IMG/VR virus record: IMGVR_UViG_3300045988_055837
From: a virus
DNA length: 64,000 nt
Reading direction: 5' to 3' (one strand)
Shown: in pieces, positions 1-64,000 of the stretch
How the letters are laid out: every line of letters begins with the position of its first letter
Position numbering within the stretch: the first letter of the stretch is position 1
Translations under genes and position numbers: made by a program
Notes under the pieces: generated by a model
What the model saw: only the letters and a program-made list of their open reading frames with translations
What the model was told of the DNA's origin: nothing
The model's database searches: none

Positions 1-1758
1 AAAGTAAATGAAGCATATCAAGTATCTGCTTGGTATAACAAACTTCAGCAAGACATCGACAATACCACTAACTCCGCGCATAAAGAAAGATTAAAAGCTC
101 TCCAAGAAGAGATTAATCAACGCAGAGAAGGTAATAAGCTATCTCAGTATGACCTTGATATTCTCAATGCTAAATACCAGGTATTACAGGCTTAGATGGC
201 TCTTGAGGATGCTCAAAACGCTAAGAACCAAATTCAGTTAGTAAGAGACAGTCAAGGTAACTGGAACTACCAATATACTGCTAACCAAGATGATATAGCC
301 AATGCTCAGCAAAATCTTCTTGATGCAGAGAATGATTGGTATAATATCGCTAAACAACAGGTAACTGATGTAACGGGCGAGATTGTTTCCACTTGGCAAG
401 AGTGTCAGGATAAGATTAAAGACATCTACTCCGATATGACACTTACTGACGAAGAACGCTCCGCGCAGGCGCAAGAAATCTATAAGTATTATAGCGAAAA
501 GATTAAGTATCTCGAAGAAGAGAAGCAAAACGCGATCGCTGATATGACAGAAGCAGGTAATAAGAACCTGATTGATAACGCGATTATCACAGGTGATACT
601 ATTACCGACTTAACTGGCATTACCACAGAAGAATTGAAGCAATTAGTAGCCGATTCTGGTGAAAGTATTGCTGATATTTTGATGAAGAATAGCGAACAGC
701 TAAAAGAGATTGCGGGCAACAATACCGATCTTATCGACAAGTTCAATAATACTTATGCCAAGGATCTTGACGACATGACTCAAAATACAACGAATTTTGA
801 GGATGAACTCCGCAAGTTATTAGATCAAGCACAGCAAGATTTTGATAACTATAAGGATAAGGTTCAAAATGTTGCTTCTGAAACTGGTACTATTCTTGAT
901 AATTTGGCACAAGAAACTGATAAGGTTTCTGAAGCTACTGATCAATTAAGAGAGCGCGGCGATGAAGCTAAGGATACTTTGTGGAATATGATTGATGCGG
1001 CTCAAAATGCTTCTGATGGTTATTTAGAGTTAGCGCAATCCATCTGGGATACCGTTGAAGCATTGCGTGCTCTTGCTTCTCAACAAGCTCAATTTGCAGC
1101 ATCTTCTTCTTCTAAAGGTAATTCTAGTAAGGGCTATGATCCAAATACCGATTATTCTGGTGTTATTATGGATGGTATTGCTAATGGATGGTTAGAATAT
1201 GGAAGTAAAGAATATAAAGAATTAACAAGTCAACGTGAAAATAAAATTGATGATATGGGATTAACAAAAGAATATTTTGGAACTCGTGGCGATGCGGCAG
1301 ATAACCGTTATAAAGATTCTACTTCTGTTGGCCAATATGAAAGTGAAGAAGAATGGAAGAAAAAAATGCAAGCATTGGGCGTTCCTGGATTTGCTACTGG
1401 TGGATATACTGGTATATTTGATGACGCGAAACTTGCTTTCCTTCATCAAAAGGAATTGGTATTAAATCAAAGTGATACCGAGAATATTCTTGCAGCAGTC
1501 CAAGCTGTAAGAACTATCGGCCCTGATTTGTTTAAGTCTATTGAGAAATCTCTTGACGGTAATGCAATTGCGGCAATGGCTCTTATGGGTTAGAAGCTCA
1601 ATCCAGTCGCTACTACACCAATTCAAGATTCTATTGAGCAAACTGTTCATATTGATAAAGTAGAGTTCCCGAACGTGACTAGCCGCACTGAAATTGAGGA
1701 AGCATTTATTAGTCTTACTAATGATGCTGCACAGTGGGCCAGAAGAAAGACTTAATAA
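1..1758 (+). CDS. Tail tape-measure protein, 5'-truncated. Q-rich coiled-coil repeats. Reads through TAG at 193-195 and 1591-1593 and stops at tandem TAA TAA.
   Basis: Frame 1 is open from base 1. Coiled-coil, Gln/Asn/Asp-rich periodic sequence typical of tape-measure proteins. Position immediately upstream of the distal tail genes. Frame continues across TAG. Confidence 0.55.
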
Positions 1759-1792
1759 GGAGAGCTTTTTAGCTCTCCTTATTAAAGGAGTG
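1759..1792 (+). terminator. Stem-loop aggagagc-ttttta-gctctcct after the tape-measure gene
   Basis: Inverted repeat seen in sequence directly after TAA TAA, followed by a ribosome-binding site for the next gene. Confidence 0.35.
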
Positions 1793-1805
1793 AAAGGAGA
1801 TAGAC

Positions 1806-4800
1806 ATGAATAATATATCTGAACAGCTATTACAGGCTATGGATATTATTACGGAAGAAAAGGTAAGATAGTTAAAATATGATAAAACTATCCAAGCCAC
1901 CGTTTATTCTATTGTAGATGTAGATACTGGAGAATACAAAGTTAGATATAACGGGAATATCTTTTCCGCATTTAGTGAGGATACTAGTAAAAGCTATTCT
2001 ATTAAAGACGTGGTTTATGTCAAGGTGCCAGAAGGTAATTTTTCTAATAAGAAGTTGATTACTTCCTTGATGACTGCGAAGTCTTTATCTAATGCTTAGT
2101 TATCTGATTTAACCAATTCTGTATTTGAAGTATCTCCTACTTTTGATGCATTGTATGATGGAGCTTATGACGCTTCACAAAGTTACGGAGTAATTGCGGG
2201 AACGCCAGTTGGAGAGATCGGAAGTTCTATTTATATTTTTCAAAATAGTGAGGAATATGAGTAGAATGGATATCACGGTTTATTCCAATAGTATTCTAAT
2301 AATTATGAATATATTCGCTTGAAAGCGTCTTTTTTAACTTAGTTCCATAATGTCCATAATCAAGGTAATTATGGTATTGAAGTTGAGTTTTATACCAAGG
2401 ATAATAGTAGTGTAAAATATAGATTAGATCTCTAGAACTTTAATGGCAATCCTTATGGATTCTCAGTCTATTCTCCGCAGTAGATTATCCTTAAGGCGCA
2501 GAAGAACTATTTAATGGGACTTAAATCTATTAGACTCTTTGAAGAAGACTTTGTCTATGATAAAATTGTTAAGAATGGCATAGTTACAGATGAAGAGAAT
2601 AGAACTGTTGCTAATATTTTTGTAAAAGATATTTCCCTTTAGTATGTTGATATGCAGGATTTAAGTGATACGATTTATTATCTCACGATTTCTGCCCCCA
2701 AAGGTATTGCCTTTACGGATAAAGTATCTAGCTTGAATTTAGTTGGACGCTTAATTTATAATGGCGAAGATATTATGGATAGCAAGAAATGTGTTTGTCA
2801 ATGGTATGAGAGAGATTTAAGCGTGGTTGTTGGCAGCGATGAATATAGCAAGTCCGCAGGTTTCGGATGGAGGAAAATTGACGGGCAAACATCTAGCTCT
2901 CTTACTCTTGATGCAACTGATATTCTATATCAATAGAAGTATAAATTAGTAGTCGTCTATAATGATAGCATTACTCTAACTGCGGAAATCGCTGTATGGA
3001 ATCGTAATGCAAGTTATGATTATTCTATTGAGCAAGTTACTGATGGTGCTGATATTAAACTACAGATTAGAAATAATGTTGATAGTGAGTCTTTGGTGGG
3101 AGATTGGTATTTATCTTATCCAGACAATAGTTACAGCTCTGTGCCGGAAGGAGAAAAGAAGTCCGAGATTGTCGTAAGTTCTTATTTGCAATACAGTTCT
3201 GTGACTTTCTATTGCATGGTATATAATTCTGCGGGAGAGTTTATCGGAACTTTAGAACATACTATTGTGAATAGTGAGAGCGAAGATGATGTAACTATTA
3301 GTTACATCGGTGAAGATTCCTTTAGATACGATGCTAATGGCGATATTTCTATTGAAGACGCAGAGAAAGAAAGAACTCTATAGGTTAATCTAGCATGGAA
3401 GGAAGGATTTGGTACTTCTTATTTCGTGTCTTGGTTAATGAAAGATGCGAATAATAAAGAGTACGAGATCCCTACCTCTAAAGAGCTTGCTTATAGTCCG
3501 GACAACTCTATGCTTGAGAATATTTGGGTTGACAAATATAATATTTTACACTACAATATTAAATAGAAGTATAGAGTTAATTTCAGTAATAATACAGTTA
3601 TTGTAAAAATAAGAACGATTACAGAATCTATTTATCTATTTAATAAAGAGATTCTTTGTTTGAAAGATGGCGACTAGGGAACTAATGGTACTACCTATAT
3701 TACCGCGATTCGTCCATGTAATTCAGACGGCGTAAAGTTAAGTGGATTACAGCCTTTAAGATATAATAATGGATGGACTAATGATATTAGGGTTCGTTGT
3801 TATGTTTATAAAGATGGAGAATTGATTAACGGTAATAGTAAGTATTCTATTACATATAAATGGCAAGGAACAAATGTCACAGTAGAGAACAAAGAAATGG
3901 TTACTGATTCCGTTGATCGAGTTCTAGTGCGCGGTATACCTACGATTTCCGCAGATACCCCTAATGCAGAGTTAGCTTTCTATGTGAGAGTTCAAGTTAC
4001 TATTAAAGATGATAATAGCTCGGTTGATATCTACGCTTCTTATCCTCTTGATGTTATCGTTGGTTCTACCTTGGCGAGTGCTATTAATATTGATACTATT
4101 CCGTCTTATATCAAATATAATTCTTCTGGTTTAACTCCCTCTTTCTATAGTAACGATATTAACTTCTATTATAATGATGTAGCTTATAATGATAACATTA
4201 CCTCGTTAAACACCAATATCCTTACTATTAAGACAGATAATGGTAAGAAATATTTAGAACCAGCTTCTAGCTTTATCTTTGAGAATATTAAGGATAATGA
4301 TTAGAGCAATATCGGTGTATTAAATCTTGCTATTCCAAATAGTAACGATAGATTAATTCATCCAATTATTATGTATCTTGATACTTATGGTAATGAAGCT
4401 ATCAACGGTTGGGATGGAACAGCTCTTGATACTGGCGATGGAGAATATGTATTCGCTCCACAGGTTGGTGCAGGAACAAAAGATAGCCAAAATAGATTTA
4501 CAGGCGTAGTCATGGGTAAAGATAGTGGCCAAGATAAAGTGGGTTTATATGGCTATCAGGAGGGCGTTAATACTTTCGGTTTAATGGAAGACGGTACCGC
4601 GTTCTTCGGAGCTTCTAGCGGAGGCGGCCGCATTGAGATTAACGGTAAATCTGGTTCTATTAAAGGCGGCGGTGGAGGAAATAATTCCACTGGTATGACT
4701 ATCAATTTTGCCGATCTTAATCCTGGCAATAATACTACTGCAATCAAGATAGGTGGAGGAGTTTTTGAAGTTACATATAATGGTGCTTTAAAAGCAACCT

Positions 4801-5696
4801 CTGCGACTATTGAAGGTTAGATTTTTGCTCAGTCTGGTAAGATTGGTTGTACTAGCAGAAATAGTAATGATGGTTGGACTATCGAGAAGAATAAATTATA
4901 TAGTGGAAGTGGAGCAACAAGAGTAGAACTAAATAGTGATAAGGATGAAGAATTTGCTATTTGGGCAGGTGCTACAAGTTCGACTTCTGCACGAGATAGC
5001 TATTTTGCAGTTTCTAAAAAAGGTTCTCTCTACGCTAAGCAAGGTAATATTGGCGGATGGATTCTTAAGAGTAAATCTCTTTCTAGCAATAACAATAAAA
5101 TTGGTATGGCTAGCTCTGGTTCTTATGTATTTTGGTCTGGTGCAAATACCGGTAATCCAGGTGATACTCCAGATTTTAGCAATAGTGGTACCTACTTCTA
5201 TGTTACTAATAGCGGAAAACTCTCTTGTAAGAACGCAGAAGTGCGTGGTAACATTACCGCAGATAGCCTTGAATGTGATAATGGTGAGATCGGTGGATGG
5301 ACTATTAGTAGTAATTCTCTACGAGGCGGAAGCACTTATCTATATTCTAGTGGTCGAATTGTTTGTGATGACCTTAACTGTGATGGTGGCAATATCGGTG
5401 GATGGACAATTGGAGAAGATTCAATTTCTGCTAGTGGCACTATTTTACAAAGTGATGGTAACATTTATACTAGGTTAGGTAGAATTGGTCTGGTCGAAGG
5501 AGAAGATAGCCAAGGTACTACTTATAACTTTGGAATGTAGGCAACTGGCGGTAATGGAAGTGTTATCATTCAAGCGACATATGGCAATGGTAACGTAGCT
5601 CTACGTGCCGCGAATTATATTATCTTAAATGGTAATAGACTTACTTGCACAGTGCCAGCAGCTAATCAGTCTGGTATTTATGCAAGATTTGCTTAA
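1806..5696 (+). CDS. Giant tail or baseplate protein of about 1296 aa with many in-frame TAG codons. Repeated IGGWTI motifs and Gly-rich beta regions near the C-terminus. Candidate distal-tail or host-recognition protein.
   Basis: Ribosome-binding site ggagatagac then ATG at 1806. One frame stays open across track ORFs 2652, 3093, 3822, 4371 and 5106. About 3.9 kb without TAA/TGA in AT-rich DNA. Terminates at TAA 5694-5696. Confidence 0.6.
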
Positions 5697-5709
5697 GGAG
5701 GGATAAATA

Positions 5710-6543
5710 ATGCCGAGTGCTTCTCTTACTTTTGTCAGTGCAAGTCGTTCTAGTGTGCGAATTGAGTATGATGGAAGTGGGTGGTATATCCCTGCCAATG
5801 GACCTGAACACAGTTCTGGATGGTCTACTATAACAAGCACAGATACTAGACAAGTTCAGTAGAAAACCGTCACTCAGGTAGTTTATGATGTTGCTGGTTG
5901 TACTACTACTTGGCATTGGAGTTTTACTGGTGGTAATGGTGGTTCTAGTTCTGTTAAGACTGGAACCATTACCATTGGCGGAATGACAGCAGGATCGAGA
6001 GGTAGTGTCACAGGAAGGCTCTCAGCGACAAGAAGTGCAAAACAAAAAAAAGAAGTTTATACACGCACTCGAACTCGTACTAAAACGACAGTAAAAGATG
6101 ATAAAGGAAATACTACTACTAAGTATGGAGAGTGGAGCGATTGGAGTGAATCGGGTCCAAGAACAACATATAGCTCTGCTAGCAGTAAAAATTTAGGCTC
6201 TGCATCTGATACTTTGGTATTTTATACTAAGCCAGCTGAGTTTTCATGGGGTAGTGGTGTAGACACTGATAAAACTATTTAGGTATCTGGTGGACTTTCA
6301 GCTAGTAAGTGGAATACCTTGGTTGCTAGAGTAGAATAGCGGAAGAACTGGGAAAATTAGTCTGGCAGAGCTAATTATAGTGATGCGGAGGTTAGCTCTG
6401 GTGAATTAGTAACAGCCGCTAAATATAATATTTTAGCTAGAGCACTTGGCGTAAGCCAAGTGACAGCACACACCGATAGAACTACTGGCACACTTATTAC
6501 CGCTGATGTATTTATTGCATTATAGACTGCGGTTAATGCATGA
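5710..6543 (+). CDS. Hypothetical structural protein of about 277 aa. Ser/Thr-rich. Reads through 6 TAG codons.
   Basis: Ribosome-binding site ggagggataaat then ATG at 5710. Frame joins track ORF 5983..6282. Stops at TGA 6541-6543. Confidence 0.5.
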
Positions 6544-6559
6544 GTTAAAGGAGATAACC

Positions 6560-6922
6560 ATGTTAAATAAAGATATTGTCACGATGTATCGTGGGTTAAC
6601 AAGCTTGGCTTCCGATCTGGAAACCAAGCTTCCCGCGAAGGTATCATTTGCTATTGTTAGGAATATTAAGCTTTTAACTCCTATTGTTGAAGATATTGAT
6701 TTTGCTCGTCAATCAGTTGCAGCAACTTATGGAGTAGAAGTCGATGGTGGATACAGTATTCCTGAATAGCAAATAGATACAGTTAATTAGGAGTTAACTG
6801 CGATTGCGGAAACAGAAGTTGATGTTCCTATTGTTAAAGTTAAAATGTCAGATATTGAGAACTTGAATATCTCTGTTGGTATCGCAGAAGCTCTTGAGTT
6901 TATGATAGAGGAAGAGGTTTAA
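6560..6922 (+). CDS. Hypothetical protein of about 120 aa with 2 in-frame TAG
   Basis: Ribosome-binding site aaaggagataacc then ATG at 6560. Stops at TAA. Confidence 0.45.
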
Positions 6923-6945
6923 GTCTCTTCCTCTTTTCTTTTTGC
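6896..6945 (+). terminator. Rho-independent terminator: stem gaggaagag / ctcttcctc followed by a T-run
   Basis: Inverted repeat plus tcttttctttttgc seen in sequence. Confidence 0.45.
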
Positions 6946-7019
6946 TTGGACGGATTTAATTATCTTAACCAAAGCAATTTTTATAATATATAGAGTTAGA
7001 GAAAAAGGAGGCGCGGAAT

Positions 7020-9761
7020 ATGCCAATTAGTATTTATCCGCCTACTTTATAGAGTACATAGCCTGCATTTTTAGCCACTACGCCGGACTATGAAATCAAA
7101 TATACTCTATAGAAGGTGACAAGTGCCGAGACTATTAAACATATTCAAATCCGAGTAGTTGAATAGCGCTCAAATTCTAGCATTGTAAATACTTCGAAAT
7201 ACCCAGACAATATTATCTATAAGAATGTGGATTTGACTAAAGAGTCTAGCCCTTATGGAATTAAAATCCTAACTGCGGACTTGCGGAAATCTTGGTCACC
7301 AGGCGTGTGTTATAAGATTCAGTTACGCTTTGGATCTACTAGCTTTCCTACTGACTTAAGTTCTTTTGCCGCATGGAAGAAAGAATAGATTAACAATCAG
7401 ACTTTCTCTGAGTGGTCTACTGTCATGATCATTAAAGCTATCGCGCAACCAGAAATTTATATCGAGAATGCCGGTACTTTAAGAACAGATGTTATTGCTA
7501 GTAAGTAGACAGAGGCTAGCTTAACTCCATTATTTGTAGGAGATTATATTGATAATGCTTCTGAGGAACCGTTGGAGAAATATAAGTTTGATCTATATGA
7601 TGAAACTGGAACAGATTTAATCGAGTCATCAGATTGGATTCAAGCAGTTAGCGGTAAGAATAACTCTTATCGGTTTAAGACTATGTTGACAAATAACGAG
7701 TCTTATAAAGTTTATTTTTCTATTGTAACGCGCAACGGATATGAAGCAAGAGTATTCTATGACTTCCAAGCTGTTAAAGTATATTTAGAAGCATTAGAAG
7801 GCGTAACAATGCGTGTAGATGATACAGATGTCTATTGTCGTGAAAACGGTTGTATGCGAATTTATCTAACCGCAAAGAATCCATTAACTGGATGTTATGT
7901 ACTTACTCGTGCATCTGAGGAGAGTAATTATCAAGTATATGAGGATTTAAAGTATTTTAATTACTTTGAAGAAACTCTTAATGATAACCTAATTTATACA
8001 GATTTTATTATCGAGAGTGGCGTCAAATACAAGTATGCTTTCTAGTATCAAAACTCTCAAGGATTGCGGAGCGCGCCTTTACAGGAAAATGGTTCTCCTA
8101 TTCCAGCGAGAAGTGTTGACTTTGAATACTCTTATCTATATAGAGATGGAGTATAGTTGCGTTTGAAGTATAATCAAAAGCTCAGTAGCTTTAAGCATAC
8201 GGTACTAGCGAGCAAGCAAGATACCCTCGGAGACCAATTCCCGCATTTAGCGAAGAATGGTTATGCTTATTATGCCGAGTTTCCAATTAGCGGTTTAATT
8301 AGCTTCTAGATGGATGAAGACTAGACCTTTTTTACTTTAGGGACAGATGGTTATTATTATAATAATGAGTTGGTAATCCCTAAAGATAAGTTTAGTATGT
8401 CTACTGCGGCGAGAGGAGAGATTACAGCTCCTTCTTATCTTGCTATTGATACTAATATTACCGATGATAATATTTTTATAGAGCGTAAGTTTAGAGAGAA
8501 AGCTGAATAGTTCCTTAATGACTTTACTTATAAACTCTATAAATCTCCAACTGAGGGAAACATTATTGTTGGCCTAATGAATGTATCAATGACACCTAAT
8601 GCATCCCTAGGGCGTATGATTTTTGAGTTCTCTGCTACTGCTTATGAAGTTTTAGAGAATACGCTTGAAAATCTTAACGAGATTGGCATTACTGATATTG
8701 GAGTTTTTAGTAATGAAGTATCTACCGAAGAACAATCTGCATTTGGTCAGATTAGTGGTATCTATTCAGGATGTCCTGAAGGAGATGATATCTATGCTTT
8801 AATTAAGCAATAGGAAGAGATTGTTGTTGGCGATGGTCGATATAAGTTGTCTCTTATTAATGTCGATTCCTTCTGGATTGAGAGATATCCAACTATTGAC
8901 TTTGATGGTAAGATTTATGAGTTAGAGGCAAAGAAGGCTGAACAAGAGCAAGCTGGAGAAGATACTAAAGAGACAGAAGCTGAACTTACTCGTTGGGCGG
9001 CACTAAAAGAAGCCGCAAGTAATGCTCCATCTTCTGCGGTTAAACTTGCTGTTAATGGAACTGATATTATTGTAGCTCCAAATAGGTTATATAGTGTCAG
9101 AGAGGGCGTCAGCTCTTTAACTATGAAATCTGTTAAATATCCCATTATTGTGAATTATGTCTGCTCTTTAACAAGAGAAAGAAATGATGAAGTCGGTGAA
9201 GTAGAATCTATTGATACTTCCCGTATTTGGGGCTAGATTTCTGGTATCTTCAGCGGAACTGATAAAGTCTTAAAGAACTATAAGTATTACTATGGACCTG
9301 GCGAGACTCCGTATCGTATCTATAGTGATTCTACTGTGGAAGAAGATAAGTTGGGTCGTATCTTGGTAGATAATACGAACTATAATGTTTATAAGACTAT
9401 CAATCTATATGATATTATAGAAGAAGAAACTCGTAAGCAAGTAGAGTTTATCTATAATATTCAAGGTGGATTTGAGCAAGATGAAGATGGTAAATGGACA
9501 GATGGAATTATCTATTATTCCTTCTCTGATATTACCTCCTTCGACATTGAAGCAGACCCGCAAACCATCCTATATATCGGCCAAGAAAAAGATGGTAGCG
9601 ATAAGCATCCAGTTATGCTCGGTCCAACTGGTCGATATACCCTTAGCCCGATGGATGGTATGATTAAGTATATTGCTTTATAGAAACCACAATTTGCGGT
9701 TATTAACTATAAATGCCTAACCGCGCAGACAACAATGAAGTATAGCAAAGAAAGGAGTTAA
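7020..9761 (+). CDS. Large tail or baseplate protein of about 913 aa with more than 20 in-frame TAG
   Basis: Ribosome-binding site aaaaaggagg then ATG at 7020. One frame joins track ORFs 7572, 8577, 8847 and 9336. Terminates at TAA 9759-9761. Confidence 0.55.
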
Positions 9762-9766
9762 TATTC

Positions 9767-11671
9767 ATGTTTGAGTATCTTAATGACATGGATTTTCTAA
9801 CCTAGTTAGATAAACTGCATATGCGAGTATAGTATGCAAAGATTATCCTCCTTTCTTTCAAGGACGAAGAACCTATTAAAGAGATTTAGGGTTCTATCAC
9901 GAGTGGCAACTTGAGCGTTAATGGTTCTTCCGCAATTAGAAGAACCATTAACCTTACTATGCTTGCTTCTATTGATAATAGTAATCTTGAGGATATTGAT
10001 AATGAGATTTCTATTAACAAGAAGATTAAAGTTTTAATTGGTTATGATAATCCATTAAAGTCTTATAAGAATTATGGAGATATTATTTGGTTTCCTTGCG
10101 GCTTGTTTGTTCTATCTTCTGCCAATATTAGTCGCTCTACCAGCGGTTGGAATATTTCTATTACTGGTAAAGATAAAATGTGTCTATTGGATGGAACCGC
10201 GGGCGGCACCTTGCCGGCGTCAGTAACCTTCCATGAAAGTCTTGTTTAGCTTGATAATGGAGACGTAGAGATTCAATATCCTACTATCTTTCAAATTATC
10301 TATGAAGCGGTAAATCACTGGGGTGGAGAAGCTATTGAGAATATTATCATTACTGACATTGATGAAGAGATTAAGATGTTAGTAAGATATATGGGAGATA
10401 AGCCAGTATATTTCTCCAATGACTACTAGAGTTTAAGCTTTGAAGCGCAAGCAGATTATCCGCATATGTTTAGTTATGGACAAGATGCTGGATATAAGTA
10501 TACCGACTTTACCTATCCAGGAGAGTTGGTATTAAATGCAGGAGACACGGTAGTAACTCTATTAGACAAGATTGTTAGCACTCTTGGCAATTATGAATAT
10601 TTCTATAATATAGATGGCAAGTTCGTATTTCAAGAGATTAAGAATTATCTTAATACCGGCAGTCCGCTATTAGAGTTAAGTCCAGAAGATTATGTACGGT
10701 CATATAATAATGCAAAGTTTTTATACTCGCTTACCGATCTTGACACGACAACCGCGATTACCCGCAATCCTAAGTATGATAATGTGAAGAATGACTTTTA
10801 TGTTTGGGGCAAGCGTAAGACTTCAACAGGCGTAGAGGTGTCTATCCGTTATCATCTTGCTATTGATGATAAGCCAGATATTGACTTAGCTATGTAGAAT
10901 ATGTGGGAAGTCAAAGATAAAGAATCTAACCTTATTGTGCGTTATGATTTCAATACTCTTGATGAATACAGCGTGGATGGTTATGTAGTTACCTTAGTAG
11001 GTACTCCATGCGACGAGTGGAGAGAAGAGCTATACCGTCGTGCTCTTAATGCTTAGGTATCTAATAGTGTCTATGATAACTATTATGATTCAGAGCTAAT
11101 TGCGGAGTGGCGTAATCTATATAATCCAATGAACAAGAATTGGGATGCTACAAATCATTGGAACCCAGATGTATTTAATGACCCAGGTTCTATTAACTTC
11201 TGGCTAGATTTTATAGATACTAGTTCCGCTCTCGGTAAGTATTCTATTAAGAATATTGGCCGTAGGACTAAAGTCGTTAATAATAATGACATAAAAACCG
11301 TATATAATAGCGAAGTTCCTGATGTTGTATTTATTGAAGGATTAGATTAGGACTTGATTGTTAAATATCAAGGGATTGGTTAGAGATTCTTTATTCTAAC
11401 CAATGAATACTATGATATGTTTTCAATAAGCACTACTGGAACTAGTTGCTTTGACCAAATTCGAGAAATGATGTATTAGAATTTATGTTATAATACTACT
11501 ATTTCTTTAACCTGTTTGCCGAAATATTATATAGAGCCTAATAATATAATTAGGGTTGAAGATAAAGATAGCAATATCTATGGTAATTATCAAATTACTC
11601 AATATTCTCTACCTCTTACTTATAATGGCACTATGAGTATTACTGCAACAGAAGTTTTAACACGAGTATAA
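9767..11671 (+). CDS. Baseplate or tail protein of about 634 aa. TAG-rich.
   Basis: Ribosome-binding site aaaggagttaatattc then ATG at 9767. Frame joins track ORFs 9911, 10466 and 11129. Stops at TAA 11669-11671. Confidence 0.5.
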
Positions 11672-11684
11672 GGAGGAGAGGGCG

Positions 11685-12263
11685 ATGTCTACTATTGGAC
11701 AAATCTACTATCGTGTAGTAGATACAAGTAGCACTGGCGATGGAAAACATTATATTTCCTCTGGAATTGATATTTACAATGATATTGTAAGTGCTTCTAG
11801 TGCCAAATAGTTTACCAAAGTTGGTATTCAGGCTCCACCGGGAGCGCAAGTTGTCATGAATGCTAGCAAGACTATCATGATCGGCCGCACTGGTATTTAT
11901 GAGCTTGATGAAGATATTGTTATTACAAGTATGAAATTCGTTCGTCCTACAGTTTATATTAAAGACGAGGAAGAATCAGAAAGTAAGAAACAAGAAGGCG
12001 AGAAGATTATCAAGGAGGCTAAGGCGGCTCTTGAGGCCGCTATCGCTGCATTGGGAGAAAAGCCTACTGATCCAACTTCTGATGCTTATAAAACCTATTG
12101 GAATGGATATAATGAAGCCAATGAGACTTACATTGCTGCATTTCAAAAAGGTAGTGCAATTTTAAATCAAGGTCTAAATGGAGTTTACAAGGAAGATAAA
12201 ACTGTTATTGGCGAGTTAGATAACGTGATTGTAGACTTTATTTACGATCCACTCTAGGGATAA
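11685..12263 (+). CDS. Hypothetical tail-associated protein of about 192 aa
   Basis: Ribosome-binding site aaggaggagaggg then ATG at 11685. Joins track ORF 11856..12257 through TAG. Stops at TAA 12261-12263. Confidence 0.45.
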
Positions 12264-12275
12264 GGAGGTATAGAC

Positions 12276-14195
12276 ATGCAATCTTTCTACGGAGGTCCTG
12301 CTGGACAGAGCTTCGAGATTAAAAAGATATTTGAGTCTTATTACGGTCCTGATGGAGCGCAAGTTGACTTAGATAAAGGATGGGCATCTCCTATCTCTGT
12401 GGGCGAATTTGTTATGGTGTCTTATGGCTTGCCATCTGACGCTACATACATGACTCGCATGAACTATGACTTAAATGCGGGTGACAAGAAAAACTTAAAC
12501 TCTACTTTATGGTAGAAAGTATATGACGAGTCTGCGGGAGAAGGAAGTGGCCTTAGCTATAAGCTCATTTCTTCTTGCACCGGTAATACTCCAAAGATTA
12601 GTATTACAAAACCCGCAATCGTGCTTCATGCGAATGAACAGCCAGACATTGAAACTGATTTATCTAACCAAGATATGCCAGTTATTCAATTTAAGTTGCC
12701 AAGAGCATAGGTATTGTCAATGCCGCAAGAAGCAACCGTTTTAAATGCGGATGAAAAGCCAAGTGTTGAATATAACGATGATGATATTGACCACCCAACC
12801 GTGCATTTTAATATTCCGCAGTCTCAAGTAATTGATTAGGTTACAGTTGATGTGATTGGTGTTGGGGAAGAACCAAAGGTCAGACTTGACTTAACTGATA
12901 TTAACCGACCTGTACTTAAATTCCAACTACCTGTAGCTCAGGAATTTTTAGACAGTAACATTCTTCACGAAGTATTAAATGCTAATGCTGAGCCAACTGT
13001 AAGTTTTGGTTATAGCGAAGAAGATACTCTTCACAAGCATCCTATCTTGACATTCTCTCTGCCTCGTAGCCAAGTAATGGCTGCACCAGAGACGATTACT
13101 AGAGCGCCAGACTTTGAGCCTAAAGTAACTAATGTTGGAACGGTCAATGAACCTAAATTACATTTTGAATTGCCTCGTGCGGTTAAGTTCTATTATGGTA
13201 GCTTGTTAGGGCAAAGAACCAATAAAACATATACTCTTACCGATCCACTTTTCGCCAATTATGGAGTTGGAGATTACTATATCAATGAAGCTACTGGTTT
13301 TATTTATAAAGTAACTAGTAAGACAGATGATACTACTTGTGTCTTTGAATATCAAGCAAGTATTCAGCAACCGCTACCAGTGGTCAACGCTAGTGCTATC
13401 GCTCCTTATATCGAAGGTGACGAAGGATTTAAACCTGCGGTTCCGCAAGTTGAAAGGAAACTAACAAACGCGGAAGGTACCGAATGGCAGCTTGAATTTA
13501 AGCTTCCATAGGCTCCGAAGCCCGCGGTTTCTTCTACTTTTGTTGGTTCGACAGAGCAAGGGTCTGTCACTTCTGCTATTACTAGTGAAGACACAGTAAC
13601 CTTTACTTTCAAGATTCCAACTGGTAGTAAGCTATTTGCAGGTCTTGAGATTACTGCTGATGGAGCAACTACTGCTATTGATGGCGCTAGAATTGGAGAT
13701 ATTTATCTCAATAGCGAAACCGGTGTTTTATATACTTTAACCGCTAATGGATGGAAAGCTAGTGAGAAGAGTATTAAAGGTCCTGTTGGGGATGCTCTTA
13801 ATATTGAAGCTGAATATCATTTAACTGAAACTGCGGAGTTTGCTGCTAGTTTAGCCAATGGTGTCACCTATATTCAGGAACACTATTCTGGTACTATTGA
13901 TTCTCATAAAATCTTTGCTATTACTTGGGCTTTGCTTGGTAATGGCGGAGATGTATCTTACTGGTATTATAAAACTAATGCTGGTGAGTGGGATAGAGCG
14001 CAATTAACTGGTGGCGTTTCTAGTTTAATTGAGCAGTCTTACAAGGAAAATGTTGACAATAAGACTTACTCAATCAATTATATTAACTCGCTAATTGGCG
14101 GCGACGGAGATACATCAAAAACGGCTTATTCTAAAGATTAGGTATAGAGCCTTGTTTCATGGGGATCTTTCCAAGACCTTATAGAAAAGCCTTGA
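12276..14195 (+). CDS. Tail-fibre-like protein of about 639 aa. The N-terminal half is built from tandem ~40-aa repeats of a PxxxFxLP(R/V)xQ motif.
   Basis: Ribosome-binding site taaggaggtatagac then ATG at 12276. Repeats seen directly: VIQFKLPRAQ, VHFNIPQSQV, LKFQLPVAQE, LTFSLPRSQV, LHFELPRAVK. Stops at TGA 14193-14195. Confidence 0.5.
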
Positions 14196-14214
14196 TTAAA
14201 GGGAGGATTTAATA

Positions 14215-14997
14215 ATGGCTTTATTTAAGATTTATAAAGGTGAGGAAGAGCTTCTCACTCAAATTCCCATGCATGAGGGATATGCCTATTTCTGCGAAGA
14301 TACAGGCAATCTATTTATTGACATTTCTAATAGTGCTGGTGGACGCGTTCAAGTTAACGCATATGCAGCTTCTATTTTGAAGAAAGATACCAAAGAAATC
14401 GACATTGATGATATCTTTCTTACTAATATGACTGCTACTGTTGCACAAGGTGGTACTGGACAGAAAACCTTGACAGTTAATGCTTTACTACTCGGTAATG
14501 GTACTGATGCAGTTAAGATGGTATCTATCGAGAAAGGTGCTATTGTAACTGGAGATTCTACTGATGGCGTCTCTGGTTTGTTAGGTACTGGAGCATTATT
14601 TGCAGATGTTTCTGGCGTTCCAAAGTTCGGTACTCTACCTATTAAAGCTGGTGGTACCGGTGCTACAACTGCGGCGGCCGCGAGAGCTAACCTAGATGTA
14701 TATAGTAAGAGCGAGACAGATAATAAGATGGATGAAGTAACTACCGTCTCTTATACTGCTACTCTTGCTCAAGCTAACTGGGTACATTCTGGAGATACTT
14801 ATACCTATTCTTATAGCAATACTAATTTGAAGTGTGGCAAGAATGGTAATGTACCTCCAATCATTTCTTGGATTAGTAATCATGATGATTATAATAAGAT
14901 TGATGACGCACAGGCAACTGTTGGCTCTGGAATTACCTTCACTGCTAGTAAGGCTATTGAGGGAGATATTGAAATCGTCATTATCGACGTGAAATAA
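14215..14997 (+). CDS. Tail-fibre-like protein of 260 aa. Gly/Thr/Ala-rich and TAG-free.
   Basis: Intact ORF with ribosome-binding site aaagggagga. Fibre-like composition. Confidence 0.45.
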   Translation: MALFKIYKGEEELLTQIPMHEGYAYFCEDTGNLFIDISNSAGGRVQVNAYAASILKKDTKEIDIDDIFLTNMTATVAQGGTGQKTLTVNALLLGNGTDAVKMVSIEKGAIVTGDSTDGVSGLLGTGALFADVSGVPKFGTLPIKAGGTGATTAAAARANLDVYSKSETDNKMDEVTTVSYTATLAQANWVHSGDTYTYSYSNTNLKCGKNGNVPPIISWISNHDDYNKIDDAQATVGSGITFTASKAIEGDIEIVIIDVK

Positions 14998-15007
14998 ACA
15001 AAAAAAA

Positions 15008-15056
15008 TAGGGGAGAACCTTTTAATTAAGGTTCTCCCCTATTTTTCGTTTTAATG
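15008..15056. terminator. Bidirectional rho-independent terminator: aggggagaacc-ttttaattaa-ggttctcccct flanked by A- and T-runs
   Basis: Perfect 11-bp stem seen in sequence between convergent genes at 14997 and 15051. Confidence 0.6.
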
Positions 15057-15500
15057 GCAAACTTTGTCTTTAAGATGGTAGTGCGGAATTTCCTCGTCAA
15101 ACCATTTCCAACGGAGATAGTCGTCGAGGAAGATAGCTATAAGAGCTAATCCGAACCACGCGAGTGAGAAAGGAAGACAAACTTGCCCCAATATATTGAA
15201 AGGTAAGTTTGAATAGTCCCAAATTCCTAGCTTTAGGACTAGATTCAAAATTACGCCGAATACAAATTCAAGTGAGGTAACTATTGCGGCTCCAATAGCC
15301 CCTTGTTTAATGATAGACATTTCCCAAGGTATAACCTCGTTTATCTCTCCAATAAGAACGAAACAAAGTCCGCCTAGGAGAAACATTGACCAATGTATCA
15401 TACCTCCACTAATGAAGGTCTTAAACAAGAACTCTATAATAAAATAGAGAGAACCTCCAACAGTGAATAAGGTAAGAAACTTATTCAGTTTAGTCCGCAT
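15051..15500 (-). CDS. Integral membrane protein with about 4 transmembrane helices
   Basis: Hydrophobic ORF. The real ATG at 15500 overlaps the stop of the upstream gene. Confidence 0.45.
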   Translation of the reverse strand: MRTKLNKFLTLFTVGGSLYFIIEFLFKTFISGGMIHWSMFLLGGLCFVLIGEINEVIPWEMSIIKQGAIGAAIVTSLEFVFGVILNLVLKLGIWDYSNLPFNILGQVCLPFSLAWFGLALIAIFLDDYLRWKWFDEEIPHYHLKDKVCH

Positions 15501-16146
15501 AATCAAGCTCTACCTGTTCTAGCTCCTCTAAAGAAGCTGCTCCATAAATAGAGATTTTATACTACTGCATTTGACGATACATTGGATATACAGCCGCAGA
15601 GATGGACATAGACAATGCAACAAGATTTTCTAATGTCCAAGGCTAGCACTCTTCGTGTCGAGCGTGCCATTCCAGAGTTGGAGATTCAATACCTGCCTGA
15701 ACGGCGATCTGATATTGACTTAAGTTAAGACTAATCTCAGATTGATCCTCCATTGTAACTCCATATTCTTTTCCATCTGTCCATGTTAATGGATGAGAAG
15801 CAAGATACTCTGCGAAAAGTAGCTTGTTCTTCTTTTGCTTAAGCTCTTTAGCTTCATCTAAACTATAACGATAAACAAAACTCTGAGTTTCATTGTCGAA
15901 TTTATATAGATTAGGTGTAACATTGGATGGAATTTCTTCAACTTCGATAACGCGAACTGCGTTAGGAGAGTTGATTGTATCAGCTTGAATTAAGACATAA
16001 TGAGTGTCGCAATCAGAGCCAATAACCCCAGTGCCTTCTTCTTCTGAACAGGCAACGACAATACCATTAGAAGATTGCAGTTTAATGTAACGAAGATTGT
16101 CGAGAATATCAACTACAATATTCCCGCGATTTAATAATACATACAT
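15490..16146 (-). CDS. Hypothetical protein of about 218 aa, translationally coupled to the DGR RT (TAATG overlap). Reads through TAG at 15643-15645.
   Basis: Track ORF 15643..16146 continues in frame past TAG to TAA at 15490-15492. Its ATG at 16146-16144 overlaps the RT stop TAA at 16148-16146. Confidence 0.45.
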
Positions 16147-17378
16147 TACTTTATTTCAACTCCTTTGAATAGTGAACGAAAATAATTATCCATATCTTGG
16201 ATAATATAGAAGCTAGATCCTTTAGCGATATGTGCTCTCCAACCTTGATAAGATTTCTGAATTTCTTCAGTAGGAATTTTACCTTGTTGCCATAGAGCAG
16301 CCATTTTACGCAATTTTCTGCGCTAATGAACAATCTTTTTCTTAAAAGGTATCTAGATTACATGATTTGTAGTAGTTAGATAGAAATTCCATTTAAGATA
16401 CTTAAATGGAGTGCCATGAACCTTATCTTTAGGTGCGATAGGAGCAATGCGCGAGATAGTGGTTTTCTTCTAATTAAGAGTAAGACCTATATCTTTTAAT
16501 TTCTTCTCTATCTTAGCTTTACATTCTGCTAAGTATTTACTATCGTTACATAGAAGATAAGAATCATCCATATAGCGTCCATAATACTTAATATGTAATT
16601 CTTCTTTAATGAAATGGTCAACTTCGTTCAAAGCTAGCAATGCAAATAACTGTGATGTCTAACTGCCTAGTCCAAGACTTTTAGCTTCACACTCATAATA
16701 TTGGTGATGCGGCCGGAAAGACTGGATATCCGCAGGTATATATTTTCTACCTTTAGCAATATAATACTATTTACCCGGAATTGGTTGCTTATCTTTTGTT
16801 AGCTTAAAAGAAAATGTATCAATTAGGTATGAGCATAATTCATAGACTTGAGGATCTTTAATAACACGCTTAGCGATTTCTTTAAGAGCCTCATGGTCGA
16901 TAGAATCAAAGTATTTACGAATATCAATTCGTAAAGCAAAGAAATCGTTTCCTAATCCGTACTCTCTATGAGCCATCTGTAAATGTTTCTTTGCTCTTGC
17001 TAAAGCAAAATCTATACCTCTATTTTTAAGCGTTGCACAGTTATCATAAATAAACTTAGGAGTTAATTCTGGTAGTAAGCTCTATTCACATAGGGCATTT
17101 TGTACCAGTCTGTCGTTGATATGACACGCTCTTATATCTCGTGGCTTACCTCGTTCAATGATTGAGAAACAACTAAACACAAGCTGCTTGTATTCACAAG
17201 CTCGCAAATCGGCTTCTGTTTGTAAGATTGTTTCAATTCTATTCTCTTCAAAATTGATTGTACTATCTTTCCATCGAACAATTCGACAAACTCGATAAGA
17301 GGAATCATATAATGCGTCAAAACTACAAAAACGCTCGAAAGATGTCTACTACTAACTCAACTTCTTTCTCCTTATCAT
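16146..17378 (-). CDS. DGR reverse transcriptase of about 410 aa with about 10 in-frame TAG
   Basis: Minus strand translated by hand. N-terminal FERFCSFDALY. IERGKPRDIRACHINDRLVQNAL. FALRIDIRKYFDSIDH. GLGSQTSQLFALLALNEVDHF (the DGR-RT-specific SQ/LNE motif). YYGRYMDDSYLL (YMDD). WQQGKIPTEEIQKSYQGWRAHIAKGSSFY. Ribosome-binding site ataaggagaaag precedes ATG 17378 (alternative TTG at 17363). The 60-aa track ORF 16151..16333 is an off-frame artefact inside this gene. Confidence 0.85.
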
Positions 17379-17621
17379 ACAGTAATAGCGGTCACTTCGC
17401 GAGTTCCGCATCTGTAATCGTATTCATTTATCCGTCGCAAGGACGAAATAGTCAAGTTCTCCTTAGATGAAAAGGCATCTACCTATAATATACTATTTAA
17501 TAATATGTTCTATTCCTTCTCCTTCTTAGTCCACAGAAGTGAACCAATGCATCCAGAATAAACCATAATTAGATGGACAATAATATATTCTGGGGTACTA
17601 TTCTAGGTGTTGCTCGTCTGC

Positions 17622-17634
17622 GCTGCTTCGCAGC
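17622..17634 (-). other. GC hairpin gctgc-gaa-gcagc (minus-strand sequence) immediately 3' of the TR, in the TR-RT spacer
   Basis: Seen in sequence. DGR spacer RNAs are structured and involved in cDNA priming. Confidence 0.3.
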
Positions 17635-17664
17635 TTGACTTGCAACGTGATAGCTCCATCTAAT

Positions 17665-17764
17665 CCGGCGCGAGGCCATTGCTGTTGTTGTAGTTGTTGT
17701 TGTTCGCGTTCCCGTTGTTGTTGACATTGCACACGTTGTTCGAGTTGTTGTAGTTGCGCGAGCG
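17665..17764 (-). repeat. DGR template repeat (TR) of 100 bp, AAC/Asn-codon rich on the minus strand
   Basis: 86/100 identity to 18393-18492. All 14 mismatches are T on the + strand, which is A on the coding minus strand of this copy. They lie at + positions 17679, 17680, 17686, 17688, 17694, 17700, 17709, 17718, 17721, 17722, 17727, 17728, 17737 and 17755. Confidence 0.9.
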
Positions 17765-17796
17765 AAAAATACAGAACTTGACATCTTGTAAAATCA

Positions 17797-18291
17797 TTAC
17801 CGACCTCTTCTATAACTCTTTGACTTCTAGTAGGAATGCTCGTAGATTAAATAATCTCGATTAACTCTATCCTATAAAGTTTCCTTCATAGCTTTTGTTA
17901 AACGAGCAAGATGCTCAAAAGAGCGTCGTTTCTTCTGATTGGTCTATGCGTATTCGAAGATACAGAGATCGATTTGACGAAAGATACTATCACAATAAGC
18001 GATAGCCTAATTCCAATATTTCTTTCGTGCAATTAGAGTTTCCTAACTATTCAAGTAGATTTCACTAGCTTGATAGCAGGCGGCATGTATGCCTTTTCCG
18101 CATTTAATAATATCTAACCCGAAGGCTTGGAAAGGTTGTCCCTCTCCAAGCAATCCGGGCTTTTTAACTTGTTTTCCAGATTCGTCAAACTCTCTAGGAC
18201 GAGTTAAGACTAAAATGTAATTTACCAGTTCGCGTGATTTCTGGAGACATTCACGCTTGGATTTATGTCGATCTTTTGTTTTTACAGACAA
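17797..18291 (-). CDS. Avd-like accessory ORF between the target gene and the TR. Small and basic. Reads through 5 TAG.
   Basis: Track ORF 18043..18291 continues past TAG at 18043-18045 to TAA at 17797-17799. Position and size fit DGR accessory variability determinants. No sequence motif recognised. Confidence 0.4.
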
Positions 18292-18372
18292 AATTAACGC
18301 CTTCCTTTCTCATTATTTATATGAGAAAACTGGCTAACATTTTAATCTATGCTGCCCCACCTTTGAAAGTTT

Positions 18373-20148
18373 TTAATTACCAATGACGAAAGCCGGCGCG
18401 AGGCCAAAGCTGTCGCTGTAGATGTTGCTGTTCGCGCTCCCGTTGCTGCGGACACGGCACACGTAGTTCGAGTTGTTGTAGTAGCGCGAGCGCTCCCATG
18501 GATAACCGTAGCTACTTGTGGATGTATCTCCTAAATACATGATGCGTGTAGCATTACTGGTATAATAACTATACGCAAAATTCTTACCCTAAGTACACTC
18601 TGCTTTTGATGTAGTAGAATTGGCAGTAGAAAGAGGAGAATAAGTATCAAGACCAAATTCTCTTTCAGAAAGCAAGAATACTGTTTCGTCATTATAAGTT
18701 ACATTTTGATTTCTGTCATCATAATTGGGGCAAGTACCTTTTTTAATTGTCTTAATGGCTGCTTTACCGGGGAAGGCATTATAGTAATTTTGACACAGGC
18801 TTCTAGCTGTAGAACCAATCCAAACTGCATTACTACCAAAAGTAGTATATTGACTTAAACAGTTTTTAGTCTGGAATGTAACTGTATTATTAGCATCTTG
18901 ATCTACGCCAATAACTCTAATTAAGTGAGTAGTAGTACCTAAAACTGCGCTTGAAAGAGTTACAGATTTAGTTGTGCCAAGAATAGAGCCACCATTACTA
19001 GTTCTAATAGATGAACCAGAATTAGAAGCTAAATAATTCTTTAATCCATTAAACCACGCTGCATCAACAGTTCCACCATCTGCACCCCAAGACCAATATT
19101 CTGCACTAACGGTAATAGTCTTATTGGCAGGAGCAGTATGGTTAGTACCTGCGGCGACACTAATAGTAATAGTTTTTGCGGAAACCGCGGTAGAACCATT
19201 ACCTTTAATAGTAAGAGTATTACCATTAAGAGATAGAGTCAAACCAGAAATACTGGTAGGACTATAACTAATAGCACCATCGCCCGCGCGAGTAATAGTA
19301 ACAGCTACGCCGGAACTATAGTTATTGCCATTGATAGCTACTGTTGTTGGGTTTACGCTCAAACTACCTGTTGCTTTGTTGATTGTCCAGTTGACATTGA
19401 TTGCGGATGTTGTTCCGTCTGCCCAGCGATAATTGCTTCCTGGTGTAAAGGTAGCAATATAAGTGCCAGCATTAGTTGCAGATGTTGTGCCACCGATAGT
19501 CATGTAACTAGTATTGTAGTTATTCCAGTAGCTGGTGCTACTAACTGATTGCGCGCTTCCAGTATATGTAAGATTACTCTTCCACGTAGGTTTAGCTACA
19601 GACTTACGATTGACTGTGACATTAAAAGTCGTAGTTTGAGTAACTCCATTTTCTGTGTAGCTAACTGTAACTACTTGATTTCCAACAGTTGAAAAAGTTG
19701 TTGGAGAACAAGAGTAACCAGTTACAGTTTTAGTTTGAGAATCGGAATAACTAGCTGTCACTACCATACCCGCGGTAGCAAGAGTATCTCCATACTCATA
19801 AGTCAACTTATTGGGTTTAGTAGTTACAGTAATTGCGGAGAGCCTATGCGTGACCGTGACCGCTAGAGTCGTAGTACAAGTTTCTCCACCCTCAGAGTAA
19901 GTGATGGTTACGGAAGTAGTACCATCAGTTAAGACGCTAGGGGATACAGAATATCCACTAACTTCTGCGGTTGCTAGAACCGCTTGCCCAGTACCATAAG
20001 ATGCAGTAACGACCATACCGGCGCTATTGAAGCTGTCGCCCGCAAGATAGCTGGTCTTAGTAGGTTTAGTGGTGACTTCGATCTTCATAAGAACGATGCC
20101 GCTTCCTCCACCTTTTCCGCCTTGCTCAGCTAAAATACACTTAGGCAA
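18373..20148 (-). CDS. DGR target protein: two Big_2 Ig-like domains plus a C-terminal C-type-lectin-fold variable domain. About 591 aa from TTG at 20148.
   Basis: Track ORF 18589..20292 continues through TAG 18589-18591 into the VR and stops at TAA 18373-18375. Repeated TTKPxKxxYxxGDxLxxxGMVVTASY Big_2 units. Ribosome-binding site gaaggagg lies 8 nt before TTG 20148. The longer upstream extension to 20292 looks non-coding. Confidence 0.8.
18393..18492 (-). repeat. DGR variable repeat (VR) at the 3' end of the target gene
   Basis: Paired with the TR. At TR-adenine positions this copy carries C, G or A. Encodes ...YGYPWERSRYYNNSNYVCRVRSNGSANSNIYSDSFGLAPAFVIGN, a C-type-lectin-fold VR signature. 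Confidence 0.9.
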
Positions 20149-20402
20149 GATTATAACCTCCTTCGTATCTAGCTCTTTTAAAAATGCCAAAAGATTTTCC
20201 GAGAAAAAGTACACTTTTTTATGGGAAAAATACTCCCAGAAACTAGATAATAAAAAATTGGGAAAAAGGTATAGAAACCCTTTTCCCTTCAAGTAGGTAT
20301 CTTACCTTTTCAGATATACATAAAAAACAAGCTAAGAAAATTATTTATGATTGACCAAAGCCCAGTTAAGTGTACTTTTTAGAAGATGAAAGGAGAATTA
20401 AA

Positions 20403-21797
20403 GTGAGCTTAAAATGTATTTTACAAGGTCAATAGACTAGCTCATTTCTAGCTTTTACTATTCCTAAAGGCCGAATGCGCGGCGATATAGATGGCGATGG
20501 TAAAATTACGGAGAATGATAGAAATCGAATAAGCGAACACTTAGGTGGTACTATAACACTAACGGGTGCTGATTCATGGTGTGCAAAGGTTACTGGTAAT
20601 AATGAAATTTCCGTATCAGACCTCGTACAGCTGATGCAATACCTTGAGGGAAAAACCAATAATCTTACTGGTATTCCTACGTTTGCTGATTACTACAATA
20701 ACTGGACTTATCACAAGGTAGACGACCTTACTGGTTACTGGACGACAGAAGTTGTAATCAATGGATTAAAAACAATAAATGATGCAATAGTAAATATTGG
20801 CAATGATGAAGGTATCTTTTATAAGAGCGAATTAAGTGATGGTGCTATTCGTTTCTATGCTACTCGTCCTCCAATCGCAGAAGTTCCTGCTACCATTACT
20901 TTTAAATCTGGTACTGGCGTAATAACAACTTCCTATGAGTCTGCTAAATTCCATGCTTCTACGCATAGTAAAGATGGAGCAGATCCTATTACACCAGAAT
21001 CCATTGGAGCGCTTTCTCTTTCTGGCGGAACAATGACCGGGTCTTTAGTCTTAAGTGATGATCCCGCAGAAGATTTAGAAGCGGCGACTAAACAATATGT
21101 AGATAATCATACTTCTGATACAGTACTTTACACGCCGCAGACCCTAGCCGATGAGCAGAAAACTCAGGCGAGAGGCAACATCGGAGCGGCACCGGATGGA
21201 TTTGGGTTGGGAGACATAGGCAAACGACTTACCCCGGAAGATAATCTTGATTAGGTAAAAACGAACGGGTGGTATCGTTGGGAGAGAAGTACACCGCCTC
21301 AAGGGACATTACCCTCCACAATCGGTCAATCTATGGATGCCACTTTAATTAGAGTTTGGGGCAATGGTGCCGTATGCTATCAAGAATCCATAAATATAAC
21401 TGACGATTCTAGGCATGGATGCCTTTGCGTAAGAACAATTTATGATTCAACCATTTTCCCTTGGGAATGGGTCAACCCACCCATGGAGTCAGGCGTAGAG
21501 TACCGCACCACGGAGCGGTTCTAGGGAAAATCGGTATATTATAAAATCGTTGATTGTGGACAGATTGTGGACAATAAACAGGTGGAGCATGGAGTTGCGA
21601 ATATGCGAGATTGCATATTTTGCCAAGGACTGCGTGGCGCTATGCCAATGCCTAGCATTTCCAATAATGATTTGTCAGACCCATGGAGCTATTATGTTGC
21701 TGACGTTAATCGTACAAAAATCACACTTGCGTGCGGCACAACGGCGGCAGGAGGTAATTGTCATGTAATACTCAAATACACCAAAACTACAGATTAA
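20403..21797 (+). CDS. Tail fibre of about 464 aa with an N-terminal dockerin-like double calcium-binding module and the conserved SGGTMTG...ATKQYVD fibre motif. 3 in-frame TAG.
   Basis: Ribosome-binding site gaaaggaga then GTG at 20403. DIDGDGKITENDRNRI and ISVSDLVQLMQYL dockerin-like loops. LSLSGGTMTGSLVLSDDPAEDLEAATKQYVDNH. Frame joins track ORFs 20475, 21333 and 21567. Stops at TAA 21795-21797. Confidence 0.6.
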
Positions 21798-21808
21798 GGA
21801 GGGGCACC

Positions 21809-22408
21809 ATGAAACTCATCAAATATCAACTTTGCACGGAGATTAACCACGGTACAGAGGATGAGCCGCAGATTGAGCAGGTTTTCTCCGCTGTCACACT
21901 TGGTTGGAGCGAAGTCAATGAGGAAATCGCCAAAGCGGAAGCCTACAACGGCAAGTATACCATTGAAGAAGAGCCAGATAATCGTCCATTCGAAGAAATT
22001 CAAACAGAGAAACTATCTAATCTCTCAGAAATTTGCAATCAAACTATCGTCGCTGGCATGGACGTAGAAACAACAGAAGGTATGGAACATTTTAGTCTTG
22101 AAGAAACAGATCAAATTAACTTAACGACAGCTTTATCTGCAATTGAACAAGGAGCTAAGGGATATCCCTACCATGCAGATAAGAAGTTATGCCGTATGTT
22201 TACCGCTGTAGAACTTAAGGCTATTGCAGAAAAGGCTACCGCACATAAACTATACCACACGACTCTTTGTAATCACCTCTTAATTCTAGCAAGACGTGCA
22301 ACTACAACCGCAGAATTAGATAAAATTACTTATTCTGCGGATTGCCTTCCTCCTGATCTCGCAGAGAACATGAAGAAGATTCTAGTTGCGGCTGGGATTA
22401 CTGAATAA
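21809..22408 (+). CDS. Hypothetical protein of 199 aa, possible fibre assembly or chaperone. TAG-free.
   Basis: Ribosome-binding site aggagg then ATG at 21809. Position after the fibre gene. Confidence 0.4.
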   Translation: MKLIKYQLCTEINHGTEDEPQIEQVFSAVTLGWSEVNEEIAKAEAYNGKYTIEEEPDNRPFEEIQTEKLSNLSEICNQTIVAGMDVETTEGMEHFSLEETDQINLTTALSAIEQGAKGYPYHADKKLCRMFTAVELKAIAEKATAHKLYHTTLCNHLLILARRATTTAELDKITYSADCLPPDLAENMKKILVAAGITE

Positions 22409-22420
22409 TTTTACCAAAAA

Positions 22421-22453
22421 ATTTGGCAAAGTTGTTAAATCAACTTTGCCAAA
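22421..22453. other. Perfect palindrome TTGGCAAAGTTG-TTAAAT-CAACTTTGCCAA. Terminator and/or recombinase or regulator site.
   Basis: 12-bp arms seen in sequence between the fibre-assembly gene and the serine recombinase. TTGGCAAA recurs twice at 23563-23590. Confidence 0.4.
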
Positions 22454-22480
22454 TTTTCATTATATAATGAGGTGATAAAG

Positions 22481-23086
<606 letters not shown>

Positions 23087-23135
23087 TCAATCTTCCTTTT
23101 GTTTGATATATTATATACAATAAGGAGGAATTATT

Positions 23136-23519
23136 ATGCCAGAAATTGTGATTCAGATTATCCAGGTATGTGTTATTCCTTTGCTCGGTATTTTGACTAA
23201 ATATCTCGTTGACTACTTGACTGCTAAGCGCAATGAGATTAACTCTAAGACCGATAATGAGACTGCTCAGAAGTACACTAATATGATTTATCAGACTGTT
23301 GTTGATTGCGTTATTGCAACCAATCAAACTTATGTAGATAGCTTGAAGAAATCTGGAAGCTTCGATGAAGCAGCTCAGAAGGAAGCATTTAACCGCACAA
23401 TGAACGCTATTATGACTATTCTAAGTGACGATGCTAAGGAATATATTACCGAGGCTACAGGTGACTTGAATACTTATCTCACTCAGTTAATTGAGGCTGA
23501 GGTTAATAAGCGCAAATAA
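23136..23519 (+). CDS. Putative holin of 127 aa: one N-terminal transmembrane helix plus a hydrophilic C-terminus (LL-H-like architecture)
   Basis: N-terminal transmembrane helix VIQIIQVCVIPLLGILTKYLV. Ribosome-binding site aaggagg. Terminator follows. Confidence 0.3.
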   Translation: MPEIVIQIIQVCVIPLLGILTKYLVDYLTAKRNEINSKTDNETAQKYTNMIYQTVVDCVIATNQTYVDSLKKSGSFDEAAQKEAFNRTMNAIMTILSDDAKEYITEATGDLNTYLTQLIEAEVNKRK

Positions 23520-23526
23520 CAAGAAA

Positions 23527-23560
23527 AAGGGAGCCTATTAGGCTCCCTATATTTTTTTTC
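23527..23560 (+). terminator. Rho-independent terminator gggagcc-tatta-ggctccc followed by T8
   Basis: Seen in sequence. Confidence 0.55.
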
Positions 23561-23664
23561 AAAAAAATTGGCAAAATTTTTGGCAAAAATGTAAAATCGT
23601 CCATAGACGATTTTCATATACTAATGAAAGGTCAAAGGAAATATTTTTTAGGAGGTAAAAAATT

Positions 23665-24063
23665 TTGGCAACTAATTATCCATACTATCCACAGCAACCT
23701 ATGTATCCAAGACCAGGTATTCAATATGTGGATCAGACCTAGCCGCAAATGGGTATTAAAGGCCGGCCTGTATCTTCTATTGAAGAGGCCCGCGCCATTA
23801 GCATTGATTTCGATGGCTCTGTATTTTATTTTCCTGATTTAGCAAATAGACGTATTTATACTAAGCAAATAAACATGGATGGCACAGCCAGTCTTAATGT
23901 TTATGAGCTAAAGAATGAGCCAGTCGTCAGCTCTCCTCAGTATGTTACTAGAGAAGAGTTTGAGACTACATTAGCGCAATTAAAACAAGCTATGTTAGGA
24001 AAGGAGTCAGAATCTCAGTCCGCACCGGCATAGCCGCAGTAGACTGAGAAATTTAAGTTTTAA
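23665..24063 (+). CDS. Hypothetical protein of about 132 aa with a Pro/Tyr/Gln-rich N-terminus
   Basis: Ribosome-binding site aggaggtaaaaaat then TTG (alternative ATG at 23698). Frame joins track ORF 23749..24033 through TAG. Stops at TAA 24061-24063. Confidence 0.35.
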
Positions 24064-24076
24064 GGAGACATGAATT

Positions 24077-24310
24077 ATGAACCCAATGCAACTTATCCAA
24101 ATGCTTAGGAGTGGACAGAATCCTTAGCAACTCGCTATGAATCTGCTAGAAAGCTAGATGGGTGAGACCCCAATGGGTCAAAACCTTTTAAACCTAGCCA
24201 AGAATGGTCGATCCGCAGATATTGAGCAAATTGCTCGTAACTTAGCTAAACAATAGGGAATAGATTTCGACAAAGAATTTGCCGCCTTTAAAGAGATGCT
24301 TGGCCTTTAA
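24077..24310 (+). CDS. Small hypothetical protein of about 77 aa with 4 in-frame TAG
   Basis: Ribosome-binding site aaggagac then ATG at 24077. Stops at TAA 24308-24310. Confidence 0.35.
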
Positions 24311-24337
24311 TCATCTTATTAAAGGAGGAACATTTTT

Positions 24338-25198
24338 ATGTTCAATAATTCTAATGGCTATAGTCTAGCTGATATTGCGGCTGCTACTGGTGGTAACAAT
24401 CGCAATGATGGTATGTGGGACAACGGTGCGTGGTGGATCATTATCCTCTTCCTCTTCTGCTTCAACGGCGGTATGTGGGGTAATGGTTTCGGTCGCGGTA
24501 TGATGGGCCAGGGCGCTGGATCTCCTGCTTACCAGGGAACTACAACTCGTGAGGAAATCGCTTATGGTTTCGACATGAACGGTCTCCAGAGTGGTATTCG
24601 TGGTGTACAGCAGGGTCTCTGTGACGGGCTCTATGCTATGAATACTGGAATGTTGAATGGCTTTGCTGGTGTTAATAATGCAGTTTGCTCTCTCGGCTAT
24701 CAAACCGCTCAGCTTGCTAACGGTTTAACTTCTGACATTGTTGCTAACCGCTTTGCCGCACAACAGGGCGTATGCCAGGTTGAAAATGCTATCAATCAGG
24801 CTCGTTATGATAATACTATTGGTCAGAATAGTATTGCTCGTGAGATTTCTGATTGCTGCTGCGAAAATGGTCGCGCTATGGAACGTGGTTTTGCTGATAT
24901 TAACTATAATATGGCAACCAACACTTGCGCTATCCAGACCTCTATGGCAAATCACACCCGTGACATTATCGACAGTCAGAATGCTGGCACTCGTGCTATC
25001 CTTGATTATCTCTGCCAGGAGAAAATCTCTGATCTCCAGAGTGAGAACCAGGCTCTCCGCCTTGCTGCATCTCAGCAGGCTCAGAACAACTATCTGGTCA
25101 GCCAGCTCGGTACTAAGGCACCCGTTCCCGCTTATGTGGTTGCAAACCCATATTGCAACTGCGGGACCGCAGCTTATGGTTGCGGGTTAACTGCCTAA
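24338..25198 (+). CDS. Cys-rich protein of 286 aa with one N-terminal transmembrane helix and Gly/Met/Asn-rich segments. TAG-free.
   Basis: Intact ORF with ribosome-binding site aaaggagg. Transmembrane helix AWWIIILFLFCF. Several CC/CxC clusters. Confidence 0.45.
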   Translation: MFNNSNGYSLADIAAATGGNNRNDGMWDNGAWWIIILFLFCFNGGMWGNGFGRGMMGQGAGSPAYQGTTTREEIAYGFDMNGLQSGIRGVQQGLCDGLYAMNTGMLNGFAGVNNAVCSLGYQTAQLANGLTSDIVANRFAAQQGVCQVENAINQARYDNTIGQNSIAREISDCCCENGRAMERGFADINYNMATNTCAIQTSMANHTRDIIDSQNAGTRAILDYLCQEKISDLQSENQALRLAASQQAQNNYLVSQLGTKAPVPAYVVANPYCNCGTAAYGCGLTA

Positions 25199-25257
25199 AT
25201 TAACCTATAAGGGGAGAGTAATCTCCCCTTATATTAAAAACAAGGAGGATTTGTATT

Positions 25258-25680
25258 ATGGAAATTACCGCTAATGCTGTGCAAACAGTCGCGGCTAATC
25301 AAGATGTTTTATTCACAAATGTTGCTATCGCAGGCAACTCTTCTACCGTTCATCGTAGTGGTAGCGGTCAAGTAACTTTAAGAGGTTTGACTAATTGTCA
25401 GTGTCGTGCGCGTTTTCGCGTGACATTTGGAGGTAATATTGCGGTTCCCGCAGATGGTACTGCTGGACCAATTTCATTAGCTATTGCTATTGATGGTGAA
25501 CCTATCAATACCACTACCATGATTTATACGCCAACCGCGGTTAGCACTTATGGCAATATTTTTGGCGCTATTTTTATTGATATCCCACGTGGATGCTGTG
25601 GAAAAGTAAGCGTAAGAAATATTTCTACTATTCCAGTAAGCGTTCAAAACGCTAATCTAATTGTTGAAAGGGTGGCTTAA
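25258..25680 (+). CDS. Hypothetical beta-rich protein of 140 aa. TAG-free.
   Basis: Intact ORF with ribosome-binding site aaggagg. Confidence 0.4.
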   Translation: MEITANAVQTVAANQDVLFTNVAIAGNSSTVHRSGSGQVTLRGLTNCQCRARFRVTFGGNIAVPADGTAGPISLAIAIDGEPINTTTMIYTPTAVSTYGNIFGAIFIDIPRGCCGKVSVRNISTIPVSVQNANLIVERVA

Positions 25681-25683
25681 TTT

Positions 25684-26247
25684 ATGGAACGACTAAAGCA
25701 TATGGAAGAAGTCTTGATGGGCTGTGTTCAGGCACAGTTAAGTCATCTTGATACGGTAGATACTGAGGAATTAGGTCAGGCTATTGATATGATTAAAGAC
25801 CTTGAGCAGGCTAAATATTACTGCTCTATTGTCAAGGCAATGGAAGAAGCCGAAGAGGACGAAACTAAAGAAAAGAGCCATCATCACCATAGAGATATGG
25901 ATAAAGTATATGGAAGAATGTATTATGAAGGTCCAGATGGCCGTTATCCATGGAAAAAGCGCGATCGTGATGAAGATTATCCTTACTATCCTGAACGCGG
26001 ACGTGAGATCGATATTCGCGATTCTCGCGAAGGCCGCAGTCCAGTAACTCGTCGTATGTATATGGAGTCTAAACAACTCCATAAAGATAAGACAGAAAAG
26101 GTTAAGGAATTAGAGAAATATATGCAGGAACTCTCTGAGGACATCGTGGAAATGATTGATGGAGCTTCTCCAGAAGAGCGTCAAGTTCTAGAGAAGAAGA
26201 TGACTAGCCTGACTAATAAAATCGCGCAGTTAAATCTCAATGCTTAA
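25684..26247 (+). CDS. Hypothetical highly charged protein of 187 aa
   Basis: Intact ORF abutting the previous gene. Confidence 0.4.
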   Translation: MERLKHMEEVLMGCVQAQLSHLDTVDTEELGQAIDMIKDLEQAKYYCSIVKAMEEAEEDETKEKSHHHHRDMDKVYGRMYYEGPDGRYPWKKRDRDEDYPYYPERGREIDIRDSREGRSPVTRRMYMESKQLHKDKTEKVKELEKYMQELSEDIVEMIDGASPEERQVLEKKMTSLTNKIAQLNLNA

Positions 26248-26572
26248 TATTAACGGAGTAAGTTGGAGGATATTGCTAGTACCTCCAACTTCCTCTACTC
26301 TTGCTAGGAGCGATGGGTCATTAGCTTCTGGTGTTTGTGATAATGATACTAAATGTATCTATATCAATGAGAATCTTAATTCTTCTTTAATGAAGAGAGT
26401 GTTATGTCACGAAATAACTCATGCTGCTATGTTCAGCTATGAAACTGATTTAACCGTTGAACAAGAGGAGCTATTAGCGGATCTAATAGCTACTTATGGA
26501 TAGGAAATAATTTCTAAAACCAATGATATATTTCAACGATTAAAAGCAAATAAAGGGGACTTGTCAAGTTAA
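26240..26572 (+). CDS. Putative small HExxH zinc metallopeptidase of about 110 aa
   Basis: HEITHA motif. Reads through TAG at 26501-26503 to TAA. Confidence 0.35.
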
Positions 26573-26590
26573 AGACAAGTCCCCTTTATT
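26546..26590. terminator. Terminator aaaggggacttgtc-aagttaaa-gacaagtcccctttatttt at the strand switch
   Basis: 14-bp stem plus T-run seen in sequence. Confidence 0.55.
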
Positions 26591-26738
26591 TTGTTATTCG
26601 GGTTTAATTGGTAGTTCCAATGCTAATTCGTAATATTCTTTAGCTTGACCATTTCCGCCTAATCCAGAGTATATTCGATAAAACTCACTTAATTGGTCAT
26701 ATTGCTCTTGTGTCATATAACCCTATTTAATATAAGCT

Positions 26739-27025
26739 TTACAAAGCTAAACCAAACGGAATTTATAAGACGAAATGATTAGCTACATATGACTTTTCTC
26801 AATATCTTTAGTTTCCATGATATATTTTCGGAGTTCTTCGATTTCTTTCTGAATTGGTTCAATGCGGGAGTCTATAGTTTTTTCTAGCTCAGTATCTTTG
26901 CTTTCTTCAAGTAGTTTTTTATAATTCTTTAGCTGGCCATGTAAGTATTTACAAAAAGCTAAGGCTCCCGCAGATACTAAGCCAAAAAAAATCTCAACTA
27001 AATGTTCAGCAATAAAAGTAAACAT
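26739..27025 (-). CDS. Small membrane protein: N-terminal transmembrane helix plus coiled coil, about 95 aa
   Basis: Ribosome-binding site aaggaaggagga then ATG. Continues through TAG at about 26784 to TAA at about 26739. Confidence 0.35.
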
Positions 27026-27101
27026 AAAATCCTCCTTCCTTAAACCTCTCAAAAAATTTAAGAGTTAAGAAAGGAGGATTATTTTATTTAGACCGCATCC
27101 T

Positions 27102-27580
27102 TACCAAGCGCATTTATTCTTCTTGATATGATGAGTTCCAATGCATACAGCATCCGCAATATCCTAGATAACATGGATACCATAATTCTATTCTACATAG
27201 AGTTGAGCATTCTTTTTCTATTCTGCTCTTGTTCGACCTTTAATGCCTAAAGTAGATTTCCAAGACGAGGCGAGGACTGTTGAATGAGGAATCTGGATTT
27301 CTTGCAGTAATTCTGAAACAACTCCATAAACCTCTGCCAAGACCTTAAAGGTCTAAACATTATTAGCCACATTGTTCTGTTGCTAAATATCTTCAAAGAT
27401 TACTTCGTCGATATTATAATCTGTAACTAAAGTCTAAATACCCTATCGTAACTGAACTAGTCTAATATCGGTATTTGGATCATCTAAAGAAATCTTGCCG
27501 TAGGACTTTAACTTTCCATCTTCAAAGATAGCCCATCCCGTAACCTTCGAGGCTTGGTCAAGGGCTAACAAGCGACTCAT
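27102..27580 (-). CDS. RuvC-family Holliday-junction resolvase of about 159 aa with 6 in-frame TAG. Not in the ORF track.
   Basis: Hand translation: MSRLLALDQASKVTGWAIFEDGKL...VIFEDIQQQNNVANNVQTFKVLAEVYG...AVCIG. ATG overlaps the dut stop (TAATG). Confidence 0.5.
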
Positions 27581-28143
27581 TACTTACTTGTAGAACCGAA
27601 TCCACCTACGCGCTCGCCTGTCGCAGCATCATCATCGGTTACTCCATAAGTATGAATAATTCCTTGTCCAACCTTATCTCCACGCTTAAGTTGAATAGCA
27701 AAAGGAGAAAGGTTGATAATCTGGAAGAAGATTTCGCCCTCATTGTCAGGATTATCGCAATAGTCGGCGTCGATAATACCAATACTGTTGCCGATAATCA
27801 GCCAATGTTTAAGAGGAGTAGAACTGCGGGCACTCAGTTCGAGATACTGACCAGGCTCAAGATGACACTTCATACCAGTAGATATCAGAGGAATCTTGGC
27901 TTTAAGTTCCTTAGTAAGAGCTGCCATTTCATCAAGAGAAAGTGGATCAATGAAACCATAGAAGTCTTCGTGGCGTTCTTTCTCAAATAAGTCATCCTGA
28001 ATCTTGGTTCTTAGAAAATCATAGGGAGGAATTACAATGTCCTCTGCGACTACAAAATCATAACCTGCGGAATTGGCTGTTGCACGAGTCGGCAGGGGTA
28101 GATCAACGTCCGCGAAGCGAGAAACTTTCTCAAATTTAACCAT
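27580..28143 (-). CDS. dut: dUTPase, trimeric Bacillus YncF / SPbeta YosS type
   Basis: SAGYDF, IIDADYCDNPDNEGEIF and GERVGGFGSTSK motifs. Ribosome-binding site ggagga then ATG at 28143. Confidence 0.8.
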   Translation of the reverse strand: MVKFEKVSRFADVDLPLPTRATANSAGYDFVVAEDIVIPPYDFLRTKIQDDLFEKERHEDFYGFIDPLSLDEMAALTKELKAKIPLISTGMKCHLEPGQYLELSARSSTPLKHWLIIGNSIGIIDADYCDNPDNEGEIFFQIINLSPFAIQLKRGDKVGQGIIHTYGVTDDDAATGERVGGFGSTSK

Positions 28144-28387
28144 TGTCTGTATCCTCCATATTGATAGGCATAACCCCTTCAGGGTCTTTCTCATTGTCGA
28201 TAGTAATAGTAGCAGTCACGAGCTGATACTCTTCAATAATCTCGCCCTTTGCCTTAATATATTTAGTAGCGTACTTAAAGGAAGTTAGCTCGCCAATACA
28301 GTTCTTGTCAAGCCACTTCCGCAGACGAAGAGCATCTTCGACAGTAGGCACGCGATACACATTTGTTGTTTTCAAAGTATACATCAT
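28136..28387 (-). CDS. Hypothetical protein of 83 aa
   Basis: Intact ORF overlapping the dut start. Confidence 0.4.
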   Translation of the reverse strand: MMYTLKTTNVYRVPTVEDALRLRKWLDKNCIGELTSFKYATKYIKAKGEIIEEYQLVTATITIDNEKDPEGVMPINMEDTDNG

Positions 28388-28388
28388 T

Positions 28389-28644
28389 AAATACCTTCCA
28401 CTTCAATTTTTTCCTTTGTATAATTACTTGTAATTAACTGTTGTCTAATTTCTTCCACAATATGGGATGGAGCATCAATCTTTACAGAAAAGATATTAGT
28501 TGCATCCGCAAGTAGACCAATATTCTTCGCAAACTCAGAGATATTGGAGTCGATTACTGTCTGCTACTGAGAGTCATCTCGGCAGATATAAACACGGGAT
28601 TCCGCAGAAAATGGATCGTAATGAACTACTAATACGTTGTTCAT
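28389..28644 (-). CDS. Hypothetical protein of about 84 aa with 2 in-frame TAG. Not in the ORF track.
   Basis: ATGA overlap with the stop of the upstream gene. Open to TAA at 28389. Confidence 0.35.
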
Positions 28645-28985
28645 ACTTCAATCACCCCTTGTGTATAGTCAAACATGGCATACATGGAGCAGGTTTTATC
28701 TTGCTGAATCCAGAACTCAACCATGTCATCTCGTACTTCGATACCTTTGAGGACGCCCAATGTTTTAGCGACATCAATCATCTCAAAAGCCATCTTCTTT
28801 ACATCATGCTCTTGATTATAGGTATATACAGTGTAATATCTACCATCTACATTTAACATCATGTAGTATTTAGAGTCATGCTTAGTTAGAAACTGTTCAA
28901 GCTCTTCAGTTGCCCTACGGATTTCAGCCTTCGGCATCTTAGGGAGCTTGTTATAAGCAATCTGATTCATTTCATATAATGTCAT
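28641..28985 (-). CDS. Hypothetical protein of 114 aa
   Basis: Intact ORF in an operon with neighbouring genes. Confidence 0.4.
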   Translation of the reverse strand: MTLYEMNQIAYNKLPKMPKAEIRRATEELEQFLTKHDSKYYMMLNVDGRYYTVYTYNQEHDVKKMAFEMIDVAKTLGVLKGIEVRDDMVEFWIQQDKTCSMYAMFDYTQGVIEV

Positions 28986-29014
28986 AGCAATTCTCCTTTT
29001 CTTTTATTATAATA

Positions 29015-29644
29015 TCACAAAACTTTAGTTCTGTCAATTAAAATGGCTCCTAAAGAGTTGCCAATAAGTGCCACTACAAAGAAAGGAAACATTTCATAAC
29101 AGAAAGAACCAGAAGCTATAAAATAACATAAGTCTGCGATACAGTGTTCGCCACCAAAGAGGATAAAACCCGCGACACATAATGGAACCATATATGGAGC
29201 AGAATTGCGGAAGCAAGAGACAGCAGTATACATAAATATACCACATACTATTGCTTTTATCATTACCAATCCAAGCGGAAGAGCTAGTTTAGTAGCGACT
29301 AAAGGAATGGCCGCAGAGTGCGGGAAGAACAAGAGTAAGCATACTCCAATTAGGTTACCAACGAGAATTGTAGTAATATTTTGCATATCTGCGGGATTCA
29401 GATGCACAAAACCTATCGCGCCAGTATATAGCTTAAAGTTCATATTAAGAATAGTTAGGAGTCCTATAGAAAAGAGAAAGGCTCCTACTATTCCACCAAC
29501 TTGAAGATAAATATAACTAGCTATGGCAATCATCATGCCACCAAAAATAGCGTTAATCAATATCATGTAAATCAATAATGCGTTGATTGCGGCTACCGCG
29601 CATAGGCAAGGTAATATCTCGTTCAGCTTGAATATAAGGACCAT
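29015..29644 (-). CDS. Formate/nitrite-transporter (FNT) family channel-like membrane protein of about 209 aa
   Basis: GAFLFSIGLL..TG, GGEHCIAD (compare FEHSIANM) and LIGNSLGAIL motifs. The 5' end overlaps the last ~90 nt of nrdG in another frame. Start uncertain. Confidence 0.45.
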   Translation of the reverse strand: MVLIFKLNEILPCLCAVAAINALLIYMILINAIFGGMMIAIASYIYLQVGGIVGAFLFSIGLLTILNMNFKLYTGAIGFVHLNPADMQNITTILVGNLIGVCLLLFFPHSAAIPLVATKLALPLGLVMIKAIVCGIFMYTAVSCFRNSAPYMVPLCVAGFILFGGEHCIADLCYFIASGSFCYEMFPFFVVALIGNSLGAILIDRTKVL

Positions 29645-30038
29645 CAATCAAAACATCCGCAGTCTTAAGGATCTCCCGCATATTTATATCAGAAGAATGA
29701 AGAAGTTCTTCATATTTATTGCCTGTCCAAATATAAATTTTAGTATCTGGCAATTCTTTCTTTACTGTTGTTACAACCAATCTGGTAAGAAACGAATTTT
29801 CTTGACATAAAGGTTCTCCACCCATGATACATAGATTTCTATGTATTCCATTAGCTTTTAATCCATTAATGATTGACTGTAAAGTATCTTGCGTAAACTC
29901 TCTTCCGCCATCAAAATCCCAAGTCTCAGGGTTGTGGCACCCCTCACAATGGAAGGGGCACCCCTGAGTAAAGAATGATAGGCACACACCTGGTGCTGAA
30001 GAAAAATCATTATAAATAATTCCTGCGTAACGAATAGG
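29553..30038 (-). CDS. nrdG: Anaerobic RNR activating enzyme (radical SAM)
   Basis: YAGIIYNDFSSAPGVCLSFFTQGCPFHCEGCHN (CxxxCxxC). No ATG/GTG/TTG before the conserved N-terminus. In frame directly after the nrdD TGA. Confidence 0.75.
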   Translation of the reverse strand, partial: PIRYAGIIYNDFSSAPGVCLSFFTQGCPFHCEGCHNPETWDFDGGREFTQDTLQSIINGLKANGIHRNLCIMGGEPLCQENSFLTRLVVTTVKKELPDTKIYIWTGNKYEELLHSSDINMREILKTADVLIDGPYIQAERDITLPMRGSRNQRIIDLHDID

Positions 30039-31913
30039 TCATTCCTCCAATCGACCAGCGTGTTTTACTCTGTCATTTGCTTCTGCAATTTTACCTGCAT
30101 TAAATGCAGTCGTATAGTTACCAGTTAGATAACCAGTTACTCGTCTAAGCTGCTGGATATGATGGCTTCCGCAAACAGGGCAGTGGTCATTAAACTCGTC
30201 CATGAAACCACATTCAAGACAAGTGTCATTAGGAACATTGATAGCAAAGTAAGGAATGTCATGTTCCATAGCATAATGCACTAGAGTTTCCAAAGCATCA
30301 ATGTTATTTTTGACACCGCTATCAAGTTCGACATAAGTAATGCAACCAGCAGAAGAGTATCCAGTCAACTGACTTTCAATATCAATCTTATCAAATGGAG
30401 ACATTTCCTTCCATACGGGGACATGGATAGAGTTAGTGAAATAATCTCTGTCACTCACATTAGGAATCTCTCCATACTTCTCTTTGAATTTTGTCATAGC
30501 GGTATAGCAAAGATTCTCAGCAGGTGTATAGTATACACCAAAGTTTAACTTATATTGTTCTTTAAACTCTGCGCATCTATCCTTGAAGAGCTGCTCAATT
30601 CGTTTCGCTAGCTCCATACCTTCTGGAGTAGTATGGTCTTGACCGATAAGGATTTGCAGAGTCTCAGCCAGACCGATCTGACCAACAGCAAGAGTACCAT
30701 GTCTAAGAGCACTACGAGTAGTCTTACCATCATATCCTGCCATTAAGCCATTCTCATACATGAATTTAGCGGATGCCGCAGGTTGAGAGCAGATATAATC
30801 AAAGCGTTCAATCAGCATATCTTTTGCTTCATGGATCTTCTGGTCAAGTTTATAAAGGAATCTGTCAATTAAAATTTGTCTATCATTAAAAGAATAATGG
30901 CCTTTTACATCTGCATCAAAGTTAATCTTACACTCCATAGCAAGAGTAGGCATGATAATAGTTACGGGGCAAATATTACCACGTCCATCTTTTGTTTGAC
31001 CCATACCGTTAATATCCCAGCCATTTGCGGTGCGGCAGCCCATAGTAGAGAAATAGGTCTTGGGGTCATTGATGTCATATCCCGCATTACCAGACCAATC
31101 AACATTAGCATAGTTGGGATAAAGTCTAGTTGCAGTAGATCTTAGGGCCAGCCTAAACAGGTCATAGTTTGGATCACCGGGCTTTTGATTGACGCCCTTC
31201 ATGCACTGGAAGATGCCACAGGGGAAGATAGAAGTCTTATGTAATCTACCAAGTCCCTCAATAGAAACATCAAGCAATGCTTTTGTGACCATTCTACCTT
31301 CTGGGAGAGTGCAAGTACCATAGTTGATAGAAGTGAATGGTAATTGATTACCAGAACGAGACTGAAGAGTATTAAGATTATGATACATACCTTCTACAGC
31401 TTGATGTACTTCTTTAACAGTCATATCAAGAGCATATTGATATGCTTTATTATAAATCATATATTCATTATCTTCAATTCCAGCAGTATCTGGGATATGG
31501 TCAAAAAGCTCTTTATCGGAGATATTCTCAATATACTTTAAACCTTCAATATAGTGTTTTCTAAAACTTTTTCTTACATAAGGAACCATAGTCCAGTCAA
31601 GATGAGTAGCACTTACTCCACCAAACTGCTGTAAGGATTGAAGCTGGAAAATAACTGCAACCAGCTGGAATGCAGTATTCACAGAACCTGCAGGTCGCAC
31701 GTCGGTTTGTCTAGTATTGAAACCTTTTGCTAGTAGATCATCAAAAGGAATGGAGAGACAGTTATGCATACCAACCGCATAAGCAGATAGGTCATGGATA
31801 TAAATTTCATTGTTCTCGTGATTGCGGCGAGCCATATCAGAGACGCAGTAATCTAAAGCGTATCTCTTCATTTGCAAGTCAGAACCTGCGCCAACTCGAC
31901 CACCAAATGACAT
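30039..31913 (-). CDS. nrdD: Anaerobic ribonucleoside-triphosphate reductase, catalytic and glycyl-radical portion (624 aa)
   Basis: Class III RNR homology. C-terminal RRVTGYL glycyl-radical region and CPVC zinc site. Confidence 0.85.
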   Translation of the reverse strand: MSFGGRVGAGSDLQMKRYALDYCVSDMARRNHENNEIYIHDLSAYAVGMHNCLSIPFDDLLAKGFNTRQTDVRPAGSVNTAFQLVAVIFQLQSLQQFGGVSATHLDWTMVPYVRKSFRKHYIEGLKYIENISDKELFDHIPDTAGIEDNEYMIYNKAYQYALDMTVKEVHQAVEGMYHNLNTLQSRSGNQLPFTSINYGTCTLPEGRMVTKALLDVSIEGLGRLHKTSIFPCGIFQCMKGVNQKPGDPNYDLFRLALRSTATRLYPNYANVDWSGNAGYDINDPKTYFSTMGCRTANGWDINGMGQTKDGRGNICPVTIIMPTLAMECKINFDADVKGHYSFNDRQILIDRFLYKLDQKIHEAKDMLIERFDYICSQPAASAKFMYENGLMAGYDGKTTRSALRHGTLAVGQIGLAETLQILIGQDHTTPEGMELAKRIEQLFKDRCAEFKEQYKLNFGVYYTPAENLCYTAMTKFKEKYGEIPNVSDRDYFTNSIHVPVWKEMSPFDKIDIESQLTGYSSAGCITYVELDSGVKNNIDALETLVHYAMEHDIPYFAINVPNDTCLECGFMDEFNDHCPVCGSHHIQQLRRVTGYLTGNYTTAFNAGKIAEANDRVKHAGRLEE

Positions 31914-31931
31914 TTCATCGACATTAGCGTT

Positions 31932-32279
31932 CTAATTCTCAATGGCTGTACCGTTAATCTTCTCAGAGAAAGCCTTAATAAAATCGTCTCTACCGGAGCG
32001 CGCAACTTCTCGCTTATAGCGATAACGAATATAGGTTTTAGCTACATCTTTGCGCTCAGACCGCATGAGGAAGTCTTCAACCATATCTTGAATTTCCTCA
32101 ACGGAGATAATTTTATCTGTGGTTTTTACACTATACTTAATTTCATCAGCAATATCATTTGCTGTATCTTCTTCATATAAAGTACCATCAACCTCGATAA
32201 AAGCCTTATTGATGGCGTTAACGATTCTTTGCTTATCAAATGGTACAAGGATACCATTTCTCTTTTTCACTTGTAGCAA
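31932..32279 (-). CDS. nrdD: ATP-cone domain belonging to NrdD (115 aa), encoded as a separate ORF 19 nt upstream of the catalytic ORF and in a different frame
   Basis: MLQVKKRNGILVPFDKQRIVNAINKA is the canonical NrdD N-terminal ATP-cone. The junction lies next to an A5 homopolymer. Confidence 0.6.
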   Translation of the reverse strand: MLQVKKRNGILVPFDKQRIVNAINKAFIEVDGTLYEEDTANDIADEIKYSVKTTDKIISVEEIQDMVEDFLMRSERKDVAKTYIRYRYKREVARSGRDDFIKAFSEKINGTAIEN

Positions 32280-32344
32280 TCAAAACACTCCCTTGTATTA
32301 TTTTTATGAACGGATACTATATCTGGTGTTTTTGATAAGTAAAT

Positions 32345-32899
32345 TTAACAAAATTGCCCAGCTATAAGATCGACAGCACGAAGTAAATCGCCTGCATCTT
32401 GATTTTTAATTACTTGATAATCAATATCCTCTAAATCTTCAAAATCTTGTTCATCTGTCGAGAATCGTCTAATAATCTCCTTAATATCAGGATTCTCTTC
32501 TCTATTCAACTGCCTGATTAGACGTTCTTTATCGCTAGTCCGCACATAATAGGCAGTTAAGTCTACGAGTTTATCTTCCATAAGGCATCTAATACCTTGA
32601 GGGTTAAAGACGCCCACATTGATTTTATTTTTTGATAAACTAGATAAAGCAGTTCCATAATGCCAATCATTAAATTCAGTTGCTTCTAGCATATCGCCAT
32701 TAAGGACTTTCTCTGTGAACTGGTCAATTGTTAAGAAGTGATAATTTACTCCCTCTTGTTCTCCTTCGCGAGGAGGACGAGTAGTACAACTCACGATCTC
32801 ATTAAATTTATCAGGGTCTACTTTAACGAGAGCGCGAAGGATTGTATCCTTCCCGCTCCCGGCTTTGCCAAACAAAGCGATGACTTTGACTTTATTCAT
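32345..32899 (-). CDS. gmk: Guanylate kinase-like nucleoside monophosphate kinase
   Basis: P-loop GKAGSGKDT. TTRPPREGEQEGVNYHF guanylate-kinase signature. ATG overlaps the dnaE stop. Confidence 0.65.
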   Translation of the reverse strand: MNKVKVIALFGKAGSGKDTILRALVKVDPDKFNEIVSCTTRPPREGEQEGVNYHFLTIDQFTEKVLNGDMLEATEFNDWHYGTALSSLSKNKINVGVFNPQGIRCLMEDKLVDLTAYYVRTSDKERLIRQLNREENPDIKEIIRRFSTDEQDFEDLEDIDYQVIKNQDAGDLLRAVDLIAGQFC

Positions 32900-35800
32900 C
32901 TTCCTCTTCCTCCCCCGTCGCTCTCTCGCTTCTTAAAACAAGAGAACCATCAGCAGTCACTTCATCAATATGATATAACTGGTGACCATTAGAACTTGCA
33001 TACTTCTTAGTTACAAATTCATCGCCTCTACGGATACCTTGCACCATAATCATGTTTCCACGATTGAACCAAGACTTCTCAATGACAGTTTTAGTTCCAT
33101 CACTATTCTTGCGGAAGGTCTGCTTATCGAATAGAGCAAAATACTCTTGTCTGAACTTAACAGATACCACGCCTGTTGTTGTGAGTAGATACACAACGCT
33201 CTTAGTCTTATTCTTTGCAATACAAGTTCCGCAAATTCTATTGAGCTTATAGATTGGAATAATAGATGCGCCTTTTTTGAAAGTCTTTTCAATAATTGGT
33301 TCTTCAGGTAGAGAGAAGAAGTCTACTAAACCATACTTCTGAGTATTTACATCGCTCAATTCATGGTCATGGTAATAAAAGCACAGAACTTCCATTTCCC
33401 AAGAGGAGATATTTCCCTTAGCATACTTTTCCCAATCTTGCATGAAGATTCGAGTATTCAGTTCATCAAGAATACTATCTTTATTCTCTTTAATCCAATC
33501 TCTAAATATATCCATTTCCTTCTGATAGAAGTTATCCCAATCTTTAACATTGAATAAGAATATATCATTCTCGTTAATGATACCTTCTTCAATTCCGCCT
33601 ACCTGCGTACTAAGTTCATAGATGAAGTCAACCGCTCGTTCATCCAACTTATAATAAGTCCCATCGTACTTACATTCTGCTTTTAGATACCGATTGAACT
33701 CATAGATTCGACGCGCAAGAACTTGTTCTTCTGTATTTTCGGGTAAAAGACCATAGCGGATAAGACCTGGCATATTCTGTAGAGTTAAACGCTTCTTTCT
33801 ATCGCAAGTCATCCACAAATATTGTACCATAGCTTCTTTACGATCGCAGAACTGATCAAAAGCACCGCCCTTAATAAGAGCAATCATAGCTTGCTTATTA
33901 GGCGTTACTCTATAATAAAAATCAACCATAGATACATATGGACGTTTTGCAATAATCTCTTTAATCAAATCATTGTTGACATTAGTTAAACCCTTTAGAC
34001 CAAACAAGATTTGATTGTTCTCTGCGTCGGGCTTAAATCCAAGTGCAGAATGGTTAATATCAACAAGAGATACCTTAATACCCTTGTTACGAATTTCACC
34101 AATAGCCTTTGCTAACTTTGTATAGTCAGATTGCTCGCCTTCATCTTCATCAATAGCACCGCTATTAACGATTAGGTACGCAGTATTCCAATACACAGGA
34201 TTGAAATGAGTGGCGAGATAAAGAGTTTGCATACCAACAAAGCTATAAGCAAGAGCGTGGATTACAGAGAATGAATAACCCATCTGCGGGCCGAGGCCAA
34301 ACTTCCAGACATATTTACCCAATGTCTCTGACTTTGCCGTATCCAAAACCTTTTGGTGAAGTTCTGGAATCTTATTCATCTGCTTCTTACCAACAATCTT
34401 TCTTGCGGCGTTTGCTTCAGCCAGACTAAAGTTGCAAATATCGGGGTCCCGCAACATCTTCATTAACTGCTCCTGAGAGGGAGGTACACCATAAGATGAT
34501 AAGAAGTAAGGTTCCAAAATCTTCTGCTCTTGTTTCGTCAGACCATTATTATCCATCTCTTGATACCACAAAGAAATGTTATTCTTATATCTGACATACT
34601 TTTCCATCGGAGTTTCTGCGCCCGGCTCAGAAGCCATAAGACGCATTAGACCATTGGCATCCGCCATTTCGAGAGGATTATGCGGACGGATTTTCTTGGC
34701 CGCTTGTGCACCTACCGCACTATCAAACTGGAAACAACCAATCACATCGCCGTTTGCCAAAGCAGTCCACATAGCTTCATCATCCTGCGGAAGAACAGAT
34801 GGATGTAGATATTTATTATAAACCTCTCTAAGAGTTAAGTCTTTCTCAATAACTCCATCAGCTTGAAGAAGCTCAATAGTCTGAATGATAATATCCTGCA
34901 CGCTTGTTAACAGGAAGTCATATTTCACAGAACCTGCGGCTTCCTGGTCATGTAGATCCCACTGGGTAATCAATGCGCCCTTTGGAGTACGCATGACTGC
35001 GGCAGAATCATAGATATTTTCATCAAAGAGAATGACACCAGATGCGTGACTACTTCTCTTATTCACCATGCCTTGAATACGAACAATGATGTCTAAGAGT
35101 CCGTCATACTGCGAAACCGCAGTCACAAATGCTTTAACAGGTTTTCTACCTTTCTCTTGATTACCATTGACAACATCTTCAATAGGCCACAAGAAACCAC
35201 GCTCTTGAGGAATCAAAGAACTCAGATACTGTGCTTCATCAACATCAATACCATCTGGATATTCCTCAGAACGATAACCTCTACACGCAGTCAAGATTGC
35301 AGATTTCGTACCTTCTGTGCCGAAAGTGCAAACCTGAATAAGACCAAGTTCTCCTCTTTCCTTGCGGATTTCGGCGAAAATCTTCTGAATTTTAGACGGT
35401 GCCAAGTCAAGATCAATATCACCTAACTCAACACGTTCATCGTTAATGTAACGCCAGAATGGTAAATCCCATTCGATAGGATCGAGCTGAGTAATACCAA
35501 GGAGATAATGATTCAAAGCGGCGCACGCAGAACCACGACCTGCGCCGACTGTACTGCCGCAATTCCAGAACAAATCTACATAGTGTTTCAATGTATTAGG
35601 ATATGCAAACATACAAGTCTGCAACTTTTCACCGATAACTCTCTTTACTCTTGCTTCTTCTTCAAGTCTTTCCCAATACTCTTTCTTGTGGATAAGACCT
35701 TTCTCTTGCATCGCAATGATACACTCTTGAATCCAATACTTCTCTTGCTCATTATCAGATTCAATCAAGGAAGTCAGTACCTTATAATCGTCACGGAAAG

Positions 35801-36788
35801 TATCCATCATATCTTCTGGAACTCGTGACCAATCATACTTATCATAATGAGTTACTTCTACTTCTGGAATAGACTGATGCTTCTCAAGAGAGTAAAACTC
35901 AATCTTATCCTTGATTTCATTGGAATTGTCGTAGATCCAATAAATTGTATTTAAGTCGTAGCTAGACAAAAGTAAATCTGTTGCCTCTTGCTCAGACATA
36001 AGATAAGTAAACTCATAAAATGAATCAACTTCTCTTTCTCCACCTTTGGAATTAAGATAGGATTTATGCACATATCTATCTTCCTTGGTGAGATAGTGAG
36101 CGTCAGTGCCAACGCACATCTTTACGTCAAATGCTTTAGCAATACTAAGCATTCTCTTATTCGCAATAATCTGGTCTTCGTTATTCGCTGGCGCACACTC
36201 TATATAAAAATCATCTTTACCAAAGACATCAATACCGAACTCCATAAAGTCGATAATCTGCTCATGGTAACGACGCGCATTATTTTCATCGTTAGCTTTT
36301 TCGCAAGCATCAAGGTTTAGAATAGATTGTCCCAATTCTCCACCGATACAAGCGGTTGTACCAATAATATCTCCCTTAAATCTCTGCATAACTTCTTTAA
36401 GTTCAGATTTGAGGAGCGGTACTCTTTCCATTCGACGGTCATAATAACCGTTTGTCCATGCAATAGAGGACAATTCTTTTAGACCTCTATAACCATGCTC
36501 ATTCTTTGCGAGAAGAATAAAGTGATAATATTTCTGACCCATCTCTCGCGTATCGGTCAGATAGATCTCGTTGCCCAATGCTACGGTAAACTCAGGATGA
36601 GTTTCCTGTAGCTTCTTAGCATACTTATTGACTCTCATATGGGCACTCAACGATTCGTGATCTGTAATTGCGATTCCTGTCAATCCAAGCTCGATAGCTT
36701 TGTCAATCAACTCTTCCGGGTGATTTATACAGTCGAGAAGACGGAGATTGCTGTATTCTGTATGAGCATGATTGTTGAAATAACTCAT
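32892..36788 (-). CDS. dnaE: DNA polymerase III alpha subunit (PHP plus polymerase core), 1298 aa. TAG-free.
   Basis: N-terminal PHP HAHTEYS...DH motif. Length and conserved polymerase blocks. Confidence 0.85.
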   Translation of the reverse strand: MSYFNNHAHTEYSNLRLLDCINHPEELIDKAIELGLTGIAITDHESLSAHMRVNKYAKKLQETHPEFTVALGNEIYLTDTREMGQKYYHFILLAKNEHGYRGLKELSSIAWTNGYYDRRMERVPLLKSELKEVMQRFKGDIIGTTACIGGELGQSILNLDACEKANDENNARRYHEQIIDFMEFGIDVFGKDDFYIECAPANNEDQIIANKRMLSIAKAFDVKMCVGTDAHYLTKEDRYVHKSYLNSKGGEREVDSFYEFTYLMSEQEATDLLLSSYDLNTIYWIYDNSNEIKDKIEFYSLEKHQSIPEVEVTHYDKYDWSRVPEDMMDTFRDDYKVLTSLIESDNEQEKYWIQECIIAMQEKGLIHKKEYWERLEEEARVKRVIGEKLQTCMFAYPNTLKHYVDLFWNCGSTVGAGRGSACAALNHYLLGITQLDPIEWDLPFWRYINDERVELGDIDLDLAPSKIQKIFAEIRKERGELGLIQVCTFGTEGTKSAILTACRGYRSEEYPDGIDVDEAQYLSSLIPQERGFLWPIEDVVNGNQEKGRKPVKAFVTAVSQYDGLLDIIVRIQGMVNKRSSHASGVILFDENIYDSAAVMRTPKGALITQWDLHDQEAAGSVKYDFLLTSVQDIIIQTIELLQADGVIEKDLTLREVYNKYLHPSVLPQDDEAMWTALANGDVIGCFQFDSAVGAQAAKKIRPHNPLEMADANGLMRLMASEPGAETPMEKYVRYKNNISLWYQEMDNNGLTKQEQKILEPYFLSSYGVPPSQEQLMKMLRDPDICNFSLAEANAARKIVGKKQMNKIPELHQKVLDTAKSETLGKYVWKFGLGPQMGYSFSVIHALAYSFVGMQTLYLATHFNPVYWNTAYLIVNSGAIDEDEGEQSDYTKLAKAIGEIRNKGIKVSLVDINHSALGFKPDAENNQILFGLKGLTNVNNDLIKEIIAKRPYVSMVDFYYRVTPNKQAMIALIKGGAFDQFCDRKEAMVQYLWMTCDRKKRLTLQNMPGLIRYGLLPENTEEQVLARRIYEFNRYLKAECKYDGTYYKLDERAVDFIYELSTQVGGIEEGIINENDIFLFNVKDWDNFYQKEMDIFRDWIKENKDSILDELNTRIFMQDWEKYAKGNISSWEMEVLCFYYHDHELSDVNTQKYGLVDFFSLPEEPIIEKTFKKGASIIPIYKLNRICGTCIAKNKTKSVVYLLTTTGVVSVKFRQEYFALFDKQTFRKNSDGTKTVIEKSWFNRGNMIMVQGIRRGDEFVTKKYASSNGHQLYHIDEVTADGSLVLRSERATGEEEEDE

Positions 36789-36850
36789 AAACTATCTCCT
36801 TTACCTTTTATATAAATATTATAGCATAATTAAATACAAAAAGCAAGTTA

Positions 36851-38011
36851 TCAATCTTTTAATACCAAGGTTAATTTCTGCGAAGCTCTTGTCACAGCTG
36901 TGTATAGCCATCTTGCATGGTCTGCTCTTTTTAGGACTTCTTCAAGCACTAGCACTTTATCATACTCGCTACCTTGACTCTTATGAACTGTAATACAGTA
37001 ACCATAATCAAACTGCTCTGGTCGCAACTGCTTAGGAAACATTCGGAAGTTTTCTTTATTAACAGTCGCTTCTTTTGTAGTAATAAGCTTATAGTCCATC
37101 AAGAGTTCATGGAATACTTGATCACGAGGGTCTGTTTCATCAATAGTCTCTGGTGCGAAATCAATGATGCACATAGGATTAAGCCACGGATTTGGGTAGG
37201 TAGCAATCTCTTCAATTGTGCCAATAGTCCCATTAACAAGAGCATCACCTGTGGCAGTAATCTTATCCCAGTTATTCTTAAGACAAATAACTTTATCTCC
37301 AACAATAGGAGCAGGAATATCTTCGCCATATCGCATATTGCGATAATAATTATTCATAGTGTGACGAGTAATATTCTTGCCACAGAGGATTTGATCCGCC
37401 CATGTGAACATACCATCACAAAGGTCTCTCTGTCGAACTACGTTGATTTCAGAACCCTTGTAAGGTTTAATAATCTTACCAGCACGAATATCTGCGGACA
37501 GGCGGATAATCTCACTTTCTGCGGCTTGACGCATAATTTCGTCAAGGAAGATATGCGGATGGTCGAGGATGCCATTCTCCTCGCCAATAGGAGGCAATTG
37601 ACCTGGGTCGCCGCAAGCAATCACATAAACATTATGCGATAGCAGTAATTCCCACATCTGTTTTGGCAGCATAGATACCTCATCTACCACGACAATGTCG
37701 CAATCAGAGTTGAGTGACTCTCTTGGAATATGAATGAAGGTGCCATCAGCTCGCTGTAAGGATTTATAGAGTAGTCGGTGCGCAGTCATCGCAGTTGGAC
37801 AACCTTTATTTCTTAACACTTGAGCTGCTTTGCCCGTATAAGCAATATAGGCCACTCGTTCAGGATTGATATCTAGAGCAGAAATAATGAACTTAATAAG
37901 TGTTGATTTACCAGTACCGGCGTATCCAGCAATCACAGTATAGGGTTCATTTTGGTGATATCGCTCTACTGCAATTCTCAATCCTTCCTCTTGTTTACGT
38001 GTTAGTTCCAT
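36851..38011 (-). CDS. SF1 RecD/Dda-like DNA helicase
   Basis: AGTGKST Walker A, VVDEVSM, GDPGQLPP. Ribosome-binding site aaggagaagg precedes the second ATG. Confidence 0.75.
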   Translation of the reverse strand: MELTRKQEEGLRIAVERYHQNEPYTVIAGYAGTGKSTLIKFIISALDINPERVAYIAYTGKAAQVLRNKGCPTAMTAHRLLYKSLQRADGTFIHIPRESLNSDCDIVVVDEVSMLPKQMWELLLSHNVYVIACGDPGQLPPIGEENGILDHPHIFLDEIMRQAAESEIIRLSADIRAGKIIKPYKGSEINVVRQRDLCDGMFTWADQILCGKNITRHTMNNYYRNMRYGEDIPAPIVGDKVICLKNNWDKITATGDALVNGTIGTIEEIATYPNPWLNPMCIIDFAPETIDETDPRDQVFHELLMDYKLITTKEATVNKENFRMFPKQLRPEQFDYGYCITVHKSQGSEYDKVLVLEEVLKRADHARWLYTAVTRASQKLTLVLKD

Positions 38012-38204
38012 TTTCCTTCTCCTTAATCGCTGCATCTACTTTAGCTTTTAAATCATACAAATCTTCCAATCTCACGTCATAGAGCAGTCTAGTATTCATC
38101 GGTAGTGTAATTAAATCTCCATTTAGCTTATAGGAGAGTTGTTCATGCAGCAAAGCTACTTCTTCAACATTCATACTAGTCATATCTACATATAAAATAT
38201 TCAT
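37995..38204 (-). CDS. Small hypothetical protein of about 69 aa
   Basis: ORF whose 3' end overlaps the helicase start. Confidence 0.3.
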   Translation of the reverse strand: MNILYVDMTSMNVEEVALLHEQLSYKLNGDLITLPMNTRLLYDVRLEDLYDLKAKVDAAIKEKENGTNT

Positions 38205-38292
38205 ACCACTTTTCCTTTCCAAAAATAGTAAACCCTATTTTAGTTTCGGCGAACGGCCGTCTAGGTTCCGGCCAGTTCGTCGATTCTTTATT

Positions 38293-39057
38293 TTAACTTA
38301 TGAAGTAATTATATGCAGCAATAGCATTTTGCTGTCGCGTATAATAGCTCCCAGAACCGCATCTCTCATAGCATTTAGCAAATGCTAGAGCAGCGCTCTT
38401 AATGTCGGTTAAATCCAAGAAACTATTGTAATCAAAGTTTCTCTTATAAACATAACCGAATGTATCGAACTCGTACTCAATAGTATCTCGCAGATAGTCG
38501 CATTGCTCTTCTAACGAGGCTCCCCATACATTTGAGTAGGCTTTATTCCATTGACATATACCATAATATCCGTTACCAGAAATCGTGGCTTGAATGTCTA
38601 ATGTGTTACCTCCAGTTTCAGCCATTATATTACCAAGAATGCCAGCGCAAACTTGGTTACTGTAGCCCAGATCTTTGAAGTAGGTCCATATATAAGTAGC
38701 TGTTGGGTACTCTTCTTCTTTTTGATGCCAATGTTCCATGAGTTGGTCATATACACTTTGATATTTCAGTCTCAAAGCATTTGCATCAGCGTGTTCTTGT
38801 TTTGCTAATACAATGACGTCATGGTCTTCACTATAGCCTAGCTATCTAGCAGCTTCAGCCATTTGATGTGCGGCGTTCATATTCGAGATTTGTTCCGCAA
38901 TAAGCTCAATCAATGTATCCATATCATCAAGAGTATAACTAACAGTTTCGTTATACGGCACGGAATAAGCTTGAGCAGTGACCGCTAGGCCATAGCTACA
39001 TCCGCATAAAGACAATATAATGATTAAACTTGTGATAACTTTAATAAAACGACTCAT
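38293..39057 (-). CDS. Secreted lipoprotein with a lysozyme-like (phage lysozyme2 / glucosaminidase-type) domain, about 254 aa
   Basis: Signal peptide with lipobox LSLCGC. Track ORFs 38842..39057 and 38293..38775 join in frame through TAG at 38842-38844. AGILGNIMAETGG motif, also present in the endolysin N-terminus. Confidence 0.5.
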
Positions 39058-39133
39058 TTGATTGTTCCTCCTTTAGTAAGAGGTCGCGCAATCATTAAAA
39101 ATAATATTCCTGACGATTTATAATCTCATAATT

Positions 39134-40843
39134 CTAGATAATAAGTTGTGGTGTTACACTATTGAAGTATTTATTTACTTCGGCCTTACCCACAAGATTA
39201 ATAGTCACGCAACCGTTTTCGCTGAACAAACTATCCAGCTCCTCTTCGCTTGATTTAAACTTGATGCAAGTAACTCCGTTGGGTAATTGGATCTTCAACG
39301 TGGGGTTCCTATCTCTTGCCATGAGTGTAATCATGTCTTTTGTTACTGCAACATTTTCCACCGCGATAAGTGGTTCATCAACATTTTGACCCCAAAGATT
39401 TTTCATGTTACCTAGTTCAAGAATTTCTTTAGGATTAAAGTTGTTTACAGAATGAATAAAATCCACTTTATAACTTGGTGAAAATTCTATATCCTTGAGT
39501 GCATTATCGGCATATTCGAGAAAGGCATCAAAATTCTCGTCTAAGATACCGAAACCAAATGCATTAGGATGACCTTCAGCAAGATAAACTAAACCGCTAT
39601 CTCGACAAAAGCCTCTGAAATCATTTAGTTTAGATTTCTCATATCCACGTGCCGAACCGCTCCAAGCGATTTTCCCATCTTCTTCTACTTCCACTAACAA
39701 TGCCACAGGCCGCTGATACTCTGCCATAAGTTTATTAGCAATTAAACCAGTGATACCTCTATCAAAAGAAGGATGTTCTAATTTAATTAACAGAATCTTA
39801 TGGTCGAGGAGTTTATTATCCTCGATAATCGCTTTAACCTGTTCAACTGCGGCATCCTGATTTCTAGTCTGCCGATTCTTGACATTAGTGCAAGTCCGCA
39901 GACTTTGTTCCAACCTTGTCTCTTGTTGACCAGAGCATCCTCTCTTAGTTGAAGGAACTAAATCAAAAGCTTTCCAGTTAAGCATCGACTCAAATAATAG
40001 AGTCTTTTCAGCCATCGTTCCAACTCTTGTAATTGAGTTAATAAGCGGCACAATGTAGAAAGCCACCCCGATAGGAGTAGGGTGATCACCTAACTGATAA
40101 TGGTTCTTTTCCGCCATACCTTTGATAAATGGATTTTGAATTTGGCTTAATCCAGTTTGAACCAAATAGTGTGTTTCAAAATCTCTCAAATCCATCATAT
40201 CTCCAACTAAGCCAATAGCTACTATATCCAAGAATTGATCCGCTTTCTGTTGATCTGCGGGAAGCAGAGAATCAATAAATTGACATAGCTTATAAACTAC
40301 ACCAACACCGGAAAGCGACTTAGTAGGATAATCACAAAGCTGATTATTTACGACACAGGCGTATTCTGAAATTCTCTCAGCCTAATGGTGATCCAATACA
40401 AGAACTTCAATACCTTTATCATGAAGAGCCTTGTGAATATCGTAGTCATTAGAACTTGAATCTGGTGCAATGACCAATGATGTCTCTGGTGGAATCAACT
40501 CAGGGTTAATGCCATGAATCTTGCCATCGTGGAAACTATATGAAATATGCGATATAGCAGATGGAAATACGGCATGGATATAATTCAATAATAAAGCTGC
40601 TGAAGTATATCCATCACAGTCGCTATCCACTTGCACATGAATATGAAAACTATCTTTACTAAGTTGATTAAAAATCATCTTAGCTGCACTCTCAATATTT
40701 TTGAGTAAAAGGGGCGATAAATTATCCGATTCTGATACATTAAGATAATGGTTAATATCTTCAAATTTAATTCCTCTATTTGTCAACACCTATTCAATAG
40801 CGGAGTAACCGTCATGAATAGGCTTAATCAGCTAATAATCCAT
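39134..40843 (-). CDS. recJ: RecJ-like ssDNA exonuclease (DHH plus DHHA1), about 569 aa with 3 in-frame TAG
   Basis: DSDCDGYTSAA and LVLDHH (DHH). AEGHPNAFG (DHHA1). Track ORFs 40382..40789 and 39134..40231 are in the same frame, joined by TAG 40382-40384. Ribosome-binding site aaggagg then ATG at 40843. Confidence 0.75.
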
Positions 40844-40854
40844 GATTTACCTCC

Positions 40855-41958
40855 TTAACCTTTTGGAATAATTCGTTCAGCTAATAATTTCTCAAAAACT
40901 TGCGGCCCTTGGTCAATAGGGCTAGCTTTATAAGGTGAAATCATAGCTTTATCGAATATAGCTGTTACTCTTATAGAGTTATTATATTTATTATAAAAAT
41001 GAATAAGTTTAGCTTTTAATCGCTTAAATTCATCATCACTAATTTCTTGGAACTGCCTATCAAGAGCAATCACAATTTCTCTCGCGCCAACGTGCTTCAA
41101 CAAATCAACCTGGTAGCTCGATAAGCTACTTCCGCAAATAGCGACAGAAATATCATTCTCATGCCCATAATATGATTGATACATTAAGCAAGATTTCTCG
41201 CTCTCAAAGATAACTGCCGCGTGGATTTTAGCGATATTATCTTTGCTATTATTTAAGTTATACAAATTCATACTCAATGGATGATTGTATAACTGCTTAC
41301 CAATCAATAGAGGTCTATATTTGCCATATCTTTCGGCTTCATCTGCCGCTAAAGAACGACCTCTAATACCAATCAAACGATTATCAATGTCAAAATGCGG
41401 GATTGTGATTTGCTCGCCGCCTGGATAGTAGCCAATGAGATTCTTCTTACTCACTTCATCGCTAATTCCTTCTTGCTCCCAGCGAGAGATTCGCGGATAA
41501 GCAAAGCGAGTAAGAATAACTGGATCATATTCCTTTAGCTGAACCATAGGTTTCTTTTCTGGAAACCGCAGATTGTGTTTCTTAAATATGTCCCAGTCTT
41601 TTAACTCCGATTGTTCATCTTGTTTTTCGATACCATCAAAACCAAAGTACGATGCTATATAATCCATAGCATCGTACATTTCCCATTTCAGTTGCTTTTG
41701 ATTTTTCATTACCTTGATACATAGGTCAAAGATATCAAAAGTAGGGTCAATACAGCCAGTATAGCATCTAAACAATCGAGTATTAGTGTAATAATAAAGC
41801 TTGCGGGAACCTTCGCCAGGTAGATTGTGACAAATGGTTTGGGAGATAAGCCCTCCATCTGTGTACTCAGGCTCGCCTCCCCAAGCTTCTACCAAGTCAT
41901 AAATCTGCTCTAGTTCTAGTTTCTCCTTTAGCTCGTCTTTATCATAATAACGAGACAT
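40855..41958 (-). CDS. DNA primase (zinc-binding N-terminus plus Toprim-like core)
   Basis: CHNLPGEGSRKLYYYTNTRLFRCYTGC zinc motif. Position between dnaB and recJ. Confidence 0.6.
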   Translation of the reverse strand: MSRYYDKDELKEKLELEQIYDLVEAWGGEPEYTDGGLISQTICHNLPGEGSRKLYYYTNTRLFRCYTGCIDPTFDIFDLCIKVMKNQKQLKWEMYDAMDYIASYFGFDGIEKQDEQSELKDWDIFKKHNLRFPEKKPMVQLKEYDPVILTRFAYPRISRWEQEGISDEVSKKNLIGYYPGGEQITIPHFDIDNRLIGIRGRSLAADEAERYGKYRPLLIGKQLYNHPLSMNLYNLNNSKDNIAKIHAAVIFESEKSCLMYQSYYGHENDISVAICGSSLSSYQVDLLKHVGAREIVIALDRQFQEISDDEFKRLKAKLIHFYNKYNNSIRVTAIFDKAMISPYKASPIDQGPQVFEKLLAERIIPKG

Positions 41959-42131
41959 TACTCAATAATAACGAGATGAGTTACCGTACCACGCAGACCA
42001 TAACTCTCATTGATAATCCCCATTACATACTGATAAGGGTTCTTCTTTGCTTCATCATCCTTACGAGTAGAAAGAATACCATCAAACTGCTTCTTAGTAA
42101 TCTGATAATCAATAGCCTTAGAGTTCTTCAT
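41958..42131 (-). CDS. Small hypothetical protein of about 57 aa between dnaB and the primase. Not in the ORF track.
   Basis: Ribosome-binding site aaggagaag then ATG. TAATG overlap with the primase start. Confidence 0.3.
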   Translation of the reverse strand: MKNSKAIDYQITKKQFDGILSTRKDDEAKKNPYQYVMGIINESYGLRGTVTHLVIIE

Positions 42132-42143
42132 ATTATCTTCTCC

Positions 42144-43685
42144 TTAATTATTATCCCATGCACTGGGTCCATCATCTACAATAACCTTAATATCTTCAAT
42201 ACCAACCATCTCATGGTGCCAAGTGGTACAAAACTGAGGATGAATGCGGCAAGTACCTAAATCCGCCGTACACCATAAAAACACGCCCTTATAAGAGCCT
42301 CTTCTATTCTTGTAAACAGAGAGCTTAATATTTGGTCTTTGAAGATTGGGGTTTGCTTCAAAAATTGGTTCTAACTTTGCTAAATCTTCTTCTGAAACAC
42401 CTAGCAAAATCATACCTACGTCAGCTCGGTCGGCAATACTCTTAGCACCACGTAGTAAGTTCTGGTCAGGAGTTTCGCTATCTTTATAATCACCATTCAG
42501 CTGAGTTGCTGACATGATAAAAATACCATATTTATTTGCCAAATCTTTCAGTCTTGCGGAAAGCATAAACAAGATATTATCCTCTCTCAAGCGGATACCA
42601 CCTGTCTTCTTGGTAATTTCCTCCAAGATTTTCAAAGAGGTCTGAATATAGTCGAACAAGACATATTTAACATCATGCTCTCGAATATTCTTCTTAATCT
42701 TATTCTCAACATCTTGCAAAGAGAAATCTGGTAATTCCTCAATCCAGATAGGGCTATCTTTAATAATCTTCGCCGCCTCTACGACTCGCTCGCGTTCTCC
42801 CTCAAGATACTGACCGTTAAGAATATGCTCCTCATTTACACAAGAAAGAAAAGCCAACATCATTGTTTGAACTTCACCTTTATCTTGCTCTGTGGCAATA
42901 AAGAGTGTTGGTTGAGACGCGCCATTCTTAATCCAACCAAACTGTTCATGGTAGATACGATTACACGCAAAATTGCAGGCATCCGCAATCATACTTCTCG
43001 TTTTACCGATACCAGTAGCTGCGGACCGCAAGTAATATTTCCGCAATCTTGCTCCTCTTGTTACCGTATTGATAAGCGGTCCATAGAGAGGAATACCGAC
43101 CTCTGGATGCTTCTCAAGGTCTTCGATTAACTCCATGATACCATCACCCGCTTGATATCCAAGACCTAAATCATCTTCAATATACTTACTCTTGATTTCA
43201 TCAATCTTGGTATCAATCGTATTTGCAATATCAATTAGTGAAGTTGCATCTAACCAATCCTCTTGTTGCTGACGCTTCTTAGTATCAAGAAGATTATCTG
43301 CGTCATACAATCCACTTACATCCACTCCATAGCTATCATAAGCTCTTAACAAAGTGAACTTTTTCAATCTACCGTAGTAGTAGTTAAAAGTGTCTTGTCG
43401 AGCATTTTGAGAAGCTTCTAATAGATACTCAACACCTTTATTCTTCTTAAAGATTGCATCAAACTTAGGTCTATTGGCTAGATAGTCAATAATAGCGTCG
43501 ATATTAACCTGACTACCTGTCAGATGAATATTATACATACTACCGAATACAATCTTGTGAAAATCTTCTACGAAGTCCTCTTCGTGGATCATATACTTGT
43601 CTGTGTCATCGAGAATCGCGGCATTATTGAAGACACAACCGATAATCTGTGTGATAGCAGCAGTATCAACATAACTACTATTCAT
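42144..43685 (-). CDS. dnaB: Replicative DNA helicase, DnaB family
   Basis: Walker A GIGKT. DnaB C-terminal RecA-like fold motifs. 513 aa. Confidence 0.8.
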   Translation of the reverse strand: MNSSYVDTAAITQIIGCVFNNAAILDDTDKYMIHEEDFVEDFHKIVFGSMYNIHLTGSQVNIDAIIDYLANRPKFDAIFKKNKGVEYLLEASQNARQDTFNYYYGRLKKFTLLRAYDSYGVDVSGLYDADNLLDTKKRQQQEDWLDATSLIDIANTIDTKIDEIKSKYIEDDLGLGYQAGDGIMELIEDLEKHPEVGIPLYGPLINTVTRGARLRKYYLRSAATGIGKTRSMIADACNFACNRIYHEQFGWIKNGASQPTLFIATEQDKGEVQTMMLAFLSCVNEEHILNGQYLEGERERVVEAAKIIKDSPIWIEELPDFSLQDVENKIKKNIREHDVKYVLFDYIQTSLKILEEITKKTGGIRLREDNILFMLSARLKDLANKYGIFIMSATQLNGDYKDSETPDQNLLRGAKSIADRADVGMILLGVSEEDLAKLEPIFEANPNLQRPNIKLSVYKNRRGSYKGVFLWCTADLGTCRIHPQFCTTWHHEMVGIEDIKVIVDDGPSAWDNN

Positions 43686-44218
43686 GTATCTTCCTCTCCT
43701 TCGTCTAAGAATGTAAATAATTGCCGCGTATGCTTCATTGGCTCTCTCTTAGGAGGAACAATGTGAATCTCCCGCACAGGCAAATTATACTTCTGAATTT
43801 CTACTCCCTTATTGCGCTCTTGAGCTTCCCATAAAGCTCTCCAATAGTCAAATGCTTTATCATATACCCAAGGAATAATACCGATACCGCCGTTAGCTTT
43901 TTCGATCGGATTACCCTTAACTTCAAAGAAAAATTTCAGCGTTTTTCTCATTCCAGAATAACTATAATTTTTTTCTTTTCTAAAGGTGTCCATCTGTTTC
44001 CTAATTTTGACTGGGATAGTGCTAACTCCAAATAATTCCTTGATATATTCTTCTAATTCACGCTTATCTTTTTCTTCTTGAGTTTGATTTTCTTCTTCTG
44101 TCCTCGCACAAGCCACATGAGCATATCGTCTTGCGTTTGGTTTTACGAAAGGTTCGATATTAGCATCAAACATCTGGCCACAGTACAAACACTTCACCAT
44201 ATGTTTTGCCATAATCAT
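43682..44218 (-). CDS. Zinc-finger protein of about 175 aa, possible helicase loader or replication accessory
   Basis: CLYCGQ...HVACA. ATGA overlap with dnaB. Confidence 0.35.
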   Translation of the reverse strand: MIMAKHMVKCLYCGQMFDANIEPFVKPNARRYAHVACARTEEENQTQEEKDKRELEEYIKELFGVSTIPVKIRKQMDTFRKEKNYSYSGMRKTLKFFFEVKGNPIEKANGGIGIIPWVYDKAFDYWRALWEAQERNKGVEIQKYNLPVREIHIVPPKREPMKHTRQLFTFLDEGEEDT

Positions 44219-44269
44219 TACGCTCCTTTCTTTATATTTTCTATAACTATTATAGCATAATTATAATAA

Positions 44270-44305
44270 AAAATCAAAAGGAGAGTATTCATACAAGAAT
44301 ACTCT
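44270..44305. terminator. Hairpin aaggagagtattc-ataca-agaatactctcctt
   Basis: 13-bp stem seen in sequence downstream of the Sak4-like gene. Confidence 0.45.
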
Positions 44306-44314
44306 CCTTTAATC

Positions 44315-45289
44315 TTAGCCCTTAATTAGAAGCTCCAAGTCATGAACAATAAGGTCGATTTGTTCAGCTTGCTCAGGAGTACATTCTCCGACTTTCTTTC
44401 CCCTACCAAGATACTTATCAACAATAGCGGTAATCTTACCGGCATTAGACTGATTAGCAGACATCAATTCGCCAACCAATTCTTGGAAACGAGCATTTAG
44501 TCGGTCAAAATCATAAGTTACATCTTCTGTAACTACCTGAGTAGCTTCATTAGAAATAAACTTACCACCAGTCTCTTCTGCCTGCTTGTCGATAGCTTCC
44601 GCAATTGCATTTACTAAGTTATCATAGGTAAACTCAATAGAGTTCGGGATATACTTGAAACGAGAACCAGCTACATAACGAGGAGTGCCTCTCATAAAGA
44701 GACGAGTCTGAACGCCCTCGTCAGTATTTACGGAAGTAGAATAACCGATGATGTCGCAAGTTCTCTCGCAAATCAGACGACCTCTCTTATCAAGAGTAGG
44801 AACGATTTGGTTATACTCGTTACCCTCTTCATCCTTAAATACCTTATCAGTAGAGTGGGAAATCAAAATCAGACCATAATTCAACTGAAGAATCTTGCGG
44901 ATCGCCTCGTCAAATTCGGTACCAACCATGGAATAGCCCTTACCATAGGGTAGATCCGCGATGGTATCAACACCTTCACGATTGCAGACATACTTCTCGC
45001 AATAGCTGTAAGCAATATCTGCGGTGTCAATAACAATGGTCTGGAACTTTTCCTGTACTTCTGGAGTTTTCAGCTCTGTAAAGAGCTTCTTAAATTCGCC
45101 CCAGCTATTGATAGGCTGGGCATATACACCAGGCAACGCGTTATAACCCTTCTCAAAAGCGAGAAGAAGCGCGCCGGGAAATTTACTGGCAATCGTAGTC
45201 TTACCAGACTTAGGAGTGCCATAGAATAAAACGGAATATCCTCTTAAATCTCTTGATACTTCATGTGGTTTAAGGTCAAGCAAACTCAT
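44315..45289 (-). CDS. Sak4-like RecA-fold ssDNA-annealing ATPase (AAA_24)
   Basis: YGTPKSGKTT Walker A and VIDTADI Walker B. Confidence 0.65.
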   Translation of the reverse strand: MSLLDLKPHEVSRDLRGYSVLFYGTPKSGKTTIASKFPGALLLAFEKGYNALPGVYAQPINSWGEFKKLFTELKTPEVQEKFQTIVIDTADIAYSYCEKYVCNREGVDTIADLPYGKGYSMVGTEFDEAIRKILQLNYGLILISHSTDKVFKDEEGNEYNQIVPTLDKRGRLICERTCDIIGYSTSVNTDEGVQTRLFMRGTPRYVAGSRFKYIPNSIEFTYDNLVNAIAEAIDKQAEETGGKFISNEATQVVTEDVTYDFDRLNARFQELVGELMSANQSNAGKITAIVDKYLGRGKKVGECTPEQAEQIDLIVHDLELLIKG

Positions 45290-45326
45290 AATTATCTTTC
45301 TCCTTTAATTATTTTATTTATAATGA

Positions 45327-45358
45327 GGAAATGAAAGGGGTAGATAACTACCCCTTAT
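45327..45358. terminator. Hairpin aaggggtag-ataa-ctacccctt between the SSB-like and Sak4-like genes
   Basis: Seen in sequence, with a T-rich flank. Confidence 0.4.
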
Positions 45359-45362
45359 TTAA

Positions 45363-46319
45363 TTAGAAGTTGTAGTCGCCCTTCGCAGGAGCCGCAGTTG
45401 CCTTAGAGGCACTACCCGCGGCCGCGTTACCACGAGAAGCCTGATACTCGTCCTGACGCTTCTTAATCTCAGCAAGATGAACCTCACGAGCGGTCATCAT
45501 CTCGCCCAGTTCAGAAGCCAACAAAGTATCTTCGCTATCCCACTCATAAGTCTCAGGCTGCGCCCAGTTAATCACAAAGTCACGCTGAGAAGTACGAGTT
45601 TCCTTTACAACAGCTTCACCAAATGCGCTCTCTTCCTCGGTCTTGCGTACAATAGTTTTGGATACCTGAATACCCTGAACTCTGGTGAAGACCGGAGAAC
45701 TAGAAGAAGCGCCGAGATTTTCGAAATAATCGAGAGCCTTAGCAGGAGCATATGGCTCATAAACGCTAAACTCAACAGGAAGCAGAGCATTGCGGAAGTC
45801 AAACACGCAACCCTTAACAATTACCTTTTCGGGAGTTTCCTTCTCTTCATCGGCCTCAACACGACGGACATTAGTAATCACCATATCAGTGTTGAAAGTT
45901 GCACGACTCTTAGGCTCGCACAGTTCCTGTACCTGATGTACGAAGCCTCCCTCGTTACGACGGACAGACACCAGATTGCCATCCTTATCATACCACTCAT
46001 TTAGACCAATGGCAGTATCAATACGGACCTTACCTGCGTTCTCTTTGCCGTGTTCCATTACAGAACCAATCTTGCCATCAATGATAGATTGCAGAACATT
46101 AAAGGTGTTATTAGGCTTGCCCTTAGCGGTCACCGCAGTTACATAAGTGAAATGCACCTGCACAACATTGAGCATCTCGTCATCAGTTGCCACGCTAAGA
46201 GTACCACTAATAAACTCAGTACCGGGATTCTTAGAGTTGGGGCCGCTCTCCTTCATTTCCAGCTTGTGCTCGTAAACATAACCTTCGACATGGGATTCAT
46301 TCTTCATTTTCTTACTCAT
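45363..46319 (-). CDS. Putative ssDNA-binding protein with a C-terminal ...GDYNF tail
   Basis: Position upstream of Sak4. SSB-like C-terminal tail. Weak. Confidence 0.3.
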   Translation of the reverse strand: MSKKMKNESHVEGYVYEHKLEMKESGPNSKNPGTEFISGTLSVATDDEMLNVVQVHFTYVTAVTAKGKPNNTFNVLQSIIDGKIGSVMEHGKENAGKVRIDTAIGLNEWYDKDGNLVSVRRNEGGFVHQVQELCEPKSRATFNTDMVITNVRRVEADEEKETPEKVIVKGCVFDFRNALLPVEFSVYEPYAPAKALDYFENLGASSSSPVFTRVQGIQVSKTIVRKTEEESAFGEAVVKETRTSQRDFVINWAQPETYEWDSEDTLLASELGEMMTAREVHLAEIKKRQDEYQASRGNAAAGSASKATAAPAKGDYNF

Positions 46320-46692
46320 TGTTCAAATTCTCCTTATAAGCGTTAATATCAAAATTTTTGCCCTTTTCCGTCAAGCTATAAATGACAGGATTCTGGCCAT
46401 ATTTATCTACAAACCCATCAGATACGAGTTTACGAATAGCTCCAGATACTTTGCGAGATGAAATAACCATTCCGTCTGCAATATCTTTTGCTTTCAAACT
46501 CGTAGCATTACAAGTCTGTAAATATTCAAGGATTGAAAGTCCACTTTCTGTGAACATGGGTTTCTCCATACCTTGCTGAGCAAGGAGGAGATTATAGACA
46601 TCTTGTACTTCATCGGGAAGTACAACTGGCTCCTTGCAATTCTACACTAGCCAGTCGAAGTAATCAGTAAATGCTTTGTACTTATTATTCAT
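46312..46692 (-). CDS. Winged-helix (MarR/PadR-like) transcriptional regulator of about 126 aa with 1 in-frame TAG
   Basis: Track ORF 46312..46569 extends upstream through TAG to ATG 46692. Helix-turn-helix segment SSRKVSGAIRKLVSDGFV. Confidence 0.5.
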
Positions 46693-46747
46693 TTAATCCA
46701 TTTCCTTACCTTTTATACATATATAATAACATAAAATTAAAGAAAAA

Positions 46748-47266
46748 TCAACTGACCCTATCATACCGCCAAAATTGATATTTGATGTCGTTATATGAGG
46801 CCATTGAGTCTTCCTCAATAGCATTCCATTCTTTTGATTCATCGAGATTAGGGAAAAAGGTATCAATATTATCATGACTTGCATAGATTTTTGTTACATA
46901 AACTCTATCGCAATAGGGGAGAAGAGCATTGTAAATCTGTCCTCCACCAATAACAAAAATATCCATATCACAAGCCTTAATGTAATCAAGAGTTCCCTCT
47001 AATGGCATTGCAACAGTTAGATTTCCAAGAATAGAAATCACCCCATTTGAAACCATTGAGTTAGAAACAATAATATTGATACGGTCTGGAAGCCTTGGAA
47101 GAGTTTCCTTCTTAGGAAGACTCTCCCATGTATTGCGTCCCATTACTACAACATTATATTGGGTCAGCTCTTTAAAATGTTTTAGATCAGCTGGGATATG
47201 TTCTAATAGTTGACCTTGATAGCCAATCCCCCAATTCTCGTCTACCGCAACAATAGCAGAAATCAT
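46748..47266 (-). CDS. folA: Dihydrofolate reductase
   Basis: MISAIVAVDENWGIG...VVMGRNTWESLP. Confidence 0.85.
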   Translation of the reverse strand: MISAIVAVDENWGIGYQGQLLEHIPADLKHFKELTQYNVVVMGRNTWESLPKKETLPRLPDRINIIVSNSMVSNGVISILGNLTVAMPLEGTLDYIKACDMDIFVIGGGQIYNALLPYCDRVYVTKIYASHDNIDTFFPNLDESKEWNAIEEDSMASYNDIKYQFWRYDRVS

Positions 47267-48114
47267 ATGCCTAACTCCAACTTTAACTGCGGTTTCATGG
47301 GAGAGTAATTCTCTATCGTAAAATCATCAATGGTCATGTCATAGAAATTAGTTTTCTCAGGATTTAGACGCAATACAGGATTCTTGCAAGCATCATCGCC
47401 AAAGAACATACTATTGAAAAATCTTGAAATCATTTCATGTGCAGCATCCATATGACGGTCATAAATCTGTTCATTAGCCACTACATGACTAAATACTCCA
47501 GGTTTATAACCAGTATGACGAGCAATCATCATCAAGAGCGCTGCATACTGGATTTCATTGATACCACCGGGACCAGAAGCGGTAAGCATATCGCCGCTAC
47601 GCTAAACCAGCATCATATCAAGATATTCTCCACGAACATTCCAGATGGTTAGAAACGCACAAGGTGCCAATCCCGCAGTTTCACGAAGATCAGCTTCTTG
47701 CCATAAAGAAACTACCTTGCGGCGACCATATGGATCATTTTCAATATCCTTAATCAAATTATTGATTAAGTCATATCGACTTACTGTTGCTCCATAACGC
47801 TGACCGATCGTACCATCCCCAATATCCCAGTCACCCCACCAATTAACGCCCATTTCTTCCATCTTAGCGATTTCATTCGTAGGCTTTTGATAGATAGTGA
47901 AGATTTCCTTGATACCAGTCTTCCAAGCCATCGGCCGTAGGGTACAAATAGGAAATTCTCCTTTGGACAAATCATAAGTGCGGAAATTATGATTTACAGA
48001 GAGAGTATGCGCGGGAGTACCATCGGCGTAATGCGGTCTTGGGTTAATATCCTTATATCCATTATCAAGAATAAGATTGATTGTTTCAACCATATAATTA
48101 TCTGCTTTATTCAT
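47263..48114 (-). CDS. thyA: Thymidylate synthase, 283 aa, with one in-frame TAG at the invariant Gln of the YQRS motif
   Basis: Track ORFs 47602..48114 and 47263..47589 join as ...EYLDMMLV-TAG-RSGDMLTASGPGGINEIQYAALL, aligning to E. coli [26 protein letters not shown]. Confidence 0.9.
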
Positions 48115-48426
48115 TCAGTTATCGTCTCCCACAGTATTTGTGTATCCTACAATGTTGAATTGATTGAGCCAGCTATCTAGTTCATCAATAACAGCAATAC
48201 ATTTCATACCTCTAGCTTTTGTTAGAAAATATCCATAGCTAATAAATCCTAAATTTTGCGGTAGATTACGCTCTTTTGTTAACTCTAAGAACTTTTTAAC
48301 CATCAGTTGAGGATGTTGAGTAACAAAGAGTACCATCTTATCAGGATACTTATGTGCTAAATCATTTGCGTAGTACATTAAGCTAGTTGTCTTACCTGCA
48401 CCACGACTTGCAATTACCTTAAACAT
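48115..48426 (-). CDS. Small P-loop NTPase of 103 aa
   Basis: Walker A ASRGAGKTT. Confidence 0.4.
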   Translation of the reverse strand: MFKVIASRGAGKTTSLMYYANDLAHKYPDKMVLFVTQHPQLMVKKFLELTKERNLPQNLGFISYGYFLTKARGMKCIAVIDELDSWLNQFNIVGYTNTVGDDN

Positions 48427-49343
48427 TATGAACCTCCACGAGTTCCATTCATACCTAGTTCTTTAGTCTTATAGAACTCAATCCAATAAGTCTCTCGTTC
48501 ATTTAACTAATCTCTAGGCACTTCTTCCAAAATCTCAAATATAAAATTATATTGACCAGATTTTTGCATCGCCTAATATAACTTATTAGTCACAGGTCCG
48601 TATGCTAAAGAGGTTTTAATGTGCTGTCTAAAACGCTCTTTAATATCAACAGACTAACCAATATAAGCCTAACCAGTTGTTAGATCGGTAATCTTATAGA
48701 TACCGCATACTTTACCTTTATTAGTGGCAAATAGATGCGTCATAAGAATATCATATGCAGGACGATAATAGGTCTCCCATATTACTTTATCAATGATTTC
48801 CTTTTTCACAAAGTGAATTTGCAAATCACGCAATAGAGTAATATCGTTCAAACTAAATTCATCAATAGCAAGACGATAATAGTCCTAATCTGCGGCAATC
48901 GCTTCTTGGCGTTGCTAAGCCTAGATATAAGACAACTATTTAGCTTCTAATTCGTGAAGTTTGTCTTGCTGATGAGAGATTTGATTAGTTATCTATTGAA
49001 GTTCTGCTAAATGATACTTTTCTTTGGCTTGATATGTTTCATCCAGCTCTTTAGTTTTCTTTTCAAATTGAGCTCTAGCGCTCTCTTCTGCTCGCTACTC
49101 AGCGCTTTTCCGCAACTTATTCGCAGTATCATTCAAAGAATTGACAATTTCATTATGTGATACAATATCTTCTTTTACTTTTGCTAATTCTCTCTATTTC
49201 AATGCAATATCTTGTTCAATGCGTTTATTCTCTTCTTGTCTTTCTTTATTTATCAATACTACCTAAAGCCGATTATTGCGAAGATATAAAACATATCCAA
49301 TCAGCGCAAGAATAACCAAGCCTGATAATATATAATAAATCAT
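48424..49343 (-). CDS. GIY-YIG nuclease domain fused behind an N-terminal transmembrane helix and a ~150-aa coiled coil. About 306 aa with about 12 in-frame TAG.
   Basis: Hand translation. N-terminus IYYILSGLVILALIGYVLYL. C-terminal CGIYKITDLTTGQAYIGQSVDIKERFRQH...NERETYWIEFYKTKELGMNGTRGG. Track ORF 48669..48851 is a fragment. Stop TAA overlaps the ATG of the downstream NTPase. Confidence 0.55.
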
Positions 49344-49392
49344 AAGTAAAAGAAATCGGTAAGAGGCATAATCCTCTTACCGATCTAATTTA

Positions 49393-49656
49393 TTACTCCT
49401 GGGCGTCAGGATCGAAAGCCAAGCCCTTATCAGTCAAGCGAAGATACTTAACTTTCTGATGGGAGCCATCGGCAAGCTCAACCTCAGCGGGCTCACGCAC
49501 ACCATAGTCCTTGCGCTGTAGAGCAGAGGTAAAAATACCATCAACCTGGCGCTTCTCAAGACCAAGAGCTTCAGCCACATCAGCGGCAGTTAGATCCTTG
49601 TCAGTATTGTCCTTTAGATAATCAAAAACCTTACGAGTATTTTCCTTCATAGCCAT
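49393..49656 (-). CDS. Small hypothetical protein of 87 aa
   Basis: Intact ORF. Confidence 0.35.
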   Translation of the reverse strand: MAMKENTRKVFDYLKDNTDKDLTAADVAEALGLEKRQVDGIFTSALQRKDYGVREPAEVELADGSHQKVKYLRLTDKGLAFDPDAQE

Positions 49657-49680
49657 TGTAATAATCTCCTCTAAAATGTA

Positions 49681-49881
49681 TTATTTAATTCTCGATGCAA
49701 TTAAAGCATCAATTTCCAGTAAAGCATTTATCCCATCGGGAAGAGCCATAATCTAGTTAGTTAACTGCATAATTCGGTCTTCTGCGTGGGCTTTTTCCTC
49801 TTTTGAGGAATTTTCATCTTGGTGAATAAGTTCGCATTTATAGATTTCATCTGCGAACCGCTTCATCTGTTTACGGGTCAT
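49681..49881 (-). CDS. Small hypothetical protein of about 66 aa. Not in the ORF track.
   Basis: Ribosome-binding site aaaagga then ATG. One in-frame TAG. Confidence 0.3.
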
Positions 49882-49920
49882 ACAATCTGTCCTTTTACTA
49901 TTGCTTTTCTGAATTACATA

Positions 49921-49967
49921 TATATTATATCAGAAAATATTTTTTAAGTCAACAAAAAATTTCTGAT
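49921..49967. other. Inverted repeat atatcagaaa...tttctgatat (10-bp arms) around a T6/A6 core
   Basis: Seen in sequence at the 3' end of the ligase gene. Confidence 0.3.
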
Positions 49968-51097
49968 ATTACGCAATCTTTTGCATCCTTATCGTCTCTT
50001 TTGCACTTGAAGACGGGATGCCGCAAAGTATGCTCTTTCTTATCAATTTGCATACAATCAAGAGCTACAACATGACCAAGCCACAAATCGGGATTCTCAG
50101 TCATTTCTCTTTTGTTATCATCAGTTAATCCAGAGCTAACTGTACCTAAGTCAACAAGTTCACCCTTATCATTGTATGCACCAATCCTAATCGCGGTTTT
50201 CCAGCCAAGAAAATAAGGCTTGGTTATTGGTCTATAAATATGAGGATTATGCAAATAATCTTCATAATATCGGCCTTCGCTTAACAGCCAAGTATATTCA
50301 CCATCTTGGCTTCGCTCGCCACGCTCTTCCCAGTATTCCCAAGTAGCTAACTCTTTACCGGTATACTCTTTTGTAGCATCACAAAAGCCAGTGCAGATTA
50401 AATCAATAGAATCCATCTGTTTGACTTTGATGGTAGACCATGCAGGTCTTTTTCCGGGAGTATACGGATAGTCTTTCTTCTTTAGAACAGCGCCTTCACC
50501 GCCAGATTTCAAGATACGAGAGATTTCAGCTTCCATATCTTCATCAACGCGGGTGGCAAGTCTTAAAAAACTATACTGCTCAAGATTATGTTTCTTCCAG
50601 ATAGCGGAAAGAATCTTATAGCGCAAATCCGCAGGCGAGTCAATAAGATTGACTGTATCATATGCAATAATATCATGCACATAATAATGGATTGGTTCTT
50701 TCTCTTGTCTCTTGATAGCAAGAGCAGGTAAACACCCCATAATACTTACAGTATCTTTCGATGTACCACCGGGAACATAAATTTCTCCAATGAGAATTGT
50801 TCCTGCGGGAAGGCAGCTCAATGCTTCCTTCAAGTGAGGGACATTGTCACTTTTTTCTGTAAGAATGCCAGATAGTTTACTTACTGTGCGACCAAAAAGA
50901 TAAGAATGATTTTCAGTTTTTACAAACTGATAAAATGCTCCATCAATCTTCTCTTCAAGGAAATATTCCCCATTAGAGCATACTTCAGAGAGCATGGATT
51001 CCTTTCCCGCAGGTAACTTCCAAATGAGCATTGGCTCAATCATTAAGTTTTCCGCTTCAGGATACAACTCATGTATCTTACTTTTATCAAAACTCAT
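49949..51097 (-). CDS. ATP-dependent DNA ligase
   Basis: EEKIDGAF (KxDG adenylation motif I). 382 aa. Confidence 0.8.
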   Translation of the reverse strand: MSFDKSKIHELYPEAENLMIEPMLIWKLPAGKESMLSEVCSNGEYFLEEKIDGAFYQFVKTENHSYLFGRTVSKLSGILTEKSDNVPHLKEALSCLPAGTILIGEIYVPGGTSKDTVSIMGCLPALAIKRQEKEPIHYYVHDIIAYDTVNLIDSPADLRYKILSAIWKKHNLEQYSFLRLATRVDEDMEAEISRILKSGGEGAVLKKKDYPYTPGKRPAWSTIKVKQMDSIDLICTGFCDATKEYTGKELATWEYWEERGERSQDGEYTWLLSEGRYYEDYLHNPHIYRPITKPYFLGWKTAIRIGAYNDKGELVDLGTVSSGLTDDNKREMTENPDLWLGHVVALDCMQIDKKEHTLRHPVFKCKRDDKDAKDCVISEIFC

Positions 51098-51163
51098 TTA
51101 TTGCAAACTCCTTATCCCGCGAGCAGTGACATTAAACCGGCACAAGCAAAAATGCCAAGAGTA

Positions 51164-51344
51164 CAAATAGAACTTATGGTAAATTCTATCCAAAATATCC
51201 TAGACCATTGGGCGGATTTTTCCTCGTCGGAAGGTTTATAAGTTGCATAACAATACTTATACTTAAAGCTATGCACCCAATTCTTACTATCTCACGCAAT
51301 ACAAATGCTACTACAGTAATTAGTCCAACTAAAAATGCACTCAT
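51164..51344 (-). CDS. Small two-transmembrane-helix membrane protein of about 60 aa. Not in the ORF track.
   Basis: Hand translation MSAFLVGLITVVAFVL... Confidence 0.25.
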
Positions 51345-51402
51345 ATAATAATTAAATTCTTTCTTCTTATATAAATATATTATAATAATTAAAAAGAAAA
51401 GT

Positions 51403-51434
51403 CAACTAAGAGAAAGAATGGGTATACCCATTCT
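51403..51434. terminator. Perfect 32-bp palindrome agagaaagaatgggtatacccattctttctct just after the topoisomerase A-subunit stop
   Basis: Seen in sequence. Confidence 0.5.
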
Positions 51435-51439
51435 TTCTC

Positions 51440-53803
51440 TTATACTTGCGTGATAGAAATCACTTGTTCGTTGTTCTTCAGCATGATATTGCCCATAGAA
51501 ATTCTACCAAGAGTGGGAATGTCTTTACCACTGATAACAATAGATGACTTGTCACCATTAATAAGGAGATTATCGCTTTCTTTGATAATCTCCGCTCCGG
51601 CGATTTCTCCCTTATAGCAGAGTAATCCCTTGCCTCCACGATTCTGTAAAGTAAGTTCATCAATCTGCATTTTCTTACCCAAGCCATTCTTGGAAACAAT
51701 AGCGAGATAATCTGCGGGATCCACGATCGGCAATGCTGCGATTACACTGTCGCCATCATTTAGTTTCATGCCCTTAACACCTTGTGCTGTGCGCGAAGAG
51801 ATAGGCATTTCCGCTGTTCCAAATCGAATGGTCATGCCATTCTTTGTTACCAATAACATCTGCTCTTGATTGATAAATGTAACATCTGCGAGTTCATCGC
51901 CGTCTTTAAAGCTGATGGCGATAATGCCAGTACGCTTCATCTTATCATATTCATCAAGAGGCACTTTCTTGATAGTGCCATTCTTCGTGGCAAAGAAGAT
52001 AAACTTCTTGTCAGTATCTCTAGTCATCGTGGTAAATGCCATAGGCTTCTCACCATTCTCAAACTCGATCAAAGTAGAGATGGGCGTGCCATTAGAGGCG
52101 TTTGTACCTTCCGGGATATTATCCACCAATACACGATACATCTTACCCTTAGAGGAGAATACCATCAAGGTATCTTGTGTATTAGTTTTCTGCGAGAAGA
52201 GAACAATATCACCAGTTTTAACGCCAGTAGTATTACGCTTTTGAGCCTTAAAATTCTTAGCATCAATACGCTTAATAGTGTTCTTCTTTGTCACTACAAC
52301 TACGCAATCCTTCGGCTCGACGACAACTACTTCTTTCTCTTGCTTTGGAATGTCGGTGTTAAGCAGTTTAGTTCTACGAGCATCGCCATAAGTGTCTCTT
52401 AACTGAGTAATCTTAGAGATTAAGACCTTATTTCTTACTTCCTTATTAGTTAAGATTTCAATACACTTAGCAATAAACTCTTTCTTTTCTTTTAACTCAT
52501 TGACTAATTCTTCTTTATCAATACGAGTTAATTTACCGAGCTTCATATCGAGAATTGCATTTGCTTGCACTTCATCAACAGAGAGGAAGTCCATTAGCTT
52601 GATTCTCGCATCAGCGCGTCCCGCAGACTGCTTAATCAATGCAATTACTTCATCAATCTTATCAACTGCGGCAATCAGACCTTCAAGGATATGCGCTCTT
52701 GCTTCAGCTTTCTCTTTATCGAAAGTAGTAGCGTTGACGAGGACTTCTTCTTGATGGTCAACATACGCATGGAGTAAGTCAACCATAGAACATAACTTAG
52801 GAGTACCATTAACGATATAATTCATGTTATAGGATAAAGTAGACTGTAAATCTGTCAGCAGGAATAACTTATTCAATGCTTTAGATACAGACACTCCATC
52901 TTTTACATGGAATACCAGCTTGTTCTGACCGATGTTGGATTCATCATCGAAGTCATCAATCAATTCACTCAAAACATCAATATTCTTCTCAATCTGTTCC
53001 TTAATCTTATTACGGTAGGTGCGATAAGGAATACTGGTGAAAACGATATCCTGTCCATCAATCTCATAATCACCCTGAATTTTCAGAGAGATATTGGATT
53101 TACCGGACGCAAAAGCTGCCCGCACATCCTTAATGTTAAGAACTGTACCACCGAGAGGGAAATCTGGACCGGGGATATAGGACAACACTTCATCAATAGT
53201 CAGTTCGCCCTTCTCAATTAGGGCAATAGCAGCATTACATACCTCTGTCAGATTGTGCGGGGCAGAGTTATGCGCCATAGAAATGCCGATTGCCTGACGA
53301 CCGTTACAGATTGCATTAGGAAATAGTGAAGGAAGAACGATAGGTTCTTGAAACTCGCCATTATAAGTCTCTTTAGTAGGAACAACATTCTTACTAAAGT
53401 CATTCATCATCAGGTCAGTAAACTTAGAAGGCTTAGCCTCAGTATAACGAGAAGATGAGAACATATCGTTATTTTCTTGTGTACCAAGCTGTCCTTGTCC
53501 AGTTACAAGAGGATAGCGCATGAGGAACTCCTGCGCCATCTTCCGCAGAACACCATAGCAAGCAATATCGCCATGGAAGTAGGAGGTTGCCAAAGTAGAA
53601 CCAATGATAGCATTACACTTCTTAGTCTTACTCTTGTTATCCATCTTTAGATAATCTTCCATCGTCCAAAGAATCTTTCGCTGAGCACTAAGGAGACCAT
53701 CTTCCGCGGCAGGAATCGCACGATCGGTTAGAACTTCTTCTGCATAAGTTAGAAAGTTATCTTTAGCTTCATCAAGAATATCAACTTCTGTAATCAAACT
53801 CAT
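51440..53803 (-). CDS. Type II DNA topoisomerase A subunit (GyrA/ParC/T4 gp52-like)
   Basis: AIPAAEDGLLSAQRKILW. Active-site SSSRYTEAK. Confidence 0.8.
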   Translation of the reverse strand: MSLITEVDILDEAKDNFLTYAEEVLTDRAIPAAEDGLLSAQRKILWTMEDYLKMDNKSKTKKCNAIIGSTLATSYFHGDIACYGVLRKMAQEFLMRYPLVTGQGQLGTQENNDMFSSSRYTEAKPSKFTDLMMNDFSKNVVPTKETYNGEFQEPIVLPSLFPNAICNGRQAIGISMAHNSAPHNLTEVCNAAIALIEKGELTIDEVLSYIPGPDFPLGGTVLNIKDVRAAFASGKSNISLKIQGDYEIDGQDIVFTSIPYRTYRNKIKEQIEKNIDVLSELIDDFDDESNIGQNKLVFHVKDGVSVSKALNKLFLLTDLQSTLSYNMNYIVNGTPKLCSMVDLLHAYVDHQEEVLVNATTFDKEKAEARAHILEGLIAAVDKIDEVIALIKQSAGRADARIKLMDFLSVDEVQANAILDMKLGKLTRIDKEELVNELKEKKEFIAKCIEILTNKEVRNKVLISKITQLRDTYGDARRTKLLNTDIPKQEKEVVVVEPKDCVVVVTKKNTIKRIDAKNFKAQKRNTTGVKTGDIVLFSQKTNTQDTLMVFSSKGKMYRVLVDNIPEGTNASNGTPISTLIEFENGEKPMAFTTMTRDTDKKFIFFATKNGTIKKVPLDEYDKMKRTGIIAISFKDGDELADVTFINQEQMLLVTKNGMTIRFGTAEMPISSRTAQGVKGMKLNDGDSVIAALPIVDPADYLAIVSKNGLGKKMQIDELTLQNRGGKGLLCYKGEIAGAEIIKESDNLLINGDKSSIVISGKDIPTLGRISMGNIMLKNNEQVISITQV

Positions 53804-53817
53804 AAAATCACTCCTTA

Positions 53818-55716
53818 TTACTCAAAATTGAAACCGAGTTCGTTAGCATTATCGTAGATATACTGCTTGCGCGGTTCAACTGCGCTGCCCATCAGAATAT
53901 TGAGTAATTCTGTGGTTTTCTCTGCGTCAGAGATAGAAATACGCTTATATCTCTCATTCATAAAGCAGACCTTCTGCAAATCTTCAGGATTCAACTCGCC
54001 AAGGCCCTTAGCACGCAGTAAATCATACGAGCCGTTATGACTATTCTTCCACTCTGTTAATTCATCTTCGGAGTAACAGTAATACTCTTTTCCTTTTTGA
54101 CGAATAATATACAATGGAGTTACAGCCCTGTATAGCTTACCAGCTTCCACGAGAGGCCGCATATAGGTATAGAAGAAAGTGATAAGCAGAAGTTCAATGT
54201 CTGCGCCATCACTATCTGCATCAGAAGTAATGACAATTTTGTCAAAATTCATCTTGTTGACATCAAAAGAAGAATCAAATCCAGCGCCAATTACACGCAC
54301 AATATCTGACATCTCTTGATTCGCAAGAATCTTGTCTACCGCAGTTTTCAGCGGAGAGACAATCTTTCCGCGCAACATATAGATGCAGTCAGTCTTGGGG
54401 TTGCGGGCCTCCACCGCAGATGCGCCTGCGGACAAGCCCTCTACGAGAAGCAGGTTACGATTTTTAGGATTTTTATTTGTGCAATCAATAAATTTGTTAC
54501 TGATTTGCATTTTTGCCTTAAGACCAGTTTCCTTTTTCGCTTTTACACCACGGGCTGCATCTCTTGCCTTACGAGCAGCTTCTCTAGCCTTACGAGCATT
54601 AAGTGCCTTATCCGCGATTCCCTTAATATCTTTCTCATTAGCGGCAAACCAATACTGAAGCTCCTCTGCGATCGTCGCAGTAAAAGGCTTCATATCGAGT
54701 TTAACAACTCTACTCTTGGTCTGAGCGTCATATGCAACGCCGGGGGCGGTTACATTAAAGGCAATATACATACCTTCTTGACAATCTTCACCAGTAAGAT
54801 TTTCGTCCTTATCTTTTAGCCACCCTTTTTCACGGAAGAATTTATTCATCTCTCTCGTGAGGATGGTTTTAATCTGCGTAATATGCGGGCCTGAATCTGT
54901 AAGACCAGTATTTACATAAGGAACAATGGTCGCAGAATAAGCATTTGTATAGGTCAGAACTAAATCCAGCTTGTTCTTGCCATCAGAAAAATTGAAATTT
55001 AAGCGATTCTTCAAGATTTCCTTACCCTTAACTGCTTCATCCACTAAGTCCATAAGACCATTCTTCGAAGCGAAGATAATCTGCGGCTGGCCCTCTCTAT
55101 TCAACTCGATAGTCAGACCGGGACACAGGCACGCAATTACCTTAAAAAGATTGGTAATGACAGGCATATCTACCTCTGGATGCGTGAAGAACTCTTCATT
55201 AGGCTGCCACTGAACCAGAGTACCAGAGGGACTATTCTTGTTATCCCATGCGCCAGTATCTCGTTTATCAAAGACACCTTCCTTAAACCAGATATGCTCA
55301 TACTTACCATCTCGATGAGTAATTACCTCAAGCCAATGAGACAGATAAGTGGTTAGCTTACTACCAATACCATTCAAACCAAGAGCAGTACCTTCATAAA
55401 CGCCATCGTCAGAATACTTACCAGAAGTGTTTAGCACGCTAAAAGACGCTTCAAGTACAGTCTTACCATCATCACGCATGGCATTAGGAATAAATCCCTG
55501 ACCGTTATCTTCTACGATAATACTATTATCCTTTTTAATAGTAACAATAATCTTATTACCGTGACCCGCCTTAAATTCATCGACTGCGTTAGAGACAATC
55601 TCAATCAATAGCTGAGTAGAATACTCAGTGCTGCCGACGTAAACGCCCGGCCGCAGTCTTGTAAACTCTAATGGAGAAAGTGACTCGATTGATTTCTCGT
55701 CATATAGTTTTCCCAT
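53818..55716 (-). CDS. Type II DNA topoisomerase B subunit (GyrB/ParE/T4 gp39-like ATPase plus Toprim)
   Basis: GHKL ATPase N-terminal motifs. Toprim LLLVEGLSAGAS. Confidence 0.8.
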   Translation of the reverse strand: MGKLYDEKSIESLSPLEFTRLRPGVYVGSTEYSTQLLIEIVSNAVDEFKAGHGNKIIVTIKKDNSIIVEDNGQGFIPNAMRDDGKTVLEASFSVLNTSGKYSDDGVYEGTALGLNGIGSKLTTYLSHWLEVITHRDGKYEHIWFKEGVFDKRDTGAWDNKNSPSGTLVQWQPNEEFFTHPEVDMPVITNLFKVIACLCPGLTIELNREGQPQIIFASKNGLMDLVDEAVKGKEILKNRLNFNFSDGKNKLDLVLTYTNAYSATIVPYVNTGLTDSGPHITQIKTILTREMNKFFREKGWLKDKDENLTGEDCQEGMYIAFNVTAPGVAYDAQTKSRVVKLDMKPFTATIAEELQYWFAANEKDIKGIADKALNARKAREAARKARDAARGVKAKKETGLKAKMQISNKFIDCTNKNPKNRNLLLVEGLSAGASAVEARNPKTDCIYMLRGKIVSPLKTAVDKILANQEMSDIVRVIGAGFDSSFDVNKMNFDKIVITSDADSDGADIELLLITFFYTYMRPLVEAGKLYRAVTPLYIIRQKGKEYYCYSEDELTEWKNSHNGSYDLLRAKGLGELNPEDLQKVCFMNERYKRISISDAEKTTELLNILMGSAVEPRKQYIYDNANELGFNFE

Positions 55717-55718
55717 AT

Positions 55719-56222
55719 TTAACCTCCATACATATCTAATACTTGCTGTTCTGTAATCTTGCCTGTTGCTAACTGATCAGCAAGCTCATTAAACAGCGTT
55801 CCATTATGCCCTTTTACATATCTTAAATCAACCTGTAATCCTTCTTTAGTGGTTAATCTATCATATTCGAGAATTAAGTCCTTATTCTCTAAGGGTTTAT
55901 TACCGGCACGAACCCAGCCATTTGCCTTCCAATTCTTAATCCAATTAGTGAAGCTATTTACGCAATACATAGAATCACTATAAACAATAGGAATGAAGAA
56001 GTCACCGTCTTTCGCGCCATAATGGGTTAATGCCCACAAGATTGCGGACATTTCCATTCTATTGTTTGTGGTGCCATCTGCGCGTTCAGAATACGCCGCG
56101 ACAACTTTATAGGTTGACGGGTCTTGGTGTGGTTCAGCTTCACAAACTACAACTCCAAAACCACCTTTTGCATCTTTCGCGCCATTTTTTAAGGTTGAGC
56201 CGTCTGTATATATCACTATCAT
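55719..56222 (-). CDS. rnhA: Ribonuclease HI
   Basis: IYTDGS..., NNRMEMSAILWAL, YVKGHNGTLFNELADQLA. Confidence 0.8.
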   Translation of the reverse strand: MIVIYTDGSTLKNGAKDAKGGFGVVVCEAEPHQDPSTYKVVAAYSERADGTTNNRMEMSAILWALTHYGAKDGDFFIPIVYSDSMYCVNSFTNWIKNWKANGWVRAGNKPLENKDLILEYDRLTTKEGLQVDLRYVKGHNGTLFNELADQLATGKITEQQVLDMYGG

Positions 56223-56317
56223 TCGCTATACCTCAAATACTTCATTTATTTTTAAGTTCTCCTTTTTTATTTCTGAATATATAATACCATATATTTTATG
56301 AAAAATCAAGCTTAAAA

Positions 56318-56362
56318 TAAGAAAAAGGCTTAGTAGACTATTAAGTCTACTAAGCCTTTAAT
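56318..56362. terminator. Bidirectional terminator aggcttagtagact-atta-agtctactaagcct
   Basis: 14-bp perfect stem flanked by A-run and T-run, seen in sequence. Confidence 0.55.
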
Positions 56363-56363
56363 A

Positions 56364-56603
56364 TTAAATGGTTGCTTCATCCTCGACTACTTGCTGCTAT
56401 TGTTTCTCACACATAGCTAAATCATAAGTAATCCCACCCTTGCGGTGATCGGATTTACTCATGTTTAAGTAAAAAGAGCAAACAATACCATGCGCAGACC
56501 ATGGCAATCCTACTAATGCACTAATCCATGGGAGAGTACCCAGATAACCAAGATGTACGCAATAGAAAGCAAGAGCAATACCGGAGATAGTTACAATCCA
56601 CAA
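56364..56603 (-). CDS. Small two-transmembrane-helix membrane protein of about 79 aa immediately downstream of the endolysin. Holin candidate.
   Basis: Two hydrophobic helices. Reads through TAG at 56397 to TAA 56364. Confidence 0.4.
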
Positions 56604-56686
56604 GAGAGAGCGAATGTCGCAAATAAGCTATTTAGAAAATTCTTTTTTCTAGCTATGTTTTCCTTTTCCTCTTGTTTGACGACCCA

Positions 56687-58093
56687 TTATTGACCACTCT
56701 TTTCAGCATAACGCTTTAGAACAGCCGCAAATTCGCCACGAGTCATAAAGCGTTTTGGCATCAACTGACCTTTTTCATTGCCATTGATTAAGCCATTAGC
56801 CTGTGCCCAAGTCATTGCGTCTTGCTCCCAGGTGACTGGTTGCGCAGCGAGCTGACTAAGATATACATTCATCATTTCATTGAATTTTTCTTGAGTCATG
56901 TCTTCATCATCCTCCTCGATAACTTTAGACTGCATTAAAGCAGCAACATCTTTGCGAACGGTTGTCATATCTTTGCCATATTTCTTGAACCAATGGTATA
57001 CATCAGCATGGTTACTACCGAGACCCAACTGATAGCTATCTTGATGGCAGAGAATGGTTGGAACTGTTACGCCATTTACATTTACAGAACCATTTGGATT
57101 GATATTATATGTCTTACATAAGTAGGCTGTCAATTCGCAAGCCTCTTTGTAGACTTTAGCGAAGTAATCGGGGTCACTTAGATTGTCTTCGCAGATTTCA
57201 AACTGAATCCATCCAGTATTACAGCTACCTTTAGAGCCTGAGCCGCAACCCCAAGGTCTATAATTCCAAGGTAGTGTTTGTACTGCGGCTACGCTTCCGT
57301 CAGCAAGAGCACCAATCCAAGCGTTTACACCAGCCTGCTATGAGCTATGATTCCAATCGGTTCTACTGGTATTTTTACCAATTTTAGTAATCAGAGATTG
57401 ATAGTTCTTGTCGTTCTCAGATGGTTGAACATAACGCTTAATAGTTTTATTATTGGCGCCTGTACTGTGCCAGAGGACGCCTTTAATATCCATCTTGCGG
57501 GTTTGCTTATAACAAGTGCTATTAGTCATCATGCAAACCAATGGGTGATTAGCGTTTGAATATTTCATCTTAGCTATTTCCTCCTTTTGCGTTGAATAAA
57601 TATTGAAGTAACGTTGGCTATATAACGCACGCTATTTTAGTGTGCTAGAGCTCTGATCTGCCGGTCTTTCAAACTGAGTGACCACCAAATTAGATGCTTC
57701 TTCAACAGATGAGGTAGTCTTCAAGATTTTTAATAGCTAGGAGTAACTTGTAGTTAGTTCCTGATATAAAAAATCTAGTTGGGTGTTTAAGTCACCAATA
57801 GACTTTCCTCGACTTTTACACAGCTAAAACAGACCTTGCTTGCGGCTCCAATATGTCCATTGAGCTAAACCATATCCCGCAGAATCATGCGTGAAATTGG
57901 TATAGGAGCCATTATCAACAGCCGCAGTATACGAGGCATCGTTCATTCCTAACTTACTCTCATATGAGTTCTATAAGTTAGTTGGAATAAGTCCGCTTTC
58001 CGCGAATAGATTCCCCATTAGACCTGCGGCACCGCAGTTACTTAATCCTTTTGATTTAAGATAATCCCAAATAACTTGAGCATTATCCGCCAA
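56687..58093 (-). CDS. Modular endolysin of about 468 aa: N-terminal lysozyme-like (phage lysozyme2) domain, central Amidase_2 (N-acetylmuramoyl-L-alanine amidase), C-terminal SLH cell-wall-binding domain. At least 7 in-frame TAG.
   Basis: AAGLMGNLFAESG in the N-terminal domain. IKGVLWHSTGANN amidase motif. GLINGNEKGQLMPKRFMTRGEFAAVLKRY is an SLH motif. Track ORFs 57338..57568 and 56687..57133 are in one frame. An internal ribosome-binding site plus ATG at 57568 could also give an amidase-SLH-only product. Confidence 0.6.
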
Positions 58094-58123
58094 TGACCTC
58101 ACCTCCAATTAGGGTATAAAAAT

Positions 58124-58149
58124 AGATCGAGGGAAAAATCCCTCGATCT
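58124..58149. terminator. Hairpin gatcgaggga-ttttt-ccctcgatc
   Basis: Perfect 10-bp stem seen in sequence. Confidence 0.45.
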
Positions 58150-58154
58150 TGTTA

Positions 58155-59429
58155 TTAAATTTTATCAGCGATAGAAGCAATCTTACTACGATAGATATTC
58201 TTAAGAGTTACCTCTCCATAAATATCCTTACCTCTAAATACTTTTGATACTCGCCGCATACCGTTATTTGCACCAGAGAAGTGAATATCATCAACCTGAG
58301 TTTTTTCATCACCATCAATAATGCAAATACAATCTTCGCCAACACGCTGTAGAGCGAGTTTCATTAGTGTGCGGTCAAGGTTCTAAGCTTCAGAAATATA
58401 GATACCTGCGTTCATACCAGAAGTATCATAACCACGAATATCAGAGAATGGTAGTAAAACTAATTTACCTTCTGCGATCAGTCTCTCAACTTCCTCTCGA
58501 CCGCCAAACTTACTACTTAGCAAGTTACCAATTTGAGAGTCAAGTAGCTTTTCGTCTTTTGTTCCCGGATAATATCCGAGACGAGCAGAATTAGCAGTAG
58601 CAACAGTATTGCAGAAGATAATAATTTTATCTAGTTCATGAGCTTCCATTTTTGCCATTAAGTAAGCCAGAGAAACGAAAGTCTTTCCGCTACCAGCTGG
58701 ACCTTTAACAAGAGTTAGCTTGTTATTACGCAAACTATCAAATAGCATCTTCTGATAAATATCTCCAGAATATGGAGAAATCTTACCAAACCACTTAGAG
58801 TTAATAGTCTTAGAAGAAAGGTATCTGAACTCTTCGCCTGTCCAAACCCGCAAATCAACAATCTCTCCATTGCTATTTTTCAGGATAAGATACTGTCCTG
58901 GTAATAGGTTAAAGGAATTATCGTTCGGGTTCTGATAAAACTCTGCTAGAGCTTCGTCGCTATAAGTAACTTCAATATAACCAGTATAATCATCTACTTC
59001 TTCTGGAACGCTCTCAATCATTCCATTACCAAAGAAGCAGTTAGCGATATGCTTTAGACTTAAATCGTTAGTTACAAAGACAATATCTTTTTCTTTGTCG
59101 CACGCAATGGCATCAGACAAGATGCGAGTATCATCAGTAACATCGAAACCAGCTTCTTTAATTACGAACTCATTGTCTACTTTGTGCGGGATTACTTCAT
59201 ACTTATCTGGATATTCTTCAAATAAATGAAGCAATAGACGAGCCGAATACTTGATGTCAGCATCCTTGTTTGAAGCTGTCTTAATTCTCTCTAATTCTTT
59301 TAATGTAATTGAGGAAACTAAGAAGGGCTTCTTGTCCTGCTCAAATAGACTTTCTCCGGCCAACAAAAGGGAGCAAGTATCGTAGAAGTATCTATCTGTT
59401 GGAAACCGTACATCATAGTTCATGTTCAT
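58155..59429 (-). CDS. PIN-domain plus PhoH-like ATPase (YlaK family), about 424 aa
   Basis: N-terminal PIN (YFYDTCSLL, VFVTNDLSLK). Walker A GPAGSGKT. Track ORFs 58383..59528 and 58155..58364 are joined through TAG at 58383-58385. Confidence 0.65.
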
Positions 59430-59646
59430 CTTCCTCTTCGTATGTAGTGGCAAATCCGATTGCCCTAGATTGAGTTTCTCCTTCACTAAGTTTATTAATC
59501 GCAACATTGTGACGAACAATCCTTTCATTTATATTAGCTTTAATAAGTTCTGTAATAGCACTTATAATTTCACTAATACTATTGAGTAAGGTGGCACCTA
59601 CTGTGATAAGGAGAACTCCAATTAAAATATTTACCAATAAAACCAC
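59413..59646 (-). CDS. Small membrane protein of 77 aa with an N-terminal transmembrane helix and an acidic C-terminus
   Basis: Hydrophobic N-terminus. Overlaps the YlaK start. Confidence 0.35.
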   Translation of the reverse strand: MVLLVNILIGVLLITVGATLLNSISEIISAITELIKANINERIVRHNVAINKLSEGETQSRAIGFATTYEEEDEHEL

Positions 59647-59680
59647 CTCTTATGTTATTATAATAAATAAGAGAAGTTCG

Positions 59681-60145
59681 TTAATTATTATCGGCCTTCT
59701 GTCTAAAGCGTTTGACAGATTCAATAGCTTTATCTTGACCAAGAATATATTTATGTAACATATTTTTCTCTTTATCAAGAGCCTCTTTAAGTGCGTCGGC
59801 TCTATATTTGCAGCGCATCATATTTCGATTAAAAGCGCCTAATGGGTCCACTTCCGCAGGAGTTTTAACGCCAAGACCTAATACCTCTTGATAAAACTGA
59901 TTGCGGACATTAAACTTATCTCTCTCTTGCTTATAAAAATATTCAAGGGCTTCAATTCTTGCTTTTGATAGAGCAATATTATATCCAACTTTTTTAGAGT
60001 AGAAACCTTCATCACCCTTACTTAGTACAGCAGCGCCATGAAAAGTATGCCCTTGATAGCAAATCTTTACATTGGTGATACCTTCTTCTTCCCAATAATC
60101 TTTCATAATCACAGGAGCTTTATATATAGCTTTAACCAAATTCAT
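59681..60145 (-). CDS. Hypothetical protein of 154 aa
   Basis: Intact ORF with ribosome-binding site aaggaga. Confidence 0.4.
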   Translation of the reverse strand: MNLVKAIYKAPVIMKDYWEEEGITNVKICYQGHTFHGAAVLSKGDEGFYSKKVGYNIALSKARIEALEYFYKQERDKFNVRNQFYQEVLGLGVKTPAEVDPLGAFNRNMMRCKYRADALKEALDKEKNMLHKYILGQDKAIESVKRFRQKADNN

Positions 60146-60169
60146 ATAGTTTTGTTCTCCTTATTTAAT

Positions 60170-60210
60170 TCTTTATCTATATGATAGCAAAATTTTATAG
60201 ATAAATCAAA
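60170..60210 (-). promoter_or_regulatory. Sigma70-like promoter TTGATT-N17-TATCAT upstream of the 59681-60145 operon
   Basis: Read on the minus strand between the terminator at about 60290 and ribosome-binding site AGGAGA. Confidence 0.35.
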
Positions 60211-60285
60211 TTTGCCCTATTTCTCCGAAAAATTTGCTGGGCCTATGTGCGCGGAAACTCGGAGATCGACGATGCTAGCGACAAA

Positions 60286-60320
60286 AAAAAAGAACCGCGC
60301 TCTTACGAACGCGGTTCTTC
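60286..60320. terminator. Rho-independent terminator agaaccgcg-loop-cgcggttct preceded by A9
   Basis: Seen in sequence just downstream of the SPFH gene stop. Confidence 0.55.
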
Positions 60321-60324
60321 AAAA

Positions 60325-61809
60325 TTACTCCTTATTGGAGGAGTCTGCCAACTTGCCACCGAGGAAACCGGTGAGCAAGGTTTTCACATCAATACCGAGG
60401 GATTCGCTCAGTCCCTCAGAAACCTGAGCGACATTCTTGATAATGTTGCCAGACAGCTTGCTGGTGTCATCACCGAACATCACAATCTTGTCAACATTGG
60501 TGTACGCCTGACCGGTAGCCTGAGCAATAGCAGGCAACTGCTGGAAGTACAGCTTGAGGGCTTCCATCTGCATATCCATCTTGGCGGCTTCGCCGTACTG
60601 CTTCATAGCTTCTGCTTTCTTCATAAGACCTTCGGCTTCTGCCTCAGCCTTAGCCTGAATCGCGGCAGCCTCAGCTTCACCACGAGCCTTAGTAGCCGCA
60701 GCTTCTGCCTCACCCTGAACACGAACAGCTTCAGCCGTAGCACGCTGGGCTTCAGCTCTTTGCTCTGCCTCAAAGCGCTCGGCTTCCGCAGTCTTCTGAC
60801 GCTCATACAGGTCTGCCTCAGACTGCTTCTGAGTAGCGTACAGCTTAGCATCAGCTTCCTGCTGAGCAGCATACTTCTTAGCTTCCGCGGTCTTCTTGAC
60901 CTCAGCCTCCAGAGCACGCTCCTTAATGGCAACTTCGCGCTCCTTCAAGTCGATTTCCTTTTCCTGACGAGCAATGTCAGCATCTGCCGCAGCCACATCA
61001 CGCAGTTTACGCTGGTTCTCAGACTCAATCTCCATAGCAGCATTAGCCTGAGCCTGCTTGGTATCAGCTTCCTGCTTCAACTGAGCCTTCTGAATAGCCA
61101 GACTATTGTTGCGCTTGGCAATCTCTTCCTCAGCCTTTACGCGGGCATCATTAGAAGCCTTAGCGTTCTCAGCCTCGGCAACCGCAATCTCACGCTGGGC
61201 ATTAGATTTAGCGATTGCGGCGTCCTTACGGATCTGCTCGACGTTATCAATACCAAGGTTGGTGATAACATCATTGTCGTCAGAGAAGTTCTGGACATTG
61301 AAGGAAACCAGTTCCAGACCGAAACGAGCCAGATCAGGCACAGCATTTTCCTGCACCTTTTCGGAGAATGCCTTGCGATCACCGACCATCTCGGTCAGCT
61401 TCATCTGACCCACAATCTCACGAATATTACCTTCCAGAAGGTCGTTAATCTTCTGTGCGATCTGATCGCGAGAGACATTTAGGAAGTTCTGAGCAGCAAG
61501 AGCAATCATCTCTTCGCTCTGACCCACGCGTACAGAAACGGTAGAATCGACTCGTACATTGATGTATTCAGCAGTCGGCACGGCAGAGCCAGTCTTAACA
61601 TCAATCTGAATGGCTCCTAGTGCCAGCTTATCCAGTCGCTCCAAGAAGGGAATCTTGATGCCAGCCTTACCGACCAAAATACGAGGTTTCTTGTGCAGAC
61701 CAGAAATGATATAGGCAACATCAGGTGGAGCCTTTACATAACCAGAAGCCAAGAGGGCGATAAGAGCAATAGCAATAATCACCGCAGGAACAAAAGGAAG
61801 AATAGTCAT
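60325..61809 (-). CDS. SPFH/band-7 (flotillin / YqiK-like) membrane protein with a long Ala/Glu-rich coiled coil, 494 aa
   Basis: N-terminal transmembrane helix then PPDVAYIISGL...RILVGKAGIKIPFLERL SPFH core. Extended AEAEAK coiled coil. Confidence 0.7.
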   Translation of the reverse strand: MTILPFVPAVIIAIALIALLASGYVKAPPDVAYIISGLHKKPRILVGKAGIKIPFLERLDKLALGAIQIDVKTGSAVPTAEYINVRVDSTVSVRVGQSEEMIALAAQNFLNVSRDQIAQKINDLLEGNIREIVGQMKLTEMVGDRKAFSEKVQENAVPDLARFGLELVSFNVQNFSDDNDVITNLGIDNVEQIRKDAAIAKSNAQREIAVAEAENAKASNDARVKAEEEIAKRNNSLAIQKAQLKQEADTKQAQANAAMEIESENQRKLRDVAAADADIARQEKEIDLKEREVAIKERALEAEVKKTAEAKKYAAQQEADAKLYATQKQSEADLYERQKTAEAERFEAEQRAEAQRATAEAVRVQGEAEAAATKARGEAEAAAIQAKAEAEAEGLMKKAEAMKQYGEAAKMDMQMEALKLYFQQLPAIAQATGQAYTNVDKIVMFGDDTSKLSGNIIKNVAQVSEGLSESLGIDVKTLLTGFLGGKLADSSNKE

Positions 61810-61866
61810 CTGTTACTCCTTAATATATTAAATTGTTTTATTTATAAATCAATGCGTTAGCATTGT

Positions 61867-62553
61867 TTATCCGTAGTAGCCTCCATCGGGAGGATCTCGC
61901 TTATAAGATTTACAAAACCCAGGGATACAGCCACAATTAGGATAGGTATATATACATTTATTACATCTTATGATAGGGCTTGATTCTTCAATCTACAGCT
62001 GCGCCTTACACTCCTCAACCTTCTCATTCATTTCCTTGATAACATCATCAAGGAGAACAGGATAACACTCATGAGAGTCAACTCCTACATGGTACATAAA
62101 TGGAATTTCATTGTAGAAGTTGGAGGTCTGATGGGTATGACCGAAAAGATTGCAAGTTACTTGCTTGAGGGACTCTTTCTCAATGTTGCCGGTCAAAGTA
62201 GGATAATGAGAAGCATAGAAATGATACTTGCGGTAAGTGAAAGCATAAGCGTCAAACACAGGAATACCAGTTCTAAGATAGGCTTCTCTACGATTAGGGG
62301 TATCATGGTTACCACCAACCACGAGTTTAAGACCATTCATGCGATTGAGTAAGGCAAGCCCCTCCTCAAGCTTATCAGCTCCGCCAAGCATGAGATCGCC
62401 GCAGATAATAAGTGTATCTTCAGGGGCCACACACTCATTATTCTTCTTTACGATAGTTTCATTCATCTCTTCAACGCTTTCAAAACCACGGGCTTTCCAG
62501 ATGAACTCCTTATCGTGATTGAAGTGATAGTCGCTAGAAATCCAAATATTCAT
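61867..62553 (-). CDS. Calcineurin-like metallophosphoesterase with a C-terminal Cys-rich zinc-ribbon extension, about 228 aa
   Basis: DYHFNH, GDLMLGG, GNHD, GHTH. Reads through TAG at 61993 into ...IIRCNKCIYTYPNCGCIPGFC and stops at TAA at about 61867. Confidence 0.65.
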
Positions 62554-62567
62554 TTTATCACCCTCTC

Positions 62568-63071
62568 TTAATGATGCACACGCACATCGATATTAGAAAA
62601 ACCCCAATTAGTCTTAGGGAACTCTTTTTCAGTAGGAATAGAAAATCCCTTCTTCATCTTCTTAATTGCGGAATCGGGGATTCTGGCAACGCCAGTCCGC
62701 TGAGCATTACGCTCAAGAGCGGTTTCGACAGGGACATCAATGACTTCAAAGGTCAGTTTGGTATGCGGATCTGCGATCAACCGACCAAGGAGCTTTGCGC
62801 GAGAAGCGGGGCTAATATGAGTCGCATCCGCAAACACAACATCAATACCAAGTTCCATAGCTTCGTTAATCTGTCGGACAAATTCGTCGAATACTTCAAC
62901 TTCTTTGTCAAAGTAGTTATCACGATCGGTCAAGATGGACTGCCGCACGAAATCTCTGGAAACTACACAAGTGGTACGATGTTCTTCTTCGATTCGAGCT
63001 ACCTCTTGCTTAACCCAAGTAGATTTACCACTACCGGGGATGCCAACCATTACTTTCAGTTCAGTCGTCAT
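62568..63071 (-). CDS. Polynucleotide 5'-kinase (T4 Pnk kinase-domain-like P-loop kinase)
   Basis: VMVGIPGSGKST. Ribosome-binding site GGAGG then ATG at 63071. Confidence 0.6.
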   Translation of the reverse strand: MTTELKVMVGIPGSGKSTWVKQEVARIEEEHRTTCVVSRDFVRQSILTDRDNYFDKEVEVFDEFVRQINEAMELGIDVVFADATHISPASRAKLLGRLIADPHTKLTFEVIDVPVETALERNAQRTGVARIPDSAIKKMKKGFSIPTEKEFPKTNWGFSNIDVRVHH

Positions 63072-63336
63072 TTTTTTCGCCTCCGTCCATTTTTGCTCCA
63101 CAATGTGGGCAATACTCCCAGAAGTTGCTTTTGATTACTTTCTTACACATCGGACAAATTCGTTCAGTATGATAATTCATACCAACTTCAATATCCCACT
63201 TACTGTGAGTTACTGGAATAACATCTGCAGCTGGTATTGCCATCAGTGCAGCAGCACTCACGTACACATCGTCCCAACGACCATGTATGAAATTGGCTTG
63301 CGATATAGCCACAGCACGGTCAATATATTCTGGCAT
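63061..63336 (-). CDS. Hypothetical zinc-ribbon protein of 91 aa
   Basis: CPMC...CPHC. Confidence 0.35.
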   Translation of the reverse strand: MPEYIDRAVAISQANFIHGRWDDVYVSAAALMAIPAADVIPVTHSKWDIEVGMNYHTERICPMCKKVIKSNFWEYCPHCGAKMDGGEKNDD

Positions 63337-63598
63337 TAGCTAACCTCCGTTCAACTTCAGCCATCACCCAAGCAATATCTTCATCAGATACCTCGGTTTC
63401 AAACTGAATAGAGCAGTTCTCACCTTTTACTCTTGCTTCAATGAGCAAATTAACAGCATCTTCAAGGTCCTGTTGATGCTCTATGAAAGGAGAAAAAGCT
63501 CGATTCTCTTGAGCACAAGGACATGGGACAGGAGACCAAAGATCGGATTTGCATCTTGGGTTATCGTGATAACCTAACATACCATGCGGATGAGTCAT
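63320..63598 (-). CDS. Hypothetical protein of 92 aa
   Basis: Intact ORF. Confidence 0.3.
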   Translation of the reverse strand: MTHPHGMLGYHDNPRCKSDLWSPVPCPCAQENRAFSPFIEHQQDLEDAVNLLIEARVKGENCSIQFETEVSDEDIAWVMAEVERRLANARIY

Positions 63599-63600
63599 TA

Positions 63601-63756
63601 CTTTTCCTCCTGTTCAATAAACTGCTGAATGATAGCCATTGATTTTTCAATGGTATTTAGCTCGTCATCAATGAATACGCCACTCCAATCTAGACTATCA
63701 ATGATACCATCGAGAGTGTCCAATGCTTTAAGCGCGGTAGGTTTATCAATTCTTGC
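63601..63756 (-). CDS. Small hypothetical protein of about 52 aa
   Basis: ATG with an overlapping stop/start to the downstream gene. Confidence 0.25.
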
Positions 63757-63958
63757 CATCATTATCACTCTCCTCGTCGCTCATAACTCGTAGAATTGCT
63801 ACAATGTCTTCTGGATTTAGATAACATGGTTTATTGTGTTTAACTCCTTTAAAGGTATAACTATAAAGGTTTCCGCTAAGATTAGAAATCGTTGTTTCAA
63901 GATCATCTGCAACAACATTAAAAGAAACACCATTACGAAGAATTACTCGAAAAGTCAT
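63746..63958 (-). CDS. Hypothetical protein of 70 aa
   Basis: Intact ORF. Confidence 0.3.
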   Translation of the reverse strand: MTFRVILRNGVSFNVVADDLETTISNLSGNLYSYTFKGVKHNKPCYLNPEDIVAILRVMSDEESDNDGKN

Positions 63959-64000
63959 TATCCATAACTTCCTTTCTTTAACTTTCTATATATATTATAA

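What the first reader, a model, noticed from the sequence alone, without database searches (positions are those of the whole stretch)
1..64000. Bimodal use of the recoded codon: replication core is TAG-free while late, lysis and DGR genes are TAG-dense
dnaE (1298 aa), nrdD, dnaB, primase, Dda-like helicase, topoisomerase II A and B, ligase, RNase H, dut, folA and gmk contain no in-frame TAG. The structural genes at 1-14195 carry roughly one TAG per 20-40 codons. The endolysin (at least 7), RuvC-like resolvase (6), DGR RT (about 10), Avd (5), GIY-YIG protein (about 12), RecJ (3) and lysozyme lipoprotein are also TAG-containing despite sitting inside the early strand. This looks like a translational timing switch: genes needed before suppression is established are kept TAG-free. 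Within the + strand there is also a gradient. Genes 14215-14997, 21809-22408 and 23136-26247 are TAG-free.
Basis: partly seen in the sequence, partly recalled or inferred. Interest (0 to 1): 0.7.

Follow-up and report, generated by a model that had tools for sequence, protein, structure and literature searches.

The report
Amber-recoded phage spares its early genes
This is part of a roughly 145-kb gut phage that reads the TAG stop codon as glutamine, uses TAG freely in tail, lysis, nuclease and retroelement genes, and keeps it out of DNA-replication genes; the pattern is real and under selection, but it is already published for other recoded phages.

Summary
Reading TAG as sense raises long-ORF coverage from 76% to 97%. 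I curated 66 genes (20,133 codons) carrying 131 in-frame TAGs. Nine replication genes have 0 TAG in 4,864 codons. Six nucleotide-metabolism genes have 2 in 1,733. Structural, lysis, DGR, recombinase and nuclease genes have 112 in 8,921.

Composition does not explain this. Position-specific base content predicts about 85 TAGs in the early set (2 observed) and 107 in the late set (112 observed).

TAG means glutamine. It aligns with conserved Gln in Sin resolvase and canonical ThyA, and it swaps with CAG/CAA among strains.

The partition persists in relatives down to 54% DnaE identity. Close relatives carry a Gln-like tRNA(CUA) at the head of a tRNA and tmRNA array, upstream of about 30 kb of almost TAG-free genes.

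- Structural TAG density is about 1 per 96 codons, not 1 per 20-40.
- nrdD and thyA each have one TAG.
- The endolysin has 5.
- 23136-26247 is not wholly TAG-free.
- A holin is TAG-free.

The timing-switch reading matches the published model of Borges et al., but timing itself is untested here. This is a new member of a known kind.

The parts
1..14195 (+). TAG-using late structural block. Eight genes: tape-measure C-terminus, 1296-aa tail protein, baseplate and tail proteins, fibre-like protein. 56 in-frame TAGs in 4,655 codons (2, 15, 5, 2, 14, 10, 2, 6).
   Evidence: Gene table. PHROG tail and tape-measure hits. Orthologues in 19-21 relatives keep similar TAG counts.
14215..14997 (+). Tail-fibre-like gene, TAG-free (260 codons). 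Not individually significant: about 2.7 TAGs would be expected at the late-gene rate.
16146..17411 (-). DGR reverse transcriptase. 9 in-frame TAGs, including three consecutive TAGs at codons 20-22.
   Evidence: Pfam RVT_1 E = 8e-16. TAG positions.
17662..17764 (-). DGR template repeat. It lies inside a spurious 140-codon ORF that was not counted as a gene.
   Evidence: Direct repeat D1, 103 nt at 85% identity. Every TR/VR mismatch falls at a TR adenine.
17797..18291 (-). ORF in the Avd position between VR and TR, with 5 in-frame TAGs. Its identity as Avd is not verified.
   Evidence: No Pfam, PHROG or PDB match. Position only.
18373..20088 (-). DGR target gene (Big_3 plus DUF6273) with the variable repeat at 18390-18492. 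1 TAG.
22472..23086 (+). Small serine recombinase of the resolvase/invertase type. 7 TAGs in 204 codons.
   Evidence: Pfam Resolvase E = 1.5e-28. 4 of the 6 aligned TAGs fall on Gln of Sin recombinase 2r0q.
23136..23519 (+). Holin, TAG-free in this lineage.
   Evidence: phrog_13712 holin E = 4.5e-34. 0 TAG in 15 close relatives, but 12 TAGs across 7 relatives at 70-93% identity.
23701..24310 (+). Two small genes (120 aa and 77 aa) with 3 TAGs each.
   Evidence: Conserved and TAG-dense (23-52 per 1000) in about 40 relatives. Called as genes in public records.
24338..26247 (+). TAG-free accessory block of three genes (613 codons). About 6 TAGs would be expected at the late-gene rate. Up to 48% GC. 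The first two genes are absent in some strains.
   Evidence: L003 and L005 lack the 286-aa and 140-aa genes.
27101..27580 (-). RuvC-like resolvase, the densest TAG user: 7 TAGs in 159 codons. Its start overlaps the stop of the TAG-free dUTPase gene.
   Evidence: Pfam RuvC. 40-53 TAG per 1000 in all identity tiers of relatives. Coordinates.
27580..38204 (-). TAG-poor core: dUTPase, three small genes (one with 1 TAG), FNT-like membrane protein, NrdG, NrdD (1 TAG at codon 116), gmk, DnaE (1298 aa, 0 TAG), Dda/RecD-like helicase, and a small gene.
   Evidence: Pfam hits. Counts. DnaE is TAG-free in 26/26 close relatives and 32/37 distant ones.
38293..40843 (-). Lysozyme lipoprotein (1 TAG) and RecJ-like exonuclease (2-4 TAGs, depending on the start).
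   Evidence: RecJ orthologues carry 5-16 TAG per 1000, and none is TAG-free in 54 relatives.
40855..48426 (-). TAG-poor replication and nucleotide block: primase (phrog_47), DnaB, YorH-like, AAA_24, YorF-like, wHTH (1 TAG), folA, thyA (1 TAG at the conserved QRS Gln), and a small gene.
48426..49343 (-). GIY-YIG nuclease-domain protein with an N-terminal hydrophobic helix. 12 TAGs in 305 codons. A terminator-like hairpin lies just upstream.
   Evidence: Pfam GIY-YIG on residues 213-293. Counts. Hairpin at 49386-49353.
49949..56222 (-). TAG-free ATP-dependent ligase, type II topoisomerase A and B subunits, and RNase H (1,968 codons, 0 TAG).
56364..58108 (-). Lysis cassette inside the 'early' strand: endolysin (lysozyme, amidase and SLH domains; 5 TAGs) and a 107-aa membrane protein (3 TAGs). 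Terminator-like hairpins bracket it.
   Evidence: Hairpins at 58149-58124 and 56359-56324.
58155..63958 (-). Mostly TAG-free genes: PhoH/PIN (1 TAG, at the Q of the ISEAQN segment), SPFH/flotillin (50.6% GC, 0 TAG), metallophosphoesterase (1 TAG), AAA_33 kinase, and small genes.

Best explanation
The window is part of a roughly 145-kb tailed phage of a Clostridia-type host. The phage uses genetic code 15, in which TAG encodes Gln. Selection keeps TAG out of genes that must be translated by the unmodified host apparatus: the replication core, most nucleotide metabolism, and the roughly 30 kb of genes upstream.

In virion genes TAG behaves as an ordinary Gln codon. It is enriched in genes whose products are needed late or are dangerous early: RuvC, RecJ, a GIY-YIG nuclease, a serine recombinase, the DGR RT and the Avd-position ORF, the endolysin and small membrane proteins.

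The phage lineage supplies a Gln-like amber suppressor tRNA(CUA) at the head of a large tRNA and tmRNA array, co-oriented with the TAG-free genes. Once that tRNA accumulates, TAG-containing messages can be read through.

Shown: the recoding, TAG = Gln, the partition, its independence from composition, its conservation, and the suppressor tRNA in close relatives. Inferred: that the partition produces a temporal or safety gate on translation, and the order of events.
For: Recoding:
- TAG-sense ORF coverage is 97% against 76% under table 11.

TAG = Gln:
- 4 of 6 TAGs aligned to Sin resolvase fall on Gln.
- The thyA TAG sits at the Q of the QRS motif, which is Q in canonical ThyA (6auj).
- The PhoH TAG sits in the ISEAQN segment. 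I recognise this as PhoH's conserved DEAQN-type motif from memory; only the sequence itself was checked.
- Among 94-99% identical strains, 159 of 188 changes at window TAG sites are to CAG or CAA.

Partition:
- 0/4,864 and 2/1,733 codons in replication and nucleotide genes against 112/8,921 in late, lysis, DGR, nuclease and mobile genes. Fisher p = 2e-24, Mann-Whitney p = 1e-5.

Not composition:
- Position-specific base content predicts 84.5 TAGs in early genes (2 observed, O/E 0.02) and 106.7 in late genes (112 observed, O/E 1.05).
- Out-of-frame TAG differs only 1.7-fold between the two sets.
- Within the 36-42% GC band the rates are 0.31 and 11.0 per 1000.
- A Poisson model with GC3 and the out-of-frame TAG rate still needs the class term (LRT 47.5, p = 6e-12).
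- TAG makes up 27% of Gln codons in late genes and 0.9% in early genes.

Selection over time:
- DnaE is TAG-free in 26/26 close relatives and 32/37 relatives below 70% identity.
- RuvC stays at about 40-53 per 1000 and RecJ at 5-16 per 1000 in every tier.
- TAG and CAR codons turn over freely in tail genes at only about 5% divergence.

Machinery:
- tRNA(CUA) with a U1.U72 mismatch and G73, first in an array of 27-30 tRNAs plus a tmRNA, about 29 kb beyond the window's right end in phages with 99% identical DnaE. Reading U1 and G73 as Gln identity elements is my own knowledge, not a test.
- A syntenic tRNA(CUA) is present in 79%-identity relatives.
- The intervening genes are almost TAG-free: 0 TAG in 2,759 codons, then 5 in 5,014 and 1 in 2,974.

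Translational gating within operons:
- RuvC (7 TAGs) overlaps the stop of TAG-free dUTPase.
- RecJ follows TAG-free primase by 11 nt.

Literature:
- The same model is published and has proteomic support.
Against: - No expression or proteomic data exist for this phage, so the early and late classes are assigned by function and strand only.
- The suppressor tRNA is not in the window, and I could not fetch the exact source genome beyond 10 kb from the window's right end.
- A confident holin, a tail-fibre-like gene and DUF4376 are TAG-free.
- nrdD, thyA and PhoH each carry one TAG at a position needed for function. 'Needed early means TAG-free' is therefore not absolute.
- TAGs show no bias toward gene 5' ends (KS p = 0.47). 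A pure gating design might favour such a bias.
- The lysis cassette and the GIY-YIG gene have terminator-like hairpins upstream, so transcription may already time them.
Confidence: 0.75

Rival explanations
1. Composition artefact: per-gene TAG frequency simply tracks local GC or codon composition.
For: There are weak negative correlations between TAG density and GC (rho -0.30) and GC3 (rho -0.30), and a positive one with out-of-frame TAG (rho 0.42). Some TAG-free genes are GC-rich: SPFH 50.6%, the gene at 24338-25198 48%, the YorF-like gene 47%.
Against: Out-of-frame TAG differs only 1.7-fold between classes, while in-frame TAG differs about 40-fold. The composition-expected count for early genes is 84.5 against 2 observed. 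In the same 36-42% GC band the rates are 0.31 and 11.0 per 1000. The class term survives GC3 and out-of-frame covariates (p = 6e-12).
Confidence: 0.03
2. Mosaic ancestry: TAG-free genes are recent imports from standard-code phages or hosts that have not had time to acquire TAG. The replication module is SPbeta-like. No selection on timing is involved.
For: The replication genes are SPbeta-like: YorF, YorH, and YorL-type DnaE at 40% identity to SPbeta and Enterococcus phages. GC-rich TAG-free genes look foreign in their CAG versus CAA preference. The genes at 24338-25680 vary between strains. SPFH homologues are in Clostridia genomes.
Against: DnaE, the helicases, the primase and DnaB stay nearly TAG-free in recoded relatives down to 54% identity. 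TAG and CAR codons interconvert in tail genes at only about 5% divergence. DnaE has 30 CAG codons, each one transition from TAG, and none is TAG. TAG-dense RuvC and RecJ sit inside the same module and stay TAG-dense.
Confidence: 0.12
3. Safety gate rather than clock: TAG is enriched specifically in proteins that are harmful if made from leaky or premature expression (nucleases, recombinase, RT, lysis and membrane proteins). Virion genes merely tolerate TAG, and early genes avoid it because suppression is never fully efficient.
For: The highest densities are in RuvC 44, GIY-YIG 39, a 77-aa protein 39, serine recombinase 34, the Avd-position ORF 30, a 107-aa membrane protein 28 and the RT 21 per 1000. 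Structural genes run at about 10 per 1000, which equals the composition expectation (O/E 1.05). The RT has three consecutive TAGs at codons 20-22. Borges et al. found a recoded homing endonuclease and lysis genes to be the most biased families.
Against: This overlaps the main explanation and sequence alone cannot separate the two. The holin is TAG-free in this lineage. The sample of 'dangerous' genes is small, and several of them have no demonstrated function.
Confidence: 0.1

Closest known systems
Alternatively coded (TAG to Gln, code 15) gut phages with standard-code early genes, as described by Borges et al. (bioRxiv 10.1101/2021.08.26.457843, published in Nature Microbiology in 2022 to my knowledge): crAss-like, Lak, Agate and the other 'gemstone' clades
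   Same: - In-frame TAG read as Gln.
- Structural and lysis genes recoded, replication machinery in standard code.
- A phage suppressor tRNA(CUA).
- A nuclease gene embedded among early genes that is among the most heavily recoded. Agate has a recoded intron endonuclease.
- Recoded modules scattered across the genome, as in Agate, Jade, Sapphire and Lak.
- A predicted Firmicutes host, as for several clades.
   Different: - Clade membership was not tested, because TerL is outside the window.
- Here the small serine recombinase is TAG-dense, whereas Garnet and Topaz integrases avoid TAG.
- A confident holin is TAG-free.
- A complete DGR cassette is among the recoded genes. My full-text search found only one paper holding both 'diversity-generating retroelement' and 'stop codon recoding', a study of zeta crAss-like phages that I did not read.
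- The replication module is SPbeta-like (YorL-type DnaE).
phAss-1 / proposed Phassvirus (Babkin et al. 2023, PMC10607447)
   Same: Human-gut phage of similar size (136 kb) with TAG to Gln recoding in 28% of ORFs, many tRNAs and tRNA-Sup-CTA genes.
   Different: There is no nucleotide match to any GenBank phage for window 30000-54000. The best GenBank DnaE matches are Enterococcus and SPbeta phages at 40% identity. This is a different lineage.
Bacillus phage SPbeta and Enterococcus phages with YorL-type DNA polymerase
   Same: The replication module contains YorF, YorH, YorL-type DnaE, DnaB and AAA_24.
   Different: Identity is only 39-40%. To my knowledge those phages use the standard code; this was not tested here.

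Membership tests
Code-15 (TAG to Gln) recoded phage | Genes are fragmented under table 11 and restored when TAG is read as sense | tested here: met
   Long-ORF coverage is 75.7% under table 11, 97.4% with TAG as sense and 80.6% with TGA as sense. Public gene calls on identical contigs include the TAG-containing ORFs at full length.
Code-15 (TAG to Gln) recoded phage | In-frame TAG corresponds to glutamine in homologues | tested here: met
   4 of 6 TAGs aligned to Sin recombinase fall on Gln. The thyA TAG is at the QRS Gln of canonical ThyA. 85% of substitutions at TAG sites among strains are to CAG or CAA.
Code-15 (TAG to Gln) recoded phage | Phage-encoded amber suppressor tRNA(CUA) | tested here: met
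   None in the window. A 91-nt tRNA(CUA) with U1.U72 and G73 is present in contigs with 99% identical DnaE (L154, L155, L157) and in relatives at about 79% DnaE identity (contigs of L123 and L126, whose DnaE loci are L048 and L049). The exact source genome could not be read that far.
Recoding as regulator of late and lytic genes (Borges model) | Recoded codon enriched in structural and lysis genes and avoided in replication genes | tested here: met
   conserved in relatives. Exceptions: the holin and one tail-fibre-like gene are TAG-free.
Recoding as regulator of late and lytic genes (Borges model) | TAG-free genes are expressed before suppression is established and TAG-containing genes after it | not testable with these tools
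   No transcriptome, Ribo-seq or proteome is available for this phage. Only gene order and orientation relative to the tRNA array are known.
Recoding as regulator of late and lytic genes (Borges model) | The host uses the standard code | not testable with these tools
   The host is only inferred to be Clostridia, from the SLH and dockerin domains and from SPFH homologues in Eubacterium, Oscillospiraceae and Lachnospiraceae genomes.
Named recoded clade (Agate or another gemstone clade) | Placement in the TerL phylogeny with at least 95% bootstrap support | not tested
   TerL is not in the window or in the fetched flanks, and no reference sequences are held.
Phassvirus (phAss-1) | Nucleotide similarity and synteny with OQ749652 | tested here: not met
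   No megablast match to any GenBank phage. None of the 15 DnaE tblastn hits listed (of 1,420 matching records, all below 60% identity) is phAss-1.
Diversity-generating retroelement | RT gene plus a TR/VR pair differing only at TR adenines, with VR at the 3' end of a target gene | tested here: met
   RVT_1 hit. TR at 17662-17764 and VR at 18390-18492. All mismatches fall at TR adenines.
Diversity-generating retroelement | Avd accessory protein | tested here: inconclusive
   An ORF sits in the canonical position, but it has no Pfam, PHROG or PDB sequence match.

The most novel reading that the evidence does not exclude
In this lineage amber gating would act inside polycistronic early messages, independently of transcription, to switch on a specific set of DNA-manipulating enzymes only after the phage tRNA(CUA) accumulates. 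Examples: RuvC overlapping TAG-free dUTPase, RecJ directly after the primase, and the DGR RT behind three consecutive TAGs. DGR mutagenesis, junction resolution and nuclease activity would then be confined to late infection. The co-encoded tmRNA would rescue ribosomes that read through host TAG stops. A DGR under genetic-code control would be a new regulatory link.
Probability: 0.25. Interest if true: 0.55.

Novelty: new member of a known kind. Interest (0 to 1): 0.3.

Why it matters
This is an independent, statistically clean example of the published idea that recoded phages keep their first-expressed genes in the host's code and place later or dangerous genes behind a stop codon. It comes from a lineage that appears undescribed: SPbeta-like replication genes, a likely Clostridia host, and a genome of about 145 kb.

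The comparative data add three things that a single-genome map lacks. The partition survives divergence down to 54% DnaE identity. TAG and CAG/CAA interconvert rapidly in late genes. In virion genes TAG sits at its composition-expected frequency, while it is essentially forbidden in the replication core.

Practically, annotating such contigs under table 11 breaks the tail, lysis, DGR and nuclease genes but leaves the replication genes intact, which can mislead classification.

Tried and rejected
- tRNA and Rfam scans of the window found nothing. tRNA scans of 60+ loci around the tail and DnaE regions of relatives also found nothing. The suppressor tRNA turned up only after two walking steps to the right through IMG/VR contigs.
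- Megablast against GenBank phages gave no match, so no annotated close relative could be used.
That ORF also had no Pfam, PHROG or PDB sequence match.
- I tested whether TAGs cluster near gene 5' ends, as a gate might favour. They do not (KS p = 0.47 against uniform, p = 0.22 against CAA/CAG positions).
- I looked for inverted repeats that would make the minus-strand DGR segment (about 15.0-20.3 kb) an invertible element under the neighbouring serine recombinase. I found no convincing long pair, only 18-31-nt pairs at 71-89% complementarity.
- I rejected as genes the ORF at 17375-17797 (it overlaps the DGR template repeat at 17662-17764) and the long upstream extensions of the ORFs at 15051-15689, 55719-56309, 18373-20292 and 20370-21797. 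Their upstream TAGs lie before the likely start, as judged from Pfam match positions and the first ATG.
- The sigma-70 promoter scan was not above shuffled expectation (52 found against 45 expected) and was not used.

Full report
WHAT THE WINDOW IS

The window is 38.9% GC and has a GC-skew switch near 15-26 kb. ORFs of at least 100 aa cover 75.7% of it under table 11, 97.4% when TAG is read as sense, and 80.6% when TGA is read as sense. TAG is therefore a sense codon here.

I called genes with TAA and TGA as the only stops, using a codon-model greedy caller. I refined the starts using the TAG and ATG positions and the residues at which Pfam or PHROG matches begin.

The + strand, 1-14997, carries tail genes: the C-terminus of a tape measure, a 1296-aa tail protein, baseplate and tail proteins, and fibre-like proteins.

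A minus-strand insert at 15-20.3 kb holds a complete DGR:
- target gene at 18373-20088, with Big_3 and DUF6273 domains
- an ORF in the Avd position at 17797-18291
- template repeat at 17662-17764
- RT at 16146-17411
All TR/VR mismatches fall at TR adenines.

From 20.4 to 26.6 kb on the + strand there are more fibre-like genes, a small serine recombinase, a holin (phrog_13712, E = 4.5e-34) and a strain-variable accessory block.

From 26.6 kb to 64 kb everything is on the minus strand: RuvC, dUTPase, NrdG, NrdD, gmk, a YorL-type DnaE, a Dda/RecD-like helicase, a lysozyme lipoprotein, RecJ, primase, DnaB, AAA_24, folA, thyA, a GIY-YIG protein, an ATP ligase, topoisomerase II A and B, RNase H, an endolysin with a small membrane protein, PhoH/PIN, SPFH/flotillin and others.

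No GenBank phage matches at the DNA level. DnaE is 40% identical to the polymerases of Enterococcus and SPbeta phages. Public records annotate YorF- and YorH-like neighbours.

CHECKING THE OBSERVATION

The curated set has 66 genes, 20,133 codons and 131 in-frame TAGs.

The counts are grossly over-dispersed:
- Chi-square is 272.7 on 65 df, and none of 100,000 multinomial simulations comes close.
- 35 TAG-free genes hold 9,139 codons, against 2,642 expected.

By class:
- nine replication genes: 0 in 4,864 codons
- six nucleotide-metabolism genes: 2 in 1,733
- structural genes: 58 in 5,554
- lysis genes: 9 in 961
- DGR genes: 15 in 1,156
- serine recombinase plus GIY-YIG: 19 in 509
- RuvC plus RecJ: 11 in 741
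At the mean rate, a TAG-free DnaE alone has P = 2e-4.

- Structural density is about 1 per 96 codons, not 1 per 20-40.
- nrdD has one TAG, at codon 116, between the ATP-cone (Pfam residues 3-91) and the catalytic domain (residues 117-740).
- thyA has one TAG.
- The endolysin has 5 rather than at least 7, and RuvC has 7 rather than 6.
- RNase H is TAG-free only once the true ATG is used.
- 23136-26247 contains two small conserved genes with 3 TAGs each.
- The + strand shows a mosaic, not a gradient.
- The holin is TAG-free.

IS IT COMPOSITION?

TAG density correlates weakly with GC and GC3 (rho about -0.30) and with out-of-frame TAG (rho 0.42). However:
- Out-of-frame TAG differs only 1.7-fold between the early and late sets, while in-frame TAG differs about 40-fold.
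- From each gene's position-specific T1, A2 and G3 frequencies, the early set should hold 84.5 TAGs (2 observed) and the late set 106.7 (112 observed).
- Restricted to genes of 36-42% GC, the rates are 0.31 and 11.0 per 1000.
- A Poisson model with GC3 and the out-of-frame TAG rate still requires the class term (LRT 47.5, p = 6e-12).
- TAG supplies 27% of Gln codons in late genes and 0.9% in early genes.

TAG is therefore at its neutral, composition-expected level in late genes and is essentially forbidden in the replication core. The refutation criterion is not met.

WHAT TAG ENCODES

- With TAG masked as X, the serine recombinase aligns to Sin (2r0q) with Gln opposite 4 of 6 TAGs.
- The thyA TAG lies at the Q of the QRS motif. 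It is Q in a canonical ThyA (6auj) and A in B. subtilis ThyA.
- The PhoH TAG lies in the ISEAQN segment. I recognise this as PhoH's conserved DEAQN-type motif from memory only.
- Across strains 80-99% identical in DNA (mostly 94-99%), window TAG sites are TAG in 1,111 cells, CAG in 84, CAA in 75 and anything else in 29. The reverse comparison is similar. These cells are not phylogenetically independent, but the direction is unambiguous: TAG = Gln.

CONSERVATION

The phage is common. Its DnaE is indexed in 55 blocks of the assembly collection, with contigs up to 144.5 kb. IMG/VR holds dozens of relatives with DnaE from 54% to 100% identity, and nearly all of them are better covered with TAG as sense.

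Orthologue-by-orthologue counts:
- DnaE is TAG-free in 26/26 close relatives, 4/12 intermediate ones (at most 2 TAGs each) and 32/37 distant ones.
- The helicase, primase, DnaB and dUTPase behave similarly.
- RuvC stays at 40-53 TAG per 1000 and RecJ at 5-16 per 1000 in all tiers.
- The two small genes at 23.7-24.3 kb stay at 23-52 per 1000.
- Tail genes stay at about 10-25 per 1000.

TAG and CAR codons interconvert readily at 5% divergence, and DnaE has 30 CAG codons. A TAG-free DnaE over this depth therefore implies purifying selection, not lack of time.

MACHINERY

The window has no tRNA. I walked rightward, which is upstream for the minus-strand genes, through IMG/VR contigs. This found an array of 27-30 tRNAs and a tmRNA in the same orientation.

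In three contigs whose DnaE is 99% identical to the window's, a 91-nt tRNA(CUA) lies at the upstream end of the array, within the first five tRNAs detected in each locus. It has a U1.U72 mismatch and a G73 discriminator. I take these as Gln-type identity features from general knowledge. tRNA-Gln(UUG) and tRNA-Gln(CUG) are also encoded. In relatives at about 79% DnaE identity (contigs of L123 and L126), a 76-nt tRNA(CUA) sits in a second, syntenic cluster.

By coordinate arithmetic on contig 3300045988_037140, the suppressor lies about 29 kb beyond window position 64000. The genes between it and the window are almost TAG-free: 0 in 2,759 codons in the flank of a contig identical to the window over their 10-kb overlap, then 5 in 5,014 and 1 in 2,974 in a 98.8% relative.

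HOW IT MOST LIKELY WORKS

Shown:
- recoding and TAG = Gln
- a selection-maintained partition by function
- a lineage-encoded Gln-like suppressor tRNA placed with the TAG-free genes

Inferred: on infection the host translates the TAG-free genes (replication, most nucleotide metabolism, the upstream 30 kb) with the standard code. As tRNA(CUA) accumulates, TAG-containing messages become readable.

Two layouts occur:
- Some TAG-dense genes are embedded in apparently polycistronic runs of TAG-free genes. The RuvC start overlaps the dUTPase stop, and RecJ follows the primase by 11 nt. There the gate would act on translation alone.
- The endolysin cassette and the GIY-YIG gene are bracketed or preceded by strong terminator-like hairpins. 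Transcription may also time them.

The densest users are nucleases, a recombinase, the RT (three consecutive TAGs at codons 20-22) and small membrane proteins. This suits a safety gate against premature or leaky expression as well as it suits a clock, and sequence alone cannot separate the two. TAGs show no 5' bias within genes.

EXCEPTIONS AND THE PARTIAL RIVAL

Some TAG-free genes look like recent cargo:
- SPFH is 50.6% GC, with 32 CAG against 1 CAA.
- The genes at 24338-25680 reach 48% GC and are missing from some strains.
- The YorF-like gene is 47% GC.
- SPFH homologues are all in Clostridia genomes.
For these genes mosaic ancestry is a sufficient explanation. It does not explain the replication core.

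nrdD, thyA and PhoH each need one read-through. Either they are 'middle' functions or low-level read-through is enough; this is unresolved.

COMPARISON WITH WHAT IS KNOWN

Borges et al. report that:
- lysis genes and an intron endonuclease are the most biased families
- suppressor tRNAs accompany recoding
- Garnet and Topaz integrases avoid the recoded codon

Peters et al. found no recoded peptides among early-infection proteins.

This phage meets every sequence-testable feature of that class. It is not phAss-1 or Phassvirus. Its gemstone-clade membership is untested because TerL is outside the data held.

Differences worth noting:
- The small serine recombinase is TAG-dense, the opposite of the Garnet and Topaz integrases.
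- The holin is TAG-free in this lineage.
- A whole DGR cassette is recoded. My literature search found only one paper containing both 'diversity-generating retroelement' and 'stop codon recoding', a study of zeta crAss-like phages that I did not read.

VERDICT

This is a new member of a known kind, of modest interest.

Noticed in passing
window 16146-20088 (TR 17662-17764, VR 18390-18492): A complete DGR sits on the minus strand between + strand tail-fibre genes. Every TR/VR mismatch is at a TR adenine. The target protein has Big_3 and DUF6273 domains. The RT has three consecutive TAG codons at positions 20-22.
   Followed up: partly
loci L147, L152, L154, L155, L157 (about 20-30 kb beyond window position 64000): An array of 27-30 tRNA genes plus a phage tmRNA (tag peptide DNNYFDSHMAA or DNDYFDSHMAA), headed by a 91-nt tRNA(CUA). 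The tmRNA might rescue ribosomes that read through host TAG stops; this is speculation.
   Followed up: partly
L109 3185-3533 and equivalents in relatives: There are odd tRNAs. An 87-nt gene with a long variable arm has anticodon GCA ('Cys'). A CAA-anticodon tRNA is 87 nt in close relatives but 77 nt in 79% relatives. Next to them is an apparent 3' half of a Tyr-like tRNA (GUA anticodon loop, T-arm and CCA) with no recognisable 5' half.
   Followed up: no
window 30039-32279: The single nrdD TAG lies exactly at the junction of the ATP-cone and the catalytic domain. No close relative (0/25) is TAG-free in nrdD. Under the standard code the gene would yield a free ATP-cone fragment.
   Followed up: partly
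window 22404-22441 and 23561-23598: Direct repeats containing a TTGGCAAA motif flank the serine recombinase plus holin pair. They could be recombination sites or repeated regulatory sites.
   Followed up: no
window 24338-25680; loci L003, L005: Two TAG-free genes (phrog_16490 and phrog_20016, up to 48% GC) are replaced by 63-aa and 119-aa ORFs in some otherwise 98% identical strains. This looks like an accessory cassette.
   Followed up: partly
window 60325-61809; locus L164: The SPFH/flotillin gene is 50.6% GC with 32 CAG against 1 CAA, so it is compositionally foreign. Its best genome match (74%) is on a 147.8-kb contig binned as Eubacterium sp., which is about phage-genome size and may itself be a related phage.
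   Followed up: no
window 56324-56359, 58124-58149, 49353-49386, 51407-51442, 60289-60320: Strong terminator-like hairpins (11-16 bp stems) lie on the minus strand. Two bracket the endolysin cassette and one sits just upstream of the GIY-YIG gene.
   Followed up: no
window 48426-49343: The GIY-YIG domain is C-terminal (residues 213-293), behind an N-terminal hydrophobic helix and a long Q/E/K-rich, probably coiled-coil, region. This is not the usual homing-endonuclease layout.
   Followed up: no
window 29015-29566 and 15051-15500: Two membrane proteins unusual for a phage: a formate/nitrite-transporter-like protein next to nrdG and nrdD, and a CmpB-like ('ABC-transporter type IV') protein next to the DGR. 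Both are TAG-free.
   Followed up: no
loci L007-L009 positions 1-10000 (right flank of the window): TAG-free auxiliary genes: NAMPT, a phosphoribosyltransferase-like protein (weak Pribosyltran/Pribosyl_synth hits), NAD synthase, isochorismatase-family protein, Thg1-like tRNA-His guanylyltransferase, RNA ligase and metallophosphatases. This looks like an NAD-salvage and tRNA-repair set.
   Followed up: no

What the first reader, a model, noticed from the sequence alone, without database searches (positions are those of the whole stretch)
16146..20148. Complete diversity-generating retroelement: target(VR)-avd-TR-RT on the minus strand
Two 100-bp repeats (TR 17665-17764, VR 18393-18492) are 86% identical. 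All 14 differences are at adenines of the TR copy on the coding (minus) strand, the hallmark of DGR mutagenic retrohoming. The TR is AAC-codon rich (RSRNYNNSNNVCNVNNNGNANNNNYNNSNGLAP). The VR forms the C-terminal end of a protein with two Big_2 domains and a CLec-type ending (...SFGLAPAFVIGN*). A reverse transcriptase carrying the DGR-specific SQLFAxxxLNExDHF motif and a YMDD box lies immediately downstream of the TR. A small basic Avd-like ORF lies between the target and the TR.
Basis: seen in the sequence. Interest (0 to 1): 0.9.

Follow-up and report, generated by a model that had tools for sequence, protein, structure and literature searches.

The report
Active DGR in a TAG-recoded gut phage
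This is a complete, evidently active diversity-generating retroelement that hypermutates the tip of a phage tail protein; its genes only make sense if the stop codon TAG is read as glutamine, and both features are already known in gut phages, so it is a good but ordinary example.

Summary
TR 17665-17764 and VR 18393-18492 (minus strand) differ at 14 of 100 positions, all at TR adenines (hypergeometric P = 1.4e-7).

The interpretation (target-avd-TR-RT) is supported, with one large omission and one small error.
- Omission: under the standard code the RT (9), Avd-like gene (5) and target (1) are all broken by in-frame TAG codons. TAG is a sense codon here. It is conserved in relatives and replaced almost only by CAG/CAA, so it encodes Gln. 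A tRNA(CUA) sits in a related contig that carries this same DGR.
- Error: the Ig-like repeats are Big_3, not Big_2. The VR lies in a C-terminal DUF6273 domain with a C-type-lectin fold.

Public contigs stand in for read pile-ups. 37 related human-gut contigs carry 37 different VRs. These show 682 differences from the TR at adenine sites and 3 elsewhere, while the TR is invariant. Genomes whose cassette differs by 0.74% differ at 51% of VR adenine sites.

The host genome is a roughly 145-kb phage, probably infecting Firmicutes, with TAG-rich late genes and TAG-poor replication genes. Recoded DGR RTs and DUF6273 targets are both published, so this is a new member of a known kind.

The parts
18373..20088 (-). 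DGR target gene: 571 aa with TAG=Gln. Two Big_3 Ig-like repeats, further beta-rich repeats, and a C-terminal DUF6273 (C-type-lectin fold) domain. One in-frame TAG at 18589-18591, just upstream of the VR. Start taken as ATG 20088 (not settled).
18393..18492 (-). Variable repeat (VR): the last 33 codons of the target. Homology to the TR runs to 18390.
   Evidence: 14 of 14 mismatches to the TR at TR adenines. Across 37 flank-located VRs in related contigs: all unique, 682 mismatches at A sites against 3 at non-A sites.
18393..18405 (-). GC-rich 3' end shared by VR and TR (GGCCTCGCGCCGG; the TR copy is at 17665-17677). TR/VR homology stops right after it. Proposed to be the IMH-like homing boundary.
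   Evidence: Alignment. Invariant in all relatives. The function is inferred by analogy with BPP-1.
17797..18291 (-). Avd-like accessory gene: 164 aa, TTG start, 5 in-frame TAGs, pI 9.7.
   Evidence: 85 full-length homologues. Codon-position variability 3>1>2 across relatives. AF2 of a 74%-identical homologue: pLDDT 90, four long helices. Best natural Foldseek hits 2rld/2gsc (four-helix bundles of the S23/IVP family), prob 1.0, TM 0.74-0.79, but E 0.1-0.2. No Pfam, NCBIfam, PHROG or PDB sequence hit.
17665..17764 (-). Template repeat (TR): 37 adenines in 15 AAC, 2 AAT, 2 TAC and 1 AGC codons. None of these can mutate to a stop.
   Evidence: Identical in 17 of 19 IMG/VR copies; the other two each carry one A>G. 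Entropy 0.004 bits per site.
17412..17664 (-). Spacer between TR and RT, presumed 3' part of the DGR RNA. The first ~120 nt are almost invariant. Predicted stem-loop at 17609-17646.
   Evidence: Conservation profile. RNA fold of the TR plus spacer: z = -1.88. There is no variation, so covariation could not be tested.
16146..17411 (-). DGR reverse transcriptase: 421 aa (or 410 from the second Met), 9 in-frame TAGs. GxxxSQ motif (G-S-q-T-S-Q, with one TAG inside it) and YMDD.
   Evidence: RVT_1 7.7e-16. PHROG_1423 8.9e-83. Best PDB sequence hit 8ub7_A at 1.9e-12. 31-35% identity to RTs of known DGR phages. 137 of 151 TAG positions conserved in relatives, 14 replaced by CAG/CAA. Codon-position variability 3>1>2.
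15051..16146 (-). Two co-oriented ORFs directly downstream of the RT: 15490-16146 (218 aa, no family) and 15051-15506 (PF06541-type membrane protein). Conserved with the cassette. Not shown to belong to the DGR.
15003..15046 (.). Perfect 19-bp inverted repeat between the convergent minus-strand DGR block and the plus-strand tail-fibre gene. Probably a bidirectional terminator that closes the block.
   Evidence: I1, 100% complementary, 6-nt loop.

Best explanation
A canonical, currently or very recently active diversity-generating retroelement sits inside the tail-fibre module of a roughly 145-kb human-gut phage that reads TAG as glutamine.

Mechanism, with status of each step:
1. The avd-TR-spacer region is transcribed (inferred).
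2. The RT, helped by the Avd-like four-helix-bundle protein, copies the TR RNA into cDNA and misincorporates opposite adenines (inferred from the mutation pattern and from the BPP-1 paradigm).
3. The cDNA replaces the VR, with the shared GC-rich 3' end as the homing boundary (inferred).
4. This rewrites up to 20 codons on the ligand-binding face of the C-terminal DUF6273/C-type-lectin domain of an Ig-repeat tail protein. About 6e21 protein variants are possible, with no risk of stop codons (shown from the sequence).

Shown: the adenine-restricted pattern; its population-wide saturation; homogenisation of non-adenine VR sites to the invariant TR; intact, selected reading frames.

The RT has 9 in-frame TAGs and Avd has 5, so neither can be made until TAG is suppressed. 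A tRNA(CUA) is encoded in the phage's tRNA cluster; it was seen in a related contig that carries this same DGR. Replication genes are TAG-poor. The DGR proteins are therefore most likely made only in the late, code-switched phase of infection (inferred).
For: TR/VR: 14 of 14 mismatches at adenines, P = 1.4e-7.

Population test with VRs located by flanks only: 37 contigs, 37 different VRs, 682 A-site against 3 non-A mismatches, all 37 A sites variable. Non-A VR sites have 0.009 bits of entropy, below the 0.218 bits of the adjacent target gene. The TR is invariant. VR A-sites differ at 51% between genomes whose cassette differs by 0.74%, with no correlation to divergence.

RT family. Avd-like fold and position. 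CLec fold; DUF6273 is a published DGR-target domain (PMC10743442, PMC11792537).

TAG = Gln: ORF coverage rises from 76% to 97%. 623 conserved in-frame TAGs. Replacements are CAG/CAA in 41 of 57 cases, and in 83 of 93 in the reverse direction. Purifying selection acts through the TAGs. TAG density is 1.16 per 100 codons in late genes against 0.24 in early genes. A tRNA(CUA) lies in contig 065542, which also holds this DGR.
Against: There are no reads, so heterogeneity within one population was not seen; the diversity is between assemblies from different samples. No sequence-level evidence ties the Avd-like protein to the Avd family, and the profile match to Shimadzu's Avd is weak. The hairpin downstream of the VR is not better than shuffles (z = -0.94). 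The suppressor tRNA is not in this window, and its amino-acid identity was not established from its sequence (91 nt, long variable region). The structure models are of homologues (74% and 88% identical), not of the window's own proteins. The RT has no obvious Shine-Dalgarno sequence, and its start codon is uncertain.
Confidence: 0.93

Rival explanations
1. Fossil DGR: the TR/VR pair is a relic, and the RT and avd are pseudogenes broken by stop codons, as a standard-code annotation would suggest.
For: In table 11 the RT splits into at least 5 ORF fragments, and avd and the target are truncated.
Against: All interruptions are TAG; none is TAA or TGA. They are conserved in-frame in up to 22 related loci and swap with CAG/CAA. 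Codon-position variability of 3>1>2 shows purifying selection across them. The same pattern holds for tail, baseplate and lysis genes throughout the window. VRs keep turning over between near-identical genomes.
Confidence: 0.03
2. The VR diversity comes from ordinary diversifying selection or recombination among tail-fibre alleles, not from retrohoming.
For: The neighbouring tail-fibre gene (about 20430-21960) is swapped or absent between relatives, so recombination does operate in this region.
Against: 682 of 685 VR/TR differences fall on TR adenines, at first and second codon positions of AAC/AAT. The 63 non-A sites are more conserved than the rest of the gene, as expected if they are repeatedly overwritten from the TR. 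Recombination or selection cannot produce base-specific variation.
Confidence: 0.01
3. The element is intact but inactive in this particular genome. For example, it may be silenced, or the VR may have been fixed after the last homing event, so the diversity reflects past activity in the lineage only.
For: Only one VR allele is visible in a single assembled window. One relative (L017) has a VR with a 21-nt deletion and non-A changes, and another (L033) has a 6-nt insertion, so some copies may be decaying.
Against: The window's RT, Avd, TR and IMH-like end have no defects. The closest relative (0.74% cassette divergence) already has a VR differing at 19 of 37 A sites.
Confidence: 0.1

Closest known systems
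Bordetella phage BPP-1 DGR (mtd-avd-TR-brt), the prototype
   Same: Gene order target(VR at 3' end)-avd-TR-RT. Adenine-specific TR-to-VR differences. AAC-rich TR. GC-rich shared 3' end of TR and VR. VR on a C-type-lectin fold. GxxxSQ and Y-x-DD RT motifs. The closest solved RT structure is 8ub7 (E = 1.9e-12), which I take to be BPP-1 bRT from my own knowledge.
   Different: The RT is 421 aa against 328. The target is Ig-repeat (Big_3) plus DUF6273, not Mtd. The Avd-like protein is 164 aa with no detectable sequence similarity to PF05635. No significant hairpin follows the VR. All three genes need TAG = Gln. The host phage is about 145 kb and from the gut.
DGRs of gut Firmicutes phages: Roseburia phage Shimadzu, Faecalibacterium phages Lelie/Toutatis/Roos/Pioen, phages nd4/nd12 (tentaclins)
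   Same: These have the best RT matches in GenBank phages (31-35% identity). Shimadzu has the same order, tail fibre(DUF6273)-Avd-RT. DUF6273 carries the VR at its C-terminal end and has a CLec-like fold (PMC11792537, PMC10743442).
   Different: Those are 33-55 kb phages, mostly temperate, in the records seen here, with RT and Avd annotated as uninterrupted genes. The RTs are only distantly related. In tentaclins DUF6273 is N-terminal and the Ig domains follow; here the order is reversed. The Avd profile match to Shimadzu's Avd is weak.
DGRs of TAG-recoded gut phages: infant-gut persisters I57/I79/I123_PsAC1 (bioRxiv 10.1101/2023.08.07.552389) and Zeta crAss-like phages (PMC12386605)
   Same: [quoted passage not shown] Suppressor tRNA(CUA) is present. 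Standard DGR finders miss the RT.
   Different: Sequence relatedness to those phages could not be tested here. Most Zeta crAss DGRs lack Avd and infect Bacteroidota. This phage's polymerase is nearest to Enterococcus and SPbeta-type Firmicutes phages (40%).

Membership tests
Diversity-generating retroelement (DGR) | TR/VR repeat pair whose differences are confined to TR adenines | tested here: met
   14 of 14 (15 of 15 over 103 nt) in the window. 682 against 3 across 35 full-length VR alleles.
Diversity-generating retroelement (DGR) | RT of the DGR clade (GxxxSQ motif, YxDD catalytic box) next to the TR | tested here: met
   The motifs were read in the TAG=Gln translation. RVT_1 and PHROG RT hits. 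Best PDB sequence hit is 8ub7, ahead of group II intron and retron RTs. The best phage hits are known DGR phages. No RT phylogeny was made.
Diversity-generating retroelement (DGR) | VR at the 3' end of a protein-coding target, on a C-type-lectin (or Ig) fold | tested here: met
Diversity-generating retroelement (DGR) | Avd accessory protein (basic four-helix bundle, PF05635 family) between target and TR | tested here: inconclusive
   Position, size, pI 9.7 and the predicted four-helix bundle fit. The top natural Foldseek hits, 2rld and 2gsc, are from the S23/IVP family, but E is 0.1-0.2. There is no Pfam, NCBIfam, PHROG or PDB sequence hit. hhalign to Shimadzu's Avd gives E 0.002, prob 13%.
Diversity-generating retroelement (DGR) | IMH at the VR 3' end (GC-rich stretch shared with the TR, then divergence) and a downstream hairpin/cruciform | tested here: inconclusive
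   The GC-rich GGCCTCGCGCCGG is shared, and homology ends after it. The only hairpin (18306-18328) is AT-rich, and the fold is no better than shuffles.
Diversity-generating retroelement (DGR) | Ongoing mutagenic retrohoming (VR turnover while the TR stays constant) | tested here: met
   Tested between assemblies, not within a population. 37 of 37 VRs are unique and the TR is invariant. 51% of A sites differ at 0.74% cassette divergence.
Diversity-generating retroelement (DGR) | TR-templated, adenine-mutagenic cDNA synthesis by RT-Avd | not testable with these tools
   This needs biochemistry or cDNA sequencing.
TAG-to-Gln recoded phage (genetic code 15) | Conserved in-frame TAG in essential genes, exchanged with CAG/CAA in relatives | tested here: met
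   623 conserved TAGs. CAG+CAA make up 41 of 57 replacements, and 83 of 93 in the reverse direction. ORF coverage rises from 76% to 97%.
TAG-to-Gln recoded phage (genetic code 15) | Phage-encoded suppressor tRNA(CUA) | tested here: met
   None in the window. Found at L136:3041-3131 in IMG/VR contig 3300045988_065542, which also carries this DGR (L022), and an identical copy in L133. Its charging identity was not established.
TAG-to-Gln recoded phage (genetic code 15) | Recoding concentrated in late (structural, lysis) genes, with early replication genes compatible with the standard code | tested here: met
   1.16 against 0.24 in-frame TAG per 100 codons. The tail genes and endolysin are TAG-rich. 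Polymerase, helicases, primase, ligase and topoisomerase are TAG-free.

The most novel reading that the evidence does not exclude
Recoding works as a translational gate on hypermutation. RT (9 TAGs) and Avd (5 TAGs) cannot be translated until the phage's tRNA(CUA) is expressed, so mutagenic retrohoming is confined to the late, code-switched phase of lytic growth, when many genome copies are present. It is impossible in any state where only the host code operates. The DGR's activity would then be timed by the genetic code rather than by a promoter.
Probability: 0.4. Interest if true: 0.5.

Novelty: new member of a known kind. Interest (0 to 1): 0.3.

Why it matters
It is a clean, well-populated natural example of an active DGR: one TR and 37 distinct VR alleles from independent human-gut samples. 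It targets a DUF6273/C-type-lectin receptor-binding domain, in a large uncultured phage lineage, probably of Firmicutes. It also shows concretely that standard-code annotation and DGR finders would score this element as a dead RT, so DGR surveys undercount recoded phages. The 37-allele set gives a ready map of which TR adenines are tolerated at the binding face. The idea that the code switch times DGR activity could be tested with this cassette. None of this changes current understanding; recoded DGR RTs and DUF6273 targets are already in the literature.

Tried and rejected
- Megablast of 14000-24000 against GenBank phages found no match.
- Sequence searches for the Avd-like protein against Pfam, PHROGs, NCBIfam and a PDB profile found nothing. 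The assignment therefore rests on fold and position.
- The hairpin or cruciform after the VR is no better than shuffled sequence.
- Rfam found nothing in the whole window.
- Covariation in the TR-RT spacer could not be tested because the region is invariant.
- A search for a second VR or remote target found none, either in the window or in related contigs, each of which has one TR and at most one VR.
- A scan of 185,579 bacterial and archaeal genomes for the TR/VR found none, so there is no prophage or host assignment.
- A test for invertase-driven inversion next to the DGR found no strand flips in 13 relatives.
- My first VR comparison was circular, because the search pattern fixed the non-A sites. 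I replaced it with flank-anchored extraction.
- I checked whether the DGR genes are unusually TAG-rich. They are not: 39-42% of their Gln codons are TAG, within the 33-67% range of the other TAG-rich genes.
- I considered that phAss-1-type recoded phages (PMC10607447) might be the same group. That paper reports no DGR, and no nucleotide or close polymerase match was seen.
Full report
**1. Observation**

The region contains one long direct repeat, 17662-17764 and 18390-18492, 728 nt apart. Read on the minus strand, the 100-nt core (TR 17665-17764, VR 18393-18492) has 14 mismatches. Every one is at an adenine of the TR copy: A>G 7, A>T 5, A>C 2. Extending by 3 nt adds a fifteenth, also at an A. 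With 37 adenines in 100 nt, the chance of this is 1.4e-7. A pattern with N at every TR adenine matches only these two sites in the 64-kb window, against 0 expected. Homology ends right after a shared GC-rich GGCCTCGCGCCGG.

**2.

Under the bacterial code none of the three genes is intact. The RT is split into same-frame fragments. The Avd-like ORF stops after 82 aa. The target stops 50 codons before its end, just upstream of the VR. All interruptions are TAG. Several lines show TAG is a sense codon:
- Treating TAG as sense raises ORF coverage of the window from 76% to 97%. TGA or TAA readthrough gives less.
- It yields a 421-aa RT (9 TAGs), a 164-aa Avd-like protein (5 TAGs) and a 571-aa target (1 TAG).
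- In related contigs the TAGs are conserved in frame (623 cases). When replaced, they become CAG or CAA in 41 of 57 cases. In the reverse direction, relatives' TAGs correspond to the window's CAG/CAA in 83 of 93 cases. CAA is two steps from TAG, so this points to glutamine.
- In both avd and RT, variability across relatives is highest at codon position 3 and lowest at position 2. These frames are therefore under purifying selection straight through the TAGs.

These are not pseudogenes or sequencing errors.

**3. Genome context**

The window is part of a phage.
- Positions 1-27 kb hold tail, baseplate and tail-fibre genes and a serine recombinase. They carry 1.16 in-frame TAGs per 100 codons.
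- Positions 27.5-56 kb hold a replication module: PolIII-alpha-type polymerase, Dda-like and DnaB-like helicases, primase, Sak4, ligase and topoisomerase II. It carries 0.24 TAGs per 100 codons.
- The endolysin has 5 TAGs.

The polymerase is 40% identical to those of roughly 130-140-kb Enterococcus and SPbeta-type phages. Related metagenome contigs reach 140-148 kb and come from human gut.

The window has no tRNA. Walking along related contigs found a cluster of about 29 tRNAs. It includes a 91-nt tRNA with anticodon CUA at L136:3041-3131, on IMG/VR contig 3300045988_065542. That contig also carries this DGR (L022). An identical copy lies in L133.

This is the published picture of code-15 phages, in which early genes are host-code compatible and late genes are recoded (PMC10607447, PMC10879173, PMC11210395).

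**4. The components**

*RT.* Pfam RVT_1 scores 7.7e-16 and the PHROG reverse-transcriptase family 8.9e-83. The closest solved structure by sequence is 8ub7 (328-aa RT, E = 1.9e-12), ahead of group II intron RTs at 3.5e-8. From my own knowledge 8ub7 is the Bordetella BPP-1 DGR RT; its IGSLTSQLFAN aligns with LGSqTSQLFAL here. The best annotated phage matches (31-35% identity) are phage nd12, Roseburia phage Shimadzu and Faecalibacterium phages; Shimadzu's record annotates tail fibre-Avd-RT, and nd4/nd12 and phage Lelie are described as DGR phages in PMC10743442 and PMC11792537.

*Avd-like protein.* It is 164 aa with pI 9.7 and has 85 full-length homologues. An AF2 model of a 74%-identical homologue shows four long helices at pLDDT 90. 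The best natural Foldseek hits are 2rld and 2gsc, four-helix bundles of the S23/IVP family to which Avd belongs (from my own knowledge). Probability is 1.0 and TM 0.74-0.79, but E is only 0.1-0.2. No sequence method links it to Avd. The profile match to Shimadzu's annotated Avd is weak, and that Avd also lacks a Pfam hit. I call it a probable Avd on position and fold.

*TR.* It holds 15 AAC, 2 AAT, 2 TAC and 1 AGC codons. About 6e21 protein variants are possible and no stop can arise.

*Spacer.* The 32 nt upstream of the TR, the TR itself and the first ~120 nt of the TR-RT spacer are nearly invariant among relatives. That fits a structured DGR RNA, but without variation there is no covariation to test.

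**5. Is it active?**

I had no reads, so I used public assemblies.
- An A-to-N pattern scan found the element in 22 IMG/VR loci and 27 human-gut metagenome loci. It found none in 185,579 prokaryotic genomes.
- That pattern fixes the non-A sites, so I re-extracted VRs using only their flanks.
- 37 VRs were recovered, and all 37 differ from one another.
- In the 35 of full length there are 682 differences from the TR at adenine sites and 3 elsewhere. All 37 adenine sites vary, with 13-29 changes per VR.
- Non-adenine VR sites are more conserved (0.009-0.02 bits) than the adjacent target gene (0.218 bits). This is expected if the VR is repeatedly overwritten from the invariant TR.
- The avd-TR-RT cassette is 96-99% identical between contigs, yet VR adenine sites are saturated. 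The window and L011 differ by 0.74% over the cassette and at 19 of 37 A sites. A-site difference does not correlate with divergence (r = -0.06).

**6. Mechanism and rivals**

The best explanation is canonical mutagenic retrohoming that diversifies the CLec face of a tail receptor-binding protein. One further inference follows from the recoding. RT and Avd can only be translated after the phage's amber suppressor is available, so the DGR behaves as a late function.

The rivals are contradicted or given low probability, as detailed in their own sections: a fossil element with a pseudogenised RT; recombination or selection instead of retrohoming; and an element that is intact but silent in this genome.

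**7. Novelty**

This is a new member of a known kind.
- DGR RTs with multiple in-frame TAGs next to recoded tail proteins were reported in infant-gut persister phages (bioRxiv 10.1101/2023.08.07.552389) and in Zeta crAss-like phages (PMC12386605).
- DUF6273 targets are known.
- The phage lineage has no close relative in GenBank phages.
- The DGR genes are not more TAG-rich than other TAG-rich genes of the window.

Interest is modest. It is a textbook-quality example with a useful allele series, and a reminder that standard-code pipelines would misread it.

Noticed in passing
whole window; 1-27580 against 27580-56300: TAG is read as glutamine throughout. In-frame TAG density is 1.16 per 100 codons in tail, baseplate and tail-fibre genes against 0.24 in the replication module. 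The endolysin (56687-58018) has 5. Standard-code ORF calling covers only 76% of the window.
   Followed up: yes
L136:3041-3131 and L133:12986-13076 (related contigs, outside the window): The amber-suppressor tRNA(CUA) is 91 nt, with a U1.U72 mismatch, G73 and an unusually long variable region. It sits in a cluster of about 29 tRNAs. It is unclear how such a tRNA would be charged with Gln.
   Followed up: partly
L125:1768-1841, L136:4959-5035 and 11258-11331 (related contigs): Two conserved tRNA-like genes have 8-nt anticodon loops (ARAGORN calls them 'taaa' and 'tgtt'). They could be frameshift or ochre-type decoders, or non-functional.
   Followed up: no
window about 22481-23086 (+): A complete small serine recombinase or DNA invertase (Resolvase domain 1.4e-28, 7 in-frame TAGs, non-ATG start) lies right after the tail-fibre genes. 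No inverted segment was seen in 13 related loci.
   Followed up: partly
window about 20430-21960 (+), gene 20475-21797: The tail-fibre-like gene with an N-terminal dockerin domain, divergently placed next to the DGR target, is replaced by unrelated sequence or absent in most relatives. This is a second, recombination-based variable spot beside the DGR.
   Followed up: partly
window 48426-49343 (-): A 305-aa ORF with 12 in-frame TAGs lies inside the otherwise TAG-poor replication arm. It has a coiled-coil N-terminus and, by eye only, a GIY-YIG-like C-terminus (GIYKITDLTTGQAYIGQS). Possibly a homing endonuclease.
   Followed up: no
TR positions 14, 74 (TAC codons) and 82 (AGC) = window 17751, 17691, 17683: These three adenines are changed in fewer than 10% of the 35 VR alleles, against 35-89% for adenines in AAC/AAT codons. 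The cause could be selection for Tyr/Ser or a context effect on misincorporation.
   Followed up: no
L017 and L033 (VR); L004 and L014 (TR): One relative has a VR with a 21-nt in-frame deletion plus non-A changes, and another has a 6-nt insertion. Two TR copies each carry a single A>G change.
   Followed up: no
window 15051-16146 (-): Two ORFs immediately downstream of the RT, in the same orientation, are conserved with the cassette: a 218-aa protein with no family, and a PF06541 (CmpB-like) membrane protein. Any link to the DGR is unknown.
   Followed up: partly
L051:1906-9931 (beyond the window's right end): A block of RNA-repair-type genes (RNA ligase, Thg1-like, AAA_33/KTI12-type kinase, metallophosphatases) lies between the window's right end and the tRNA cluster.
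   Followed up: no
window 56687-58018 (-) and 20475-21797 (+): The endolysin's precomputed Pfam hits include a weak SLH domain, and a tail protein has a dockerin domain. These hint at a Clostridia-type Gram-positive host. No host was identified.
   Followed up: no

What the first reader, a model, noticed from the sequence alone, without database searches (positions are those of the whole stretch)
48424..49343. GIY-YIG nuclease domain fused behind a transmembrane helix and a ~150-aa coiled coil
With TAG read as Gln, one 306-aa ORF joins an N-terminal hydrophobic helix (IYYILSGLVILALIGYVLYL), a long heptad-repeat coiled coil (QEENKRIEQDIALKQRELAKVKEDIV...) and a canonical C-terminal GIY-x10-YIG nuclease fold. 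That fold carries the catalytic Arg (KERFRQH), Glu (NERETYW) and GxN. Free-standing GIY-YIG homing endonucleases are N-terminal-domain proteins. A membrane-tethered, coiled-coil-spaced GIY-YIG is atypical and could be a nuclease of an exclusion, defence or anti-defence function rather than a homing endonuclease. It sits next to thyA and a small P-loop NTPase, a classic homing-endonuclease neighbourhood.
Basis: partly seen in the sequence, partly recalled or inferred. Interest (0 to 1): 0.6.

Follow-up and report, generated by a model that had tools for sequence, protein, structure and literature searches.

The report
Membrane-tethered GIY-YIG nuclease, translated only after recoding
A large uncultured gut phage that reads TAG as glutamine carries a conserved core gene for a DNA-cutting enzyme held at the inner face of the cell membrane by a helix and a long stalk; it is built like the bacterial anti-phage nuclease SNIPE, and its 12 in-frame TAG codons mean it can only be made after the phage switches the genetic code.

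Summary
On the minus strand, 49343..48426 is one 305-codon frame with 12 in-frame TAG and no TAA/TGA.

It is not a homing endonuclease. Full-length relatives (29-98% identity) sit at the same place, after an 87-aa winged-helix gene in an SPbeta-like replication module. That holds in every related contig that reaches that far. thyA, DHFR and the small NTPase are the variable neighbours.

Three further findings:
- The gene uses TAG for 46% of its Gln codons, like the late genes, against 2 of 143 in 14 flanking replication genes. This recurs across lineages at different positions.
- A terminator-like hairpin precedes the start codon in most relatives.
- Near-identical phages carry alleles in which only the middle domain, or the middle plus nuclease domains, is swapped.

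The closest analogue in architecture is SNIPE (PD-lambda-1), but DUF4041 and the PD-lambda-1 model do not match. The most likely role is cutting DNA at the membrane, such as DNA of a superinfecting phage. That role is inferred, not shown.

The parts
48426..49343 (-). Whole gene: 305 codons plus a TAA stop, with 12 in-frame TAG codons read as Gln. The first bases of the TAG codons, in window coordinates, are 49265, 49196, 49097, 48995, 48938, 48923, 48917, 48887, 48671, 48656, 48575 and 48509.
49281..49343 (-). N-terminal transmembrane helix (aa 1-21, MIYYILSGLVILALIGYVLYL). The predicted topology is N-out, C-in.
   Evidence: the most hydrophobic 19-mer has mean KD 2.3. K+R averages 0.26 before the helix and 3.3 in the 15 residues after it. 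67 of 70 family members have more basic residues after the helix.
48894..49271 (-). Helical stalk or coiled coil (aa 25-150). It is rich in charged residues and Gln, and it is the most variable part of the family in sequence and in length.
   Evidence: AF2 helix 2-151, pLDDT 74-94; heptad register
48708..48893 (-). Conserved helical middle domain (aa 151-212; motif D-YYRL...DI..LR.LQ..F.KK..IDK.IWE.YY.P). It has no Pfam match. It is the unit that is swapped between near-identical phages.
48447..48707 (-). GIY-YIG catalytic domain (aa 213-299) with GIY214-216, YIG227-229, R237, H241, E284 and N299.
49353..49386 (-). Intrinsic-terminator-like hairpin (14-bp stem, 6 G-C pairs) followed by a T-rich tail. 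It lies between the stop of the 87-aa winged-helix gene and the nuclease ATG, and it ends 9 nt before that ATG. No Shine-Dalgarno sequence follows it.
   Evidence: 38 of 59 distinct upstream regions in relatives, 33 different hairpin sequences
49393..49656 (-). 87-aa winged-helix-like protein. It is the invariable upstream neighbour of the nuclease gene and contains no TAG.
49924..49952 (-). Sigma-70-like promoter (TTGACT-17-TATAAT, 11 of 12, with TG) ahead of the small ORF and the winged-helix gene. Their transcription unit ends at the hairpin.
   Evidence: consensus match only
48115..48426 (-). 103-aa P-loop NTPase. Its ATG overlaps the nuclease stop (TAATG), and its GGAGG lies inside the last nuclease codons. 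It is present only in part of the clade.
46748..48114 (-). thyA (47263-48114, one TAG at 47602-47604 on the Gln of the QRSGD motif) and DHFR (46748-47266), packed tightly behind the NTPase. Relatives have ThyX or a ThyX-like protein here instead.

Best explanation
Shown or directly supported:
- The gene encodes a catalytically competent I-TevI-type GIY-YIG DNA endonuclease.
- It is fixed to the cytoplasmic membrane by a single N-terminal helix. The stalk, the middle domain and the nuclease are predicted to face the cytoplasm.
- It is a vertically inherited, always-present gene of the SPbeta-like replication and nucleotide-metabolism module. That module belongs to a large clade of uncultured 100-200 kb phages from gut and rumen samples.
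- The full-length protein can only be made once TAG is read as Gln. With TAG as a stop, the product ends after 26 residues.
- The gene is separated from the upstream early operon by a terminator-like hairpin.

Inferred:
- The stalk dimerises. This would pair two single-active-site nuclease domains so that both DNA strands can be cut.
- The membrane anchor keeps a nuclease of low sequence specificity away from the phage's own replicating DNA, as was shown for SNIPE.
- The enzyme acts on DNA that appears at the inner face of the membrane. The most likely target is the genome of a second phage or another mobile element entering an already infected cell. That would make it a SNIPE-like superinfection exclusion nuclease.
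- The swappable middle domain is the module that recognises the DNA or an entry-associated protein.

How likely: about 0.85 that it is a membrane-anchored active nuclease and a core gene rather than a homing endonuclease. About 0.4 that its role is cutting incoming DNA. The confidence given for this explanation (0.4) is for the whole statement, including the inferred role.
For: Fold and catalytic residues. The residues are invariant across 40 close and 30 distant relatives.

Anchor and topology. Every full-length relative that was read starts with a hydrophobic helix.

Core-gene status:
- 260 cluster representatives at E<1e-30, nearly all 290-380 aa with full-length matches.
- Conserved order GyrB-GyrA-(ligase)-wHTH-nuclease-...-YorF-AAA_24-YorH-DnaB-primase-RecJ.
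- No YorF-anchored locus that reaches far enough upstream lacks the gene.

Translation depends on the code switch:
- 12 TAG among 26 Gln codons, against 2 of 143 in the 14 flanking replication genes (Fisher p = 1e-9). The ratio is indistinguishable from late structural genes, 55 of 155 (p = 0.38).
- The same contrast holds in other recoded lineages: 8-16 TAG in the nuclease gene against 0-2 in its neighbours.
- TAG positions are mostly not shared between lineages, and they flip even among 98%-identical strains.
- The published model that recoded codons hold back late genes is bioRxiv 10.1101/2021.08.26.457843.

Hairpin.

SNIPE precedent for the architecture, the topology and the protective role of the anchor: bioRxiv 10.1101/2025.11.03.685801 and PMC9519451.

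Signs of conflict-type evolution:
- Against flanks that are 95-99% identical, a ~300-bp patch covering only the middle domain drops to 77-81% DNA identity (66% protein identity). Other alleles swap the middle and nuclease domains together, or the anchor and stalk.
- In the SNIPE family the N-terminal region is also the most variable part.
Against: - Exclusion genes are usually accessory and expressed early. This gene is universal in its clade and is held back until after the code switch.
- No sequence link to SNIPE was found beyond the shared GIY-YIG clan. There is no DUF4041 hit for the window protein at E<=1 or for 30 relatives at E<=0.01. There is no PD-Lambda-1 PADLOC hit for the window protein.
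- Topology, dimerisation, DNA substrate and timing are predictions. No cultured phage or host carries the gene, so nothing has been tested.
Confidence: 0.4

Rival explanations
1. DenA-like host-DNA breakdown. After the code switch the nuclease, perhaps together with the RecJ-like exonuclease, degrades the host chromosome to feed the adjacent thymidylate synthase pathway with nucleotides. This would parallel T4 endonuclease II.
For: - A thymidylate synthase (ThyA+DHFR, ThyX or a ThyX-like protein) follows the gene in essentially every lineage despite non-orthologous replacement. It is often translationally coupled to the nuclease gene.
- In T4, denA lies beside frd-td-nrdAB (own knowledge).
- The RecJ-like exonuclease is the only other replication-module gene that accumulates recoded codons.
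- Universal conservation fits a life-cycle function.
Against: - No known host-DNA-degrading phage nuclease is membrane-anchored.
- In SNIPE the anchored form does not cut the host chromosome even when DNA is dragged to the membrane. Only the anchor-less form does (bioRxiv 10.1101/2025.11.03.685801).
- Allelic swapping of the middle domain between near-identical phages is not expected for a housekeeping salvage enzyme.
- No DNA-modification genes that would protect phage DNA were looked for or seen.
Confidence: 0.2
2. A replication or packaging helper at the membrane. The protein tethers phage DNA to the membrane, as phi29 p16.7 does. It nicks or resolves replication or recombination intermediates late, before packaging.
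For: - The gene has a fixed position inside the replication module.
- The layout TM + coiled coil + DNA-acting C-terminal domain resembles phi29 p16.7 (own knowledge).
- Late production fits concatemer processing.
- The gene is universal in the clade.
Against: - The nuclease domain is of the homing-endonuclease type, not a known resolvase.
- There is no precedent for a membrane-bound resolvase.
- Domain swapping between close strains is hard to reconcile with a conserved interaction with the phage's own replication machinery.
Confidence: 0.15
3. A free-standing GIY-YIG homing endonuclease that inserted between the winged-helix gene and the NTPase/thyA genes.
For: - The nuclease domain scores best against homing-endonuclease models: TIGR01453, PHROG 5123/7168 and PADLOC HEase.
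- It is about 50% identical to the domain of short free-standing GIY-YIG genes that lie between gyrB and gyrA in related contigs L051 and L058.
- thyA is a classic target neighbourhood (own knowledge).
Against: - There is no presence/absence polymorphism in any informative relative.
- The gene has diverged along with the module to 29% identity at a fixed position.
- The catalytic domain is C-terminal and ends the protein, with no NUMOD or other DNA-binding domain.
- All members carry a membrane anchor.
Confidence: 0.03
4. A lysis-related membrane protein (spanin-, holin- or lysis-regulator-like) that happens to carry a nuclease domain.
For: - There are weak PHROG hits of aa 4-97 to Rz-like spanins, E 0.008-0.014.
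- TAG use is as heavy as in the lysis genes at 56364-58018.
- Lysis genes are the class most biased to recoding (bioRxiv 10.1101/2021.08.26.457843).
Against: - The gene lies 7 kb from the lysis cassette, in a different and conserved context.
- The charge distribution predicts the bulk of the protein inside the cell, the opposite of an i-spanin.
- The spanin hits are at chance level and are of coiled-coil type.
Confidence: 0.05

Closest known systems
SNIPE / PD-lambda-1 (E. coli anti-phage defence; Vassallo 2022 PMC9519451; Saxton et al. bioRxiv 10.1101/2025.11.03.685801)
   Same: - The order of parts is the same: one N-terminal transmembrane helix (N-out, C-in), elongated helices, a small middle domain, and a C-terminal nuclease of the GIY-YIG clan.
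- The N-terminal region is the most variable part and the nuclease the most conserved.
- In SNIPE the anchor is what prevents cutting of resident DNA.
   Different: - This protein is encoded by a phage, as a core gene of its replication module, not by bacteria.
- It is 305 aa. SNIPE is longer; its nuclease domain ends near residue 449.
- It has no DUF4041 (PF13250) match.
- Its nuclease is the PF01541/I-TevI type, not T5orf172/MUG113.
- The PD-Lambda-1 PADLOC model does not match it.
- Its production depends on TAG suppression.
- Homology outside the nuclease clade is not shown, so the shared layout may be convergent.
Uzume (UzuA), a single-gene defence system with a C-terminal GIY-YIG domain (PADLOC PDLC03973; bioRxiv 10.1101/2024.10.26.620412)
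   Same: - It is of similar size (profile of 278 positions), with the GIY-YIG domain at the very C-terminus.
- The window protein matches profile positions 182-276 at E 3.8e-8.
- 25 of 30 distant relatives match.
- One relative, P0191, aligns over positions 8-278.
   Different: - For the window protein only the nuclease part matches, and more weakly than the homing-endonuclease models do.
- The UzuA mechanism is unknown and no paper on it was found in the library.
- UzuA is bacterial, not a phage replication-module gene.
I-TevI and other GIY-YIG homing endonucleases
   Same: - All catalytic residues align.
   Different: - The domain order is reversed.
- There is no linker or DNA-binding domain.
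- The protein has a membrane anchor.
- The gene is not mobile and is present in every relative.
T4 endonuclease II (DenA)
   Same: - In T4 it is encoded beside thymidylate synthase, DHFR and ribonucleotide reductase genes (own knowledge). The neighbourhood here is similar.
   Different: - DenA is a small soluble early protein.
- Sequence identity is 12%.
- DenA has no anchor, stalk or middle domain.

Membership tests
GIY-YIG nuclease superfamily (Pfam PF01541, clan CL0418) | Profile score above the curated threshold | tested here: met
   PF01541 scores 33.6 bits against a cutoff of 22.6 over aa 213-293. TIGR01453 scores 69.2 against 56.05. 30 of 30 distant relatives match PF01541.
GIY-YIG nuclease superfamily (Pfam PF01541, clan CL0418) | GIY and YIG motifs about 10 residues apart, plus the catalytic Arg, His, Glu and Asn | tested here: met
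   The alignment to I-TevI gives Y216/Y227/R237/H241/E284/N299 = Y6/Y17/R27/H31/E75/N90. The positions mutated in PDB entries 1ln0 (R27A) and 1mk0 (E75A) align with R237 and E284. These residues are invariant or nearly so in A1 and A2.
GIY-YIG nuclease superfamily (Pfam PF01541, clan CL0418) | Three-stranded sheet with flanking helices (the GIY-YIG fold) | tested here: met
   [not shown]
GIY-YIG homing endonucleases (I-TevI, Seg, group I intron endonucleases) | [quoted passage not shown] | tested here: not met
   The catalytic domain is the last ~90 residues of the protein. No NUMOD or other DNA-binding domain was found at E<=1.
GIY-YIG homing endonucleases (I-TevI, Seg, group I intron endonucleases) | Sporadic presence among close relatives (an empty site exists); mobile insertion | tested here: not met
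   Every YorF-anchored locus that reaches far enough upstream has the gene at the same position, and none lacks it. Synteny is kept down to 29% identity.
SNIPE / PD-lambda-1 | [quoted passage not shown] | tested here: met
   This is a prediction only. A hydrophobic helix lies at residues 1-21. K+R averages 0.26 before it and 3.3 after it, and 67 of 70 members follow this pattern. There is no experimental topology.
SNIPE / PD-lambda-1 | DUF4041 (PF13250) middle domain | tested here: not met
   There is no PF13250 hit at E<=1 for the window protein, nor at E<=0.01 in any of 30 relatives. A profile-profile or structural comparison of the 60-aa middle domain with DUF4041 could not be run.
SNIPE / PD-lambda-1 | C-terminal nuclease of the T5orf172/MUG113 type; match to the PD-Lambda-1 model | tested here: not met
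   The nuclease matches PF01541, not PF10544 or PF13455. There is no PD-Lambda-1 PADLOC hit at E<=1. Only the N-terminus of relative P0280 matches weakly, at E 4e-4.
SNIPE / PD-lambda-1 | Cuts phage DNA during injection; the anchor prevents self-cleavage | not testable with these tools
   This needs expression, infection and localisation experiments.
Uzume (UzuA) | Match to the UzuA model over its whole length | tested here: inconclusive
   For the window protein, aa 211-299 match profile positions 182-276 of 278 at E 3.8e-8. One relative, P0191, aligns over positions 8-278 at E 4.6e-8. 25 of 30 relatives match through the nuclease part.
Rz-like i-spanin | Anchor with a periplasmic coiled coil, encoded in the lysis cassette with an o-spanin partner | tested here: not met
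   The PHROG hits are at E 0.008-0.014 only. The predicted topology is the opposite. The gene is 7 kb from the lysin and the holin-like gene.

The most novel reading that the evidence does not exclude
Phages of this clade carry their own SNIPE-like 'entry-site' nuclease. It would be a membrane-tethered, dimeric GIY-YIG enzyme that destroys DNA of rival phages or mobile elements as it crosses the membrane of an already infected cell. It would have a cassette-like middle domain that is exchanged between strains to change target range. It would also have a safety lock, made of stop-codon recoding and an upstream terminator, that prevents any synthesis before the phage has switched the cell's genetic code. 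That would be the first phage-encoded counterpart of SNIPE. It would also be a clear case of recoding used to gate a single dangerous enzyme inside an otherwise standard-code early module.
Probability: 0.3. Interest if true: 0.8.

Novelty: new variant of a known kind. Interest (0 to 1): 0.62.

Why it matters
- **Annotation.** Profile searches label this family 'group I intron / homing endonuclease'. In the one GenBank relative (phAss-1) it is split by table-11 annotation into small hypothetical proteins. Here it is shown to be a fixed, membrane-anchored core gene of a widespread clade of large gut and rumen phages. One 98%-identical variant was seen on 351 contigs.
- **A lead on SNIPE.** It gives a phage-side counterpart to the newly described SNIPE mechanism, in which self and non-self DNA are told apart by location at the membrane.
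- **Recoding.** It offers a natural test of the idea that stop-codon recoding times protein production. Inside a TAG-free replication module, this one gene (and partly the RecJ-like exonuclease) is loaded with TAG. This recurs in many lineages at independent positions, while standard-code relatives have none.
- **A candidate specificity module.** The domain-sized allelic swaps point to a part of the protein that could be tested directly.

Tried and rejected
- **Megablast.** A search of 10 kb around the gene against GenBank phages found nothing.
- **Protein searches of GenBank phages.** The window protein and two distant relatives found only phAss-1 beyond the nuclease domain. No cultured phage carries the gene.
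- **Representative search.** P0001, 98% identical, was used instead.
- **SNIPE sequence.** I tried to obtain a SNIPE or DUF4041 sequence for a profile-profile test. The SNIPE preprint text and the Vassallo supplements give only contig and protein accessions of draft genomes that are not in the collections. The PDB holds no detectable SNIPE entry.
- **Uzume.** A literature search gave no mechanistic paper.
- **tRNA.** There is no tRNA in the window, so the suppressor tRNA is elsewhere in the genome.
- **Other GIY-YIG genes.** None is present in the window.
- **Pseudogene reading.** Rejected: 12 TAG but no TAA or TGA in 305 codons, strong conservation, and intact catalytic residues.
- **Spanin reading.** Rejected on predicted topology and gene context.
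- **TGA-recoded relatives.** Only 1-2 in-frame TGA were found in a few of them. That is too few to count as independent convergence.
Full report
**1. What is in the sequence**

The feature lies on the minus strand. Translation from the ATG at 49343 gives 305 codons up to a TAA at 48428-48426. The frame holds 12 TAG codons and no TAA or TGA.

The window as a whole comes from a TAG-recoded phage:
- The plus-strand genes at 0.2-14.2 kb become long ORFs only when TAG is sense. Examples are 1296 aa with 15 TAG, 913 aa with 14, and 652 aa with 11.
- The genes at 30-56 kb mostly have none.
- The only TAG in thyA falls on the Gln of the conserved QRSGD motif (that this Gln is invariant in ThyA is my own knowledge).
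- Public gene calls contain the full-length 305-aa protein. One 98%-identical variant was seen on 351 contigs of up to ~148 kb (one reaches 287 kb).
- No tRNA gene lies in the window.

**2. Domain anatomy**

Pfam GIY-YIG (33.6 bits, cutoff 22.6) and TIGR01453 (69.2 bits, cutoff 56.05) match aa 213-299.

An AlphaFold2 model built on 40 homologues has mean pLDDT 84. It shows one helix from residue 2 to 151, a small helical domain at 153-204, and a GIY-YIG fold at 214-296.

The HMMER alignment to I-TevI maps Y216, Y227, R237, H241, E284 and N299 onto Y6, Y17, R27, H31, E75 and N90. These residues are invariant or nearly so in close and distant relatives.

The first 21 residues are strongly hydrophobic. 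Across 70 family members there are on average 0.26 basic residues before the helix and 3.3 in the 15 residues after it. [quoted passage not shown]

A heptad pattern is clear for about residues 36-77 and 106-130. The stalk is therefore plausibly, but not demonstrably, a coiled coil along its whole length.

The stretch aa 151-212 is a conserved domain of its own, with motif D-YYRL...DI..LR.LQ..F.KK..IDK.IWE.YY. It has no Pfam match.

**3. A large family with a fixed genomic place**

An exhaustive HMMER search found 260 cluster representatives at E<1e-30. Nearly all are 290-380 aa and match over the full length at 30-50% identity.

In one genome per species of GTDB, full-length relatives occur only on 100-200 kb contigs of gut and rumen metagenome bins. 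These contigs carry the phage's replication module, so I read them as phage genomes binned with bacteria. No full-length relative was found in an isolate genome.

In GenBank phages, only the uncultured phAss-1 has the middle domain plus the nuclease. NCBI places phAss-1 in the 'Caudoviricetes code 15 clade' (see also PMC10607447). There the gene is annotated as fragments because table 11 was used.

The gene order is kept while the nuclease protein diverges to 29% identity. That order is RNase H, GyrB, GyrA, (ligase), an 87-aa winged-helix protein, the nuclease..., a second winged-helix protein, YorF, AAA_24, YorH, DnaB, primase, RecJ.

To avoid selecting for the gene itself, I fetched 55 IMG/VR loci through the neighbouring YorF protein, at 99-45% identity. 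Every locus with enough upstream sequence has the pair winged-helix gene then nuclease gene. The six loci without it are cut by contig ends.

This removes the homing-endonuclease reading. There is no empty site, and the thyA, DHFR and NTPase genes are the variable ones.

Short free-standing GIY-YIG genes do occur between gyrB and gyrA in some relatives (L051, L058). Their domain is about 50% identical to this one. The nuclease domain is therefore shared with true mobile endonucleases of the same phage group.

**4. The gene is coded like a late gene**

In the window, 12 of its 26 Gln codons are TAG. The 14 flanking replication-module genes have 2 of 143 (Fisher p = 1e-9). The late structural genes have 55 of 155, which does not differ from the nuclease gene (p = 0.38).

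The same contrast is seen in other recoded lineages. The nuclease gene has 8-16 TAG while GyrA, GyrB, ligase, the winged-helix gene, YorF, AAA_24 and DnaB have 0-2. Standard-code relatives have none.

TAG positions are mostly not shared between lineages. The window shares 3 of 12 with L006 and 0-1 with L022, L036 and L041. Positions flip between CAA/CAG and TAG even among 98%-identical strains. The load is therefore maintained by turnover, not inherited once.

The first TAG is codon 27, directly after the anchor. Before suppression is available, only a 26-residue peptide can be made.

This fits the published proposal that recoded codons hold back late and dangerous genes (bioRxiv 10.1101/2021.08.26.457843). 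That paper also reports a 'group I intron endonuclease' family preferentially recoded in ~154-kb Agate phages. It may be this family, but I could not check.

The RecJ-like exonuclease is the only other gene of the module that accumulates recoded codons, with 4 in the window and up to 13 elsewhere.

**5. Local regulation signals**

A hairpin with a 14-bp stem and a T-rich tail lies at 49386-49353 on the coding strand. It sits between the stop of the winged-helix gene and the nuclease ATG, 9 nt away.

A hairpin plus T tract is found within 90 nt upstream of the start in 38 of 59 distinct relatives. There are 33 different hairpin sequences, ending a median of 12 nt before the ATG.

By the same test, six other genes of the module score 0-1 of 41-57. 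AAA_24 (18 of 64) and YorH (17 of 37) also have such hairpins.

There is no Shine-Dalgarno sequence before the ATG in the recoded lineages. Standard-code relatives do have one.

A strong sigma-70-like promoter at 49952-49924 precedes the small ORF and the winged-helix gene. The nuclease stop overlaps the start of the next gene (TAATG here), and similar overlaps occur in relatives.

These are sequence patterns. Their function was not tested.

**6. What follows the gene**

After the nuclease, relatives carry a ~92-103-aa P-loop NTPase and/or ThyX (PF02511, E 1e-29 to 1e-53), a divergent ThyX-like protein, or ThyA plus DHFR as in the window.

A thymidylate synthase of some kind therefore keeps this place by non-orthologous replacement. 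This recalls the T4 cluster frd-td-nrdA-nrdB-denA (own knowledge) and is the main support for the nucleotide-salvage rival.

**7. Domain-sized allelic swaps**

Some phages have flanking genes 95-100% identical to the window yet carry different nuclease alleles:
- In L086 only aa 151-212 differ (66% identity), while the anchor, stalk and nuclease are 98-100% identical.
- In L088 and L090 the middle domain (66-68%) and the nuclease (88%) differ.
- In L127 the anchor and stalk differ (56-75%), while the middle and nuclease domains are 94% identical.

At the DNA level the L086 difference is a sharp dip to 77-81% over about 48950-48650, in a 95-99% background.

Such cassette-like exchange is typical of specificity modules in conflict systems. 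It is an inference that this is what it means here.

**8. Comparison with known systems**

SNIPE (PD-lambda-1) is an E. coli defence protein with the following parts and properties (PMC9519451 supplement; bioRxiv 10.1101/2025.11.03.685801):
- It has one N-terminal transmembrane helix, with N-out, C-in topology shown by reporter fusions.
- It has elongated helices, a DUF4041 domain that binds DNA, and a C-terminal GIY-YIG-clan nuclease.
- The anchor keeps the nuclease from cutting the chromosome.
- It cleaves phage DNA during injection.

The protein here has the same order of parts and the same predicted topology. It fails the sequence tests for membership:
- There is no DUF4041 match.
- The nuclease is of the PF01541 type rather than T5orf172.
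- There is no PD-Lambda-1 model hit.

Uzume (UzuA) also has a C-terminal GIY-YIG domain. The match is to the nuclease part only, except for one relative. No mechanistic paper on Uzume was found.

I therefore file this protein as working like SNIPE in layout, not as a member of that family.

**9. Verdict**

Well supported: this is an active, membrane-anchored GIY-YIG nuclease that is a fixed core gene, not a homing endonuclease. It can only be produced after the switch to TAG = Gln.

Inferred, at about 0.4: it cuts DNA arriving at the membrane, as superinfection or mobile-element exclusion. The middle domain would act as the exchangeable recognition module.

The main rivals are late host-DNA breakdown for nucleotide salvage (0.2) and processing of membrane-associated replication intermediates (0.15). 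Against the favoured reading, the universality of the gene and its delayed production both count, and nothing has been tested experimentally.

Noticed in passing
window 47602-47604 (thyA, minus strand 47263-48114): thyA is a single 283-codon frame interrupted by one TAG. The TAG falls on the Gln of the conserved QRSGD motif. This is a clean internal calibration that TAG = Gln in this phage. It also means active ThyA needs suppression.
   Followed up: partly
window 39095-40843 (minus); L102, L104, L007, L032, L027: The RecJ-like exonuclease (YorK-like) is the only other gene of the replication module that accumulates recoded codons. It has 4 TAG in the window and 9-13 in some relatives. In the TGA-using L027 it has 3 in-frame TGA, against 1 in the nuclease gene and 0 elsewhere. 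Both nucleases of the module may be held back.
   Followed up: partly
window 56364-58018 (minus): Lysis cassette. A 107-aa membrane protein has 3 TAG among 7 Gln codons. A 443-aa lysin (Phage_lysozyme2, Amidase_2, weak SLH domain) has 5 TAG. The weak SLH hit may say something about the host envelope.
   Followed up: no
window 32892-46319 (minus): The replication module copies the Bacillus SPbeta order: YorF, AAA_24 (YorG-like), YorH, DnaB (YorI-like), primase-like 367 aa, RecJ-like (YorK-like), then a 1298-aa protein that is probably the YorL-like polymerase. It has essentially no TAG.
   Followed up: partly
L051 8001-8276; L058 8001-8255: In some relatives a short free-standing GIY-YIG gene sits between gyrB and gyrA. 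Its domain is about 50% identical to the nuclease domain of the tethered protein. It looks like a true homing endonuclease, and it is a possible source or sink of the catalytic domain.
   Followed up: no
Downstream of the nuclease gene in L006, L008, L009, L012, L014, L015, L022, L025, L032, L037, L043: There is non-orthologous replacement of thymidylate synthases at one position: ThyA+DHFR, canonical ThyX, or a ~270-aa divergent ThyX-like protein (Thy1 E 9e-4). In L036 the ThyX-like gene appears split by an inserted 259-aa ORF.
   Followed up: partly
Start regions of the nuclease gene in the window and in L001-L043: Recoded lineages lack a Shine-Dalgarno sequence between the hairpin and the ATG. 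Standard-code relatives have one (e.g. L009, L014, L017, L027, L028). Most other genes of the window have a strong AGGAGG.
   Followed up: partly
window 50150-50450 and about 51100-51200 versus L086, L088, L127: The ligase gene and the small-ORF region between GyrA and ligase also show allelic patches of 61-70% DNA identity in an otherwise 95-99% identical background. Mosaic exchange is therefore not limited to the nuclease gene.
   Followed up: no
L005 (phAss-1, OQ749652) 7434-8414 and 8716-8974: In the GenBank record the orthologue is annotated as two small hypothetical proteins because table 11 was used. It is followed within 400 nt by tRNA-Leu and two suppressor tRNAs (CTA), then by anaerobic ribonucleotide reductase genes.
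   Followed up: partly
window 51407-51442 (minus): A second strong terminator-like hairpin (16-bp stem) lies at the 3' end of the GyrA gene, whose stop is at 51440-51442. It is followed by a promoter-like site at 51405-51377.
   Followed up: no
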